NCBI GenBank assembly: GCA_946965045.2
Contig: OX337239.1
Coordinates: forward strand, 1,674,001-1,738,000
Direction of reading: 5' to 3'
Length of the DNA: 64,000 nt
Source of the DNA: Epithemia pelagica
Taxonomy: Eukaryota > Protista > Bacillariophyta
The position numbers and the translations under genes are program-made. Below the pieces are notes generated by a model. The model was not told the origin of the DNA and did not search any database. It saw only the letters and a program-made list of their open reading frames with translations. Shown here piece by piece: positions 1 through 64,000 of this stretch. Numbering within the stretch: position 1 is the first letter of the stretch; each line of letters begins with the position of its first letter.

Positions 1-595
1 TGACAACACTGGTATTTGGTATCGATATGGAAGCACGGAAATTGAGACGGCGAAGTCACAAAGGCATGACGACAAGGAAAAAGGGGCTTGAGAGATTGGT
101 TTTTGAGGATTGGTGGGATTACGAGCCATTTTTCATATTTCGCAAGTGGGTCGGCGGCGGAGACCGGTTTTACGTGGCTTTCGGCACTTCCAGAGGACGG
201 ACGCGAGGATCATCGCGTCCGTCATTCATTCCTTTTGTACTTATGCTTCTTCCTGGCAACCATAGCTATACACGAAATAAACGTTATTCTCTATGCACAA
301 GACCATGTAGCTGCTGTACTTGGGGAGTCTGGAGAGCGACTTCTACGAAACAAAGAGAAGCGTCATGGTGAAAAGATGATATCAGCGACCTAACCGCCTT
401 TAATTCGGGAGCTATTGACGTCGTGCAATCTATGTTTGCTATGTGCTCTGAGCTCAAACTTTCTTTTGGGCCCTCGTTTTTTCATCGCCATGTCCTCGGC
501 GACGCTTCCTCCTTCGTTGCGTTTGTCGTTGGAGTATTCGATCAGAAACGAAAACTACGGCCCTTGTACTCAATCACTCGGATAGTTGTTGGACG

Positions 596-2738
596 ATGTC
601 GTCTTCTTCGTCGTCGCGGTTGTGGCTTCGCAAACCTACACACGGTAATGGTGGCAACTCCTCCTCCCAACCGATTCGGAACCTTGCAAGTCGATCCAAC
701 ACGTCATTTCAAAATCATCACTCCCCACAAAGTTCGAATTCAGTGCTAAGAAGAATGATAAAAGGCAAAGGAAATGGCGTGATGGTCGTGAAGTTCATCA
801 TGGTGGTACTGGTTTTGGTGGTGGGACTCTATTCTCTGGTATGGATTTGGTTCACCCATACAGGAGTCGCGTCATCATCATCATCATCATCTTCCACGGT
901 CACTCCGAACAATCTTCTCCACAAAACGAACATGCAAAACAACCACCGTATGATTGCTCCGACGAATGCTGCCCACAACAAGAGCAACACTCGTCGATTG
1001 GATGAATTCGCCACCACGGCCGACGGAGTCTTGTATCGACCTGGATCGCATTACCAATGTCAAAAACGCAGTGGCGCCTTTATTACGCTTCCCCGTGTGC
1101 CGTCTTTGCTGATTGTGGTGCGTACGTTTCACGACACGACCATGAAACCAGAAAGCACTTTACAACCCATCCAATCCCTTGCATCCGAAAGCATTCTCAA
1201 CACTGTGTGTCTTGTTTCGTATTGTCTCTCTTTGTCTTCTTATTTCCTACTTGCTTCTCTTCGTCGCTTGATCCTTTCGGTTCTTACGTAGGGCGTCCAA
1301 AAAGGCGGAACGACGGCCTTGAATTTTCTATTGAATCGTCACAAGAGATTGATTCGATCCAGTTTCTTTGAACCACATTTCTTTGATCAACATCCATCCA
1401 TTGCCAATCGACCCATTCGACAAGAACTGATGCAACTGAATCGGGTGGAACGGATGGAGCCGTCCAATCGTAGTACACTCACGACAGAAACAAACCCAAA
1501 GACAACCAATCAACCACCATCCCAACCCCGTGCACCCTTGTTTTACGAAACTCCACCCTTGATTTGTGATTTACGCGAAATTTATGCCACCTCCTGCTTT
1601 CCCTATTCTGACGTATGGAAACATCCTACCATGTTAACCTACGAAAAGACACCCTCCTACATTTTAATCGATGGAGCAGCCCAACTCATTCATACAATGG
1701 CACCCTGGGCCAAAATTATTGTATCTCTCCGAAATCCCATTGATCGGTGCGTATCCAAAATTTGTGTGTGTTGCAAATGGGGCGGAATTCTATTGCACAT
1801 AACATATCATGAAGTATACATGGACGGGGTTTTGTCTTGTACACGTGAACTTACTCACCTGTATCTTATTGTTCTTTGTTCTGTTTCACACCGATGTACT
1901 GTGTCCTCGCAGGGCCTTGTCCAATTACAAAATGAATGTCGAATTGCATCCTGAACGCATGATGAACAAGACCTTTGAAGAGGTATTGGCCAAGGACTTG
2001 GCCATTTTGCGAAGGAAAAAATTTGCCGTACCCGATGATGATCCCTTTCCCAAATATGATTTAGAATCGGACCTTGAACGAACGGCCATGGTACGAGAAC
2101 AAAAAGCCTGGGCTCGACGCATGCACAAAAGCAACGACGACAAAAACACGAGCAACCAGACGTTGACATCACGAGCCTTGTCCTCGCATCGCAAACCTAC
2201 CGGTAGTATTGACGCTCATTGGAAGTTTCAGAATTACATTTATCGAAGTCTCTATGTCGATCAATTACGACCCTGGTTGGAACGGGGATACGAATTGGGA
2301 AAGAACTTGTTGGTCTTCCGTTACGAACGTCTCAATGCCAATCCCAAAGAGGTTTTGACCGAGATTTTGGATTTTTTGCAAATCCCTGATCACGCCTTTC
2401 AAGCCGAACAATTGGCCAAATCGTACAGTCCCAATTATTGGTTGCGACTCAACAAGGGCAAGAAACGAAAGAACGGAAGACGCCAGAGGCTACAAATGGC
2501 CCTGGATCAGATCCAAAATCCCAACTCGAAAAAGACATTCAAACAGGAAGAACCACAAAAGGAGGAGGAAGAGGAAAAGGAAATGCCTGTTCTTCCGCCA
2601 CCTCCCCCAGTTGTGTTCCGAAATGAGACACGAGCCTTTTTGAAAAGACTGTTTGAACCTTACAATCAACAATTGGCAGAGCTGCTGGGCAATGATGAAT
2701 GGAAACGAGTATGGGACGAAGAATCTTCACGGTATTGA
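596..2738 (+). CDS. Type II membrane PAPS-dependent sulfotransferase (heparan-sulfate-sulfotransferase-like), 3 exons
   Basis: TM segment near the N-terminus. Removing GT-AG intron 1118-1291 builds the 5'-PSB motif LLIV-GVQKGGTTAL. Removing intron 1747-1911 builds the 3'-PB motif SLRNPIDR-ALSNY. The C-terminal YRSLYVDQL..W / FRYERL / LFEPYNQQL segments are typical. The start could instead be the ATG at 755. Confidence 0.85.
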
Positions 2739-3430
2739 AATGGACCAAGGGAGCCGTTTGTCGAAAGGTCGAAACTCCTTTCTCCTTCTGTTTGCAGCAA
2801 TGGCCGTCATCATGACACACAGAACATGTGTTTGCGCAGTGTCCTGCCTGGGTAAGTTGGAATGTTGACTTGATCGACCTGAATTGGATGTAAAGTACCA
2901 AATCCAGTCTTTCATAGGCCACGTGCCCCTCGGCGAGACTTCTCTTGCATGGTCCGCTCAGCAGTTGTTGTCGTTTCATCGCCGGATGCACGCCAAAACA
3001 ATGTTTCTACATTGGCCGTCCATACGCTTTGTTACATTCGATCAATTAACAACGCGGGTGCTTGACCAAATGTGCCATTATTGTTAGACTAAGATTGTAG
3101 GTGTTTTCTTCATCCTGCCTTCTCTCATGGTAGAGTATCGACGAAGCGCCTTCATGAGCATATAGTTGGCGTTCTCCCAGTGGATAAGACGACAAGAAAA
3201 AGAAGAAATGGAGACACCAAAGAAGTCCATCACATAAGGACTTGTTGGTGCCGCCAAGTGTTCAAAAAATTCCTTCGCTGATGCATTCTATCAGAAGCAT
3301 GTGCATTACCATTGTAGAAGAATGAAGCAGCGAGCTCTTGCTTTCTGTGTGGATGGATGGAAATTGGCATGTAAAACATGAAAGGAAACTCTCTTGTTTG
3401 TTGTTGTGGTAACCATTTGGGTCTTGATTG

Positions 3431-4510
3431 TTATTCAGAATCCTTGTCATTAGGCGGACTCGCAAGAACACTGGCTTGTGTATCTTCCATAGATTGTTCC
3501 AACGAATGGTTGTGTCCTCCGTCGGAGGAATCGAGGGATGTATCATGGCTCGTCGTTGCGGTGGAATCACTGTTCAGGGTCACGTCCATTTCCTTTTCGT
3601 CGTCCAGTGTAAGATCGTTCTTGTCTGTCAGATGGTTGGCGATTTCTTGGTCAGGTTCCAGATCGAGTTGCAAATCATACAAATCGGCCAAGGACAATTC
3701 TTGATCCATTCTGGCGTGCATCATTCTCTGTGCCATCATCATCGTATGTTTGTTCCGACTCGTGCTACGCACAGATCGAGTGGTCCGTGGAGGACGACGT
3801 CGGTTCCGTTGGGGACTGTAATACACATTGGACGTGGCTGTGATGGTGGATCGAGGAGGTCGTCGGGGCGCACCATCTGGAGGGCACAACGAAGGCGACA
3901 CGACTTCTGGTTGGACGGTACCCGTTCGAAAGGGGACCATCATGGTGCGCTGTGAGCGATAGTAAAAGCACTCCATATCGTCCGCGTGATTCATGGGATC
4001 AATTCCTTTTTCTTGCCGATCAGAGTGGTCTGGACGAGAGGATTGGGTTGAGGTACCACACGATTTGGTGCGGCTTCCTGGCTGGTTGCGATACAAACCG
4101 GAACCTCGCCGAGCCCGATACATAATAAGGACTGCCACCAAGGCCATGCAACGCGTTGCTACAATGACAAGAATGACCACCGACAGTTTGAGACCCAGCG
4201 AAGACGAGGAATCCTCTTGCGACAGGTCGTTGTCGCCATTGGGATTGGAAAGCATTTCAGAAAAGGACATGGAGGACGGAGATTTGTCAGCTGGTGTTGT
4301 GCTGGGGGCAACCGTGGGAATCAGAGAAGGAGAGGGAAACGCCTCGGTTGAGTCTTTGGTCTCTCCAACGTTTCGAGAACTGGATCGGAGACGGAGTTGA
4401 GATGAGCCCACTTGATGTTCATTGTGAGCGAGAGAGGTCGTTGAAGCAGATGTATGAAGCACAATCATGAACAGAATCAACAGCAGTGACATTCGTTGCA
4501 GAATCATCAT
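3431..4510 (-). CDS. Hypothetical single-pass membrane protein (signal peptide, Ser/Thr-rich ectodomain, TM, disordered tail)
   Basis: 359-aa ORF with a hydrophobic N-terminus and a TM segment (LSVVILVIVATRCMALVAVLIMY). Confidence 0.65.
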   Translation of the reverse strand: MMILQRMSLLLILFMIVLHTSASTTSLAHNEHQVGSSQLRLRSSSRNVGETKDSTEAFPSPSLIPTVAPSTTPADKSPSSMSFSEMLSNPNGDNDLSQEDSSSSLGLKLSVVILVIVATRCMALVAVLIMYRARRGSGLYRNQPGSRTKSCGTSTQSSRPDHSDRQEKGIDPMNHADDMECFYYRSQRTMMVPFRTGTVQPEVVSPSLCPPDGAPRRPPRSTITATSNVYYSPQRNRRRPPRTTRSVRSTSRNKHTMMMAQRMMHARMDQELSLADLYDLQLDLEPDQEIANHLTDKNDLTLDDEKEMDVTLNSDSTATTSHDTSLDSSDGGHNHSLEQSMEDTQASVLASPPNDKDSE

Positions 4511-5351
4511 GGTTCTTTCCTTCTTTCGATGCTAACGAAACTTGTGAATGGTCAGGTCCCTAGCTCTCAAACTCAAATCTCTTCAGGTACAACAAAAGGA
4601 GTTGGAGAAGAAAGTATGGCGTAGAATAAAATGAGACTCAATGGAGAAAGATTGGACGGAACTGAACCTCTTGGGTATGCCACAAGAATCGACGCATGTG
4701 TGTATTCACGTAATGAGAAAAATGAGGACGTCCCCCAAGACCAAGGTTCACGCCGGCGTTGTCCCATCCAATTCTCGTCCAACCGTTGATTATTATCATT
4801 CGCATTGAAACGTCTCCGAAATTTGCGCGCCAGTAGAAGACGCGCGGCGAGCAATCGATGAAGAGCTGTCTGTTGGCCATCATGAACTCGCAAACCGTCG
4901 GATTTGGGAAGTCGGAAGAGAACTATTGTGATAGGATCCCACAAGCTAAGGCTATGCAGCATGTTTAGTATCGGACAAAAGATACGTGAGACTGACCATT
5001 TCGTTGCTTCTTTGCGGACCCAATGATGGTAGTTGCGCTGTGTGTGGCACGTACGTCAAGGGAGCGCTTTTAATAGACTTGTAACTTGTAACATTTCTTT
5101 TCTCTGTATAGCTTTAGCTAGTATTCGTCTGGTCAGTGATTCTAGGAACTCACAATGGAACTTTATCGGTCTCATGGATTCTTTGTACGTATGCGCTCCA
5201 AGTTTCCGTGCGAATTATGGTTGGTCCAGTTTCTTCCAACTCTATCTCTTCGATTCCTGTTGTTCGAATGACAGTGGGCTTGTACTGGTGATGCACAGAC
5301 TGGCGGTACCAACAAAAACGGCAATCGCTTCCGTGGGTTGGATTCCCAGCA

Positions 5352-8300
5352 TTAGACATCGTACCAAAGGTCATCTTCACTGTTGTCGTCACTCTCATCA
5401 TGGCCATGTTCGTTTCGTACTACCATTGGATGTGCACTGCAAGTATACATGCTCATGGCGGAGGAAGAGGACGACGCCACGGACTGTTGATCGTCCAAAC
5501 CATGGCCTTGCATTGGTGGTGGAAGTGATGGACGTGGCTTGGGTCCCAGCCATGGGAGCTTATGAATGACCAAGAATTCCGACAATCGGTTGTTGTTACT
5601 TTCCTTCTGTAAAGATTTTTGGACGGTGTGGTGGGTGTCGTCATGGCCGTCGATTGAGAAATCGCTCGTTTCCGACAAGGAGTCGGACGACTCACTGTGC
5701 GTCGTATCGTGATGAGAGGGATCCTTAGTGGTGGAGAGACTGCGTCGGGATCCCGACTCGTCCACAAAGGATGAGGAGGATGAGAATACAATTTTCCGGG
5801 GGCGCCAATAATAGACAATCGCGATTGCCGTCAATGGAATCAACGCCAGGCAAAGACTGACAGGAATCTTCCACGAGCTTGAACCACCATCGTCAGAACT
5901 TTTGACACTACCCGTGTTGAGTAAGGCGTTGTTGTTTGAGTCCGTTTCATCGTCGTTGTCTATGATCACAAGGGTGGGATTGGCACTGAGGGTAGGGCCT
6001 GTCGATGGTCTTTTGGATACGGTAGGCGTACCACTGGGATCAAAGGAAGGAACCAATGTGGAGTAGTCACCAAAGGATGGTGTCGCAGTAAGAGGCAGTG
6101 ATACGGGTGCTATTGTCGGTTGTCCACTTGGTTGGTACGAAGGCGCACTGGAAGGGGTGACGGACGGTGAAGCGGTGGGATTCCTTGTCGGTGACGTCGA
6201 AGGGATAGTGGGGACAAGTGTAATTGTTGGACCACTGGTGGGAGGATTGGTCGGTTCAACGGGAGCATGAGTAGGATCAAAGGTGGGTGTCACCGATGGT
6301 GTCGTGGTTGGATTAGCCGAAGGCATGACGGAGGGTGACCCAGTTGGAGGCGGACACAGTGTGGCATTGCCGTCCAGAGTGATGCTGACCAGAAGACGAT
6401 CGGGCCGAGTCGCATTGACTTGGTTGTTGTTGTTGTTCGGATTATGATCCACGGCACATACTTGAAACGACACGACCACATCGGATCCATCCAATAAGGT
6501 AAAGTTTGTCGTTCCATTGGGATCCTCCGCAAAGACATTGGGGGGATCAGGAGGGTAGAGCCCAGCCAATAATCGTGTCTTGTCGCGTTCCCCTCGAATG
6601 ACAGTCAAGGCATTGGCGTATTCCTCTGTACCAATGTTGTGTTTCGTGGCCCGATTGTATTGGAGATACAAGTCTCCCACCTTGACAATGACATATTCTT
6701 CGTCGCCGCTTGAGAGAACCAAGTCATAGTCGACAAAGGCGGCCACCCATACGAGTTGCGATTCTACCAATAATTGTTCGGGATTCAGATCCAGCGTATG
6801 TGGAGCAAACCAACCTAGCTGGTAGTGGTCATGTGCATTGAAACATTTTTGCGGTATTTCCGTTTCCTTTGGTGCGCCACCCATGTAGCCCGTCTGAGTG
6901 AACCAAGCAACATCAAAAAGTCAAAAGACGTGAGGGAACAGCATTTGCAAACAACCAAAATACACCGAACAAGTGCATCTAGGCACATGACGTACCCGTC
7001 CGCCGTATTCATTGCCATCTTCAAAGGAATGACGCAATCCCAGATTGTGTCCAATTTCATGAAGGACAGCGCCCAAATAGGCACCCCATTTGTCGTTGAA
7101 GGTGGACTGCCAAGTTGAGGAACAAAAAATAATCAAAACAAACAAAAGAAAGAGCATTTCGGTTGTTCAGAGACGCACAGACTGTCAACGCAAGGGCATG
7201 GAAAAACATTCATCACACGGACACTATTCGCATGGGCGAAAGCATTTGGTTTGGTTTCGTACCTGCTTGCCATTGACGGTTGCATAGGCGGCCCAATCCC
7301 CGGTCCCTGGTGGCAGTACAAACAGTAGCAAGTCGGTCGAAGCCCGTACATTGGTAATGGCACCTTCCGTGGTGGTTTGGTTGGACAAGGCCCTATTGCT
7401 ATAATAAGCATTGGCGGCCGCTTCGGCCAAATTCACCAATTCATTAGGTTTGGCACCCACGACGGTTGTGTTGGGCAAGGATACATCCAATACACCGCCG
7501 CCGCCGTCGCCATCGTCCTGATCAAATTCCTCCAAGGTCAATTGACCAAAGGAACACAATTCGAGTTGCCGTTTCGGATTGGCCACGGGCGAATCAAACA
7601 AGAAGTCCTTCAATTCGGATGCCGTAAAGGTGGGTGTCGAATCATTGGTTGAGACACGAATCATTAGTGTCTTTAGGCGACCCGTGGACTGTGGTCGACG
7701 CAATTGACGATGAGATGGAGTTATCGTCGTTGGCGCAGCACTTTGTGTCGAATCGGACAGAGAGTGACGAATGGCCTGCTCCAGAGAAGAACCACTTTCC
7801 TTCCATTCCACGACCTGAACTTGATGTGGATCGGGAATCCAAATGCGACTGGAATGGATCTGTCCCTGTGGAATGCGAAGCAACAGGAGGAGATTATTGT
7901 CATTTGTGCTCGCCTCCGACTGTGCAGAAATGAGCTGATGCACAATGTGGGACGGAATGGTTTGCAAATCTAGTGGAAACGAACCTGCAATCCTGGGATT
8001 CGATCCACCCTCCTCCTTGTTGGACCAAACCACGAGATTGCACATCCAAACTGTAGTGTTCTCAGTTTCCTCATTGTGGCTCGGTAACAGATGGACGGAC
8101 TGTTGCACGAAACACAAGAGTGGCGATGATGATGATGAAGTGCGATTTTGGTCGTTGATAAACGTAGAATTCTCCAGAGTCCTCTTGTGGGGTCTCAATA
8201 GTGTCCGTCTCTGATTGTCCCAAGTTGAAGCAACAACCGAATCATCATCATGCTTGGCGGAACCAGGGACAGTGTCCTGTTCCTTGTCACTCCAGTCCAA

Positions 8301-8477
8301 CTCGAAATGGACCTGGACTGGGTCGTCATCAAGGCCGTCGCCATCACTCATGCCGGAGGAAATTGTGGAGGAAACGAGGGCAACGAGTTGAGCTCGCGCC
8401 AGAAACGGATGATTATTCTGTGTGCCAGTGCCATGGAGTAGTCCAATCAGAAGCAACAGAAATTGAAGCGAAGCCAT
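5352..8477 (-). CDS. Secreted/membrane-anchored metzincin, peptidase M11 (gametolysin-like), with Pro/Thr/Ser stalk and TM, 3 exons
   Basis: Signal peptide. Intron 7262-7107 joins NGKQ-STFNDKWG. Zinc motif HEIGHNLGLRH. A second intron joins EYGGR-TGYMG (Met-turn-like). CFNA..YQLGW, TxSPS/PT repeats, TM and cytosolic tail follow. Confidence 0.85.
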
Positions 8478-8955
8478 GTCTTGTGTGTTGTACCTCCTTC
8501 TCCTCAGAGTCGCCGCGAATCTGAATGGTCTTCTCGAGATGCCGTCAAACCAGAGAGTTTGGTTGGAAATAATGTTGGGGCACCTTTCTTTTTCTCGGGT
8601 GTCGTGTGAGTAAAAAGCGAGTGGGTTCAGTTGGAAGGTGGTCGTGTGGACGGAGCGGTACTTGGATCTACGCTGGATCTATGGGGCATAGTTTTAATGG
8701 AAGTATATGGAAAGCATAAATAATTGCCCCATCACGCCGGCCCAGGTCAACGGATGCATTGGTCGTTGATGCCCACAACCCACACAAGATTCCGCTGAAT
8801 TTGGGATCTTCATGAGAAAGGTGGCCAAGCCAAACATCCATCCTTGCCGTTTGAGGGTGCCAATTGCCAATACTCTGTTCTGTGGTCCACCTTTGGCTTG
8901 AAACGTCACGAACAAACATCGAAACAAAACCTTCCCTGAGTTTCTATACTCGTAG

Positions 8956-10703
8956 AAACATCAAGGGTACGAATCCAGGACGGCGGCCTGGGCTAGAGAG
9001 CTCGGTGGTTGCTGTCTTTTTGGGATAGGAGGTACTCTACCCAGTGTACCATGGATCTTTCCCCATTTTATACCAGATGCCAAACGGGGCAATAACTTTA
9101 GTCCAGTCGATATTGTGTTTTATCAACGAACACAACATGGTCTCAAGGATGAAGGGGAACAACATCTGGGGAATGATCCAGAACTCAACATTCAACGGCA
9201 TTTCACCTTGGCAACACTTTTGGGGAGCAGTCAACAAATCAAGCAACAAAGTGTCATCCAAAGTGCGTCATCATCGTCGTCGCTTTTACGACAACCCTGG
9301 GAAGATCCAACTCAACCCGTATTCGCGGGCACTTTCGATGGCTTTCTGGAATTAGTAAGCAGTGGGAGAATCCAAGTGGAACCCGGTTATTTGGAGGGGT
9401 GCAATGAAGAAGGGGATTTGCTTATTAGTAGTACCAAGTCAACAGAGGAGAACAATCTTGGAAACAAAACGGTACGGACTTTGTCGGGAGTCGAAACCCT
9501 TATTTCCGCAACAGGATATTACACCAACCTGAACTTTCTGGATGGCGACACCATTCTCAAGAGATTGGAATACGAACCACAAAAGAAATTCATGCCAGTT
9601 CTCTTGTGTCATGATGTGTATCATCCCAATCTTCCTGGGTTGGCCTTTGTCGGCATGTATCGGGGACCCTATTTCGCTGTAATGGAGTTGCAAGCTCGCT
9701 TGGCGGCTTCCCAATTGGCAATACACCTCTTGAAGAAAGAAAAACACGATGAGGCACAGTCAGGAGATGACTACCTTGTCAACAAAGACGAGAATCAAAT
9801 GGCAGACGATGCTGCTCTTTTAAACGTGTCGAAACGTATTCGAGAGCAGCAGCCACAACCACAATTTCCACGCAGTGACTATGTTGGTCGCTTGGATCCC
9901 CTTGTGTCCAAATTGCGACAACTGGACGACAAGTGGAATTGTCATCACGGGAAAACGATGGCCCATGGTCTTCATGGCTTGGGTGACGACGCACCTCATT
10001 TCCGTTCCATGGGAGACATGGTCCTACCGGTCATGTATCAACCAGACTTGTCCTTGGCACAAGCAGTTCTCTCTGACATGGAAGAGAATCTTGAAGGTGC
10101 CGCCAACAGCCCCATCACATTACGTCGACACTCTTGACCGCATTAGTTGGGAAATGGGCCTTTCAGCGCGCCTTAACGCCAGTGGGGGAAAAGGACGGAA
10201 CTGGCCTGCAAGTTGGCACATCCCAGTCGGTATCTGGAACGGTCGAATTTTCCTTGCGACGACCCGAATCTCAGAGTTCCACCGATGGCAAGGCAGAGGA
10301 AAAGGATTTTCTCTTGTACCGAGAAGACGGTTTCATGGAAATGCGTACTGGAAAGAAGATGGAAGTTTTTCGAGAGTATCATTACATGAGAAACCCAGCA
10401 TCCGGTGCAATGGAACTGTATTTTGTGGAGGATGGAAAACGAGCCCATCAGTTTTTGAGTCTATTGTTTGAACAAGACGAGGCGAATGTGGATACTTCGG
10501 CGGATGACATGGCATTCTAGAATGATGAACCTGTGGTATGGAAAGCGAAATCCAATCATTTGTGTGTCAAGGATATGTACAATGCGAACTTTCGAATTGA
10601 ATTGGACTGCTTGGTCGCTAAACGTGTGCAAATGGAATATGCGGTCAAAGGTCCAGCCAAAGACTACGTTTCCCGGACCATTCTGACACCCAGCGTCAGC
10701 TAA
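8956..10703 (+). pseudogene. Disrupted flavin monooxygenase-like gene fused to a DUF6314-like C-terminal domain
   Basis: FMO C-half motifs (LISATGY, LAFVGMYRGPYFAVMELQAR). No N-terminal GxGxxG region is visible upstream. There is a frameshift between 10095 and 10134 and an in-frame TAG at 10518-10520. After the TAG the frame continues with HLCVKDMY and VKGPAKDYVSRT to a TAA at 10701-10703. Confidence 0.7.
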
Positions 10704-11111
10704 GGAAGGATGCTGAGAATATACCAGTGGCGAACCTAAGACTATGACTGTAACATTTTTGTTTGACTACACTGTGTCCATTCATTCGTCGATGAATGTT
10801 GACAGTTGGCAGCCCGACTGTCATGTGCATTATCGGCTCATTTTTTGCTGTCGTTCGTCTACACGCAGCATCTTTCGAAAAACGAGAATTCTCCATAGCT
10901 TATTCGCTTCAATGTCTGACTATAAAATTTAATCATTCTCACTTTACTGCTACATGAATCATGCTTCTAAGAGACTTGACAATTCAAAACGAGAGCGTAA
11001 TAATATTTCACAAAACGCGATTCTACGATGTAGATGCGGAGCGCTCTTCCTCGACAAAATACTGCTTCATGTGGATCGTGGTTTGCTACGAAGCCCATGC
11101 GAAGCATTGGC

Positions 11112-12239
11112 TTACAATGACTTCTTCTTTGCACTTTTCAAAAGAACAATGGTTTCATCGTCATTTTCCAGTAAGTTCGGTTCCACGTTCTCTTTCTCGA
11201 AAGACATGCTTCGTCGGACCGGATGTCCCATGGTTTCAGAGAGAGACACCATATCAATGGAACCCCCCAAAACACTGTAGTCCATATTCTTGGGTGTCAA
11301 GGGGCATTCCTTTGCTGTAAGCTCCATAAGCTTTTGACATAAGACACCCATATCCAAGTCATTCGAGGTCTCATCGACCATCAATGGTTCGACCGGACTG
11401 GCAGGATAAATGTTGCTTGCTCTCTGTTTATCTTCTCCTAGTCGCTCAACAGACGTGAGGGGTGAAAACAAAAAGGAACGACTCATTTGTTCGTGAGTGT
11501 GGATGAGAGATTCTTCCATGGCGGCTTGGACTTGGCCTTCGCTCCAACGGCAATGGTCGACCGGACTGGCAGGATAAATGTTGCTTGCTCTCGGTTTATC
11601 TTCTCCTAGTCGCTCAACAGACGTGAGGGGTGAAAACAAAAAGGAACGACTCATTTGTTCGGGAGTGTGGATGAGAGATTCTTCCATGGCGGCTTGGACT
11701 TGGCCTTCGCTCCAACGGCAAGAGGTAGCCGCAGAAAAGGGTGAACAATTTCCTCGAATGTATGGAGGAATGGGCCCAAAGGGCCAAAACTTGTCCGGAG
11801 GTGTGGAAACAATTGAAACGTTTTCCAGCGACATGCAGGATGGTGAAAATACTCCCTCGTATTCCGCTGTGAAGGGAGACAAGAGATCTCTTTCATAAGG
11901 AGGAGGACTCCTCTGTTCTTGGGTGGCATCCAAGAATGGAGCAATATCTTGCGTCCAGTCTGCGGCTTTGTCTGGCTTGTTGGGATTGCCCTTCTTTTCT
12001 GGACTACCATGGAGAAACTTCTGAACCACCAAGCCCATGACAGCCGCGTCCATCTTGGACCCAGTCACTGTAGTGAAAACTGCATCTTTGTTAGTAGTTT
12101 CGTAAATCTTTCCTTTTGAAAGGAGCTTGGGAACAGGCTCAAATATATCCGGACGCGGGCAGTTTTCTGTCGTTTTGGTGTCACTCGTAGGCACAATCCA
12201 TGCCGTAGTCTGTGCCACCCTCCCGTTGTCAAGATTCAT
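11112..12239 (-). CDS. Hypothetical protein with a 56-aa internal tandem duplication (upstream exons possible)
   Basis: 375-aa ORF with a duplicated CRWSEGQVQAAMEESL...PASPV block. Confidence 0.6.
   Translation of the reverse strand: MNLDNGRVAQTTAWIVPTSDTKTTENCPRPDIFEPVPKLLSKGKIYETTNKDAVFTTVTGSKMDAAVMGLVVQKFLHGSPEKKGNPNKPDKAADWTQDIAPFLDATQEQRSPPPYERDLLSPFTAEYEGVFSPSCMSLENVSIVSTPPDKFWPFGPIPPYIRGNCSPFSAATSCRWSEGQVQAAMEESLIHTPEQMSRSFLFSPLTSVERLGEDKPRASNIYPASPVDHCRWSEGQVQAAMEESLIHTHEQMSRSFLFSPLTSVERLGEDKQRASNIYPASPVEPLMVDETSNDLDMGVLCQKLMELTAKECPLTPKNMDYSVLGGSIDMVSLSETMGHPVRRSMSFEKENVEPNLLENDDETIVLLKSAKKKSL
11389..11721. repeat. 168-bp tandem duplication (2 copies) inside a CDS
   Basis: GACCGGACTG occurs at 11391 and 11559, and the copies are near-identical up to 11553/11721. 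Confidence 0.95.
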
Positions 12240-13485
12240 CTCTCTTGTTGTATTTGTTTATTCTCGATAGACGTAGAATGCCTTTATAGGATGCCCCCCT
12301 TATAGGTAGACTGTAACGTGCAGCAACGAGACGAAGGATCCAATCGATGAAGCAAAGAGCACACGAGTTTTGTGTGTGTTGTGGGTGCATGTGGCTGAAG
12401 TTTTTCACCAATTCCTCATACAGGGTGGAGGTGAAACCCACCTCTTCTTCTTTTCATCTCGGAAAGAAAAAAGCCGGTGGATTGTCGTTTCCATTCTCCA
12501 TCGCCAAACATCCTCATCGTCAAGGTGACGAAGCACGACTCACGCTTCTGCACCTCCATTGATCCACACGAATGATCCTGATGGATTCCTTCCACCCCAG
12601 TCCTCTCCTTCCTGCTTCCTGCTACCACTCGGGGAACTGCGTCCAACACCATGGACAGGCCACCAATCATACTGCATGTATTTGTAGTTGGGTTCAATCA
12701 CCCCAAAACTCTTGTGTCCATATTCCATATTTGTGTAGATGTATGGAATGACTAGTGTCTCTTGACTCCATCGGTAGAGAGTCTCTTTTGTTTTTCATTC
12801 ACATTGTCGTTGTCTCTTCTCCTGTACTTCCCCTTGAGGGTAGACACACCGTTGGATTCGTCTTTGTTGATCCCCTCTGCATAAGGTTATCATGTTGCCG
12901 TCGATACCTATCGATTCGATCGGGTCTAGAGATGTTGGGCTTTTGCTTTGTTCTGTGGTCTGTGGAGAAAATGGTGGGAGAAATGGGTTCGGCGTGACAA
13001 GTAGGTGCCGGCTCGATAGAGGGCTCGGCATCCTCGAGTGCGCCATGGCAAGGCGACGAACGAGGGACACGTACACTGTACAGACACGTCATGCAAGAAA
13101 ACAGATTGAAGATATGCTGATGTCATCAAGAGAACAGACAGTGGCAGCCGAACACATCTTTTCCATTTTTCTCATTCATCTCTTTCCCTTTCCTCAACAA
13201 CTGAGTGGATCACACAAGACAACGTGCTCCTTGTTGTTGATCCACCCTCTTTTCCATTAAAGGTCTTTCCCCTTGCTGCTGACTTTCCAAAATCAAGGCA
13301 GGTTTGATCATACAGCACAGCGAGAAAAGCTCAGCTAGACAGCACAGGTGTTGGTTCGGATTGAGTGACCCGTTCCCACGGATACTCAAACGTGAGAGGA
13401 GCAAGATTGTGGTGAATCCATAAAATTCAGTGTTCCATCCTTCTTCGCATATTTTAGTACGAACTCATACTGCAACAGGACGACA

Positions 13486-15231
13486 ATGCAAGCGAAATCT
13501 CAGCCAAGCCGATTCCGCGTGGCGGCAGTCGTCGGTGGCGTTACGCTGTTTCTTTACACGGTCGTTCTCGATCGACCTGTCGAGGCCTTTTCGACATCTT
13601 TCCAAACAAGCAGCTGGCCGAATACTCGTCACTCCTCGTATCGAGCAACAATAACAACAAGACCACAAAGAACCATTTCACAACCAACTGGGAACGAGGA
13701 TCGAAACAGGATGCGTCTCCAATCCATGACAACTCCCGAAGTGGACGAAGCAGACACTGCGTCTTTGGCAACCAACCCAGCATTGGATCAAGCCTTGGAG
13801 CAGGGCAATTTAAGACAAGCTGTGACGGCCTTGAAACAGCAGCCAAACGACCAGCAAGAATTGTCACGAACGCAGTTTGGTCAAATTTTTGGCTTGATTG
13901 AAGAACGGACGGCCGCAGCGCAAGAAAACGATACCGAGAATTTGCGTGCCTTGGCCGAATTTCCCTTGACCAGCACGGCACGTGATGAAATGACCGACAT
14001 GTACCAGACACTCCGTGAACAGGGACACTTGTCCTTGTTTGGTGCCATGCAAGCACAAGAACCCTTGGCAGCGACGGCCAGCCAGAATGGACAAGTGACA
14101 TCTCACACATCTCGCACTCTGATTCCACCCACATTGTTGGAAGGTATTTTGGATTTGCCCATGAAAGCTCTGACACCACAACCGACCAATTCTCTCTTGC
14201 TTGCCGGTACAGTCGTGGCTCTTTTGGAGGGGGTCGTGAGTGCCGCGTTTGGGATTCCCATGTCGGCCTTGTTCTTGGCCAGTTTGTTTGTTGTCTCCGT
14301 GGATCGTCTCTTTCTGAATGGCGCTGCCTTTGAAAGCTTTCTCAAAATTTTCTCCCCCGGCGTTCAAGACAAGATTCTAAGGCACGAAGCGGGTCATTTT
14401 TTGGCGGCCTACCTGTTGGGATGTCCAGTCGAGGGCATTGTCCTGAGTGCATGGGCGGCCTTGCAAGATCAACGCTTTGGTGGTAGTTTGGGCCGACGGG
14501 GTGGCCCCGTGAGTGCCGGCACCTCCTTTTTTGATCCGCAATTGTCCCAACAAATCAATCAACGACAGCAAGTCACACAATCCGCTGTGGACCGGTATTC
14601 CATTATTGTCATGGCCGGCATTGCCGCGGAAGCCGATGGATATGGTCGTGCCGACGGCGGAGCCGGCGATGAAATGTCCTTGATTGCCTTTTTGTCGCAA
14701 CTCAATTTGAATCGGGGCAATCCGCAACAACAACAATGGAACTACGACTCGATTCGCAATCAAGCTCGATGGGGTGCCTTGCAAGCGGTCTTGCTATTGC
14801 GGGAATACCAACCAGCCTATGCCGCTCTGGTCGACGCCTTGGAACGGGGTGGCACCTTGGGCGATTGCATTTATGCCATTGAATCGGCCGCGCGCAAGCA
14901 CAATCTCACACCTGTTCAACATCCCTTGGGATATATCGTCGCCGAAACGAATAATCAACCAACGGAATTGTTGTCCGCCGTGGTAGAAGACCCAACCATG
15001 ACAACGACGACAACGACACGAGTGGTGTGGAAGCCCTACCAACCCAACAACGACACGAACCACCAGAATGACACAGAGGTGACAGGAGAACCTACCGAAT
15101 CCACGACAACCAAGGCGGAACCAATGGATCAGGAAACCATGGCTACGACGTTGCAAGAATATCGGGCTCAAGTAGAAGCCAAACTTAAAACGGTCCAACA
15201 ACAACTGGACGAGTTGGAACAACAACAATAG
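13486..15231 (+). CDS. Probably plastid-targeted M41/FtsH-protease-domain-like zinc protein lacking an AAA domain (VIR3-like)
   Basis: Signal peptide ending VEA-F plus a Ser/Thr/Arg-rich transit peptide; TM hairpin; RHEAGHFLAAYLLG (HEXXH); MAGIAAE...G..GD. Confidence 0.8.
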   Translation: MQAKSQPSRFRVAAVVGGVTLFLYTVVLDRPVEAFSTSFQTSSWPNTRHSSYRATITTRPQRTISQPTGNEDRNRMRLQSMTTPEVDEADTASLATNPALDQALEQGNLRQAVTALKQQPNDQQELSRTQFGQIFGLIEERTAAAQENDTENLRALAEFPLTSTARDEMTDMYQTLREQGHLSLFGAMQAQEPLAATASQNGQVTSHTSRTLIPPTLLEGILDLPMKALTPQPTNSLLLAGTVVALLEGVVSAAFGIPMSALFLASLFVVSVDRLFLNGAAFESFLKIFSPGVQDKILRHEAGHFLAAYLLGCPVEGIVLSAWAALQDQRFGGSLGRRGGPVSAGTSFFDPQLSQQINQRQQVTQSAVDRYSIIVMAGIAAEADGYGRADGGAGDEMSLIAFLSQLNLNRGNPQQQQWNYDSIRNQARWGALQAVLLLREYQPAYAALVDALERGGTLGDCIYAIESAARKHNLTPVQHPLGYIVAETNNQPTELLSAVVEDPTMTTTTTTRVVWKPYQPNNDTNHQNDTEVTGEPTESTTTKAEPMDQETMATTLQEYRAQVEAKLKTVQQQLDELEQQQ

Positions 15232-15617
15232 TAATAATAAAGATAATCGTCATGACTCAAATCGCTAGCAACAATCACTGTAGTAAACCAATAACTTCAC
15301 GTAGAAGTGATGTGTGCTTGTGTCTGTTTCAGAGCAAACGTTCTAGCTCGCCTCTCTTTGGACAAGAGGACAGCCTTGAAATCGTATCGTTGTTCCCTTG
15401 CTGTGGAGGACTTTGGTGTACCACAAATCTCACGTGTCGTTTAATGTACGCGAGACATTCCAAGGATCTGTGCGCAAATGCATGATCACGTTCGGTTCCA
15501 TATGAAACAAAAAGGCGGCGGTCCGAGTCGAACAGGCCGTGCCATGAACAGACCATGCCGGTATGGCTTCCCACTGTGGAACAACCACACACAAACACAT
15601 ACATCAACCAAACGACT

Positions 15618-17003
15618 TTATGGTTTCGTACTACTGGAATCCGTTGTGTCGGTGTCCAAAAGCCATTGGGGAGATGGTTGCGGAGTTTGACATATCAGTT
15701 TGCCCTTGGCAATAACGTACAACACGGTTGCCTGTTTTCGAAGAACGTCGTAACGACTCATGCCATTCAATACAATGAGATTGGCCGTCTTGCCCACGGC
15801 AATGCCATAGTCTGAAATACCAAGTGTTTTGGCACCATTCCATGTGATCATATCATAACAGGCATTGATTTCCTCCCCCACGCCCGTCATTTGACCGACA
15901 TGAAGTGCCATGTGCGCCACGGTCAAGAGATTGCCACACCCCAAAGAATACCATGGATCTTGAATACAATCGTGCCCCAGACTCACATTCAATCCTTGTT
16001 TCCACAATTCCTTGACCCGTGTCAAGCCTCGTCGTTTCGGATAGGTGTCGGTCCGACCTTGTAGGGTAATATTTATGAGTGGATTGGCCACAAAATTGAT
16101 TTGGGCACGGCCCAAGACACCCATGAGTTTGCTGGCATAGGCATTGTTGTACGAACCCATGGCGGTCGTATGACTGGCCGTCACTCGAGGGCCGTTGCCA
16201 TGTCGAATGGCACAGGCGGCGACGACTTCGACAAAGCGTGAGTGATCGTCATCAATTTCATCGCAATGAATGTCAATCATGCAATTCTTGTACTTTTGGG
16301 CCAATTCAAAAATGCAATGGACCGAACGAACTCCATCTTCTCGGGTCAGTTCATAATGCGGAATGCCACCGATGACATCGGCACCCAGTTGCATGGCTCG
16401 TTCCAGTAAAGCTTCATTTTCCGGTTGTCCATAAATACCATCTTGCGGAAACGCCACAACTTGTACAGTCGTCCAATCCTGGACCAGTTCTCGTACCTTT
16501 AGCAATCCTTGCAAGGCAATGAGCTTGGGTTCACTGACATCGGCATGAGTCCGCACAAAGAGAACGCCTTGCATCGCTTGTTGCTGCAAGGCCGTGAGGG
16601 CCCGTTCCACGACATTTTCAATCGTCAAGGTTTGTTTCCGTTCTCGCCAAATGTCAATCCCTTCAAACAATGTCCCACTTTGGTTCCATCGAGGTTCACC
16701 AGCCGTCAAGACGGAATCGAGATGAATATGAGATTCGACAAAGGGTGGACTTACTAACTGGTGCTTCACATCAATCTCTTGAAGAACATTGGTGTACGTT
16801 GAGGAAAGGTTGGGACCAATGGCCTGAATGATTCCATGTTGAATCGCAATGTCCGCAAGGATTGTCTCGGTGCTTGTTGCAGTCGCATGTTGTTGGGCGG
16901 AATACCCACTGCTGGCGCCATTTCGACTTGTGGTTGGGGAAGCAGGATGCTGAAGGATTCTACAGTTTTTCAAAAGCAAGTCGCAGCTAGACGCACCAGA
17001 CAT
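15618..17003 (-). CDS. codA: Bacterial-type cytosine deaminase (amidohydrolase fold)
   Basis: PPFVESHIHLD, WNQSGTLFEGI, VRTHADV, HCDEIDD..SRF, SHTTAM, NFVANP..N..LQGR.DTYPKRRG.TRVKE and GHDCIQDPWY are collinear with CodA as recalled. Intronless. ATG at 17003 preferred over the ORF-track start 17186. Confidence 0.93.
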   Translation of the reverse strand: MSGASSCDLLLKNCRILQHPASPTTSRNGASSGYSAQQHATATSTETILADIAIQHGIIQAIGPNLSSTYTNVLQEIDVKHQLVSPPFVESHIHLDSVLTAGEPRWNQSGTLFEGIDIWRERKQTLTIENVVERALTALQQQAMQGVLFVRTHADVSEPKLIALQGLLKVRELVQDWTTVQVVAFPQDGIYGQPENEALLERAMQLGADVIGGIPHYELTREDGVRSVHCIFELAQKYKNCMIDIHCDEIDDDHSRFVEVVAACAIRHGNGPRVTASHTTAMGSYNNAYASKLMGVLGRAQINFVANPLINITLQGRTDTYPKRRGLTRVKELWKQGLNVSLGHDCIQDPWYSLGCGNLLTVAHMALHVGQMTGVGEEINACYDMITWNGAKTLGISDYGIAVGKTANLIVLNGMSRYDVLRKQATVLYVIAKGKLICQTPQPSPQWLLDTDTTDSSSTKP

Positions 17004-17742
17004 GTTGTTGGAGGAGTACTCAAGGAAATGGAGATGGTAAAAGATTCTTCTGCATGTGTTGTGTCTTTGGATTTTGGATACTTCGTGACTTTTCCAGCGA
17101 ACAGCATAACAACTTTTGATCTTTGAGTCACACTGTGACATCCCCAAATTCCCCCATTCCGGTCGCTCTTCGTCAAACATCACCATTTTCTACGTAGACT
17201 ACCTAAGTACATACTCTTGGTATGGACTTATGAACAAATGATAGTACTCCAGGAAGACGACAATAGCATGTAAACAGCATCATTAGTATGCCGTCCTTTT
17301 CTTGTTTGTTCGTCATGAATGACAGCTGGGCTCCATGATTACAGTCTGGCTCAAGCAACAGGAAATACGATTGATATCACCTTTTGTGGAACAAGAAAAG
17401 TCGTATCGAAGGCATCGTGCTTTTCCTTCGACGAGAACGCTTTCTCGATCCCTCTGAATTATTGCCTTGCATTCGAATGGTAGTTCTAGAAGCACATTTG
17501 ATAACGCAGTTTGGTCGAAATCAAATCAAACTATGTCAACGATTTTCGCAATGTTCCACTCGCACTGTTCCATCTGAATTACCGCCTTGTATTGGAGTGG
17601 TGCTTTCCTTGGCAGCAGCATAAGATATCTTCCTTGTAACCACGTTGCAGACTAACGAAAAGATGATCTGTTTCGATAGAGATCACGACAAGGATGAATC
17701 CAGGACTGGTATTGCTTTGTCATATGAGCCAAACTGTGAATC

Positions 17743-19182
17743 TTATTCTTCATGGACTTTGGGGCGTTTTGAAACTCCAGTGTCCACCAAGTCCTCTTGG
17801 TTTGGATCACCACAAGCATGGTCCACTTTACTCTTGATCGCCAAGAGTGGATCGAGTGCCACGGTACCGGTGGCCAAAAAGTCGGCATTCCAGGTACAAT
17901 GTGGCAAATAATAGACGTTGCGTCCAAACCAATACGGACGTCGAATGCCTTCCCATTCCGTGTCTTTCTCATTGTCGGGCCCCTGAAATTCACAGGGATA
18001 AAATTCGGCATTCAATCCAATCTGTGACAATTGAAGTTTGACACATTGACAAGCGACGCCATGAAAAAACAGATTGTCCGGCGCTAGTCCATTGAAAAAG
18101 GAATAAATACCATGTGGTTTCTTCAAGGCCCTTGTCACGATATCTGTGTGGAAATCTTGCAAATCCATAAAATGTTCTCCATAGGTATCAAAGAAAATGG
18201 CATCCACTTGCAATGGGTCGGCAGCTGACAAGAGGGGAGGCAAAACATCTTGCCAGCGACCAAACAAAATGACAACATTGGGTTTTTCATCCCAATTGTC
18301 GTCCTTCATCCGATGATAGACATCGGGATGAGCTTCGACAATGTAGTGCTTACTGGGTTGATAATACTCTTGCAAAATTGAATCAATGATTCCCATTCCA
18401 AAGCCAATGTTCATGACAGTTTTCCCCACTGGACTGGCGGAGGTCACTGTTTCCGAATTAGTCATCGCGTTGTCGGTCGTCATGGTGGTACTGTCATTTT
18501 GCATCAGAATTTGGGCATGCGCTTTCATGAGAGGACGTTCCCATTCCATCATGACCGCATCGCGATCACTATCGATCAGCGCTCGGCCATTGTCTGTGTA
18601 AGACAAACGCTGCTGCAAATAATTTGGTTTGGTGCTTGGTTCTTGCTCCACAGGGCATTGTCCTCTCTTGCTAGTATTATGGTCGAGCACGATTTGGCCG
18701 TCGTTGGGTTCCGATACTGTGTTGGTAGCTTGTCCTGGTTCGTCTTGATAGGTTTGTTCTCGATTCTCATTGTTTCGTCCATGTAGATTCCGTTCCAAGG
18801 TTCCCAATATTAGTTCGGCTCGGACGCCCCAATCCACCAACAGGTTGACGACACCCCAGTGTTCTTGGTCCGTCGCATAATTCCCCGCACAATAACCACG
18901 ACGGTCCACGGCATTCCATGGTGCACCCGCATCCAACAAGTATTGACAAAGAGCTCCATTCCCCACCTGGGCGGCCGCCATGAGTGGTGACCGTCCTGTT
19001 GTTTCCTCTTGTTGACGAGCATAAAAGACATTTTCCTCCATCAAGGCATGAACCACGTGCATTTGACCCTGTTCACAAGCCGTAATCATGTCCTTGACCT
19101 TGACTGGATCTAAAGAGGATGAATTATCGTCATCATGGTCGTCCTTGGAGCCTGCGGCAGTGGCTGCTACTTTAGCATCCAT
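17743..19182 (-). CDS. RMT2: Ankyrin-repeat protein arginine N-methyltransferase 2
   Basis: N-terminal ankyrin repeats (GRSPLMAAA...LLDAGAPWNA). VMMEWERPLMKAHA, MNIGFGMGIIDS, IVEAHPDV, GRWQDV, IFFDTY, YSFFNGL. Confidence 0.9.
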   Translation of the reverse strand: MDAKVAATAAGSKDDHDDDNSSSLDPVKVKDMITACEQGQMHVVHALMEENVFYARQQEETTGRSPLMAAAQVGNGALCQYLLDAGAPWNAVDRRGYCAGNYATDQEHWGVVNLLVDWGVRAELILGTLERNLHGRNNENREQTYQDEPGQATNTVSEPNDGQIVLDHNTSKRGQCPVEQEPSTKPNYLQQRLSYTDNGRALIDSDRDAVMMEWERPLMKAHAQILMQNDSTTMTTDNAMTNSETVTSASPVGKTVMNIGFGMGIIDSILQEYYQPSKHYIVEAHPDVYHRMKDDNWDEKPNVVILFGRWQDVLPPLLSAADPLQVDAIFFDTYGEHFMDLQDFHTDIVTRALKKPHGIYSFFNGLAPDNLFFHGVACQCVKLQLSQIGLNAEFYPCEFQGPDNEKDTEWEGIRRPYWFGRNVYYLPHCTWNADFLATGTVALDPLLAIKSKVDHACGDPNQEDLVDTGVSKRPKVHEE

Positions 19183-19482
19183 TGCTGAGATGCTTCTGCC
19201 GCTCGAAAGAAAAATGTGGTGGAGAAAAGTTCACTCCAACGATTCCCCGTCTGGCTGTCGTCCGAATGGCATGGGCGCTAGCGAGACTATGACGACCATA
19301 TACTAAACGACAAACCACAAGTTTCCTCCTCCTCCATGCAACCAAAAGCCCAATGGCTTGCCATCATTGTTGTGCATTATTGGCAATGAGAATACAGCTG
19401 GATGCATAGGCTACGTTTATTCGCGTGTATGTGTTGTACCATAGTGTAGCAACTACTCACTAGATTGTTGCAATACGCAATT

Positions 19483-20271
19483 CTATCGCATCGGGCCTTT
19501 GGCAATCGACTTTGTCCGACAAGGTCCAGCTTGGGTCATAAAGACATGGCCGTTCCAGGCTGCCAAGCAATCGTCCGTCGTTTGCATCCCGGATGAAGCT
19601 GCCTGCCATAATTTTTTCTTTTCCACTTGTGCCGCAGTGCACGGTTGAGGTGCTGGCAATCCTTCAAATGTGACGATTTCACCAATCGCTGCTCCTTCCG
19701 GTGGTTCGACGAATTCCACACGCTCTTCTTGCCCTTCCGTCTGTGCAGCAGCACACAAGACCATCCCATGCGATTTGAAGCCCACCAAGTTCTTGGCCTT
19801 CAAGTTACTCACCACCAACAATCGTTGCCCCAGCATTTGTTCTTCTGTAAAGTGAGGCCGCAATCCTGAAGCAATTCGACGCGGAGAGTCTTCGCCAACG
19901 TCAATTTCTTCGCAATACAACTTGGTCGCATCGGGATGGACCCATACCTTGACGATTTGGCCCACTTTAAACTCCAATTTACAAATATCTGGTTGATCTT
20001 CCGGTGCAGCTGCAGGTGATGCACCGCCTTTCTTTTTCGAGGCACCACCGTCCTTCTTCTTTTTGGCTTCTTTGTTGGCATTGCCACCCTTTTTTGCGTT
20101 AGGCTTGTCATCGGATGCTTTTGAAGCATCACCGGACGTTGTGGTTGCCTTTGTGTTGGCAGTAGCGCGGATTGGTCCACCAAAGTCTTCGCCTGGTTTC
20201 AAATTCAATTTGGCTTCCAGATCCGCAATGGCATCATCCAACACCTTGAGGGCAGCAGTCGGCGCAACCAT
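19483..20271 (-). CDS. tRNA-binding OB-fold protein (EMAP-II / Arc1p / MetRS C-terminal-like) with N-terminal coiled coil and Lys-rich linker
   Basis: KLEFKVGQIVKV..HPDA.KLYCEEIDVGE..PR.IASGL, VVSNLKAKNLVGFKSHGMVLCA, VEFVEPPEGA. Confidence 0.88.
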   Translation of the reverse strand: MVAPTAALKVLDDAIADLEAKLNLKPGEDFGGPIRATANTKATTTSGDASKASDDKPNAKKGGNANKEAKKKKDGGASKKKGGASPAAAPEDQPDICKLEFKVGQIVKVWVHPDATKLYCEEIDVGEDSPRRIASGLRPHFTEEQMLGQRLLVVSNLKAKNLVGFKSHGMVLCAAAQTEGQEERVEFVEPPEGAAIGEIVTFEGLPAPQPCTAAQVEKKKLWQAASSGMQTTDDCLAAWNGHVFMTQAGPCRTKSIAKGPMR

Positions 20272-20542
20272 GGTCAACAAGATCTCTCCCGGATTCTGAT
20301 GAGTCCAAGTCCAACAGGACAAAGGCGGTTCACCCGTACGTCACACAGACGCTTTACGTCTGTTAGTCGCTCTTAGATCCCTTTCATTCTCTTCCCGACC
20401 ACGGGCGATCTCTGTTCGTGACTTATTTCGGCGCCAGGTTGTCACGGATGGATGGTGCGGCTGGCGCGCGACCGTCTCATGGAATGCACCACACTCTCAC
20501 ATGAATTCGGCGGAATGGACTTCGCAGTAGTGTGTTCTTCAT

Positions 20543-20854
20543 GTGATCATGACGACGATGAACGATACCAAGGAAACGGAAAAGACGGCCGTCGCTGAGG
20601 CCAAGATCGAGGATCGACGAACCTACATGGTCACGTTCAAATCGGAACCATCCTTTGCCACGGAGATTTCCGACTCGTGGCACACGTATGAGGAGGTCCA
20701 TCCGGAACAAGATCCACAATATCAAGCTCTGTACAAGCCGGAACCGGAAGAACGATACCTTATATACTCGGCCTATTTGTGGTTTTTGTTTTGCTGCTGG
20801 CTGGGGGTGGTTGATGAAGCCGATGAAGATAATGAGGAACAACCAGAACGGTAG
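20543..20854 (+). CDS. Small acidic hypothetical protein with a C-terminal hydrophobic segment
   Basis: 103-aa ORF divergent from the tRNA-binding gene; no recognisable family. Confidence 0.4.
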   Translation: MIMTTMNDTKETEKTAVAEAKIEDRRTYMVTFKSEPSFATEISDSWHTYEEVHPEQDPQYQALYKPEPEERYLIYSAYLWFLFCCWLGVVDEADEDNEEQPER

Positions 20855-21233
20855 CAGAGCTTGGACTTGATGTGCACCATCTTGGTGTCATCTTATTCAC
20901 AGTGCCTATGCTTCCACAGTTGCCGACAACCGGTGGAATTTTCCCTGGCGAATGAGCTTTATGTGCCTTTCTAGGCCCATCTATGAAAACTTTAATAACT
21001 CAAGTCGCGTGTTTGTTTACGTAGTTACTGATTGGTTCGTTCTTCATGGACTGTTTGGTTAATCGCTATCACATAAATACATGAATGAATATCAGATCGT
21101 TACATGCAAAAGGAATGATTTTACAGCATATCCTAGTGGCATCGTTGCTCCCTAGAGTGTTATTTTTGAACGCTGCCCCGTCCCAAGATGACAGTTTCCA
21201 CACCTCTCAGTACCTCATCGAGAGGCAGATAAC

Positions 21234-23339
21234 TCAAGATACCAATGGTTGTTGTTTGACCGCTCGAGAGGAGGAACCAGGTGGCAAGGTGGTGGTCGTA
21301 CCCACTGTCGTTGTGGGTCGATTGCGCCGATCGGGCGATGGCATGGGGCTACCCGTCGTTCCACACAAGAATTTGGAACTGGCGGCTTCCGCAATTTTGG
21401 TGGTATCTTGACTTGAGGCTTGCAAGGATTGGATCCATTCCAGTGCTTCTTGTTCCTTGACATGTCGGCCATCTACAGCCATGATTGTGTCACTATCTTG
21501 CGCGTGGTGATTTGAATCCATCATGTGTGAGAGCGACTCCTCTCCCGAAGACAGCCACGAAGAGTTTCCAGCTTGGGATAACTGTTGCGTAGTTGATGCT
21601 CCGTGTTGTCGTCGTCGCGGTGTTTGTTGTACCCAGGGAAGATCGTTACCCACCAAACCTTCTACAACCACCGACGGTGTTTCGGAGGATTGTCGGCGAT
21701 GGCGATGAGGTGACCCATTGGCTTCTGCTTGAGGATCTTCCAACAAGGGTGGCCCTGAGGGCACCGGTGCTGCATGTTGTTGCCAAGAAGCCAACCAGGG
21801 AGCCTGGTTGCTACCCGGCAACAACAAGTCTTCTTCGTCCTCATCTTCACCCCAAGTATTGAGAGTAGTATGAGTTGTGACGCTATTGTTGTCCGTCATG
21901 GTCGTAGCAGCAGATAAACGGTGTGCCAAATGCAAGCTCGGGAAATGCTCCAATCCTTGTGGTTGTGGTGGACCAATTCGCGCTTGTCCTTCGTCCCCAT
22001 TCATGTTTGAAGGGTAGAGGTTGGCCGGAGCCAATCGGTGGTGCTTCTCACTCAAACTCTGGTCCGAGGCAGATCGAGTTTCCAGAAAGCGTGCTCGAGC
22101 AGCAAAGATTTGGCTAAGTTCTTCTTCAGGTGGGACTTCCAACATGGCGTCTTCAGGTCGGGTGGGCTGATAAGGCGTCAAACCATGATGCTGGGGGCGA
22201 TGGCGCAAACCTAAAACATTGTCTTGTTCGTGCATGTCTTGGGGATAATGACCTTCGCTCGTGTCTGCAAACTCGACATGATGCTGAGTCGCTGACGAAT
22301 CTTTGTACTGTTGCCGGTTGGTAAAGGAGTTGAACTTTTTGTGCGTAGGAAATGAAATGGGATTGCGGAGCATCTCCATCTCACTCGAATGCCGAGAAAG
22401 AAATGAATGATGTCGAACCGCTTTGGAGGGTGAGTCTGCGTGCGTAAAGGACGGAGTGGACGTCAACATAGCTTCCTGTATCGAAGGGCCATTCGGGATA
22501 CCGGTCAACGATTGCGCAGTAAGACTTTGCGATCGACTGCCGCTGGTAAGGCGTATAGGTGGCAAGAGACTTCCAGACGAGGAGGAAGCTCGGCTCCCGA
22601 TTCCTCGAGAACGAGAGGATGAGTCCTCGTCATCAGCTAGATCGTTGGGAAGAGACAAATGCTCTTTGTCTCCACCACCCAAGATTAAGATACTTCCATT
22701 TCCAGCTACTTCCGCATCCTCTTCGCATACCACCATGGACGGTGTTTCGAAATGCGAACTGGAAGTCGTGAAACCATCCCCGTTACTCAAATGAGGGTTC
22801 ATATTAGGGCCCAGTTCCTGGGGTTCCTTCACATCCAGTGGCGATACTACTGATGGGCGTTTCCGATGAGCCGAGGTAGTAGAGATAGCCGCACCTTTAG
22901 TGCTATTAGCCTTCATGTCCGAGTTGGCCTGGCGGCGGTAGTTGCCGGACGAGGTGTTGCACATGACTGGCGTCAATTCAAAGGGGAACTGGGACCCAGC
23001 AGCTCCTTCATGTCGTTGCAACAAGGCTGATACCAAGGTGGGAGGCACACTCGAAACCGACATTGCCGAAGATGTTGTCGGAGAAGCTTGTCCTGGTTCG
23101 TCGTCTTCCTGTTCCTGAACCGCACGGTTGGCGCCTTTTCGGCTTCCCGTTCCTGGAACTGGCCCATCATTGTCGGTCAAATACTCGTCCTCTTCATCTT
23201 CCACAGAGTGATTCGGTTGCATAGGAATGGTTTCTTCCATATCGGTCATGGCAATCGTGGTAGGAGGAGAAAGAGAGCAGAAATCTTCATGAACTCCAGC
23301 GCTTCCGTTCATCTTGGTGGATGCGTCGTTGCTTTTCAT
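21234..23339 (-). CDS. Hypothetical low-complexity (probably disordered) protein
   Basis: 701-aa uninterrupted ORF, Ser/Thr/Pro/Glu-rich. Confidence 0.7.
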   Translation of the reverse strand: MKSNDASTKMNGSAGVHEDFCSLSPPTTIAMTDMEETIPMQPNHSVEDEEDEYLTDNDGPVPGTGSRKGANRAVQEQEDDEPGQASPTTSSAMSVSSVPPTLVSALLQRHEGAAGSQFPFELTPVMCNTSSGNYRRQANSDMKANSTKGAAISTTSAHRKRPSVVSPLDVKEPQELGPNMNPHLSNGDGFTTSSSHFETPSMVVCEEDAEVAGNGSILILGGGDKEHLSLPNDLADDEDSSSRSRGIGSRASSSSGSLLPPIRLTSGSRSQSLTAQSLTGIPNGPSIQEAMLTSTPSFTHADSPSKAVRHHSFLSRHSSEMEMLRNPISFPTHKKFNSFTNRQQYKDSSATQHHVEFADTSEGHYPQDMHEQDNVLGLRHRPQHHGLTPYQPTRPEDAMLEVPPEEELSQIFAARARFLETRSASDQSLSEKHHRLAPANLYPSNMNGDEGQARIGPPQPQGLEHFPSLHLAHRLSAATTMTDNNSVTTHTTLNTWGEDEDEEDLLLPGSNQAPWLASWQQHAAPVPSGPPLLEDPQAEANGSPHRHRRQSSETPSVVVEGLVGNDLPWVQQTPRRRQHGASTTQQLSQAGNSSWLSSGEESLSHMMDSNHHAQDSDTIMAVDGRHVKEQEALEWIQSLQASSQDTTKIAEAASSKFLCGTTGSPMPSPDRRNRPTTTVGTTTTLPPGSSSRAVKQQPLVS

Positions 23340-24528
23340 GGTGCTTTAAACAATAGCTGCCGTCTTGATGGCTGCTGCTTCTTTAGACTTTCTTTTCTTC
23401 AGGTTCTTGACTTGAGATGATTAGTGTCTTGCGCTGGATATGGGATTGTCCCGGCAAACAGACAAACCGGGTCACCACGACTGGTTGGCAAGAGGCACAA
23501 AAATTCAACACGTTATCCAACAAAAAATTGGGGAAGGACAAGCCAATAGATTTGAGGAGATAACCACGATTGCGGAAGCCAACGGTGAAATGTAGCGACA
23601 CAGAAACTCTGGTATCCGTCCTCGCCTGTTGAGATCTTTCGTGTCGTTTTTCTTCGTCTTCTCCTATATTGGCCTTCCCGGGGGTCAGTTCAGACAATAC
23701 ACCTGGTTACTGCTTCTCAGGTCACCAACAAATGCTCGTTTTTGGCCGTCTCCGACAAGTACCAACGTGTGCAACCGCAAAAAAAAGTGTCGGTTGCATG
23801 AAAGGGGAATTCTGCTCTTTCCTAGGTGACACACAAGTTGCGGCTCTCATTCATTTCGTAGAGTATCTCAAATGAGGCACGGCGGGCGTTTCCGTTGTTC
23901 CGTTCGAAATCCAAGATCTTTCTCGTCTCTACGAGCATTATTATGCGGGATTGGCCACTTGGGACCAAAAATAGTGGACGATGGACATGGACAACAAACG
24001 ACATCTCGCGGGACGACCGACGAGTCAAGTCACGTAAGAATCACACACAGGGGATTGCCACAATTGCCCCCGCCCACCCCCATGGTCATGGTCATTGTAC
24101 TCGTACCTTAACAGTAGTGTATTTCTACACTAACTATGGTCTGTCATTGCTTCCGATCAGATTCCCGCGACACTGACTGTGATCTTTATTGTAGTTTGGC
24201 GCGCTTTCCCCCAAACTCAAAATCCTGTACTACGAATAAGTCGGAAGAAATTAACGATACTTAAGACCCCAAACCATTGACACGACGGAGTGTACAAGAC
24301 TGAATGACACAAGATTTAAAATACATACAGACACTAGTCGTTGGTCACAAAATTCAAATTGCAAAGCAACTTCCACACAACTCCACACAATTCTGCCAAT
24401 GGTGCTTTCCGCATCATCGCCATCTGCTCCTCCATATCCTTTCGCATTTCGCATTTCGCATTCCTCTACTTCGTGCCGACGGAAAGCACACGCGAACAAG
24501 AAAGATCACTGACAAAGAGAACAGAGAC

Positions 24529-24839
24529 ATGGTCGGAGTAACTGGTAACGGAAAAGAAAATCAGCAGGTTCATCCATTCAGATTTATCATCCTCCGTGAA
24601 ACTCCATCTACCTAGAGAGAGGCTGTCCTTGGTGCGAATTGCTAAGAGACGAACTTAACCGTCACTCGGAAACACATCTCCAATGGCGACAAAACAAAGA
24701 ATATCGAGAAGCTCAAATGAAGATGGCCAGATATCGCTCCAACGAACAGACGATGGATGCCGCTGGGAACTGGGAACTGGGAACGTCCAAGTTTACTTCG
24801 CGGAGCTATGGGCTTGATGCAGGACATGCTGCTCTGTGA
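24529..24839 (+). CDS. Possible 79-aa microprotein with a CPWC motif (2 exons)
   Basis: ATG at 24529 and a 71-nt GT-AG intron (24545-24615) give MVGVTERGCPWCELLRDEL...; the exon join is hand-inferred. Confidence 0.3.
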
Positions 24840-25026
24840 GTTAGGTTGCTAGAAAACTAGATGCTAACCATTGAAGGTTCTCGAATTCCACTTTCGACAT
24901 TTCCGTCATTAGCAAAGGGTGTGTTCAGTGGTTCGGCAATCTGCACAGAGAAGAGTCTTTTGAAACAGTTTTCACATGTTTTCTTTCTTGCTTCTACTTC
25001 CATGCTAGGAGTATTAGTTTACAGTC

Positions 25027-26739
25027 TTAACGTTTCTGTTTCAACGCTTTCTGATTGGCCTTTTCTCGTGCCAAGCGCAGCTTTTTGTTCTCGTGTGTTT
25101 CATGAACAAACACTTTACTGAAATTTGCCACCGAAGGCGAACAATGATGTTTCTTGTAAAAAGCCGAAGCAGCATTTAATCTCGGAAGAACCTGGCAAAC
25201 TCCAAAAGCCATGCGCCGACGATCACGCCTGGAAAGACTTCGATTCACACCATCCAGAGTAATCGATGAACTGTAGAGATCCATCACATTGTGAGGTGGC
25301 TCTTGATAGAGCGGATGTTGACAGGCCATGAAATCGTCATTTGGTGGAGTTTTGGGCACTTGGTATTTAGAGAAAAAGTACGGGCCGATGAATAAACGGT
25401 GGCAATAGTGATACGTATGCGGCATCCAGTGGTAGTCCATTGAACAAAGATCCGTGTCAACCGAATCGGTCGAGGAAACTTCCGGAGATTTGTCGATCCA
25501 TTTACTCCAAGCCTCCAGGCTCCCATTTTCGGGATCTGATATCATGAATGACAAGGACGTTTCATGGCGCAAATTGAAGTGAGCGGCAGCGAAGCAGTAG
25601 GCATGCATTTCTGCCATGAAGGTACCCCTTTGCTTTTCTTCTTCATAGACAGGGACGACAAAGGCAACCCACGCGTTGACAATATTCCAAAAATCTGAGG
25701 CTTGGACAACATAGGGTGCTCCAATGTTGTATTCTTTATCCATCTCCTTCATCGTCATTTTAAGCAAACCTGAAGTGCTTGCCGTCTCTCGAATCCCTGG
25801 TAATGCCAGCAACTCTGAAATATTGAAACGAGAAAAGAATTGTCCACCAAAGCCGTACTTGGCCGCCATGGGTTGGCCTTTGCCAACAATCCGAAATCCA
25901 TTCGCATCACTCCATATTTCTGGATCAGTTGACATGTCTCTCTTGAATGGTCGAAGAAGAAATTGATCAGGGTCCATTAAAACGAAAATAGTTTTTTCAT
26001 ACTCCGACGAATACTGTGGAAACTTGAGGCCATGCGTCATCCAATGCTGAATACCGAACGGTTTGTTGAAAAAATTATACTTGGGCTGGACCATATGCGA
26101 ATAATCGGGCGTGGTATGGAGACGAAACTTGTTGGACATGGGCCGAAAAATTTGTTCGATATGGAGTTTATGAAGAGACTCTGCCGCTTCATCAGTCTCA
26201 CAGGAAGCCACTCGAGTGACGTTCCCAGTGAATCCAGAGGCCATGACCTGATAGAAAAAAGAATATGATTGCCAATCTTGTAGTGCATTGCAGCCAGAGC
26301 TGAACACAATGTGAAACACATAACCATCATTCATCTCGAGCGCTTCCTCTTCCGTTTGATGTCTTTTTTGTTGTCGTCGTTGTACTTTTTGTTGCTTTGA
26401 TCCGACATTTCTTCGCAACGGTATTGTCGGTATATCATGGGGTTGTTGTGACAAATTCAGCTTATCAAGATAATGGGTGTCAATGGTACGAAGAACCATA
26501 AAGTTTGACATCCAAACTGTAAAGAGTACAAAGGCGATGAATCCCCCGGCGCATGAAACAAATCGACGGCCAAGCATCTTAATGGGGTGCCATTTCCCAG
26601 CTATTTTCATGCAGTGGCGGCGACTGTTGGATTGACTACTTTTCAATGACTCCATTGTGGTCGGTCGAGTGAGCATCAAGCGAGAAATGATGCACAATGG
26701 GTCGCAGGTCTTTCGCTCAAAAAGTCGTCCAATCCACAC
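25027..26739 (-). CDS. Type II membrane glycosyltransferase, HPAT/SGT1-like (hydroxyproline arabinosyl- / serine galactosyltransferase-like)
   Basis: N-terminal TM. HIVFSSGC...DWQS, YNFFNKPFGIQHW, LMDPDQ (DxD), MAEMHAYCFAAAH, HYCH. Confidence 0.7.
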   Translation of the reverse strand: MWIGRLFERKTCDPLCIISRLMLTRPTTMESLKSSQSNSRRHCMKIAGKWHPIKMLGRRFVSCAGGFIAFVLFTVWMSNFMVLRTIDTHYLDKLNLSQQPHDIPTIPLRRNVGSKQQKVQRRQQKRHQTEEEALEMNDGYVFHIVFSSGCNALQDWQSYSFFYQVMASGFTGNVTRVASCETDEAAESLHKLHIEQIFRPMSNKFRLHTTPDYSHMVQPKYNFFNKPFGIQHWMTHGLKFPQYSSEYEKTIFVLMDPDQFLLRPFKRDMSTDPEIWSDANGFRIVGKGQPMAAKYGFGGQFFSRFNISELLALPGIRETASTSGLLKMTMKEMDKEYNIGAPYVVQASDFWNIVNAWVAFVVPVYEEEKQRGTFMAEMHAYCFAAAHFNLRHETSLSFMISDPENGSLEAWSKWIDKSPEVSSTDSVDTDLCSMDYHWMPHTYHYCHRLFIGPYFFSKYQVPKTPPNDDFMACQHPLYQEPPHNVMDLYSSSITLDGVNRSLSRRDRRRMAFGVCQVLPRLNAASAFYKKHHCSPSVANFSKVFVHETHENKKLRLAREKANQKALKQKR

Positions 26740-26826
26740 TTCTCAAATTAACGAACTTGACCTAAGCTATTACACTTACACTTCACATCTGGGTAGGAGT
26801 AATAGGAGTAATTTATTTCCATTGCC

Positions 26827-27642
26827 TCAATTGGCTTCATCTAGATAGTCTTGAATCTGTTGTGGAGTCAAAATAGTAAATTTCCCATTCTTACGGACCG
26901 TGGCCACTTGAATGTTGTGAGCAGTCATTTCTCCTTCAAATCCTTCCCGCAATGTCAACAATGCCGTATGAATGGCATCTTCCAGTTCCATATCTTCATT
27001 CCATCGCTTTTCCAAAAAGTTTTTGGCCGACACAAAGTTTTTGCCAATGGCCGTGGCCTTCCAACCAAAATAGGTACCAGACGGATCGACTTGGTACAAT
27101 GCCGGTGTGACGCCATCGCCCTGTAACCCGGCAACGAGCAAGGATATTCCAAACGGACGAACACCACCGCGCTGTGTGTATTCTTGCATGGTCCCTGCCG
27201 CGTTTTTGACCAGTTGACCCACGGGTTGCACTTCGCCGTACATGCGTTCATACGATTGGGACGATTTGCGTGCACGCTTAACTACAACCAAGTACGCACA
27301 GGATAAAAAAGAGAGCGAATATCGTGAGTTATTTTGGTTGAACCGTATTAATCCGGAAATAATGAGCCCGGAACGGTACGTACCCAACACTCGGTAATCC
27401 GGACCAAGACCAGCATAACAAAATCCCGATGTGGGTGTAATTTCCTCAATTTTGCTCACATGATCCGAATCTACCAAGACTGATGGCATCTTCTTGTCGG
27501 TGGCCAAGACGACACCATCTACGGCGCAAATACCCAAGGCGGTCTTTCCATTGGCAACCGCGTTGAGCGCATATTCAATCTGAAGTAGTTTTCCAGTTCT
27601 GGAAAAGGTGGTCAAACTGAAACTGTATGCTGAGTCTCCCAT
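26827..27642 (-). CDS. PSMA2: 20S proteasome subunit alpha type-2
   Basis: [56 protein letters not shown]. One 102-nt intron (27383-27282) that the ORF track reads through in frame. Confidence 0.96.
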
Positions 27643-28180
27643 GGCTTGTTGTCTATTGGATCGTTGACGGGACGCTGGTTTGGCAAATGTTTGTTCGTCT
27701 CGTGTGAGTTAAAGAGACAAGAGCACTGCATCCACGATGATGGACAAAGAAGGCAAAAGATCCGGAAATAGAGCGACCGGAAGAGGGGCAACACTTTGAA
27801 AATTTGAATCTGTTTGTAAAATCAAAATCTTCCTTCAAGCGCGTTCCAAACACGACTCATGAGAACGAAGAACATGGCGAGAAGGATGCAGAATCTTTTC
27901 GCCCTTATCCGCGACCAGAATATATGACGTCACGTACCACAGTATGGAAATACGTAACTACCACGTGGTGCCACCTGCAACAGCAACACAGCGAACACAT
28001 CAGCCACAGCCCCGCGGTGACCGTGAAAGCACGGACGGGGCTGATGATTCAACCAACAATCCACACAGAGAAAGCGAACGTATCCATCATCATCATCATC
28101 GTCGTATACACCCGGTGCACGGTTACACGTTCTTACATATTCTCATTTGGCCTTGATCAATCCCAAAACTGACTAGAACC

Positions 28181-29662
28181 ATGGCTGCAAGAAGAATGAC
28201 AATGGCATCGGCACTGTGTTCGTTATTCTTCGTTGGTCTTTTACCAACGCTTGGCAGATTCGTGGTCTCAGACGCGTTGATGTTTGGGCAACCTCCCCGC
28301 CGCCATCTTCTTTCATACGGCAACAGAGAAACAGCACCTCGAATCCCTCCTTCTGTTCATGATGACTTTCTGCAAATTGGTTCGTCTCGGTATGGAAGGA
28401 GCCACGGCGACAAACAATTTCATCACAATCACCGAGCCACAAAAGAAGACGATACAACAACCTGGTCCAAAAAGGCTCCATCTAGAAGTGACCGAAGTGA
28501 ATCTCGTCTCGGTGTACGGCGGAGAGTCCGGGCGGTGTTAGCGAAAGCGAGAGAGAGAACTGGCGTGACAAACGATAGCGAGCGAATGAGTCTCATGAAC
28601 GGAAGAGCCTCTCTTCTCCGCTCTGATAGCAATCTTGGCCTGGAGGCCACTACCAAAACGTGGTCCATCCGGAATGGCAACGGCGCTGATGACTTTTTAG
28701 ATTCGGATGCAACATTAAGTTTGCTCTTGGCCGAAGAGGAACTTTCATCAAATCCAACCGAAGATTTATTTGCCTCGCCTCATCCTTTGGAGAACCAAAC
28801 TCCAGTGAACGGAGAAAATCTCAATGGAAACACTGTATCTACCGTTTATCGAAACAACAATATTAGCCCAAAGGTAGAAGTTCTCAGGGGAGGCCAAAGT
28901 ACTCCACCTTCTCCGGTCCCAGTGGTTCCCAAACTTGAAAGCAAAGTGGTGTCTTCATCGTCTACGAACAAAAAAGCAAGTGCTCCCTCTTCAGAATCCG
29001 ATGCTCAACCCCTACCATTCAACCTCCCATCACTGACTCCTGAACAGGAAGCTATGTTGAAAGCAGGAGAACGAGTTCAAGAGCAAGAAAAAATGGGTGG
29101 TGAAGGCTCCGGATTTGTCGTGTTTGATGTTCCAGCTCCCGAATACGCTGTCTGGGAGGTGTTGCTAGATTTTGAAGCCTATCCAGAGAACATTGGTACC
29201 GTACGGAGTATGCGGATGTTCACAAACAAGCACCTGAAGCAGTCTTTTTATTCCGAAAAACCGTTGCCTCACGGTGCCACGGGTGTTCGCCATTATGGCA
29301 AGGCATGTATATCTCGAGCGTCTTTTATACTTTCCAAATTCCGTCTCAACATTGCGGCCATTCATCGCTATCAACCTCATCCGGATGGTCACTTTATGGT
29401 CTTCACCTTGGACCCTGCCTGTAAAAATGCTGTCCTCCGCGACGCCAAGGGCATTTGGTACACGGAAAGCAATCCAGCCGGTGTGAAGGAGGGTATGACT
29501 CGAGTGTGGTTGCTATGTGAACTCAAGGTATCTTCACTGCTTCCTAAGTTCATCGTGGATTATGCTGCGGAACGTGCCATGCCTCGCGCAACGACATGGT
29601 TACCCTCGGCCGTCAAAAGGTTTTTGGATGGCCAAGACCAACCCCAAGAGGCCAAACCATAG
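28181..29662 (+). CDS. Signal-peptide protein with a C-terminal START/SRPBCC (polyketide-cyclase-like) domain
   Basis: Hydrophobic N-terminus. FDVPAPEYAVWEVLLDFEAYPENI, KGIWY, LPKFIVDYAAERAMPRATTWL. Confidence 0.75.
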   Translation: MAARRMTMASALCSLFFVGLLPTLGRFVVSDALMFGQPPRRHLLSYGNRETAPRIPPSVHDDFLQIGSSRYGRSHGDKQFHHNHRATKEDDTTTWSKKAPSRSDRSESRLGVRRRVRAVLAKARERTGVTNDSERMSLMNGRASLLRSDSNLGLEATTKTWSIRNGNGADDFLDSDATLSLLLAEEELSSNPTEDLFASPHPLENQTPVNGENLNGNTVSTVYRNNNISPKVEVLRGGQSTPPSPVPVVPKLESKVVSSSSTNKKASAPSSESDAQPLPFNLPSLTPEQEAMLKAGERVQEQEKMGGEGSGFVVFDVPAPEYAVWEVLLDFEAYPENIGTVRSMRMFTNKHLKQSFYSEKPLPHGATGVRHYGKACISRASFILSKFRLNIAAIHRYQPHPDGHFMVFTLDPACKNAVLRDAKGIWYTESNPAGVKEGMTRVWLLCELKVSSLLPKFIVDYAAERAMPRATTWLPSAVKRFLDGQDQPQEAKP

Positions 29663-30126
29663 CCTCGGTTGTTAAGAAAGAAACAACTGAACTGTATAGC
29701 TTGGCGACTATGGGTTCCTCAGAACATTCTAAACTCAGTGGACAGTGTGGAATGGAATTCATCATGCAACAATTGATGGCGCTTAAACAAATGCTTGGCC
29801 TTCGACAGGAGGGTGTCGTATCTGGAGAAACAATCCTCGCATCTGTCCTCGAAAGTGTGGACGACGGAAGAGATCCACTACATGTTGACGCTGACAAATT
29901 CGTCGGTTATCTGTGAAATAATCACAGTTCAACCCTGTAATATATCATTACTACTTGTAAAGTAGATTTTCGTTGGTCTTCCAAAATTCAATAGCTTTTG
30001 CTCCGAGGATCCATCTTGCCCAACGAAATAGTTTTGAGGAGCTATGCACTCCTACGAGTACCGTAGTTTCTCCGTCAGTGGCGCGGCGCTGGAGAAGAAA
30101 AAGGAAGTTCACCATGGGAATTCTGA

Positions 30127-31593
30127 ATGCTCGTCCCTTCCGATAGTATTCAGGGTATCATAATGAGCAATTATTGCTTAGCACGACAACACAGTGTGCC
30201 ACTTGGTCATATTGCGGAGCGAATCTCCGCCTTGAAAGATTCCACGGATCAACTCCAAACTTCTTGTACAAACTGTGATGAAACAGCATCCACCAAGAAC
30301 TTTGAAGGATGTCCAGATACTGCAGCTAACCAACACGAATTGGTAATTCATTTCGACGTCAACGAAACTATATTGGTAGGGGACGAAGCTGGTGGGGACT
30401 CTGTGATGGATTCGTTGAACAAAATGTTAGCAAAGTCGGCTTTTGTTCAAGTGCCGGAAGCAGATCGACTATCATACAACAATGATCAATCGGAATACTA
30501 TGAGGAAACCTCACACATCATCCCTACGCATTGGTGGAACGGCCTCCCTATTCACGAAAGCCGCAATAGCTATGACGATCACTGGAAGAATCAGGTGCCA
30601 AATGATGAAAATGACTCTTCAATTGTAAATATTCAAGAGTTCGTCCCTCCACTGTATACAGGTTGGGATTGGCCCAGTCACTGTGTCCCCTACTACCGAA
30701 CAAGACTTCGCAGAAACTTGGGGAATAATTTTTGTCAACATAATGGATCCATCTATGCTGAAACCTTGGAATTGATGAAAACGAAATTGGGACTGGTACG
30801 AGATGGACTCGACCCAAATCCATCCAATGAGAACAAACTGTTTTGTCACCTTCTCCCTGCGTTTTTCGAAACCTTACATTACCTTTCAACCTCTCGAAAA
30901 GACAAATGGACAATCGTCTTCCGCACGTTTGGGAGCGATTTGAGTGACATCGCTGAAGCTGTTACAGCATTTGCCCGCGGCAGGCATCCGTCTTATCCAA
31001 ATTTTCGAGATGATCGACTTGTCATGGACAAGAAACATCTGTTTCAAGGAAAATGGACCAAAGAAATGGATGGCCATGAGCTGAACGACGAGAGAAAGTG
31101 TCCTGGTCATGAAAACTGGATTTATCAGTTATGGGATCACGATGGTAACACATTGGTGGCATTGGACGAAGACAAGGTGTTGGAGCTGTTGCATGACCGA
31201 AACATTCATATATGTGGAATTCGAGACGACTACGACTTTTGGAGTAAAAATAAATGTCATCCATGGGCTGGGAAACCTGTCTGGAAACCTAGTGATTCAG
31301 AACAGATCGGAAAAGAAGCGCAACACCATCACATTCTATTTGATGACAACATTCATAATTTGCGTACAGATAGTATCGCCAGCGTCCGGTCTAAAGTATT
31401 GGCAAGTGATCGAAACGGTCGACATAATGGAGCTGGTTCCCCTCGGTATGCGCCCTTGACGCCGTCGGAGATTGCTGAACAGCAGGGAATTCACTTGATT
31501 CGTGTACCCACGGTAGAACCGCTACTGGACTCGAGATGGTTCATTCGTCAGATTCAACGTGCGCAAATGAAATTTGCTGCGTGTCGACCTTGA
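30127..31593 (+). CDS. Conserved hypothetical HAD-like protein
   Basis: VIHFDVNETI (HAD motif I-like), IVFRTFGSDL, ILFDDNI; 488-aa ORF. Confidence 0.7.
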   Translation: MLVPSDSIQGIIMSNYCLARQHSVPLGHIAERISALKDSTDQLQTSCTNCDETASTKNFEGCPDTAANQHELVIHFDVNETILVGDEAGGDSVMDSLNKMLAKSAFVQVPEADRLSYNNDQSEYYEETSHIIPTHWWNGLPIHESRNSYDDHWKNQVPNDENDSSIVNIQEFVPPLYTGWDWPSHCVPYYRTRLRRNLGNNFCQHNGSIYAETLELMKTKLGLVRDGLDPNPSNENKLFCHLLPAFFETLHYLSTSRKDKWTIVFRTFGSDLSDIAEAVTAFARGRHPSYPNFRDDRLVMDKKHLFQGKWTKEMDGHELNDERKCPGHENWIYQLWDHDGNTLVALDEDKVLELLHDRNIHICGIRDDYDFWSKNKCHPWAGKPVWKPSDSEQIGKEAQHHHILFDDNIHNLRTDSIASVRSKVLASDRNGRHNGAGSPRYAPLTPSEIAEQQGIHLIRVPTVEPLLDSRWFIRQIQRAQMKFAACRP

Positions 31594-32375
31594 TGACGAT
31601 GCCTTCAAACACCGCACCAGATATCTCATCGAGCGAACAAACCATATTTCGGGTTGCCATGCTTTCTTCTCTCACTTGTTGTCCTGTTGTGACTGGGCGA
31701 AGTTGACTCCTCTCAGGAAAGGGCCAAGCCGACCTGTACAAGGCTAGGTGCACCATTGCAACTGAGCTTTCTGTTGCCTCATAAGCGCAGTTTGTGATGG
31801 TACGAACGACAATTTGGCTATGGCAGAGAGGTTACGCGACCGTCGAGGTGTTCCGCTGTCTTTGCGAACACTTTCGTGCGATACAGATGTATTGAATTGC
31901 GAGAATCGTTGAAGGACCAAGGAACAAGTCGAAGAAGATGTTGTGCGTGGTGACTATTTGGTCCTGACTAATGTCAATCAGTACGATGTCGCTTGATGTC
32001 AAAGCCGTCTCCATCATCATTCAGTTTTATATCTTTGCTGGATGTAACACTCTATGTGATAGTCATGACTGAGCCTACACTTGATACCCTGCTCTTGATG
32101 CGAACGTTGGCGCATTCATCCCCATGATTGATACCTTTTGCTGGACGTGATTTATTTCTCTAGATTACAAATGAAAAAGTCTCCTTCGCTATATACCGGC
32201 CCTTTTTCTTTGTCTAGAAGTGATCATACTAACATGTGTTGAAGAACCTCGATACTACTCGTAGTATGGGAAGCAAAAGGGGCTCACGAAATAGAAGGCA
32301 GAAATATGATTGGGTTAGAAAACTCACAAGACATAGACAAGACATCAAAATACTTAACGAAAACTCACACAAGAC

Positions 32376-35300
32376 ATGTCTTCTCTTACCAGTAGACATC
32401 GCGCGCCACGCGCAAAAAGCCACGGAATCTTGCCGACTTCCCCACGAAAACAGCCGAAACGACAGGGATTTCGTCTCCAACACGATTCCGTGCCAATGAG
32501 GCCGGTCGCGGTTGCCGTGCCCCAGGACATGGACAATGGTGTCGATGTTTCTGGAGCGACAATGGACCCAACCACGATGACTGTCCCTGAGGAGAATGAC
32601 TCTCCTCCACCACCACCAGCACCCTTGGTGGTGAACCCATACAAAAAGCTCAGCAAGGAGCAAGAGATGGGTGGGCAGAGTCAACAACGAAACAACCAAA
32701 CAAAAAGGGCAAAGTCGTTAGCACAACAGAGAAGCAACAAGAAGAGGAAGCAACAAGAGGCAAAGCAGTTGAGGCAGCTCACGCTTGAGAAGAAAAAGGC
32801 CTTTGAGCCAGACAGGGACTGCACCATCTGCAGTTCCAAAAGGCTTGGGACCAAGCCTCCCAAGCGCCCCCATCACGTCTTCTGCCCGAAGAACACAAAG
32901 ACCAGGGGCATACCAGACCACTTGGTAGAGGCCATGAAGGAGGAGGAACGACTGAAGAAAGAGGCCAACAAGGAAGTGACTTACCATCCAATCATCATGA
33001 GGCAAGAAGATTTCAACCTCTTCTTTCGTCTCAACAATAAACCTGTCTCGGAAGCTTCAAATGAAGCAACGACCGTGACAGAGGACGATTTGAAACTTTC
33101 CAGGGTTCGAAAGGGGAAGCGCAACTGTATTGCGCGCACGGACTGCCTGATCAATAATCAGGTGACGTCCGCCGTTGGGTCCAATGAGTATGTATTTATG
33201 CAATCGGTACTGGCTAAATACAAGGAGATAGAACAAGACGAGTCGATCACGTGTCCGAAAACAATGTACGCGCTTGCCAAGACTATTGCCGAAACTTGTT
33301 TGGAACGGAAGCGCGACGTGCGGTCACTTAAGCCGTTCATGCGAGACATGTGTTTGACTGTACCCGACGTGCGAAACAACAATAATGCCCTGTGGGACTC
33401 AATTGTAGGGCGACGTTTGTACATTGTTGACTGGGAGCTGTTTATGCCGGTGGAGTTTCAGAAAATTGGGCTTAAGTGTCCAAAGTGTAGCAACTGTACA
33501 CTACAACGCGAGCGGACCAACCTTTCCAAGAGCAAAAGTCTATTCCCCATTTTTGGTCTTGATGGCGCACCGTCTTACGCCCTTGTCACGCACTACCATT
33601 GCAAGGAGTGCAATACCACGCATGCCGGCAACGACGGAGCACTTCTCAATTCGCTGCCTCCACATTTTGCGAAATGGTATCCGGTCGAAGCAAAGTGGGC
33701 TCGAGGTGCCCAGCACTTCGACATTACAACAACAACAGTGTTGGAGGAGGAGATGCTTACCTATGGCAATGGTGACCACTGTAGTGGACTATTGTATGCT
33801 GCAATCAACAGGGATTATAGGAATAGAATAACTAACTATTACTCCTTCTGTGATGCAACACATCAGCAAGGGCAAGAGTATCCAGCGAAAGATGGAGAGT
33901 GGCTTACCAGGTATCCTCCTCTTGGTGAGACAATCAGACAGGCCTACCACAAGGCATCAAGATCCAGACTCAATCCCTGGAGAACAAGTGACTATGAGAG
34001 GCACACCAGGGAAATCCAAGCAGTGGGCTGCCAAACAAGTTTTGCCCAAGACCACACCTTCCAAGCAGTCAAGAACTATCCCAAGAGGCTCAAGGCAGAA
34101 GCTGTATGGGATGCTGCCAATGAAGTAGGCGAGATTGCATGTGCAATCTTGGTTCCAAACTTGGAAACCAAGACCTTCTCCCATGCTGCCCAACAACTCT
34201 GCAGCCGTGGAAATTTTAACCCGAGCGTCATCTATTCCGACACATTCCCCCACAAGAGCGATTATTGGGTTGGATTGTTGGGTGAAGATGTAGTCCCAAG
34301 ACTGGGACTCTTTCATTTCCTCCAGCGAATTATAAAGACCCTGCGCCATAAACACATGGACTTTGGTGACGCGTTGCGCAAATTGTTGGATTGCATCTAC
34401 GAGTATCACGATGGTGACTTCCATAAAGTCATCACGGCCCTGAAGAATGGCACCCTTGGAGGCAAGAAATGTAATGACAAGCAAATAGCAGAAATGAGAC
34501 AGACCAAGGTTTTTCGCGAAAGATACGGCAAGTACTTACGGAAAATCATCCGCGCGTTCCAAACAATCGTGATGCGCCTGGAGGAGTGGAAGATAAAATA
34601 TAAAGTGAGAAGTAGTAGTGACAGTGGGCCACCGGCACGAGGAAGGCTCGATCACAAGACACAACAACCATTGTTCACACAAGATACACACTCAGCAATC
34701 GAAAACTGTAAAAAAAAGGCAGAGTTTCTCGCAGATCCGATTCCAATCGAAGACATGTATCGTGAGATCAAACCACACCCAAAATCAAGCCATCAATTTG
34801 TTAGAATTCTCACCGTCTATGGTGGTTAGATTCTACATCTCATCGATTCCCCATGTCACATAGCCTCGTGCTATCGCATCATGCCATCTAGCTTCGAGCT
34901 ATGTTCCCTAGCTTCGCGCTATATCGACCTATATTTCTTCGCAAATCATGAAAAGTGAGAATAGATTGACGAACTCACTCTCAAGACTAAACTGGGTCGT
35001 GCGGTATTACAACGGACGTAAATTTGGCCGTTGCTCGGACATTATACTAACGCCCTAAGCGTACGCGCCCGAAATCATCGAGCGCGCCCAAGCGACATCC
35101 GAGCGCTGTCGGCATCTATCCGACCCAACGGTCTAAGTATCCCAAGCACGACACACGATCACGCGAGACCATATTTCCATTCCCACAATCTCCAAATTGT
35201 CAACAAGCTGCGCGCCATGAAAACAACTATGCCAACCCAAAGCAAGAGCTGTTGACCTTGTATATGTTATCCGTCCACATATACATGTCATATACATCAC

Positions 35301-36607
35301 ATGAATTGACTCCAACTATTCCAAACCTGTTGCCGCCAAGAACCTATGACACATGACCCTTGGCAGGACCGAACATTTCACGTAGACCTATCGTAGTAAT
35401 CAACACACAATCTAACAATATCACCATTTATCACATCTCCTTTTGTGTCCCGACTATCCTTCTGATAGACTTCGACTTGCTTGCTTCTCTGACCCTGAGA
35501 AGCTTGTATCGGTTGGTGACCTACCTGATTGTCTGCTCTACCGAGCATCAATGTCCCTACGATTCAGAAAGAATTGTAACACAATTGTCCGAATGGGTCT
35601 CTTACCAAGGGGAATCCAAATTGGAGTCATGGCACAACAACTTGGCCCATTTCAGTAATGGGGGCACAAATGAAAAACTCTCGGACGACTTGAACTTGTG
35701 CGGAACAGCGCGGTACAACCGTCAGATTCAACACAAGCTGCGCTTTGTGTCGAAGACAACGGAACAACGCAACAAGAAAATGCCTGCGGCGTGGGAAACA
35801 GTGGTGAGTCATTGGAACCACCAGCAACTTGCCTTTATCAACAAGTTGGCCGTTCGATGCGGCGCATCCAAGTTGTTTGATGACGTCGAGCACTTACCGC
35901 AAGACAATGGTGAACGCTTTTTTTCTGAGTACTTGCAAGTTTATGAGCAACTCAACGAGGTCTGGAACATCTCGGTCCAACAGCATGACTTCTGTCCCTG
36001 TGAGAAATGTGAGGCTCAGCGCAATATGCAAGATGAAGAAACAATGCAAACAAGCGAGACACTGGAACAACAAGATACAGAACAATCACGAGAAAATGAA
36101 AAAGAGCAACAAGTTGAGGAAAAAGAAGAGCATCAAGACGAAGCAAACCAAGAAGATGACGATGATCCAATGTTGAGTGATGAGGAGGAAGAGCTGCCGC
36201 CACCACCAGCTCCAACAGTGCAACAGTCTTCTCCAACACGACCACAACGACCACCACCACAAACACAACAGCAACCTGCTCCCAAATCGCCACCAAGAAC
36301 AGCAATACAACCGGCCCCCAGACCAATCACCATGCCACAACCACAAATGCCATCACTTCCACCATTGCTTCCGCCAAATACGCCGCTTGCTAGTGTTCAT
36401 CACTTTCAGCAACAGCTGCTGCAGCAAGCGGCGTATTACTCGTCGTACCTTGGTTGCCAACCGCTCCATCAACAACCAACACATCCACAACCGACTCAAA
36501 ATTGTTGCATCCGCAATATTCAGTATTGGCAGAGGCCCAATCGTCGGGGCATCCCACCCCATGACAAATCTTGTTCCAACCATCCCAGTAATGCATCGTA
36601 CCCTTAA
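32376..36607 (+). pseudogene. Interrupted DDE transposase (MULE-like catalytic pattern), copy 1; reconstitutes to 1147 aa
   Basis: 32376-34798 joined to 35587-36607 is 3444 nt with no stop. D in FAQDHTF (34050), D in IYSDTF (34239), H in LGLFH, E in GESKLESWH (35624). Several Cys/His zinc motifs. Confidence 0.75.
34799..35581. mobile_element. 783-bp solo-LTR-like insertion (also 39754-40536, 44709-45491, 49664-50446; 3'-truncated from 54619)
   Basis: Termini TGTTA...TAACA and a 5-bp target duplication CAATT (34794-34798, 35582-35586). Excision restores the codons CAT CAA TTG TCC GAA TGG (HQLSEW). Confidence 0.85.
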
Positions 36608-37330
36608 AACACAACAACAACATCGGTTAGAGAGCAGCAAAAATCAACACAGCATCAACAGCCAACAGTCGCAACTTACCATGGAGGCCAGACACTTTAA
36701 GACAAAGATTCAAGAGATATAACAACAACAACGACGACAACAACAACAGTAGTGAGAAAACCATCGATCAGAAAATAATGAACTAACAAAAACTGTGCAA
36801 AACTTCTCGTCCATGCCGTAGCTATGATTGCGCGATATACTGGAAACAATGTATGCCAATATCTTCGCACAGGCAATACAATCAGAGATCAAAGGCATAT
36901 GTGAGGCTGACGATGTTTTGTATAGGTAAAAGACACACGGTGTCAGCACTTACCGTAGCCAGATACGTAGAACGACCGTAGGGAACTGCCAAATCCCCCT
37001 CCACCGGGACATTGGAGCAACACGTAGTCACCACACATCCCACACAGACCAGAAGCAGTGACAAATGGATCAACCAATGAGATCATAATATGATGGTGGC
37101 AATCGCACGTTCGTAGCAAAGGGAATCTTACCACTAATTCTTCCTCTTTTTTCTTTTTTCCTTCTTCTTCTTCTTTTTTCTCTTCCTTTCTTTCCCCTCC
37201 TCTTCTGCGACTTCCCCCTATAAAGTCGCAAAAGGGGCTCACGAAATAGAAGGCAGAAATATGATTGGGTTAGAAAACTCACAAGACATAGACAAGACAT
37301 CAAAATACTTAACGAAAACTCACACAAGAC

Positions 37331-40300
37331 ATGTCTTCTCTTACCAGTAGACATCGCGCGCCACGCGCAAAAAGCCACGGAATCTTGCCGACTTCCCCAC
37401 GAAAACAGCCGAAACGACAGGGATTTCGTCTCCAACACGATTCCGTGCCAATGAGGCCGGTCGCGGTTGCCGTGCCCCAGGACATGGACAATGGTGTCGA
37501 TGTTTCTGGAGCGACAATGGACCCAACCACGATGACTGTCCCTGAGGAGAATGACTCTCCTCCACCACCACCAGCACCCTTGGCGGTGAACCCATACAAA
37601 AAGCTCAGCAAGGAGCAAGAGATGGGTGGGCAGAGTCAACAACGAAACAACCAAACAAAAAGGGCAAAGTCGTTAGCACAACAGAGAAGCAACAAGAAGA
37701 GGAAGCAACAAGAGGCAAAGCAGTTGAGGCAGCTCACGCTTGAGAAGAAAAAGGCCTTTGAGCCAGACAGGGACTGCACCATCTGCAGTTCCAAAAGGCT
37801 TGGGACCAAGCCTCCCAAGCGCCCCCATCACGTCTTCTACCCGAAGAACACAAAGACCAGGGGCATACCAGACCACTTGGTAGAGGCCATGAAGGAGGAG
37901 GAACGACTGAAGAAAGAGGCCAACAAGGAAGTGACTTACCATCCAATCATCATGAGGCAAGAAGATTTCAACCTCTTCTTTCGTCTCAACAATAAACCTG
38001 TCTCGGAAGCTTCAAATGAAGCAACGACCGTGACAGAGGACGATTTGAAACTTTCCAGGGTTCGAAAGGGGAAGCGCAACTGTATTGCGCGCACGGACTG
38101 CCTGATCAATAATCAGGTGACGTCCGCCGTTGGGTCCAATGAGTATGTATTTATGCAATCGGTACTGGCTAAATACAAGGAGATAGAACAAGACGAGTCG
38201 ATCACGTGTCCGAAAACAATGTACGCGCTTGCCAAGACTATTGCCGAAACTTGTTTGGAACGGAAGCGCGACGTGCGGTCACTTAAGCCGTTCATGCGAG
38301 ACATGTGTTTGACTGTACCCGACGTGCGAAACAACAATAATGCCCTGTGGGACTCAATTGTAGGGCGACGTTTGTACATTGTTGACTGGGAGCTGTTTAT
38401 GCCGGTGGAGTTTCAGAAAATTGGGCTTAAGTGTCCAAAGTGTAGCAACTGTACACTACAACGCGAGCGGACCAACCTTTCCAAGAGCAAAAGTCTATTC
38501 CCCATTTTTGGTCTTGATGGCGCACCGTCTTACGCCCTTGTCACGCACTACCATTGCAAGGAGTGCAATACCACGCATGCCGGCAACGACGGAGCACTTC
38601 TCAATTCGCTGCCTCCACATTTTGCGAAATGGTATCCGGTCGAAGCAAAGTGGGCTCGAGGTGCCCAGCACTTCGACATTACAACAACAACAGTGTTGGA
38701 GGAGGAGATGCTTACCTATGGCAATGGTGACCACTGTAGTGGACTATTGTATGCTGCAATCAACAGGGATTATAGGAATAGAATAACTAACTATTACTCC
38801 TTCTGTGATGCAACACATCAGCAAGGGCAAGAGTATCCAGCAAAAGATGGAGAGTGGCTTACCAGGTATCCTCCTCTTGGTGAGACAATCAGACAGGCCT
38901 ACCACAAGGCATCAAGATCCAGACTCAATCCCTGGAGAACAAGTGACTATGAGAGGCACACCAGGGAAATCCAAGCAGTGGGCTGCCAAACAAGTTTTGC
39001 CCAAGACCACACCTTCCAAGCAGTCAAGAACTATCCCAAGAGGCTCAAGGCAGAAGCTGTATGGGATGCTGCCAATGAAGTAGGCGAGATTGCATGTGCA
39101 ATCTTGGTTCCAAACTTGGAAACCAAGACCTTCTCCCATGCTGCCCAACAACTCTGCAGCCGTGGAAATTTTAACCCGAGCGTCATCTATTCCGACACAT
39201 TCCCCCACAAGAGCGATTATTGGGTTGGATTGTTGGGTGAAGATGTAGTCCCAAGACTGGGACTCTTTCATTTCCTCCAGCGAATTATAAAGACCCTGCG
39301 CCATAAACACATGGACTTTGGTGACGCGTTGCGCGAATTGTTGGATTGCATCTACGAGTATCACGATGGTGACTTCCATAAAGTCATCACGGCCCTGAAG
39401 AATGGCACCCTTGGAGGCAAGAAATGTAATGACAAGCAAATAGCAGAAATGAGACAGACCAAGGTTTTTTGCGAAAGATACGGCAAGTACTTACGGAAAA
39501 TCATCCGCGCGTTCCAAACAATCGTGATGCGCCTGGAGGAGTGGAAGATAAAATATAAAGTGAGAAGTAGTAGTGACAGTGGGCCACCGGCACGAGGAAG
39601 GCTCGATCACAAGACACAACAACCATTGTTCACACAAGATACACACTCAGCAATCGAAAACTGTAAAAAAAAGGCAGAGTTTCTCGCAGATCCGATTCCA
39701 ATCGAAGACATGTATCGTGAGATCAAACCACACCCAAAATCAAGCCATCAATTTGTTAGAATTCTCACCGTCTATGGTGGTTAGATTCTACATCTCATCG
39801 ATTCCCCATGTCACATAGCCTCGTGCTATCGCATCATGCCATCTAGCTTCGAGCTATGTTCCCTAGCTTCGCGCTATATCGACCTATATTTCTTCGCAAA
39901 TCATGAAAAGTGAGAATAGATTGACGAACTCACTCTCAAGACTAAACTGGGTCGTGCGGTATTACAACGGACGTAAATTTGGCCGTTGCTCGGACATTAT
40001 ACTAACGCCCTAAGCGTACGCGCCCGAAATCATCGAGCGCGCCCAAGCGACATCCGAGCGCTGTCGGCATCTATCCGACCCAACGGTCTAAGTATCCCAA
40101 GCACGACACACGATCACGCGAGACCATATTTCCATTCCCACAATCTCCAAATTGTCAACAAGCTGCGCGCCATGAAAACAACTATGCCAACCCAAAGCAA
40201 GAGCTGTTGACCTTGTATATGTTATCCGTCCACATATACATGTCATATACATCACATGAATCGACTCCAACTATTCCAAACCTGTTGCCGCCAAGAACCT

Positions 40301-41562
40301 ATGACACATGACCCTTGGCAGGACCGAACATTTCACGTAGACCTATCGTAGTAATCAACACACAATCTAACAATATCACCATTTATCACATCTCCTTTTG
40401 TGTCCCGACTATCCTTCTGATAGACTTCGACTTGCTTGCTTCTCTGACCCTGAGAAGCTTGTATCGGTTGGTGACCTACCTGATTGTCTGCTCTACCGAG
40501 CATCAATGTCCCTACGATTCAGAAAGAATTGTAACACAATTGTCCGAATGGGTCTCTTACCGAGGGGAATCCAAATTGGAGTCATGGCACAACAACTTGG
40601 CCCATTTCAGTAATGGGGGCACAAATGAAAAACTCTCGGACGACTTGAACTTGTGCGGAACAGCGCGGTACAACCGTCAGATTCAACACAAGCTGCGCTT
40701 TGTGTCAAAGACAACGGAACAACGCAACAAGAAAATGCCTGCGGCGTGGGAAACAGTGGTGAGTCATTGGAACCACCAGCAACTTGCCTTTATCAACAAG
40801 TTGGCCGTTCGATGCGGCGCATCCAAGTTGTTTGATGACGTCGAGCACTTACCGCAAGACAATGGTGAACGCTTTTTTTCTGAGTACTTGCAAGTTTATG
40901 AGCAACTCAACGAGGTCTGGAACATCTCGGTCCAATAGCATGACTTCTGTTCCTGTGAGAAATGTGAGGCTCAGCGCAATATGCAAGATGAAGAAACAAT
41001 GCAAACAAGCGAGACACTGGAACAACAAGATACAGAACAATCACGAGAAAATGAAAAAGAGAAACAAGTTGAGGAAAAAGAAGAGCATCAAGACGAAGCA
41101 AACCAAGAAGATGACGATGATCCAATGTTGAGTGATGAGGAGGAAGAGCTGCCGCCACCACCAGCTCCAACAGTGCAACAGTCTTCTCCAACACGACCAC
41201 AACGACCACCACCACAAACACAACAGCAACCTGCTCCCAAATCGCCACCAAGAACAGCAATACAACCGGCCCCCAGACCAATCACCATGCCACAACCACA
41301 AATGCCATCACTTCCACCATTGCTTCCGCCAAATACGCCGCTTGCTAGTGTTCATCACTTTCAGCAACAGCTGCTGCAGCAAGCGGCGTATTACTCGTCG
41401 TACCTTGGTTGCCAACCTCTCCATCAACAACCAACACATCCACAACCGACTCAAAATTGTTGCATCCGCAATATTCAGTATTGGCAGAGGCCCAATCGTC
41501 GGGGCATCCCACCCCATGACAAATCTTGTTCCAACCATCCCAGTAATGCATCGTACCCTTAA
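37331..41562 (+). pseudogene. Interrupted transposase, copy 2, with an extra nonsense codon
   Basis: Same LTR-like insert, plus CAG>TAG at 40936-40938. Confidence 0.75.
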
Positions 41563-42285
41563 AACACAACAACAACATCGGTTAGAGAGCAGCAAAAATC
41601 AACACAGCATCAACAGCCAACAGTCGCGACTTACCATGGAGGCCAGACACTTTAAGACAAAGATTCAAGAGATATAACAACAACAACGACGACAACAACA
41701 ACAGTAGTGAGAAAACCATCGATCAGAAAATAATGAACTAACAAAAACTGTGCAAAACTTCTCATCCATGCCGTAGCTATGATTGCGCGATATACTGGAA
41801 ACAATGTATGCCAATATCTTCGCACAGGCAATACAATCAGAGATCAAAGGCATATGTGAGGCTGACGATGTTTTGTATAGGTAAAAGACACACGGTGTCA
41901 GCACTTACCGTAGCCAGATACGTAGAACGACCGTAGGGAACTGCCAAATCCCCCTCCACCGGGACATTGGAGCAACACGTAGTCACCACACATCCCACAC
42001 AGACCAGAAGCAGTGACAAATGGATCAACCAATGAGATCATAATATGATGGTGGCAATCGCACGTTCGTAGCAAAGGGAATCTTACCACTAATTCTTCCT
42101 CTTTTTTCTTTTTTCCTTCTTCTTCTTCTTTTTTCTCTTCCTTTCTTTCCCCTCCTCTTCTGCGACTTCCCCCTATAAAGTCGCAAAAGGGGCTCACGAA
42201 ATAGAAGGCAGAAATATGATTGGGTTAGAAAACTCACAAGACATAGACAAGACATCAAAATACTTAACGAAAACTCACACAAGAC

Positions 42286-45200
42286 ATGTCTTCTCTTACC
42301 AGTAGACATCGCGCGCCACGCGCAAAAAGCCACGGAATCTTGCCGACTTCCCCACGAAAACAGCCGAAACGACAGGGATTTCGTCTCCAACACGATTCCG
42401 TGCCAATGAGGCCGGTCGCGGTTGCCGTGCCCCAGGACATGGACAATGGTGTCGATGTTTCTGGAGCGACAATGGACCCAACCACGATGACTGTCCCTGA
42501 GGAGAATGACTCTCCTCCACCACCACCAGCACCCTTGGTGGTGAACCCATACAAAAAGCTCAGCAAGGAGCAAGAGATGGGTGGGCAGAGTCAACGACGA
42601 AACAACCAAACAAAAAGGGCAAAGTCGTTAGCACAACAGAGAAGCAACAAGAAGAGGAAGCAACAAGAGGCAAAGCAGTTGAGGCAGCTCACGCTTGAGA
42701 AGAAAAAGGCCTTTGAGCCAGACAGGGACTGCACCATCTGCAGTTCCAAAAGGCTTGGGACCAAGCCTCCCAAGCGCCCCCATCACGTCTTCTGCCCGAA
42801 GAACACAAAGACCAGGGGCATACCAGACCACTTGGTAGAGGCCATGAAGGAGGAGGAACGACTGAAGAAAGAGGCCAACAAGGAAGTGACTTACCATCCA
42901 ATCATCATGAGGCAAGAAGATTTCAACCTCTTCTTTCGTCTCAACAATAAACCTGTCTCGGAAGCTTCAAATGAAGCAACGACCGTGACAGAGGACGATT
43001 TGAAACTTTCCAGGGTTCGAAAGGGGAAGCGGAACTGTATTGCGCGCACAGACTGCCTGATCAATAATCAGGTGACGTCCGCCGTTGGGTCCAATGAGTA
43101 TGTATTTATGCAATCGGTACTGGCTAAATACAAGGAGATAGAACAAGACGAGTCGATCACGTGTCCGAAAACAATGTACGCGCTTGCCAAGACTATTGCC
43201 GAAACTTGTTTGGAACGGAAGCGCGACGTGCGGTCACTTAAGCCGTTCATGCGAGACATGTGTTTGACTGTACCCGACGTGCGAAACAACAATAATGCCC
43301 TGTGGGACTCAATTGTAGGGCGACGTTTGTACATTGTTGACTGGGAGCTGTTTATGCCGGTGGAGTTTCAGAAAATTGGGCTTAAGTGTCCAAAGTGTAG
43401 CAACTGTACACTACAACGCGAGCGGACCAACCTTTCCAAGAGCAAAAGTCTATTCCCCATTTTTGGTCTTGATGGCGCACCGTCTTACGCCCTTGTCACG
43501 CACTACCATTGCAAGGAGTGCAATACCACGCATGCCGGCAACGACGGAGCACTTCTCAATTCGCTGCCTCCACATTTTGCGAAATGGTATCCGGTCGAAG
43601 CAAAGTGGGCTCGAGGTGCCCAGCACTTCGACATTACAACAACAACAGTGTTGGAGGAGGAGATGCTTACCTATGGCAATGGTGACCACTGTAGTGGACT
43701 ATTGTATGCTGCAATCAACAGGGATTATAGGAATAGAATAACTAACTATTACTCCTTCTGTGATGCAACACATCAGCAAGGGAAAGAGTATCCAGCGAAA
43801 GATGGAGAGTGGCTCACCAGGTATCCTCCTCTTGGTGAGACAATCAGACAGGCCTACCACAAGGCATCAAGATCCAGACTCAATCCCTGGAGAACAAGTG
43901 ACTATGAGAGGCACACCAGGGAAATCCAAGCAGTGGGCTGCCAAACAAGTTTTGCCCAAGACCACACCTTCCAAGCAGTCAAGAACTATCCCAAGAGGCT
44001 CAAGGCAGAAGCTGTATGGGATGCTGCCAATGAAGTAGGCGAGATTGCATGTGCAATCTTGGTTCCAAACTTGGAAACCAAGACCTTCTCCCATGCTGCC
44101 CAACAACTCTGCAGCCGTGGAAATTTTAACCCGAGCGTCATCTATTCCGACACATTCCCCCACAAGAGCGATTATTGGGTTGGATTGTTGGGTGAAGATG
44201 TAGTCCCAAGACTGGGACTCTTTCATTTCCTCCAGCGAATTATAAAGACCCTGCGCCATAAACACATGGACTTTGGTGACGCGTTGCGCAAATTGTTGGA
44301 TTGCATCTACGAGTATCACGATGGTGACTTCCATAAAGTCATCACGGCCCTGAAGAATGGCACCCTTGGAGGCAAGAAATGTAATGACAAGCAAATAGCA
44401 GAAATGAGACAGACCAAGGTTTTTCGCGAAAGATACGGCAAGTACTTACGGAAAATCATCCGCGCGTTCCAAACAATCGTGATGCGCCTGGAGGAGTGGA
44501 AGATAAAATATAAAGTGAGAAGTAGTAGTGACAGTGGGCCACCGGCACGAGGAAGGCTCGATCACAAGACACAACAACCATTGTTCACACAAGATACACA
44601 CTCAGCAATCAAAAACTGTAAAAAAAAGGCAGAGTTTCTCGCAGATCCGATTCCAATCGAAGACATGTATCGTGAGATCAAACCACACCCAAAATCAAGC
44701 CATCAATTTGTTAGAATTCTCACCGTCTATGGTGGTTAGATTCTACATCTCATCGATTCCCCATGTCACATAGCCTCGTGCTATCGCATCATGCCATCTA
44801 GCTTCGAGCTATGTTCCCTAGCTTCGCGCTATATCGACCTATATTTCTTCGCAAATCATGAAAAGTGAGAATAGATTGACGAACTCACTCTCAAGACTAA
44901 ACTGGGTCGTGCGGTATTACAACGGACGTAAATTTGGCCGTTGCTCGGACATTATACTAACGCCCTAAGCGTACGCGCCCGAAATCATCGAGCGCGCCCA
45001 AGCGACATCCGAGCGCTGTCGGCATCTATCCGACCCAACGGTCTAAGTATCCCAAGCACGACACACGATCACGCGAGACCATATTTCCATTCCCACAATC
45101 TACAAATTGTCAACAAGCTGCGCGCCATGAAAACAACTATGCCAACCCAAAGCAAGAGCTGTTGACCTTGTATATGTTATCCGTCCACATATACATGTCA

Positions 45201-46517
45201 TATACATCACATGAATCGACTCCAACTATTCCAAACCTGTTGCCGCCAAGAACCTATGACACATGACCCTTGGCAGGACCGAACATTTCACGTAGACCTA
45301 TCGTAGTAATCAACACACAATCTAACAATATCACCATTTATCACATCTCCTTTTGTGTCCCGACTATCCTTCTGATAGACTTCGACTTGCTTGCTTCTCT
45401 GACCCTGAGAAGCTTGTATCGGTTGGTGACCTACCTGATTGTCTGCTCTACCGAGCATCAATGTCCCTACGATTCAGAAAGAATTGTAACACAATTGTCC
45501 GAATGGGTCTCTTACCGAGGGGAATCCAAATTGGAGTCATGGCACAACAACTTGGCCCATTTCAGTAATGGGGGCACAAATGAAAAACTCTCGGACGACT
45601 TGAACTTGTGCGGAACAGCGCGGTACAACCGTCAGATTCAACACAAGCTGCGCTTTGTGTCAAAGACAACGGAACAACGCAACAAGAAAATGCCTGCGGC
45701 GTGGGAAACAGTGGTGAGTCATTGGAACCACCAGCAACTTGCCTTTATCAACAAGTTGGCCGTTCGATGCGGCGCATCCAAGTTGTTTGATGACGTCGAG
45801 CACTTACCGCAAGACAATGGTGAACGCTTTTTTTCTGAGTACTTGCAAGTTTATGAGCAACTCAACGAGGTCTGGAACATCTCGGTCCAACAGCATGACT
45901 TCTGTCCCTGTGAGAAATGTGAGGCTCAGCGCAATATGCAAGATGAAGAAACAATGCAAACAAGCGAGACACTGGAACAACAAGATACAGAACAATCACG
46001 AGAAAATGAAAAAGAGCAACAAGTTGAGGAAAAAGAAGAGCATCAAGACGAAGCAAACCAAGAAGATGACGATGATCCAATGTTGAGTGATGAGGAGGAA
46101 GAGCTGCCGCCACCACCAGCTCCAACAGTGCAACAGTCTTCTCCAACACGACCACAACGACCACCACCACAAACACAACAGCAACCTGCTCCCAAATCGC
46201 CACCAAGAACAGCAATACAACCGGCCCCCAGACCAATCACCATGCCACAACCACAAATGCCATCACTTCCACCATTGCTTCCGCCAAATACGCCGCTTGC
46301 TAGTGTTCATCACTTTCAGCAACAGCTGCTGCAGCAAGCGGCGTATTACTCGTCGTACCTTGGTTGCCAACCGCTCCATCAACAACCAACACATCCACAA
46401 CCGACTCAAAATTGTTGCATCCGCAATATTCAGTATTGGCAGAGGCCCAATCGTCGAGGCATCCCACCCCATGACAAATCTTGTTCCAACCATCCCAGTA
46501 ATGCATCGTACCCTTAA
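42286..46517 (+). pseudogene. Interrupted transposase, copy 3
   Basis: Same structure as copy 1. Confidence 0.75.
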
Positions 46518-47240
46518 AACACAACAACAACATCGGTTAGAGAGCAGCAAAAATCAACACAGCATCAACAGCCAACAGTCGCGACTTACCATGGAGGCCA
46601 GACACTTTAAGACAAAGATTCAAGAGATATAACAACAACAACGACGACAACAACAACAGTAGTGAGAAAACCATCGATCAGAAAATAATGAACTAACAAA
46701 AACTGTGCAAAACTTCTCATCCATGCCGTAGCTATGATTGCGCGATATACTGGAAACAATGTATGCCAATATCTTCGCACAGGCAATACAATCAGAGATC
46801 AAAGGCATATGTGAGGCTGACGATGTTTTGTATAGGTAAAAGACACACGGTGTCAGCACTTACCGTAGCCAGATACGTAGAACGACCGTAGGGAACTGCC
46901 AAATCCCCCTCCACCGGGACATTGGAGCAACACGTAGTCACCACACATCCCACACAGACCAGAAGCAGTGACAAATGGATCAACCAATGAGATCATAATA
47001 TGATGGTGGCAATCGCACGTTCGTAGCAAAGGGAATCTTACCACCAATTCTTCCTCTTTTTTCTTTTTTCCTTCTTCTTCTTCTTTTTTCTCTTCCTTTC
47101 TTTCCCCTCCTCTTCTGCGACTTCCCCCTATAAAGTCGCAAAAGGGGCTCGCGAAATAGAAGGCAGAAATATGATTGGGTTAGAAAACTCACAAGACATA
47201 GACAAGACATCAAAATACTTAACGAAAACTCACACAAGAC

Positions 47241-50200
47241 ATGTCTTCTCTTACCAGTAGACATCGCGCGCCACGCGCAAAAAGCCACGGAATCTTGCCG
47301 ACTTCCCCACGAAAACAGCCGAAACGACAGGGATTTCGTCTCCAACACGATTCCGTGCCAATGAGGCCGGTCGCGGTTGCCGTGCCCCAGGACATGGACA
47401 ATGGTGTCGATGTTTCTGGAGCGACAATGGACCCAACCACGATGACTGTCCCTGAGGAGAATGACTCTCCTCCACCACCACCAGCACCCTTGGTGGTGAA
47501 CCCATACAAAAAGCTCAGCAAGGAGCTAGAGATGGGTGAGCAGAGTCAACGACGAAACAACCAAACAAAAAGGGCAAAGTCGTTAGCACAACAGAGAAGC
47601 AACAAGAAGAGGAAGCAACAAGAGGCAAAGCAGTTGAGGCAGCTCACGCTTGAGAAGAAAAAGGCCTTTGAGCCAGACAGGGACTGCACCATCTGCAGTT
47701 CCAAAAGGCTTGGGACCAAGCCTCCCAAGCGCCCCCATCACGTCTTCTGCCCGAAGAACACAAAGACCAGGGGCATACCAGACCACTTGGTAGAGGCCAT
47801 GAAGGAGGAGGAACGACTGAAGAAAGAGGCCAACAAGGAAGTGACTTACCATCCAATCATCATGAGGCAAGAAGATTTCAACCTCTTCTTTCGTCTCAAC
47901 AATAAACCTGTCTCGGAAGCTTCAAATGAAGCAACGACCGTGACAGAGGACGATTTGAAACTTTCCAGGGTTCGAAAGGGGAAGCGCAACTGTATTGCGC
48001 GCACGGACTGCCTGATCAATAATCAGGTGACGTCCGCCGTTGGGTCCAATGAGTATGTATTTATGCAATCGGTACTGGCTAAATACAAGGAGATAGAACA
48101 AGACGAGTCGATCACGTGTCCGAAAACAATGTACGCGCTTGCCAAGACTATTGCCGAAACTTGTTTGGAACGGAAGCGCGACGTGCGGTCACTTAAGCCG
48201 TTCATGCGAGACATGTGTTTGACTGTACCCGACGTGCGAAACAACAATAATGCCCTGTGGGACTCAATTGTAGGGCGACGTTTGTACATTGTTGACTGGG
48301 AGCTGTTTATGCCGGTGGAGTTTCAGAAAATTGGGCTTAAGTGTCCAAAGTGTAGCAACTGTACACTACAACGCGAGCGGACCAACCTTTCCAAGAGCAA
48401 AAGTCTATTCCCCATTTTTGGTCTTGATGGCGCACCGTCTTACGCCCTTGTCACGCACTACCATTGCAAGGAGTGCAATACCACGCATGCCGGCAACGAC
48501 GGAGCACTTCTCAATTCGCTGCCTCCACATTTTGCGAAATGGTATCCGGTCGAAGCAAAGTGGGCTCGAGGTGCCCAGCACTTCGACATTACAACAACAA
48601 CAGTGTTGGAGGAGGAGATGCTTACCTATGGCAATGGTGACCACTGTAGTGGACTATTGTATGCTGCAATCAACAGGGATTATAGGAATAGAATAACTAA
48701 CTATTACTCCTTCTGTGATGCAACACATCAGCAAGGGCAAGAGTATCCAGCGAAAGATGGAGAGTGGCTCACCAGGTATCCTCCTCTTGGTGAGACAATC
48801 AGACAGGCCTACCACAAGGCATCAAGATCCAGACTCAATCCCTGGAGAACAAGTGACTATGAGAGGCACACCAGGGAAATCCAAGCAGTGGGCTGCCAAA
48901 CAAGTTTTGCCCAAGACCACACCTTCCAAGCAGTCAAGAACTATCCCAAGAGGCTCAAGGCAGAAGCTGTATGGGATGCTGCCAATGAAGTAGGCGAGAT
49001 TGCATGTGCAATCTTGGTTCCAAACTTGGAAACCAAGACCTTCTCCCATGCTGCCCAACAACTCTGCAGCCGTGGAAATTTTAACCCGAGCGTCATCTAT
49101 TCCGACACATTCCCCCACAAGAGCGATTATTGGGTTGGATTGTTGGGTGAAGATGTAGTCCCAAGACTGGGACTCTTTCATTTCCTCCAGCGAATTATAA
49201 AGACCCTGCGCCATAAACACATGGACTTTGGTGACGCGTTGCGCGAATTGTTGGATTGCATCTACGAGTATCACGATGGTGACTTCCATAAAGTCATCAC
49301 GGCCCTGAAGAATGGCACCCTTGGAGGCAAGAAATGTAATGACAAGCAAATAGCAGAAATGAGACAGACCAAGGTTTTTCGCGAAAGATACGGCAAGTAC
49401 TTACGGAAAATCATCCGCGCGTTCCAAACAATCGTGATGCGCCTGGAGGAGTGGAAGATAAAATATAAAGTGAGAAGTAGTAGTGACAGTGGGCCACCGG
49501 CACGAGGAAGGCTCGATCACAAGACACAACAACCATTGTTCACACAAGATACACACTCAGCAATCAAAAACTGTAAAAAAAAGGCAGAGTTTCTCGCAGA
49601 TCCGATTCCAATCGAAGACATGTATCGTGAGATCAAACCACACCCAAAATCAAGCCATCAATTTGTTAGAATTCTCACCGTCTATGGTGGTTAGATTCTA
49701 CATCTCATCGATTCCCCATGTCACATAGCCTCGTGCTATCGCATCATGCCATCTAGCTTCGAGCTATGTTCCCTAGCTTCGCGCTATATCGACCTATATT
49801 TCTTCGCAAATCATGAAAAGTGAGAATAGATTGACGAACTCACTCTCAAGACTAAACTGGGTCGTGCGGTATTACAACGGACGTAAATTTGGCCGTTGCT
49901 CGGACATTATACTAACGCCCTAAGCGTACGCGCCCGAAATCATCGAGCGCGCCCAAGCGACATCCGAGCGCTGTCGGCATCTATCCGACCCAACGGTCTA
50001 AGTATCCCAAGCACGACACACGATCACACGAGACCATATTTCCATTCCCACAATCTCGAAATTGTCAACAAGCTGCGCGCCATGAAAACAACTATGCCAA
50101 CCCAAAGCAAGAGCTGTTGACCTTGTATATGTTATCCGTCCACATATACATGTCATATACATCACATGAATCGACTCCAACTATTCCAAACCTGTTGCCG

Positions 50201-51472
50201 CCAAGAACCTATGACACATGACCCTTGGCAGGACCGAACATTTCACGTAGACCTATCGTAGTAATCAACACACAATCTAACAATATCACCATTTATCACA
50301 TCTCCTTTTGTGTCCCGACTATCCTTCTGATAGACTTCGACTTGCTTGCTTCTCTGACCCTGAGAAGCTTGTATCGGTTGGTGACCTACTTGATTGTCTG
50401 CTCTACCGAGCATCAATGTCCCTACGATTCAGAAAGAATTGTAACACAATTGTCCGAATGGGTCTCTTACCGAGGGGAATCCAAATTGGAGTCATGGCAC
50501 AACAACTTGGCCCATTTCAGTAATGGGGGCACAAATGAAAAACTCTCGGACGACTTGAACTTGTGCGGAACAGCGCGGTACAACCGTCAGATTCAACACA
50601 AGCTGCGCTTTGTGTCAAAGACAACGGAACAACGCAACAAGAAAATGCCTGCGGCGTGGGAAACAGTGGTGAGTCATTGGAACCACCAGCAACTTGCCTT
50701 TATCAACAAGTTGGCCGTTCGATGCGGCGCATCCAAGTTGTTTGATGACGTCGAGCACTTACCGCAAGACAATGGTGAACGCTTTTTTTCTGAGTACTTG
50801 CAAGTTTATGAGCAACTCAACGAGGTCTGGAACATCTCGGTCCAACAGCATGACTTCTGTCCCTGTGAGAAATGTGAGGCTCAGCGCAATATGCAAGATG
50901 AAGAAACAATGCAAACAAGCGAGACACTGGAACAACAAGATACAGAACAATCACGAGAAAATGAAAAAGAGCAACAAGTTGAGGAAAAAGAAGAGCATCA
51001 AGACGAAGCAAACCAAGAAGATGACGATGATCCAATGTTGAGTGATGAGGAGGAAGAGCTGCCGCCACCACCAGCTCCAACAGTGCAACAGTCTTCTCCA
51101 ACACGACCACAACGACCACCACCACAAACACAACAGCAACCTGCTCCCAAATCGCCACCAAGAACAGCAATACAACCGGCCCCCAGACCAATCACCATGC
51201 CACAACCACAAATGCCATCACTTCCACCATTGCTTCCGCCAAATACGCCGCTTGCTAGTGTTCATCACTTTCAGCAACAGCTGCTGCAGCAAGCGGCGTA
51301 TTACTCGTCGTACCTTGGTTGCCAACCGCTCCATCAACAACCAACACATCCACAACCGACTCAAAATTGTTGCATCCGCAATATTCAGTATTGGCAGAGG
51401 CCCAATCGTCGAGGCATCCCACCCCATGACAAATCTTGTTCCAACCATCCCAGTAATGCATCGTACCCTTAA
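47241..51472 (+). pseudogene. Interrupted transposase, copy 4
   Basis: Same structure as copy 1. Confidence 0.75.
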
Positions 51473-52195
51473 AACACAACAACAACATCGGTTAGAGAGC
51501 AGCAAAAATCAACACAGCATCAACAGCCAACAGTCGCGACTTACCATGGAGGCCAGACACTTTAAGACAAAGATTCAAGAGATATAACAACAACAACGAC
51601 GACAACAACAACAGTAGTGAGAAAACCATCGATCAGAAAATAATGAACTAACAAAAACTGTGCAAAACTTCTCGTCCATGCCGTAGCTATGATTGCGCGA
51701 TATACTGGAAACAATGTATGCCAATATCTTCGCACAGGCAATACAATCAGAGATCAAAGGCATATGTGAGGCTGACGATGTTTTGTATAGGTAAAAGACA
51801 CACGGTGTCAGCACTTACCGTAGCCAGATACGTAGAACGACCGTAGGGAACTGCCAAATCCCCCTCCACCGGGACATTGGAGCAACACGTAGTCACCACA
51901 CATCCCACACAGACCAGAAGCAGTGACAAATGGATCAACCAATGAGATCATAATATGATGGTGGCAATCGCACGTTCGTAGCAAAGGGAATCTTACCACT
52001 AATTCTTCCTCTTTTTTCTTTTTTCCTTCTTCTTCTTCTTTTTTCTCTTCCTTTCTTTCCCCTCCTCTTCTGCGACTTCCCCCTATAAAGTCGCAAAAGG
52101 GGCTCACGAAATAGAAGGCAGAAATATGATTGGGTTAGAAAACTCACAAGACATAGACAAGACATCAAAATACTTAACGAAAACTCACACAAGAC

Positions 52196-55100
52196 ATGTC
52201 TTCTCTTACCAGTAGACATCGCGCGCCACGCGCAAAAAGCCACGGAATCTTGCCGACTTCCCCACGAAAACAGCCGAAACGACAGGGATTTCGTCTCCAA
52301 CACGATTCCGTGCCAATGAGGCCGGTCGCGGTTGCCGTGCCCCAGGACATGGACAATGGTGTCGATGTTTCTGGAGCGACAATGGACCCAACCACGATGA
52401 CTGTCCCTGAGGAGAATGACTCTCCTCCACCACCACCAGCACCCTTGGTGGTGAACCCATACAAAAAGCTCAGCAAGGAGCAAGAGATGGGTGGGCAGAG
52501 TCAACAACGAAACAACCAAACAAAAAGGGCAAAGTCGTTAGCACAACAGAGAAGCAACAAGAAGAGGAAGCAACAAGAGGCAAAGCAGTTGAGGCAGCTC
52601 ACGCTTGAGAAGAAAAAGGCCTTTGAGCCAGACAGGGACTGCACCATCTGCAGTTCCAAAAGGCTTGGGACCAAGCCTCCCAAGCGCCCCCATCACGTCT
52701 TCTGCCCGAAGAACACAAAGACCAGGGGCATACCAGACCACTTGGTAGAGGCCATGAAGGAGGAGGAACGACTGAAGAAAGAGGCCAACAAGGAAGTGAC
52801 TTACCATCCAATCATCATGAGGCAAGAAGATTTCAACCTCTTCTTTCGTCTCAACAATAAACCTGTCTCGGAAGCTTCAAATGAAGCAACGACCGTGACA
52901 GAGGACGATTTGAAACTTTCCAGGGTTCGAAAGGGGAAGCGGAACTGTATTGCGCGCACGGACTGCCTGATCAATAATCAGGTGACGTCCGCCGTTGGGT
53001 CCAATGAGTATGTATTTATGCAATCGGTACTGGCTAAATACAAGGAGATAGAACAAGACGAGTCGATCACGTGTCCGAAAACAATGTACGCGCTTGCCAA
53101 GACTATTGCCGAAACTTGTTTGGAACGGAAGCGCGACGTGCGGTCACTTAAGCCGTTCATGCGAGACATGTGTTTGACTGTACCCGACGTGCGAAACAAC
53201 AATAATGCCCTGTGGGACTCAATTGTAGGGCGACGTTTGTACATTGTTGACTGGGAGCTGTTTATGCCGGTGGAGTTTCAGAAAATTGGGCTTAAGTGTC
53301 CAAAGTGTAGCAACTGTACACTACAACGCGAGCGGACCAACCTTTCCAAGAGCAAAAGTCTATTCCCCATTTTTGGTCTTGATGGCGCACCGTCTTACGC
53401 CCTTGTCACGCACTACCATTGCAAGGAGTGCAATACCACGCATGCCGGCAACGACGGAGCACTTCTCAATTCGCTGCCTCCACATTTTGCGAAATGGTAT
53501 CCGGTCGAAGCAAAGTGGGCTCGAGGTGCCCAGCACTTCGACATTACAACAACAACAGTGTTGGAGGAGGAGATGCTTACCTATGGCAATGGTGACCACT
53601 GTAGTGGACTATTGTATGCTGCAATCAACAGGGATTATAGGAATAGAATAACTAACTATTACTCCTTCTGTGATGCAACACATCAGCAAGGGCAAGAGTA
53701 TCCAGCGAAAGATGGAGAGTGGCTTACCAGGTATCCTCCTCTTGGTGAGACAATCAGACAGGCCTACCACAAGGCATCAAGATCCAGACTCAATCCCTGG
53801 AGAACAAGTGACTATGAGAGGCACACCAGGGAAATCCAAGCAGTGGGCTGCCAAACAAGTTTTGCCCAAGACCACACCTTCCAAGCAGTCAAGAACTATC
53901 CCAAGAGGCTCAAGGCAGAAGCTGTATGGGATGCTGCCAATGAAGTAGGCGAGATTGCATGTGCAATCTTGGTTCCAAACTTGGAAACCAAGACCTTCTC
54001 CCATGCTGCCCAACAACTCTGCAGCCGTGGAAATTTTAACCCGAGCGTCATCTATTCCGACACATTCCCCCACAAGAGCGATTATTGGGTTGGATTGTTG
54101 GGTGAAGATGTAGTCCCAAGACTGGGACTCTTTCATTTCCTCCAGCGAATTATAAAGACCCTGCGCCATAAACACATGGACTTTGGTGACGCGTTGCGCG
54201 AATTGTTGGATTGCATCTACGAGTATCACGATGGTGACTTCCATAAAGTCATCACGGCCCTGAAGAATGGCACCCTTGGAGGCAAGAAATGTAATGACAA
54301 GCAAATAGCAGAAATGAGACAGACCAAGGTTTTTTGCGAAAGATACGGCAAGTACTTACGGAAAATCATCCGCGCGTTCCAAACAATCGTGATGCGCCTG
54401 GAGGAGTGGAAGATAAAATATAAAGTGAGAAGTAGTAGTGACAGTGGGCCACCGGCACGAGGAAGGCTCGATCACAAGACACAACAACCATTGTTCACAC
54501 AAGATACACACTCAGCAATCGAAAACTGTAAAAAAAAGGCAGAGTTTCTCGCAGATCCGATTCCAATCGAAGACATGTATCGTGAGATCAAACCACACCC
54601 AAAATCAAGCCATCAATTTGTTAGAATTCTCACCGTCTATGGTGGTTAGATTCTACATCTCATCGATTCCCCATGTCACATAGCCTCGTGCTATCGCATC
54701 ATGCCATCTAGCTTCGAGCTATGTTCCCTAGCTTCGCGCTATATCGACCTATATTTCTTCGCAAATCATGAAAAGTGAGAATAGATTGACGAACTCACTC
54801 TCAAGACTAAACTGGGTCGTGCGGTATTACAACGGACGTAAATTTGGCCGTTGCTCGGACATTATACTAACGCCCTAAGCGTACGCGCCCGAAATCATCG
54901 AGCGCGCCCAAGCGACATCCGAGCGCTGTCGGCATCTATCCGACCCAACGGTCTAAGTATCCCAAGCACGACACACGATCACGCGAGACCATATTTCCAT
55001 TCCCACAATCTACAAATTGTCAACAAGCTGCGCGCCATGAAAACAACTATGCCAACCCAAAGCAAGAGCTGTTGACCTTGTATATGTTATCCGTCCACAT

Positions 55101-55972
55101 ATACATGTCATATACATCACATGAATCGACTCCAACTATTCCAAACCTGTTGCCGCCAAGAACCTATGACACATGACCCTTGGCAGGACCAAACATTTCA
55201 CGTAGACCTATCGTAGTAATCAACACACAATCTAACAATATCACCATTTATCACATCTCCTTTTGTGTCCCGACTATCCTTTTGATAGACTTCGACTTGC
55301 TTGCTTCTCTGACCCTGAGAAGCTTGTATCGGTTGGTGACCTACCTGATTGTCTGCTCTACCGAGCATCAAATGTGAGGCTCAGCGCAATATGCAAGATG
55401 AAGAAACAATGCAAACAAGAGAGACACTGGAACAACAAGATACAGAACAATCACGAGAAAATGAAAAAGAGCAACAAGTTGAGGAAAAAGAAGAGCATCA
55501 AGACGAAGCAAACCAAGAAGATGACGATGATCCAATGTTGAGTGATGAGGAGGAAGAGCTGCCGCCACCACCAGCTCCAACAGTGCAACAGTCTTCTCCA
55601 ACACGACCACAACGACCACCACCACAAACACAACAGCAACCTGCTCCCAAATCGCCACCAAGAACAGCAATACAACCGGCCCCCAGACCAATCACCATGC
55701 CACAACCACAAATGCCATCACTTCCACCATTGCTTCCGCCAAATACGCCGCTTGCTAGTGTTCATCACTTTCAGCAACAGCTGCTGCAGCAAGCGGCGTA
55801 TTACTCGTCGTACCTTGGTTGCCAACCTCTCCATCAACAACCAACACATCCACAACCGACTCAAAATTGTTGCATCCGCAATATTCAGTATTGGCAGAGG
55901 CCCAATCGTCGAGGCATCCCACCCCATGACAAATCTTGTTCCAACCATCCCAGTAATGCATCGTACCCTTAA
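52196..55972 (+). pseudogene. Interrupted transposase, copy 5, with a 455-bp deletion
   Basis: The junction GCATCAAATGTGAGG near 55370 removes the LTR 3' end and the GESKLESWH segment. Confidence 0.75.
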
Positions 55973-56329
55973 AACACAACAACAACATCGGTTAGAGAGC
56001 AGCAAAAATCAACACAGCATCAACAGCCAACAGTCGCGACTTACCATGGAGGCCAGACACTTTAAGACAAAGATTCAAGAGATATAACAACAACAACGAC
56101 GACAACAACAACAGTAGTGAGAAAACCATCGATCAGAAAATAATGAACTAACAAAAACTGTGCAAAACTTCTCGTCCATGCCGTAGCTATGATTGCGCGA
56201 TATACTGGAAACAATGTATGCCAATATCTTCGCACAGGCAATACAATCAGAGATCAAAGGCATATGTGAGGCTGACGATGTTTTGTATAGGTAAAAGACA
56301 CACGGTGTCAGCACTTACCGTAGTAAATC

Positions 56330-56541
56330 TACTTTAATAGCCAGGGTGGGACGAGGAGGAGCTAGGGTGTGAGGAGTGGCTTAACTCCGAGAAGGGCAAT
56401 AGCGACGAGGAGTGGAATGCCCCTGTGAGATCCGCTTAAGCGGATCGAGGGGGCAGTCCACGACAAGAAGCTATTGCCCGACGAGGAGTTAAGCCACGAG
56501 GAGCGCCCTGCGACGAGGAGTCCCCCGGGGCTATTAAAGTA
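56330..56541 (+). other. ~210-nt rod-like fold-back with six stems and purine-rich internal loops
   Basis: Perfect stems at 56330-42/56529-41 (13 bp), 56376-88/56485-97 (13 bp), 56394-403/56470-79 (10 bp) and 56429-35/56440-46 (7 bp), plus two imperfect stems. Confidence 0.85.
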
Positions 56542-56836
56542 TGTTAGCTTCCTTTGTCACGAGGAGTCGTGCCAGCGCGCTCTAGTTATTAATCGGTCTT
56601 CCTAAGTGATCGGTACTCTTAATGTATACTTAGTACTCGTGAGCCTAATTAGTCTTAGAGAATTAGGCTGGCCATACTCATGATGGCGCAATAGGTAATC
56701 TTTAATCCTTTGTAAATAACCCGGTCACTTAAGGGATCACATACAACTATATCGGATGACTTATAACGCTCAATGTCTAAGTATCATTCGTCCCACAATT
56801 ATTGCATGCCAATCAAACTCCGAGGCGTGCTTGTTC

Positions 56837-56844
56837 TATAAATA
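56837..56844 (+). promoter_or_regulatory. Candidate TATA box within the insertion
   Basis: TATAAATA, followed about 50 nt later by an (ACA/CA)-rich leader-like tract and a GTAAGT donor consensus at 57006. Confidence 0.35.
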
Positions 56845-57462
56845 CTCAAGCAGAATACTTATAGTCAATGTTCCCCATTTCCCACTCCGACTGATACAAC
56901 AACACAACACACAACACAGACACAGCACCAACAATAACCAACACCTACTTTTTCGTTTCCCGGGCTAATCTAGATTAATACACTAAATCAAAATATCCAT
57001 GTACAGTAAGTTTTGGGGCTTAGGTAGTGTGAGCGTGGGGAGTGACCCACTCCTCAGTGAGTGGGAAGGGCACGACGACGGTAGAACGACGAGTGATAAA
57101 GGTAGCCAGATACGTAGAACGACCGTAGGGAACTGCCAAATCCCCCTCCACCGGGACATTGGAGCAACACGTAGTCACCACACATCCCACACAGACCAGA
57201 AGCAGTGACAAATGGATCAACCAATGAGATCATAATATGATGGTGGCAATCGCACGTTCGTAGCAAAGGGAATCTTACCACTAATTCTTCCTCTTTTTTC
57301 TTTTTTCCTTCTTCTTCTTCTTTTTTCTCTTCCTTTCTTTCCCCTCCTCTTCTGCGACTTCCCCCTATAAAGTCGCAAAAGGAGAGATAGAATCGATTCA
57401 GTGAGAACGCCGGTCAGACGGATTTCTCGCCGATTTGCTTGTCGCGGCCGGAGACTTCGACC

Positions 57463-57873
57463 ATGACGCTCGCTGAGGAAGTTCGACAAAAGGTAAGAAG
57501 AAGTAGATTCTTTGATTGGTAGATATTGCGCCACTTCTTTTGGTTCTGGATGTGAGGTTTTCTTACATCATGATACATTTCCAAACAAATGCTGGACGAT
57601 ACTACGCGGCAAACCATCCAAAATGGCGAACCTTAGTGTCTCGCAGAATTGGCGGCGACGCACGTCGATTGTGTCGATTTGACCGAAGGCGGAACCAGTA
57701 GTTGTGATTCGGGGGCAAAGTTAGAACTGACAGTCGTCAGCGAGAAATTCCAAGGCCTTGCACTTTTGAAACGACATCGACTTGTCAACGAAACCATTGC
57801 GGAGTTTATGCCACGAATTCACGCCGTCACTATCAAAGCTTGGACACCCGCTCAATACGAAGAAAAGAAATGA
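57463..57873 (+). CDS. bolA: BolA-family protein, 2 exons
   Basis: MTLAEEVRQK, then intron 57493-57636, then CLAELAATHVDCVDL..SCDSGAKLELTVVSEKFQGLALLKRHRLVN...IHAVTIKAWTP. Confidence 0.9.
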
Positions 57874-58117
57874 GAAGAATGAATGATCAACGTCTTTCGT
57901 TTGTTGTCGAAGTACGAACTAAAATCCATAGACATGCTATTCGAGTGAGATCAATGTATCAAAATAGCACTTCACTAAACATTTCTGTCCGAAAACATCA
58001 TGACTCTGAACTCAGTCATCCTTGTTATAAAATGGTTCACCCCTAACATGAACAAATGCCTTATGTATTCAACTGAATGATTTCCCGTGTTTGATCTTTT
58101 AGTTTCCCTTTGATCTT

Positions 58118-58552
58118 TTAGTTTCCCTTTGTCTGTTGTGGTTGAGTAACGGGATCCTTGTGATGGTGTCGGAACGCGGAACACTTGGAAGATTGAAGGC
58201 TTAAGGAATCGAAGATCTCCATCGTACCGTCATCTTTCGTATGATGACGATTTCGTGTCCTTCTTCTAGTTCTTGGGTGGCTGTCATCCGTCTTCTCAGT
58301 ACTTGATGCGCCGTGTTCAGCTTCTTCTCCAGGGGAAAGAGAAACCACAACGTCTTGCTGTTCGTCGTGAGAGGAAAAGGATCCCACCGATCCGTGTGTT
58401 TTCACAATCACAGGGTCGCTCGGCTCCGACGGCCAAATTATGGCTACGCCTTCTTCAACTTGCTGTTGTTGTTGTTTGCTCTTGGGGTGGCCATGATTCG
58501 CAGCGTCTTCCATATTGTAGTCGTCATTTCTTTTGCTGTGCTCGAACTTCAC
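58118..58552 (-). CDS. Hypothetical low-complexity protein
   Basis: 144-aa ORF only; no family recognised. Confidence 0.3.
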   Translation of the reverse strand: MKFEHSKRNDDYNMEDAANHGHPKSKQQQQQVEEGVAIIWPSEPSDPVIVKTHGSVGSFSSHDEQQDVVVSLSPGEEAEHGASSTEKTDDSHPRTRRRTRNRHHTKDDGTMEIFDSLSLQSSKCSAFRHHHKDPVTQPQQTKGN

Positions 58553-58928
58553 GTCCTTTCCACCAGAATCTTGAAAGCAGGACGAGATCTTACTCGATGC
58601 TGTTTCGTTCGCTTCGAAGAAAATGATGATATGTTGATTATGCTATTCGTATTTGAAATGTGAGCCTTACCGGGTCTATTCGTAAGTCGGTGGTCGGGGT
58701 TGGGTGTTGGGGGACGTCGTATTGAAAACTTTGAAAATAATAGAATCTGGAAGCGAGAGGCCCAACAAAAATCTCATCACTCCTCTCCAGAAAGAGCCGG
58801 GGTGAGAGTGAGAAGGGGAACGGGGAACGGGGACCGGGGACCCCTTATTCCAGTCACACATCCTGGTTCTGCGAACGGCTGCACCACCGACACCACGCTC
58901 CAAAAGAAGTTCCAACAAACGGTGCAAG

Positions 58929-60842
58929 ATGAGACAAACAATGCATCTACTTTGGCTTTTCAACATTGTCCTTTTACCACACTTCTTGTTGAGGTCCTGG
59001 ATAGGTACCGTTTTGTCGTTTCAGTTTCAATCCCAGCCTCCTGCGCATCAATCTAATGAGCAACATCGCCGACCGTTGAATCCATCGGCATCTGCACCCT
59101 TTCATCGATACCACCCAGTTCATAACGGCACAGAGGACACTTGTAATATTCGGGGAAAGGTACAACTTCAGCTTGCCACATCATCGTCGGAACTGAAAAA
59201 GAAGAAGGGCCGGAAGCGAAATAGCACTTCATCTCGTTCCACCGACAACGCAAGCCGCAATCAACGTATCGAACACAACGATCAAGATCTCACAGAAGAA
59301 AACGATAAGAGCAATGACGATGGCAAATCTACCCCGGTTTCACCATCATTGGCATCAGTCGCGAAACGTCTCTCCCATGCCACCAAACGAGCATATGAGA
59401 AAAAGAAGCGAAGAGATCAACACCAGACGCTCCCATCGGACTCCAAAGACACGAACCAAAACAGCACTTCAAGTGAAAATGGAAATGACCTAGAAGACAA
59501 CTCTGCTATGGTCAGTTTGTTAGACTTGACTCGAACCATAGATGAGCGGTTGCGTGCCAGTCAATCTTCTCCCGAACTCCTCAACCGCGATTCCATGACA
59601 TCGGTGATCCGACACAATCACCAAAAGAACCAGAGGACTACGAGACATCCGGCCTACAACGACGCCAACATCTCAGACAGCAGCAACTCCACTCATGCAA
59701 ATTCTTCAGCAACTCATAGAGAGGTGGCAATTGTCCTTGGCAAGCCACTTCAGGAAGACTTGATAACGGTTCAATACGCCAATAGAATTCGCCGTTTGGT
59801 TCGAGCCATGATATCGAACGATGACCAAGGAGGATCTCCTTACCAACCCGATGTTATTTGTTTTGTCGGTCCCCAGTCACCGGGAAATATCTTGGTAGAT
59901 GCCGATGCTGGATACATGTATTTTCTTTATCTTGCCATGGCACATGGTGTATCGATTGAAGGTATTGACATTCATCTTGTAAAAGGATCAGTTCGTGACG
60001 GCGCGCTGCAACAAATATCTTCTTTTATTCAAGAATCGTGTCTACCGGTATGGTCGCGTGCCTCACACAAGGCCACAGATGACCAGGCTGCTCTAAATGG
60101 AGTCGACCTGCCTCCCGAAGGCATTCGTAAAAGGCATCGCCTCAATGTACACTTCTCTCTCATCTCCTCTGAGTATGAATTGTGTCAATTAAACGACATT
60201 CACGTACGGTCGCCCGGACAAAGCGTGTTGCGGGCCCTCGAAAGCTGGTCACAACGGAGTTTCGTCACCACATGGAGTTATATGTACGTGACAACCGTTT
60301 TGCCAGCCAAGGATGCGGCGAATCCGGCCCAATCGTTTTGTGCCAAAACGTATAAGACTGCACAACAACTCCTCCCCGTGATCCAGAATTTACGCAATGT
60401 TGTGAGCAATCGGGAATTCTTTCAAACAGAATCGTACCGTGTTCTGGTAGCCGCCCGCAGGTCCTTGGTCTCAGATATGGAAGCTTTGTATGCACATCAA
60501 CCACAGCTCAAGGCTGTACGCAATTGGCGAAAGCGAAACGTGGGAGGTATTGATAGCAGTCGCCCTGTTGATGTCGTACTGGAAGGCGCTTTATTGTTAT
60601 TGGGTCGCTGTGTGGACATTGTACGACCGGCAGGACTCTTGACTGGAGCGCCAGTGTCCCTAGACGACTGGAAGTTGGCCTTGGTAGTGTTGCGACAAGC
60701 ATTTGTGGCCATAACGACAGTTTGCGATCCAGACCGACCTCTCGATCCAGATGAATGGATGATTCTGGGCGATGATTCAGATCAAGAGGAAGAAGACCAA
60801 ACTACAACAGATATTTTGCGAGCATTGGCTGTTCGTGAATAA
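58929..60842 (+). CDS. Signal-peptide protein with a probable DUF218/YdcF-like domain
   Basis: Hydrophobic N-terminus, then a disordered region, then VAIVLGKPL.ED....Y..RI..L, PDVICFVG, ADAGY.YF. Confidence 0.65.
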   Translation: MRQTMHLLWLFNIVLLPHFLLRSWIGTVLSFQFQSQPPAHQSNEQHRRPLNPSASAPFHRYHPVHNGTEDTCNIRGKVQLQLATSSSELKKKKGRKRNSTSSRSTDNASRNQRIEHNDQDLTEENDKSNDDGKSTPVSPSLASVAKRLSHATKRAYEKKKRRDQHQTLPSDSKDTNQNSTSSENGNDLEDNSAMVSLLDLTRTIDERLRASQSSPELLNRDSMTSVIRHNHQKNQRTTRHPAYNDANISDSSNSTHANSSATHREVAIVLGKPLQEDLITVQYANRIRRLVRAMISNDDQGGSPYQPDVICFVGPQSPGNILVDADAGYMYFLYLAMAHGVSIEGIDIHLVKGSVRDGALQQISSFIQESCLPVWSRASHKATDDQAALNGVDLPPEGIRKRHRLNVHFSLISSEYELCQLNDIHVRSPGQSVLRALESWSQRSFVTTWSYMYVTTVLPAKDAANPAQSFCAKTYKTAQQLLPVIQNLRNVVSNREFFQTESYRVLVAARRSLVSDMEALYAHQPQLKAVRNWRKRNVGGIDSSRPVDVVLEGALLLLGRCVDIVRPAGLLTGAPVSLDDWKLALVVLRQAFVAITTVCDPDRPLDPDEWMILGDDSDQEEEDQTTTDILRALAVRE

Positions 60843-61550
60843 GTGACAAGGCAAGCACAAGGAACACAGACACAGAGCATCTGGTGACGCAAAAAACATG
60901 TAACTCAAAAGTCATGAAAACATATTCTTCATTGGTATCAATGGCCAATTTTGAGCAAGATCTTGGGTACACGTAAAAGAAGCCACCAACCAAGGATTAA
61001 ATCGCGCAAAGAATTCCAAGAACTTGCGACTTGCTTGCAAGCTCTGTGCTCTTGGTTGTTTTGTTGCAAGGAAAATTCGCATTGTTAATCAGTTCTCCAC
61101 CAACCCGGAAGAAACGGAATTCCACGGCGATTCAGTTACTCGAACGGAACAAGAATATCGTCTTCCACTTCAGTTCGCTTTTCTAGAGTGTTTGTTTCGG
61201 AGTCTGATAAAGCAAGAAGTTCACACAGAAGAATCGCGAGTTTCAATTCGCGACAGGGGTCTCCCGAAAATCGTCATTTCTGAGAGGTGTGGAGCCGGAG
61301 CTTAATGTCAATGTTCGATTGGTTCCGCAGTAATGATGGGTCACCCCGGAGAGCTGCAACTCGAGTCCCTCCAGTCATTTCCAAAACAGAAGAGCACCAT
61401 TGATCCATAAAGCATCATGGCGTGATAGGTCTTCGTCGCCAGCCCATAGTTTAGTCCCGTACGCGACCATACTGCTGCCGTCTGTCCTCCTGTGCGTCGC
61501 TGAATTGCGATCTGTCTGACAATGAGACGGCGCCTCAACAAGAACCTTTC

Positions 61551-62834
61551 ATGTCGCTTCAAAGCAGTAGCTACACTTGTCCTCCTCTACCAGTGATTGT
61601 CCTCACTTCTGGGGTGTCAGTGGTGGCTGGTATTGCAGCTTCATTCTTCTATTGGAAACTTCGGGATGGATCGAACAATAACAAAAATGGCACGGCAAAA
61701 TCCAAGTCAACAGCATCTTCTACGTCGACAACTGGAACCGTGGGATCGATCTTCTCTGCGGATTTCTTGAAGATCACACATCCCCTCTATGACTGGCATA
61801 TGGGATGTGAAAACATGGGACCAATGTTGTACGCCCTCGTTCGATTTGTCAAATCTAGAAAAGTCTTAGAAATTGGAGCTGGGTACACGTCAATTTACCT
61901 ATTGCAAGCACTTTGCGACAACGGAAAGGAGATACAACATGTCCGTCGCGAATTTATATCAAAAAGCTCTGAATCGGATGAATCCAAGAGTGAAGCCAAG
62001 GACATGTATCTGGATGGTTACCATTACGGCACCCCCTCGGCATCGGCACCAGTTCTACATATTATGGACAATATGGAACATGAGTCAACAACTGCGCATT
62101 TGGTGCAGCATGTAGCAAGTGAATTGGGAATCAGCCAAGACCTTAAGGTCATTGTGGCAGACTGTTTCTCATTCGACCTGAGAGAAACCGTGGACAAAGG
62201 GCTCCAGCATTCTCGTAACACTACTTACGACTTCATTTGGCTGGATGGAATCACAACTGACGAAAGGTTTCCAGCCCTCTTTGACAAATATTGGAGACAT
62301 CATCTCGATTTGGGTGGATATATCGCGGTTCACTCCACTTTAACCAACACTGTTACTCGCAGATGGATGAACGATTTGATTTCCAGAATGGATCGTCGAT
62401 CCAAAATGGAACTGGCACGTTTTGAAATCATGCCTTCCAACCCCGGCACCAATATGGATGAACTGGCAACCTTGGTCCGCGCAGCACTTGGAGAAGATGA
62501 GAACGCTCAATTTGAATGGCTGAATGAAGAATATCAGGTTCTTGACATTGGTTTTGGTATTCAAAAGCTTGTCCTCTTAGCTTTGGTGGACACAGTTGAC
62601 ACTGCTTCGAGCGCGGCTGAAAGATTAGAAATGAGCAGTGGTCAAAGCGAATTGATTTCCAGTGTGGAAGTATCATGCGAGGACTCGACGAATATCTCGT
62701 CACCAGAATATCATACGTCGTATCTTCACTATTGCAGTTTTCTGGAGCCACACAAGCGGTTCCAAAATTCATTTACTATCTTTCAAAAACGCAGTGCAAC
62801 ATATCATGAACCGGTTCACAGCTGGAGCCCGTAA
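61551..62834 (+). CDS. Membrane-anchored class I SAM methyltransferase (Methyltransf_24-like) with an inserted EF1B-GNE-like domain
   Basis: N-terminal TM; KVLEIGAGYTS (motif I); YDFIWLDG. Insert at about 62403-62675. Closing strands FLEPHK.FQNSFTIFQKR. Confidence 0.75.
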   Translation: MSLQSSSYTCPPLPVIVLTSGVSVVAGIAASFFYWKLRDGSNNNKNGTAKSKSTASSTSTTGTVGSIFSADFLKITHPLYDWHMGCENMGPMLYALVRFVKSRKVLEIGAGYTSIYLLQALCDNGKEIQHVRREFISKSSESDESKSEAKDMYLDGYHYGTPSASAPVLHIMDNMEHESTTAHLVQHVASELGISQDLKVIVADCFSFDLRETVDKGLQHSRNTTYDFIWLDGITTDERFPALFDKYWRHHLDLGGYIAVHSTLTNTVTRRWMNDLISRMDRRSKMELARFEIMPSNPGTNMDELATLVRAALGEDENAQFEWLNEEYQVLDIGFGIQKLVLLALVDTVDTASSAAERLEMSSGQSELISSVEVSCEDSTNISSPEYHTSYLHYCSFLEPHKRFQNSFTIFQKRSATYHEPVHSWSP

Positions 62835-62921
62835 AGATGTCAGATGTCAGGAGCAACGAGGAACTACCCAACGAATAAACTATGCGCCGTGGTGGCCAAT
62901 CATGGAACCTTGGCAGTCAAG

Positions 62922-63371
62922 TTACTTGCAACACTCCAGCATAATTCCCTGACTTGTGGGGCAGCAAAGCCCCTCCAACTTGCTACATTTGGAGAAGAGA
63001 GCACAGTTGTTGTATGTGAGATCCGTACTTTCGTCCGCGGATGTTTCGGATGAAGTTTCCGACGCAGGCGCCGGCGCGGGGTTGGCAACCGTGTGCCAGC
63101 TGGGATTGCTATTCCCATGTCCAGGATAGAGGTCACCAAAGTCACGTGTGAGGAAATAGGCGGCGGCTCCCACGATGGCAATAGCAATTACAATAGGTAC
63201 GCCCAACAGCAATAGCTTGCGATTCTTTTCTTGACGGCTCAAGGATGACCATTTTCCAGCTGGTAGGAATCTTAGACTGTCTTCGTTGAATCCTGCCGCA
63301 TTATTCGATTTCTGATGCTCTTCGACATCATAGTTGCTGGTGTTGCCCCCTGTCGCACCGTAGTTCTTCAT
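62922..63371 (-). CDS. Small single-pass membrane protein with a C-terminal 6-Cys module
   Basis: TM LLLLGVPIVIAIAIVGAAAYFL; C-terminus CALFSKCSKLEGLCCPTSQGIMLECC. Confidence 0.7.
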   Translation of the reverse strand: MKNYGATGGNTSNYDVEEHQKSNNAAGFNEDSLRFLPAGKWSSLSRQEKNRKLLLLGVPIVIAIAIVGAAAYFLTRDFGDLYPGHGNSNPSWHTVANPAPAPASETSSETSADESTDLTYNNCALFSKCSKLEGLCCPTSQGIMLECCK

Positions 63372-63957
63372 TGTCGATGTTCTTTGAATGTTGCGTTTGT
63401 GAAAATATTGAGGATGACGACGACAACAACGACGACAAGAGAAAAATGACAGTCATTCGCTGACGTATGACTTATGACTTAGGAGTAGATAGAGCACATC
63501 TGGAACACGCGAAACTATGTCGGCTATGACCTCACGCGCCCTATGCTAGCAGACAAGGCAGCATTGTAGCTTAGTACTAGCTAAACAGCTCTAGTCCTTG
63601 TTGTTTTGGCGTTTGTCTCTTTTTCAAAAACCCGGGGCAATAAAAACGGTGCTCCCGGTATTAAGCCTCATGACACACACATGATGAAATTTTTGTCATG
63701 TAATTTCCTACTTATCAATCATTATCTTAGCCTGACGAAGAATGTGGTGTACACTACATAACTTCTCAGTCTTGTGAGCCATCGGTAAATAAGGACTAGA
63801 TAGCTGCTCGCCACAATCGGCAATAATATTCTTGAATAGCCCAATTCTCATTATTTGGTCTATTTTACAGTACATTCTAGTACAACATTAGTGCAAAAGT
63901 ACGAGTCGTGCTTCGGTGCTCCCACTCCCACGGGATGGTTCTCGCAAACCACACAAA

Positions 63958-64000
63958 ATGAAGCGGACAAGATGAAGCGGACAAGACGACAAGCGGACAA
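63958..64000. repeat. Short ~14-bp tandem repeat running off the window end
   Basis: ATGAAGCGGACAAG twice, then ACGACAAGCGGACAA. Confidence 0.6.

Follow-up and report, generated by a model that had tools for sequence, protein, structure and literature searches.

The window, a 64,000-nt stretch of the Epithemia pelagica genome, contains an array of five head-to-tail units that are best explained as copies of an autonomous 4.16-kb DNA transposon from a raphid pennate diatom. The best reading of its 1107-aa product is a DDE transposase that folds like RNase H and contains a large helical insertion domain along with several zinc clusters. The transposon belongs to a large, unannotated family devoid of terminal inverted repeats (TIRs), whose members very often lie tail-to-head, exactly 6 bp apart. 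This spacing suggests that the enzyme joins a right end beside a left end in the manner of certain bacterial insertion sequences.

Organization of the Array

The anatomy of the array is read directly from the assembly. The 8-mer GCAAAAGG starts on the + strand at 32273, 37228, 42183, 47138, 52093, and 57375, which are all six array boundaries. It occurs eight times in the window, where 2.65 ± 1.57 occurrences are expected and 0/100 shuffles reach eight or more. The boundaries are spaced by 4955 bp (four times) and 5282 bp (once), and the five-unit array with GCAAAAGG at 6/6 boundaries claimed in the original prediction is thus confirmed. The features of the array are as follows.

32273..57382, + strand: whole array, spacer-(element-spacer)x5 plus GG after the last spacer
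32273..32278, + strand: left flank and spacer GCAAAA, followed by element GGGG
32279..37227, + strand: unit 1, 4949 bp, GGGGCTCACG...CTATAAAGTC
32376-34829, + strand: unit 1 ORF1, 817 aa, with both catalytic D residues
35360-36607, + strand: unit 1 ORF2, with the E helix
37228..37233, + strand: spacer GCAAAA between units 1 and 2
37234..42182, + strand: unit 2, 4949 bp; ORF1 37331-39784
42183..42188, + strand: spacer GCAAAA between units 2 and 3
42189..47137, + strand: unit 3, 4949 bp; ORF1 42286-44739, ORF2 45270-46517
47138..47143, + strand: spacer GCAAAA between units 3 and 4
47144..52092, + strand: unit 4, 4949 bp; ORF1 47241-49694, ORF2 50225-51472
52093..52098, + strand: spacer GCAAAA between units 4 and 5
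52099..57374, + strand: unit 5, 5276 bp; ORF1 52196-54649
56324..57101, + strand: 778-bp insertion, in unit 5 only, with GTAG on each side
57375..57380, + strand: right flank and last spacer GCAAAA, followed by host-flank GG (in agreement with the RG rule described below)

The units are 99.6-99.8% identical, with 11-19 substitutions per pair, and unit 1 shares 98.6-99.5% identity with 4161-bp copies from ERZ21939226. The unit ends, GGCTCACG... and ...CTATAAAGTC, are exact and common to at least 10 other copies; the left end of unit 4 reads GGGGCTCGCG, with one substitution. Units 1-4 are colinear. Unit 5 differs by the 778-bp insertion and by a 455-bp deletion at the microhomology AATGT (junction near 55371), and in unit 2 the C-terminal frame is further broken into 40315-40938 and 40981-41562. 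Long identical repeats are prone to assembly error, although nothing specific indicates that the five units here were generated from only one or two real ones. Such an artefact is hardly credible, given the private substitutions in every unit, the private indels in unit 5, and the recurrence of this architecture at two loci in an independent assembly, the contigs of which seem to be named in the style of a long-read assembler.

Element Ends

The ends of the family are asymmetric, with GGGG...AAGGCAG...TGATTGG on the left and C-runs...ATAAAGTC on the right. When the terminal 60 nt of the window element are aligned in inverted orientation, the score is 9, compared with 9.5 ± 1.7 for shuffles. 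The same search found no TIR in 13 relatives, whose scores equal those of shuffles, and the absence of TIRs proposed earlier therefore extends to 14 family members. The left terminus begins GGGGC..., and its GGGG is kept in family-2 and metagenome relatives. It opens a short module.

32279..32314, + strand: left-end module GGGG-N-AAGGCAG-N-TGATTGG

TGATTGG sits at position 29-30 in 14/14 elements, and this conserved module is likely a transposase binding site.

Spacer, Flanks, and the Empty Site

The original prediction took GCAAAAGG for an 8-bp target sequence duplicated on insertion (TSD). It is instead a 6-bp spacer, GCAAAA, followed by the GG of the element's own GGGG left terminus, and it is missing from the orthologous empty site. 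The single real empty allele found, in a 98%-identical genome, reads ...GTATGGGAA ATGGGG AGAGATAG..., whereas the cleanly rejoined empty site described earlier is hypothetical only. GCAAAA is thus present on both outer sides of the window array and absent from the orthologous empty allele. The surroundings of the empty site are rich in indels.

Flanks of the same element elsewhere also speak against GCAAAAGG as a target. Perfectly matching flank hexamers occur at 2/8 insertions of the 98-99%-identical element and in 1/13 complete distant relatives, whose flanks are mostly unrelated to each other, and therefore the element makes no regular, fixed-length, perfect TSD. Position by position, the flank hexamers of the window element match at 32/48 positions (15.5 ± 3.9 expected, p about 1e-4). 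Right flanks follow the pattern N6+RG (8/9, p 2e-7), which resembles the N6+GGGG of the left end. Across the sampled loci, no hexamer is common to different loci.

These flanks bear on the idea that a circle or concatemer with a right end-GCAAAA-left end junction, produced by rolling-circle-like replication or derived from another array, was integrated with its hexamer included. Tn916-type elements carry coupling sequences, which such a hexamer would resemble. The empty allele has ATGGGG and not GCAAAA(GG), the hexamer may have come with the DNA, and GCAAAA stands at both outer edges. Flank behavior is also like that of Replitron-1 (RG target, parental flank on right ends, variable TSDs; PMC10288648). 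However, the enzyme described below is of the DDE class and lacks HUH/GYxxK Rep motifs or a tyrosine-recombinase fold. The 11-19 SNPs between units and their recombinant patterns rule out a recent concatemeric origin of the array. Integration of a carried multimer also predicts hexamers common to loci, of which the sampled loci have none, and in an indel-rich region the mismatch of the empty allele may be an unrelated polymorphism. Overall, this origin, a form of which the original prediction also listed, is possible but distinctly unlikely.

Transposase

The protein of the array units is a DDE transposase, a class assignment observed directly in its conserved residues. In an alignment of 46 sequences (27-67% identity; numbering of P0023), D519, D582, and E777/E781 are invariant, and zinc clusters accompany them. 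In unit 1 these residues map as follows.

34050..34052, + strand: codon of the first catalytic Asp, D519 (AQDHTF), at the end of beta-1 in the model
34239..34241, + strand: codon of the second catalytic Asp, D582 (YSDTF)
35612..35626, + strand: E-S-K-L-E helix motif with E777/E781, which holds the catalytic Glu, downstream of a solo LTR

AF2 models (pLDDT 92.8 and 94.3) give an RNase H fold with canonical topology, in the order b1-b2-b3-a1-b4-a2-b5, insertion domain, E helix. In these models, D519 lies on b1, D582 on b4, and E777/E781 on the C-terminal helix. The top PDB structural match in Foldseek is the copy-out/paste-in transposase of ISCth4, an IS256 family member (332/346 core residues, E 7e-4, prob 1.0), although the match is distant, with a TM of about 0.4 and 9% identity. 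Retroviral integrase cores follow; they align over about 170-215 columns, compared with 332-360 for ISCth4, whose likeness may thus reach past the RNase H core, although its TM is only about 0.4 at E 7e-4. The invariant D-D-E in 46 sequences, the RNase H fold, and ISCth4 as the best structural match bear out the DDE enzyme first proposed.

Neither the cores nor full-length members match the Pfam IS256, Transposase_mut, or MULE models even at E<=10, and a PDB sequence search with the family profile returned no match. The HUH Rep motif set (SUTU, HUQ/HUH, GYxxK) is absent from P0023. Other identities were rejected. For a Replitron (HUH Rep), the conserved columns are DDE residues and Cys clusters within an RNase H-like fold. 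For a Crypton, which would have the R-H-R-Y catalytic domain of a tyrosine recombinase, no integrase-family Pfam or tyrosine recombinase fold matches, and the core is DDE. Helitrons encode a RepHel protein, have 5'-TC...CTRR-3' ends and insert between A and T; this element lacks a helicase or Rep domain and has ends GGGGC.../...AAAGTC.

A Dead Founder and Exchange Between Units

Each unit carries the same nested solo LTR.

34799..35581, + strand: solo LTR in unit 1, 783 bp, TGTTAG...GTAACA
39754-40536, 44709-45491, and 49664-50446, + strand: same solo LTR insertion in units 2-4
54619-~55370, + strand: truncated solo LTR in unit 5

Its termini match in inverted orientation at 11/12 positions, and in unit 1 it is bounded by the 5-bp TSD CAATT (34794-34798 and 35582-35586). 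It is 80% similar to 709-bp direct repeats that bound a 6-kb element in locus L001. The solo LTR with its TSD is found in every one of the five units, whereas the 4161-bp copies and the other copies examined all lack it. It splits the transposase gene, leaving the two catalytic D residues on one side and the E on the other. Because all five units share this insertion, the array expanded in place from a single founder that was already dead. Five independent insertions at the same site, as had been suggested, are consequently unlikely.

Shared SNPs across the units follow the patterns 00110, 00101, 01001, 01100, 11000, and 10100, which are mutually incompatible with any tree. This mosaic is a direct record of exchange between array units. 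Whole-unit exchange did shape the array, but unequal exchange seeded at 8-bp repeats, as proposed earlier, fails to account for the X-T-X-T-Y arrangement and hetero-junctions described next.

Recurrent Right End-6 bp-Left End Junctions

The junction is seen repeatedly beyond the window. L005 reads GGCCTC-T-GGCCTC-T-GGGAAT, that is, X-T-X-T-Y, and ctg1356l has at least five units with CATATA as every spacer and units 2-4 identical. In L001/L010, the right end of a 51%-identical paralogue lies exactly 6 bp plus GG before a window-type element. Among metagenome contigs, about 13/26 right ends continue as N6 and then a left end, and the contigs with two full copies are hetero-tandems joining different family members (3/3). 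Homo-junctions in short-read contigs could come from either circles or arrays. In L038, as in three arrays, the spacer is identical to the left flank, and there are about 13 further 6-bp junctions. It equals both outer flanks in the window but not in L005, for an element without a regular TSD. The original prediction held that dispersed copies with unrelated flanks and no tandems would point to local duplication only. The outcome is the other way round, with both dispersed copies with other flanks and other tandems in existence.

These junctions weigh on a purely host-driven origin, in which a solo insertion with a perfect 6-8-bp flank repeat was duplicated by slippage or unequal exchange, with no role for the transposase. 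For the window taken alone, TSD-seeded duplication is possible: it fits the presence of X on either side of the array, a founder that was already dead, and the recombinant patterns of the SNPs, and microhomology-mediated events such as the AATGT deletion in unit 5 do occur in the array. However, it can yield neither X-T-X-T-Y, nor junctions that join elements which are 51% identical or cannot be aligned, nor a constant 6-bp spacing in about 13 independent junctions. Three arrays or tandems in about 11 loci of one family also exceed chance 6-8-bp seeding. The observed hetero-junctions refute this origin for the family, and overall it is very improbable.

A second possibility is that a cut-and-paste copy inserted into the TSD of the first, giving X-T-X-T-X, and that unequal exchange then expanded the dimer. 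X stands at both outer flanks and every junction of the window array, the hexamer matches (32/48) are far over chance, and the mosaic SNPs reflect unequal exchange or conversion. The same route is documented for the Drosophila P element and hobo (PMC5932611). Nevertheless, double insertion is unlikely. Perfect hexamers are confined to 2/8 insertions and 1/13 complete relatives, and the hexamer is missing from the empty allele. About 50% of right ends lie in junctions, including hetero-tandems, a frequency far higher than repeated use of an N6+RG target would produce. Since the founder was dead by then, units 3-5 at least did not arise by insertion. To reach this junction frequency, double insertion would need resident ends to be specifically targeted, which restates the preferred explanation.

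Proposed Mechanism

The preferred explanation, which static junctions lead us to hold with roughly even confidence, is that the family transposase makes the junction, either by joining an end to a flank in the IS256/IS30 manner or by inserting at a resident end, after which host recombination expands the array. An LTR element would have entered one copy at this site and been reduced to a solo LTR, with the D residues and the E left on opposite sides. Most likely, the first duplication would then have relied on transposase provided in trans by the family, and we infer both this provision and the joining chemistry. The right-end 3'-OH would be joined 6 bp upstream of the resident left end; equivalently, an incoming copy would insert at the hexamer abutting that end. 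The product would be a right end followed by a 6-bp copy of the left flank and then a GGGG left end. Gene conversion and ordinary unequal exchange between sister chromatids, acting on the 5-kb units, would subsequently produce five copies with shuffled SNPs. Unequal exchange alone cannot be the source of the hetero-junctions and X-T-X-T-Y. The presence of GCAAAA on both sides, yet not in the empty allele, is not predicted by end joining without extra assumptions, such as a spacer that came in with the incoming DNA, a footprint, or polymorphism local to the indel-rich stretch.

Comparison With Known Systems

The behavior is unusual for a DDE element, as was anticipated. IS30 and IS911 target their own ends, and MULEs are eukaryotic relatives of IS256. 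The IS256 family is among the closest systems: it has the nearest solved fold (DDE plus a helical insertion domain), ends that abut across about 6 bp copied from one end's flank, and tandem dimers. Junctions of ISCth4/IS256 have 6-8-bp spacers copied from the recipient-end flank, integration is best with a 6-bp spacer, and tandem dimers form (PMC7780238). However, IS256 elements are bacterial, with an enzyme of about 400 aa, clear TIRs, clean 8-bp TSDs, and either end as donor. The diatom family has a eukaryotic host, a 1107-aa protein with zinc clusters, no TIRs or regular TSDs, a spacer that always equals the left side, and no sequence-level match. It likewise lacks both the TIRs and the clean TSDs of copy-out/paste-in insertion sequences, as well as the TIRs and 8-10-bp TSD of IS256/MULE elements.

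IS3-type and IS30-type enzymes, like IS256-type ones, join an end to a flank and produce figure-eights, circles, and tandem dimers. In (IS30)2, joining or insertion beside a resident end gives dimers arranged head to tail across a short spacer of constant length, as in the diatom. These dimers differ in that they have a 2-3 bp spacer, are unstable reactive intermediates, and require TIRs, whereas the diatom junctions are persistent and heritable.

Among eukaryotic elements, active MULEs are present in diatoms. In Phaeodactylum, the MULE has TIRs of about 200 bp and TSDs of 9 bp, and MULE and SWIM domains are predicted in it; the family lacks all of these. P-element and hobo form X-T-X-T-X tandems, with a hobo array estimated at 13-19 copies (McGurk and Barbash, 2018; PMC5932611). 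They share a eukaryotic DDE enzyme, a TSD-length spacer, and expansion by unequal exchange (PMC5932611) but have TIRs and perfect 8-bp TSDs, and their tandems are rare variants. The diatom family, by contrast, has irregular TSDs, common hetero-tandems, and about half of its right ends in junctions.

Replitron-1 of Chlamydomonas also lacks TIRs and has an orientation-specific RG relation and variable or imperfect duplications (Craig, 2023; PMC10288648). Its right ends can carry parental flank (PMC10288648). In the diatom, an RG follows the right-flank hexamer in 8/9 cases, with imperfect flanks, but the GG belongs to the left terminus, and no parental flank was traced. The Replitron-1 enzyme is a Y1 HUH Rep, whereas the diatom protein has a DDE RNase H fold without Rep motifs. 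KolobokP is another eukaryotic DDE element that occurs as multimers, and its paper raises the copy-out analogy; its units have long terminal direct repeats in common, and TSDs are present. Membership in KDZ (Kyakuja-Dileera-Zisupton) was rejected because no KDZ catalytic-domain match was found. The likeness to KDZ/Zisupton lies in the zinc region, as a weak, sub-threshold similarity to the CxC5 zinc cluster (E 0.006-0.035) and DUF6729 (best 7.8e-6, 5/46 members).

Structure of the array and its nested LTR

The array consists, as the original prediction described, of five units separated by GCAAAAGG, an 8-mer found at six boundaries spaced 4955 bp apart four times and 5282 bp once. Eight copies of it lie in the window in total, against 2.65 ± 1.57 expected.

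Window 32273, 37228, 42183, 47138, 52093, and 57375, + strand: six boundary 8-mers, GCAAAAGG
Window 40315-41562: C-terminal frame of unit 2, further split into 207 and 193 aa (units 1, 3, and 4 keep 415 aa)
Window 56324-57101: 778-bp insertion private to unit 5, GTAG on both sides

Pairwise, the units differ by 11-19 substitutions; units 1-4 are colinear, and ORF1 (817 aa) is an intact frame in all five. Unit 5 carries a 455-bp deletion with the microhomology AATGT. Its 778-bp insertion has an imperfect internal inverted repeat, no TIR visible by eye, and no match among the other fetched loci. Each unit has private differences, which argues against an assembly artefact, the outcome named at the outset as fatal to the array. 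The shared-SNP patterns (00110, 00101, 01001, 01100, 11000, and 10100) fit no single tree, which shows that the units have recombined with one another.

Many dispersed copies of the array's element are present in ERZ21939226, an ENA assembly with contigs of up to 2.2 Mb and naming that resembles long-read assembler output. Its flanks are 98.4-98.6% identical to those of the window. The element measures 4161 bp there (GGGGCTCACG...CTATAAAGTC) and encodes a single 1107-aa ORF. Window units reach 4949 bp because each holds a 783-bp insertion with TG...CA ends, a terminal inverted match of 11/12, and a 5-bp duplication, CAATT. The 709-bp direct repeats at the ends of a 6-kb element in ERZ21939226 are 80% similar to this insertion, which is therefore a solo LTR. 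An intron or MITE was considered; GT-AG boundaries are absent, and the LTR features fit instead.

L001:1808-7854, allelic in L010: ~6-kb element with 709-bp direct terminal repeats and the 5-bp TSD TTCGA, inserted in a paralogous transposase gene

The 1088-aa ORF of this 6-kb element has no Pfam domains, and neither RT nor integrase was detected in it. The solo LTR lies between the two catalytic aspartates, in ORF1 (817 aa), and the glutamate, in the ORF2 frame. It occurs with an identical TSD in 5/5 units but is missing from every other copy examined, so the five units descend from one copy that was already defective. With one LTR and TSD common to all units, repeated insertion at the same site, five times over, is very unlikely.

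The transposase

An exhaustive protein search returned 1235 clusters at 50% identity (E ≤ 1e-3), and no relative among those checked carries a name. Pfam matches to the transposase are sub-threshold only and fall in the zinc-cluster region (DUF6729 and CxC5 of KDZ transposases). Across a 46-sequence alignment, D519, D582, and E777/E781 (numbered on the intact 1107-aa protein) are invariant, as are the CxxC...CxxC and CxCxxC clusters. Confident AlphaFold models (pLDDT 92.8 and 94.3) predict the strand order of RNase H, with the aspartates ending beta-1 and beta-4 and the glutamate on a helix after a helical insertion of ~150 residues. A Foldseek search of the PDB ranks the ISCth4 transposase (IS256 family) first, over 332/346 core residues (E 7e-4, probability 1.0), followed by retroviral integrase cores. 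Together, the invariant D/D/E residues, the RNase H-like models, and this ranking establish that the DDE label given from the sequence alone is correct. On the models, the closest solved relative would be ISCth4, a copy-out/paste-in enzyme, yet one far removed. A profile search of PDB sequences gave zero matches, and MULE, IS256, and KDZ catalytic models do not match the transposase.

The RG rule and imperfect flanks described below suggested a Replitron/HUH element. HUH/GYxxK Rep motifs are absent from the transposase, and protein motifs and fold exclude this reading. A Crypton or tyrosine recombinase with Tn916-like coupling sequences was also rejected, because the search for a YR domain found none; from it, only the idea that a hexamer is carried along survives, as a possible account of mismatched flanks.

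Ends, flanks, and target

The absence of TIRs was borne out in 14 complete elements (the array's and 13 relatives at 43-50% identity), whose terminal 60 nt show inverted similarity equal to that of shuffled controls. A right-subterminal CCAATGA was considered as a hidden inverted repeat and dropped, its conservation being lost in distant members. The left end is conserved and asymmetric, with (R/G)GGG, AAGGCAG, and then TGATTGG at position 29-30 (14/14), and the right end has two C-runs followed by ATAAA(A/G)T(C/T). A copy of a related element, family-2, in L004 (61% protein identity to the intact transposase P0023) likewise starts with GGGGC. Because GGGG is conserved at the left terminus across the family, the GG of the 8-mer belongs to the element; the supposed 8-bp target GCAAAAGG is a variable hexamer plus the element's own GG.

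The family-2 copy is itself rearranged:

L004:5573-9785: first ~370 bp (+) abut its own right terminus (-)

The junction reads right end, CTAACA, GG..., and the left end of the main element adjoins the truncated 5' region. The arrangement resembles what an intramolecular, auto-integration-like event would leave.

Table. 8-mers to the left and right of the array's element (nine rows; L001 and L010 are one site)
Locus; left; right
Window; GCAAAAGG; GCAAAAGG
L003; CTGTCAGG; CTGTCAAG
L009; TAAGTAGG; CAAGTAAG
L010; AGCCGGGG; AGACGGAG
L001 (site of L010); AGCCGGGG; AGAAGGAG
L011; TCAATAGG; GTAATAGA
L004; AGAGGAGG; GAAGGAAG
L005 (outer flanks of a two-copy tandem); GGCCTCGG; GGGAATGG
L002; AAAAAGGG; TTTGGAAG

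Left and right hexamers agree at 32/48 positions (15.5 ± 3.9 in permuted pairs, p ~1e-4). Only 2/8 pairs are perfect, and mismatches concentrate 5'. Since the element copies are 98.5-99.5% identical, decay is ruled out as the cause. The flanks are not ordinary TSDs. The search for empty sites and other insertions, proposed with the original prediction, yielded both, but with flanks that mostly match imperfectly. In the 13 complete distant relatives, hexamer agreement is near chance (~27/78 by the author's reading of the table), reaching 6/6 only at L038, a metagenome locus. RG follows the right-flank hexamer in 8/9 cases (background 0.11, p 2e-7) and in 4/8 non-junction metagenome cases (p 0.007), so the insertion site resembles N6 plus the start of a left end. 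No hexamer that could trace a carried-in sequence is shared among the nine sampled loci.

The empty site

An empty allele in ERZ21939226, L012, places the flanking genes 2.26 kb apart, versus 27.3 kb in the window. The flanks had been expected to rejoin cleanly; instead, the site reads ...GTATGGGAA ATGGGG AGAGATAG..., and both GCAAAA and the full 8-mer are absent from it. The hexamer may have come in with the element, L012 may hold a footprint, or the difference may be an unrelated polymorphism. The last is possible because the adjacent 75 bp on the left (L012:12140-12225 versus window 32190-32263) contain two 6-bp indels (CTACAC and TACTCC) and a GA/AG change. With divergence of ~1.5% elsewhere between L012 and the window, this stretch is a local hotspot of small rearrangements.

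Window 32134-32141, - strand: inverted GCAAAAGG (+ strand reads CCTTTTGC), 132 bp before the array

This inverted copy is also found in L012. The chance of one such 8-mer within ±150 bp is ~1% by the author's estimate from background; it could be a coincidence or a template for the hexamer missing from the empty site.

Origin of the junctions and the array

Similar junctions recur elsewhere. L005 holds two copies in the layout GGCCTC-T-GGCCTC-T-GGGAAT (T, transposon), in which the spacer matches the left flank only; a search for a second haplotype or empty allele returned the same contig only. The end of contig ctg1356l carries five or more copies; its left flank and all junctions read CATATA, and units 2-4 are mutually identical. 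At L001, and at the allelic L010, a 51%-identical paralogue precedes the element: its right end (...CCCCCCCCATTTTC, in register with ...CCCCCTATAAAGTC) lies exactly 6 bp plus GG away. Relatives were located at 80 metagenome loci via a 9-sequence alignment, and ~13/26 of the right ends recoverable there lead through 6 bp into a left end. Each of the three contigs with two full copies is a hetero-tandem whose copies share essentially no DNA similarity; at L038, TGAGAA lies left of copy 1 and again between it and a different member. Because a k-mer assembler cannot invent a hexamer-spanning junction, the sampled DNA does contain these junctions, whether in chromosomal tandems or in circles. No circle signature (terminal self-overlap ≥20 nt) was found in the metagenome contigs.

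Unequal exchange at the 6-8-bp repeat, among the origins first proposed, holds for the array only as recombination between units, which the SNP patterns show. It is rejected as the origin of junctions because it can neither give differing outer flanks (X-T-X-T-Y), as at L005, nor join unrelated family members. The window layout is compatible with simple double insertion into a TSD, a route demonstrated for P and hobo (PMC5932611). Only with targeting of the resident left ends themselves would it fit the irregular flanks and the junction frequency.

An end-to-flank reaction of the ISCth4/IS256 type fits best. In those elements, attack by the 3'-OH of one end falls on the flank of the other, at a fixed distance of 6-8 bp, and the junction spacer is copied from the attacked flank, giving circles and tandem dimers; a 6-bp spacer is best for integration (PMC7780238). 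In the diatom element, the donor role would fall to the right end every time, and that of recipient to a left end, real or pseudo (N6+RG...); these fixed roles would match its asymmetric ends. If the 6-nt 5' flaps of a cleaved junction escaped removal and were ligated into the 6-nt gaps at the target, mixed flanks could result, one target-derived and the other donor-derived. Partial trimming of the flaps would produce 5'-biased mismatches.

For the window array, a founder junction made by transposase acting in trans, followed by host-mediated expansion, is the preferred reading, at about even odds. More tentative, and on balance doubtful, is the wider proposal of an undescribed eukaryotic TIR-less DDE superfamily that moves by, or at least retains, asymmetric IS256/IS3/IS30 end-to-flank strand transfer, with the right end transferred to a point 6 bp upstream of a left end, whether a real one or a pseudo end that begins RG. 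If true, such transfer would account for the N6+RG target rule, for arrays that run head to tail, for hetero-tandems, and for flanks in which donor- and target-derived hexamers are mixed in place of clean TSDs. No eukaryotic DNA transposon would have been shown on a copy-out/paste-in pathway before.

Relation to known elements

TE tandem arrays with short spacers are already known (PMC5932611), as are IS dimers (PMC7780238). Neither the diatom transposase protein family nor any TIR-less DDE family whose members systematically join head to tail across 6 bp turned up in the searchable literature. To our knowledge, and as far as that literature shows, eukaryotic DDE transposons have TIRs, make clean TSDs, and move by cut-and-paste, and only in bacteria has a copy-out/paste-in route through junction intermediates been shown. 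Eukaryotic DDE multimers are known from KolobokP. Unlike the usual eukaryotic DDE transposons, this widespread family of 1235 clusters at 50% identity would break all three rules and build arrays of itself. Eukaryotes would thereby gain a further transposition mode, and transposons a direct path to becoming tandem or satellite DNA. The 1000-aa "hypothetical proteins" left unannotated in diatom genomes and in metagenomes of microbial mats would, as a class, be accounted for. Annotation pipelines for TEs that look for TIR/TSD signatures will be misled by arrays and junctions of this kind. The window array is a by-product; the interest rests in the behaviour of the family.

Genomic context

The window is densely packed with long, intron-free ORFs and has no tRNA or Rfam matches. 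The gene directly upstream of the array has its closest named relatives in Epithemia, Amphora, Craspedostauros, and Mayamaea, which places the host among the raphid pennate diatoms. Other repeats and mobile-element genes lie in the window and near element copies in ERZ21939226:

L009:2116-8657, - strand: two 1021-aa genes in tandem, 3476 bp apart, differing at 8 bases
L011:4869-8723, - strand: 1284-aa ORF with a hAT dimerisation domain, ~1 kb upstream of an element copy
Window 11382-11721: 168-bp unit in two tandem copies, 98% identity

The L009 genes have a weak GIY-YIG match (E 8e-4) and may be another tandemly duplicated mobile element of this genome. From the hAT ORF beside the L011 copy, TEs appear to cluster.
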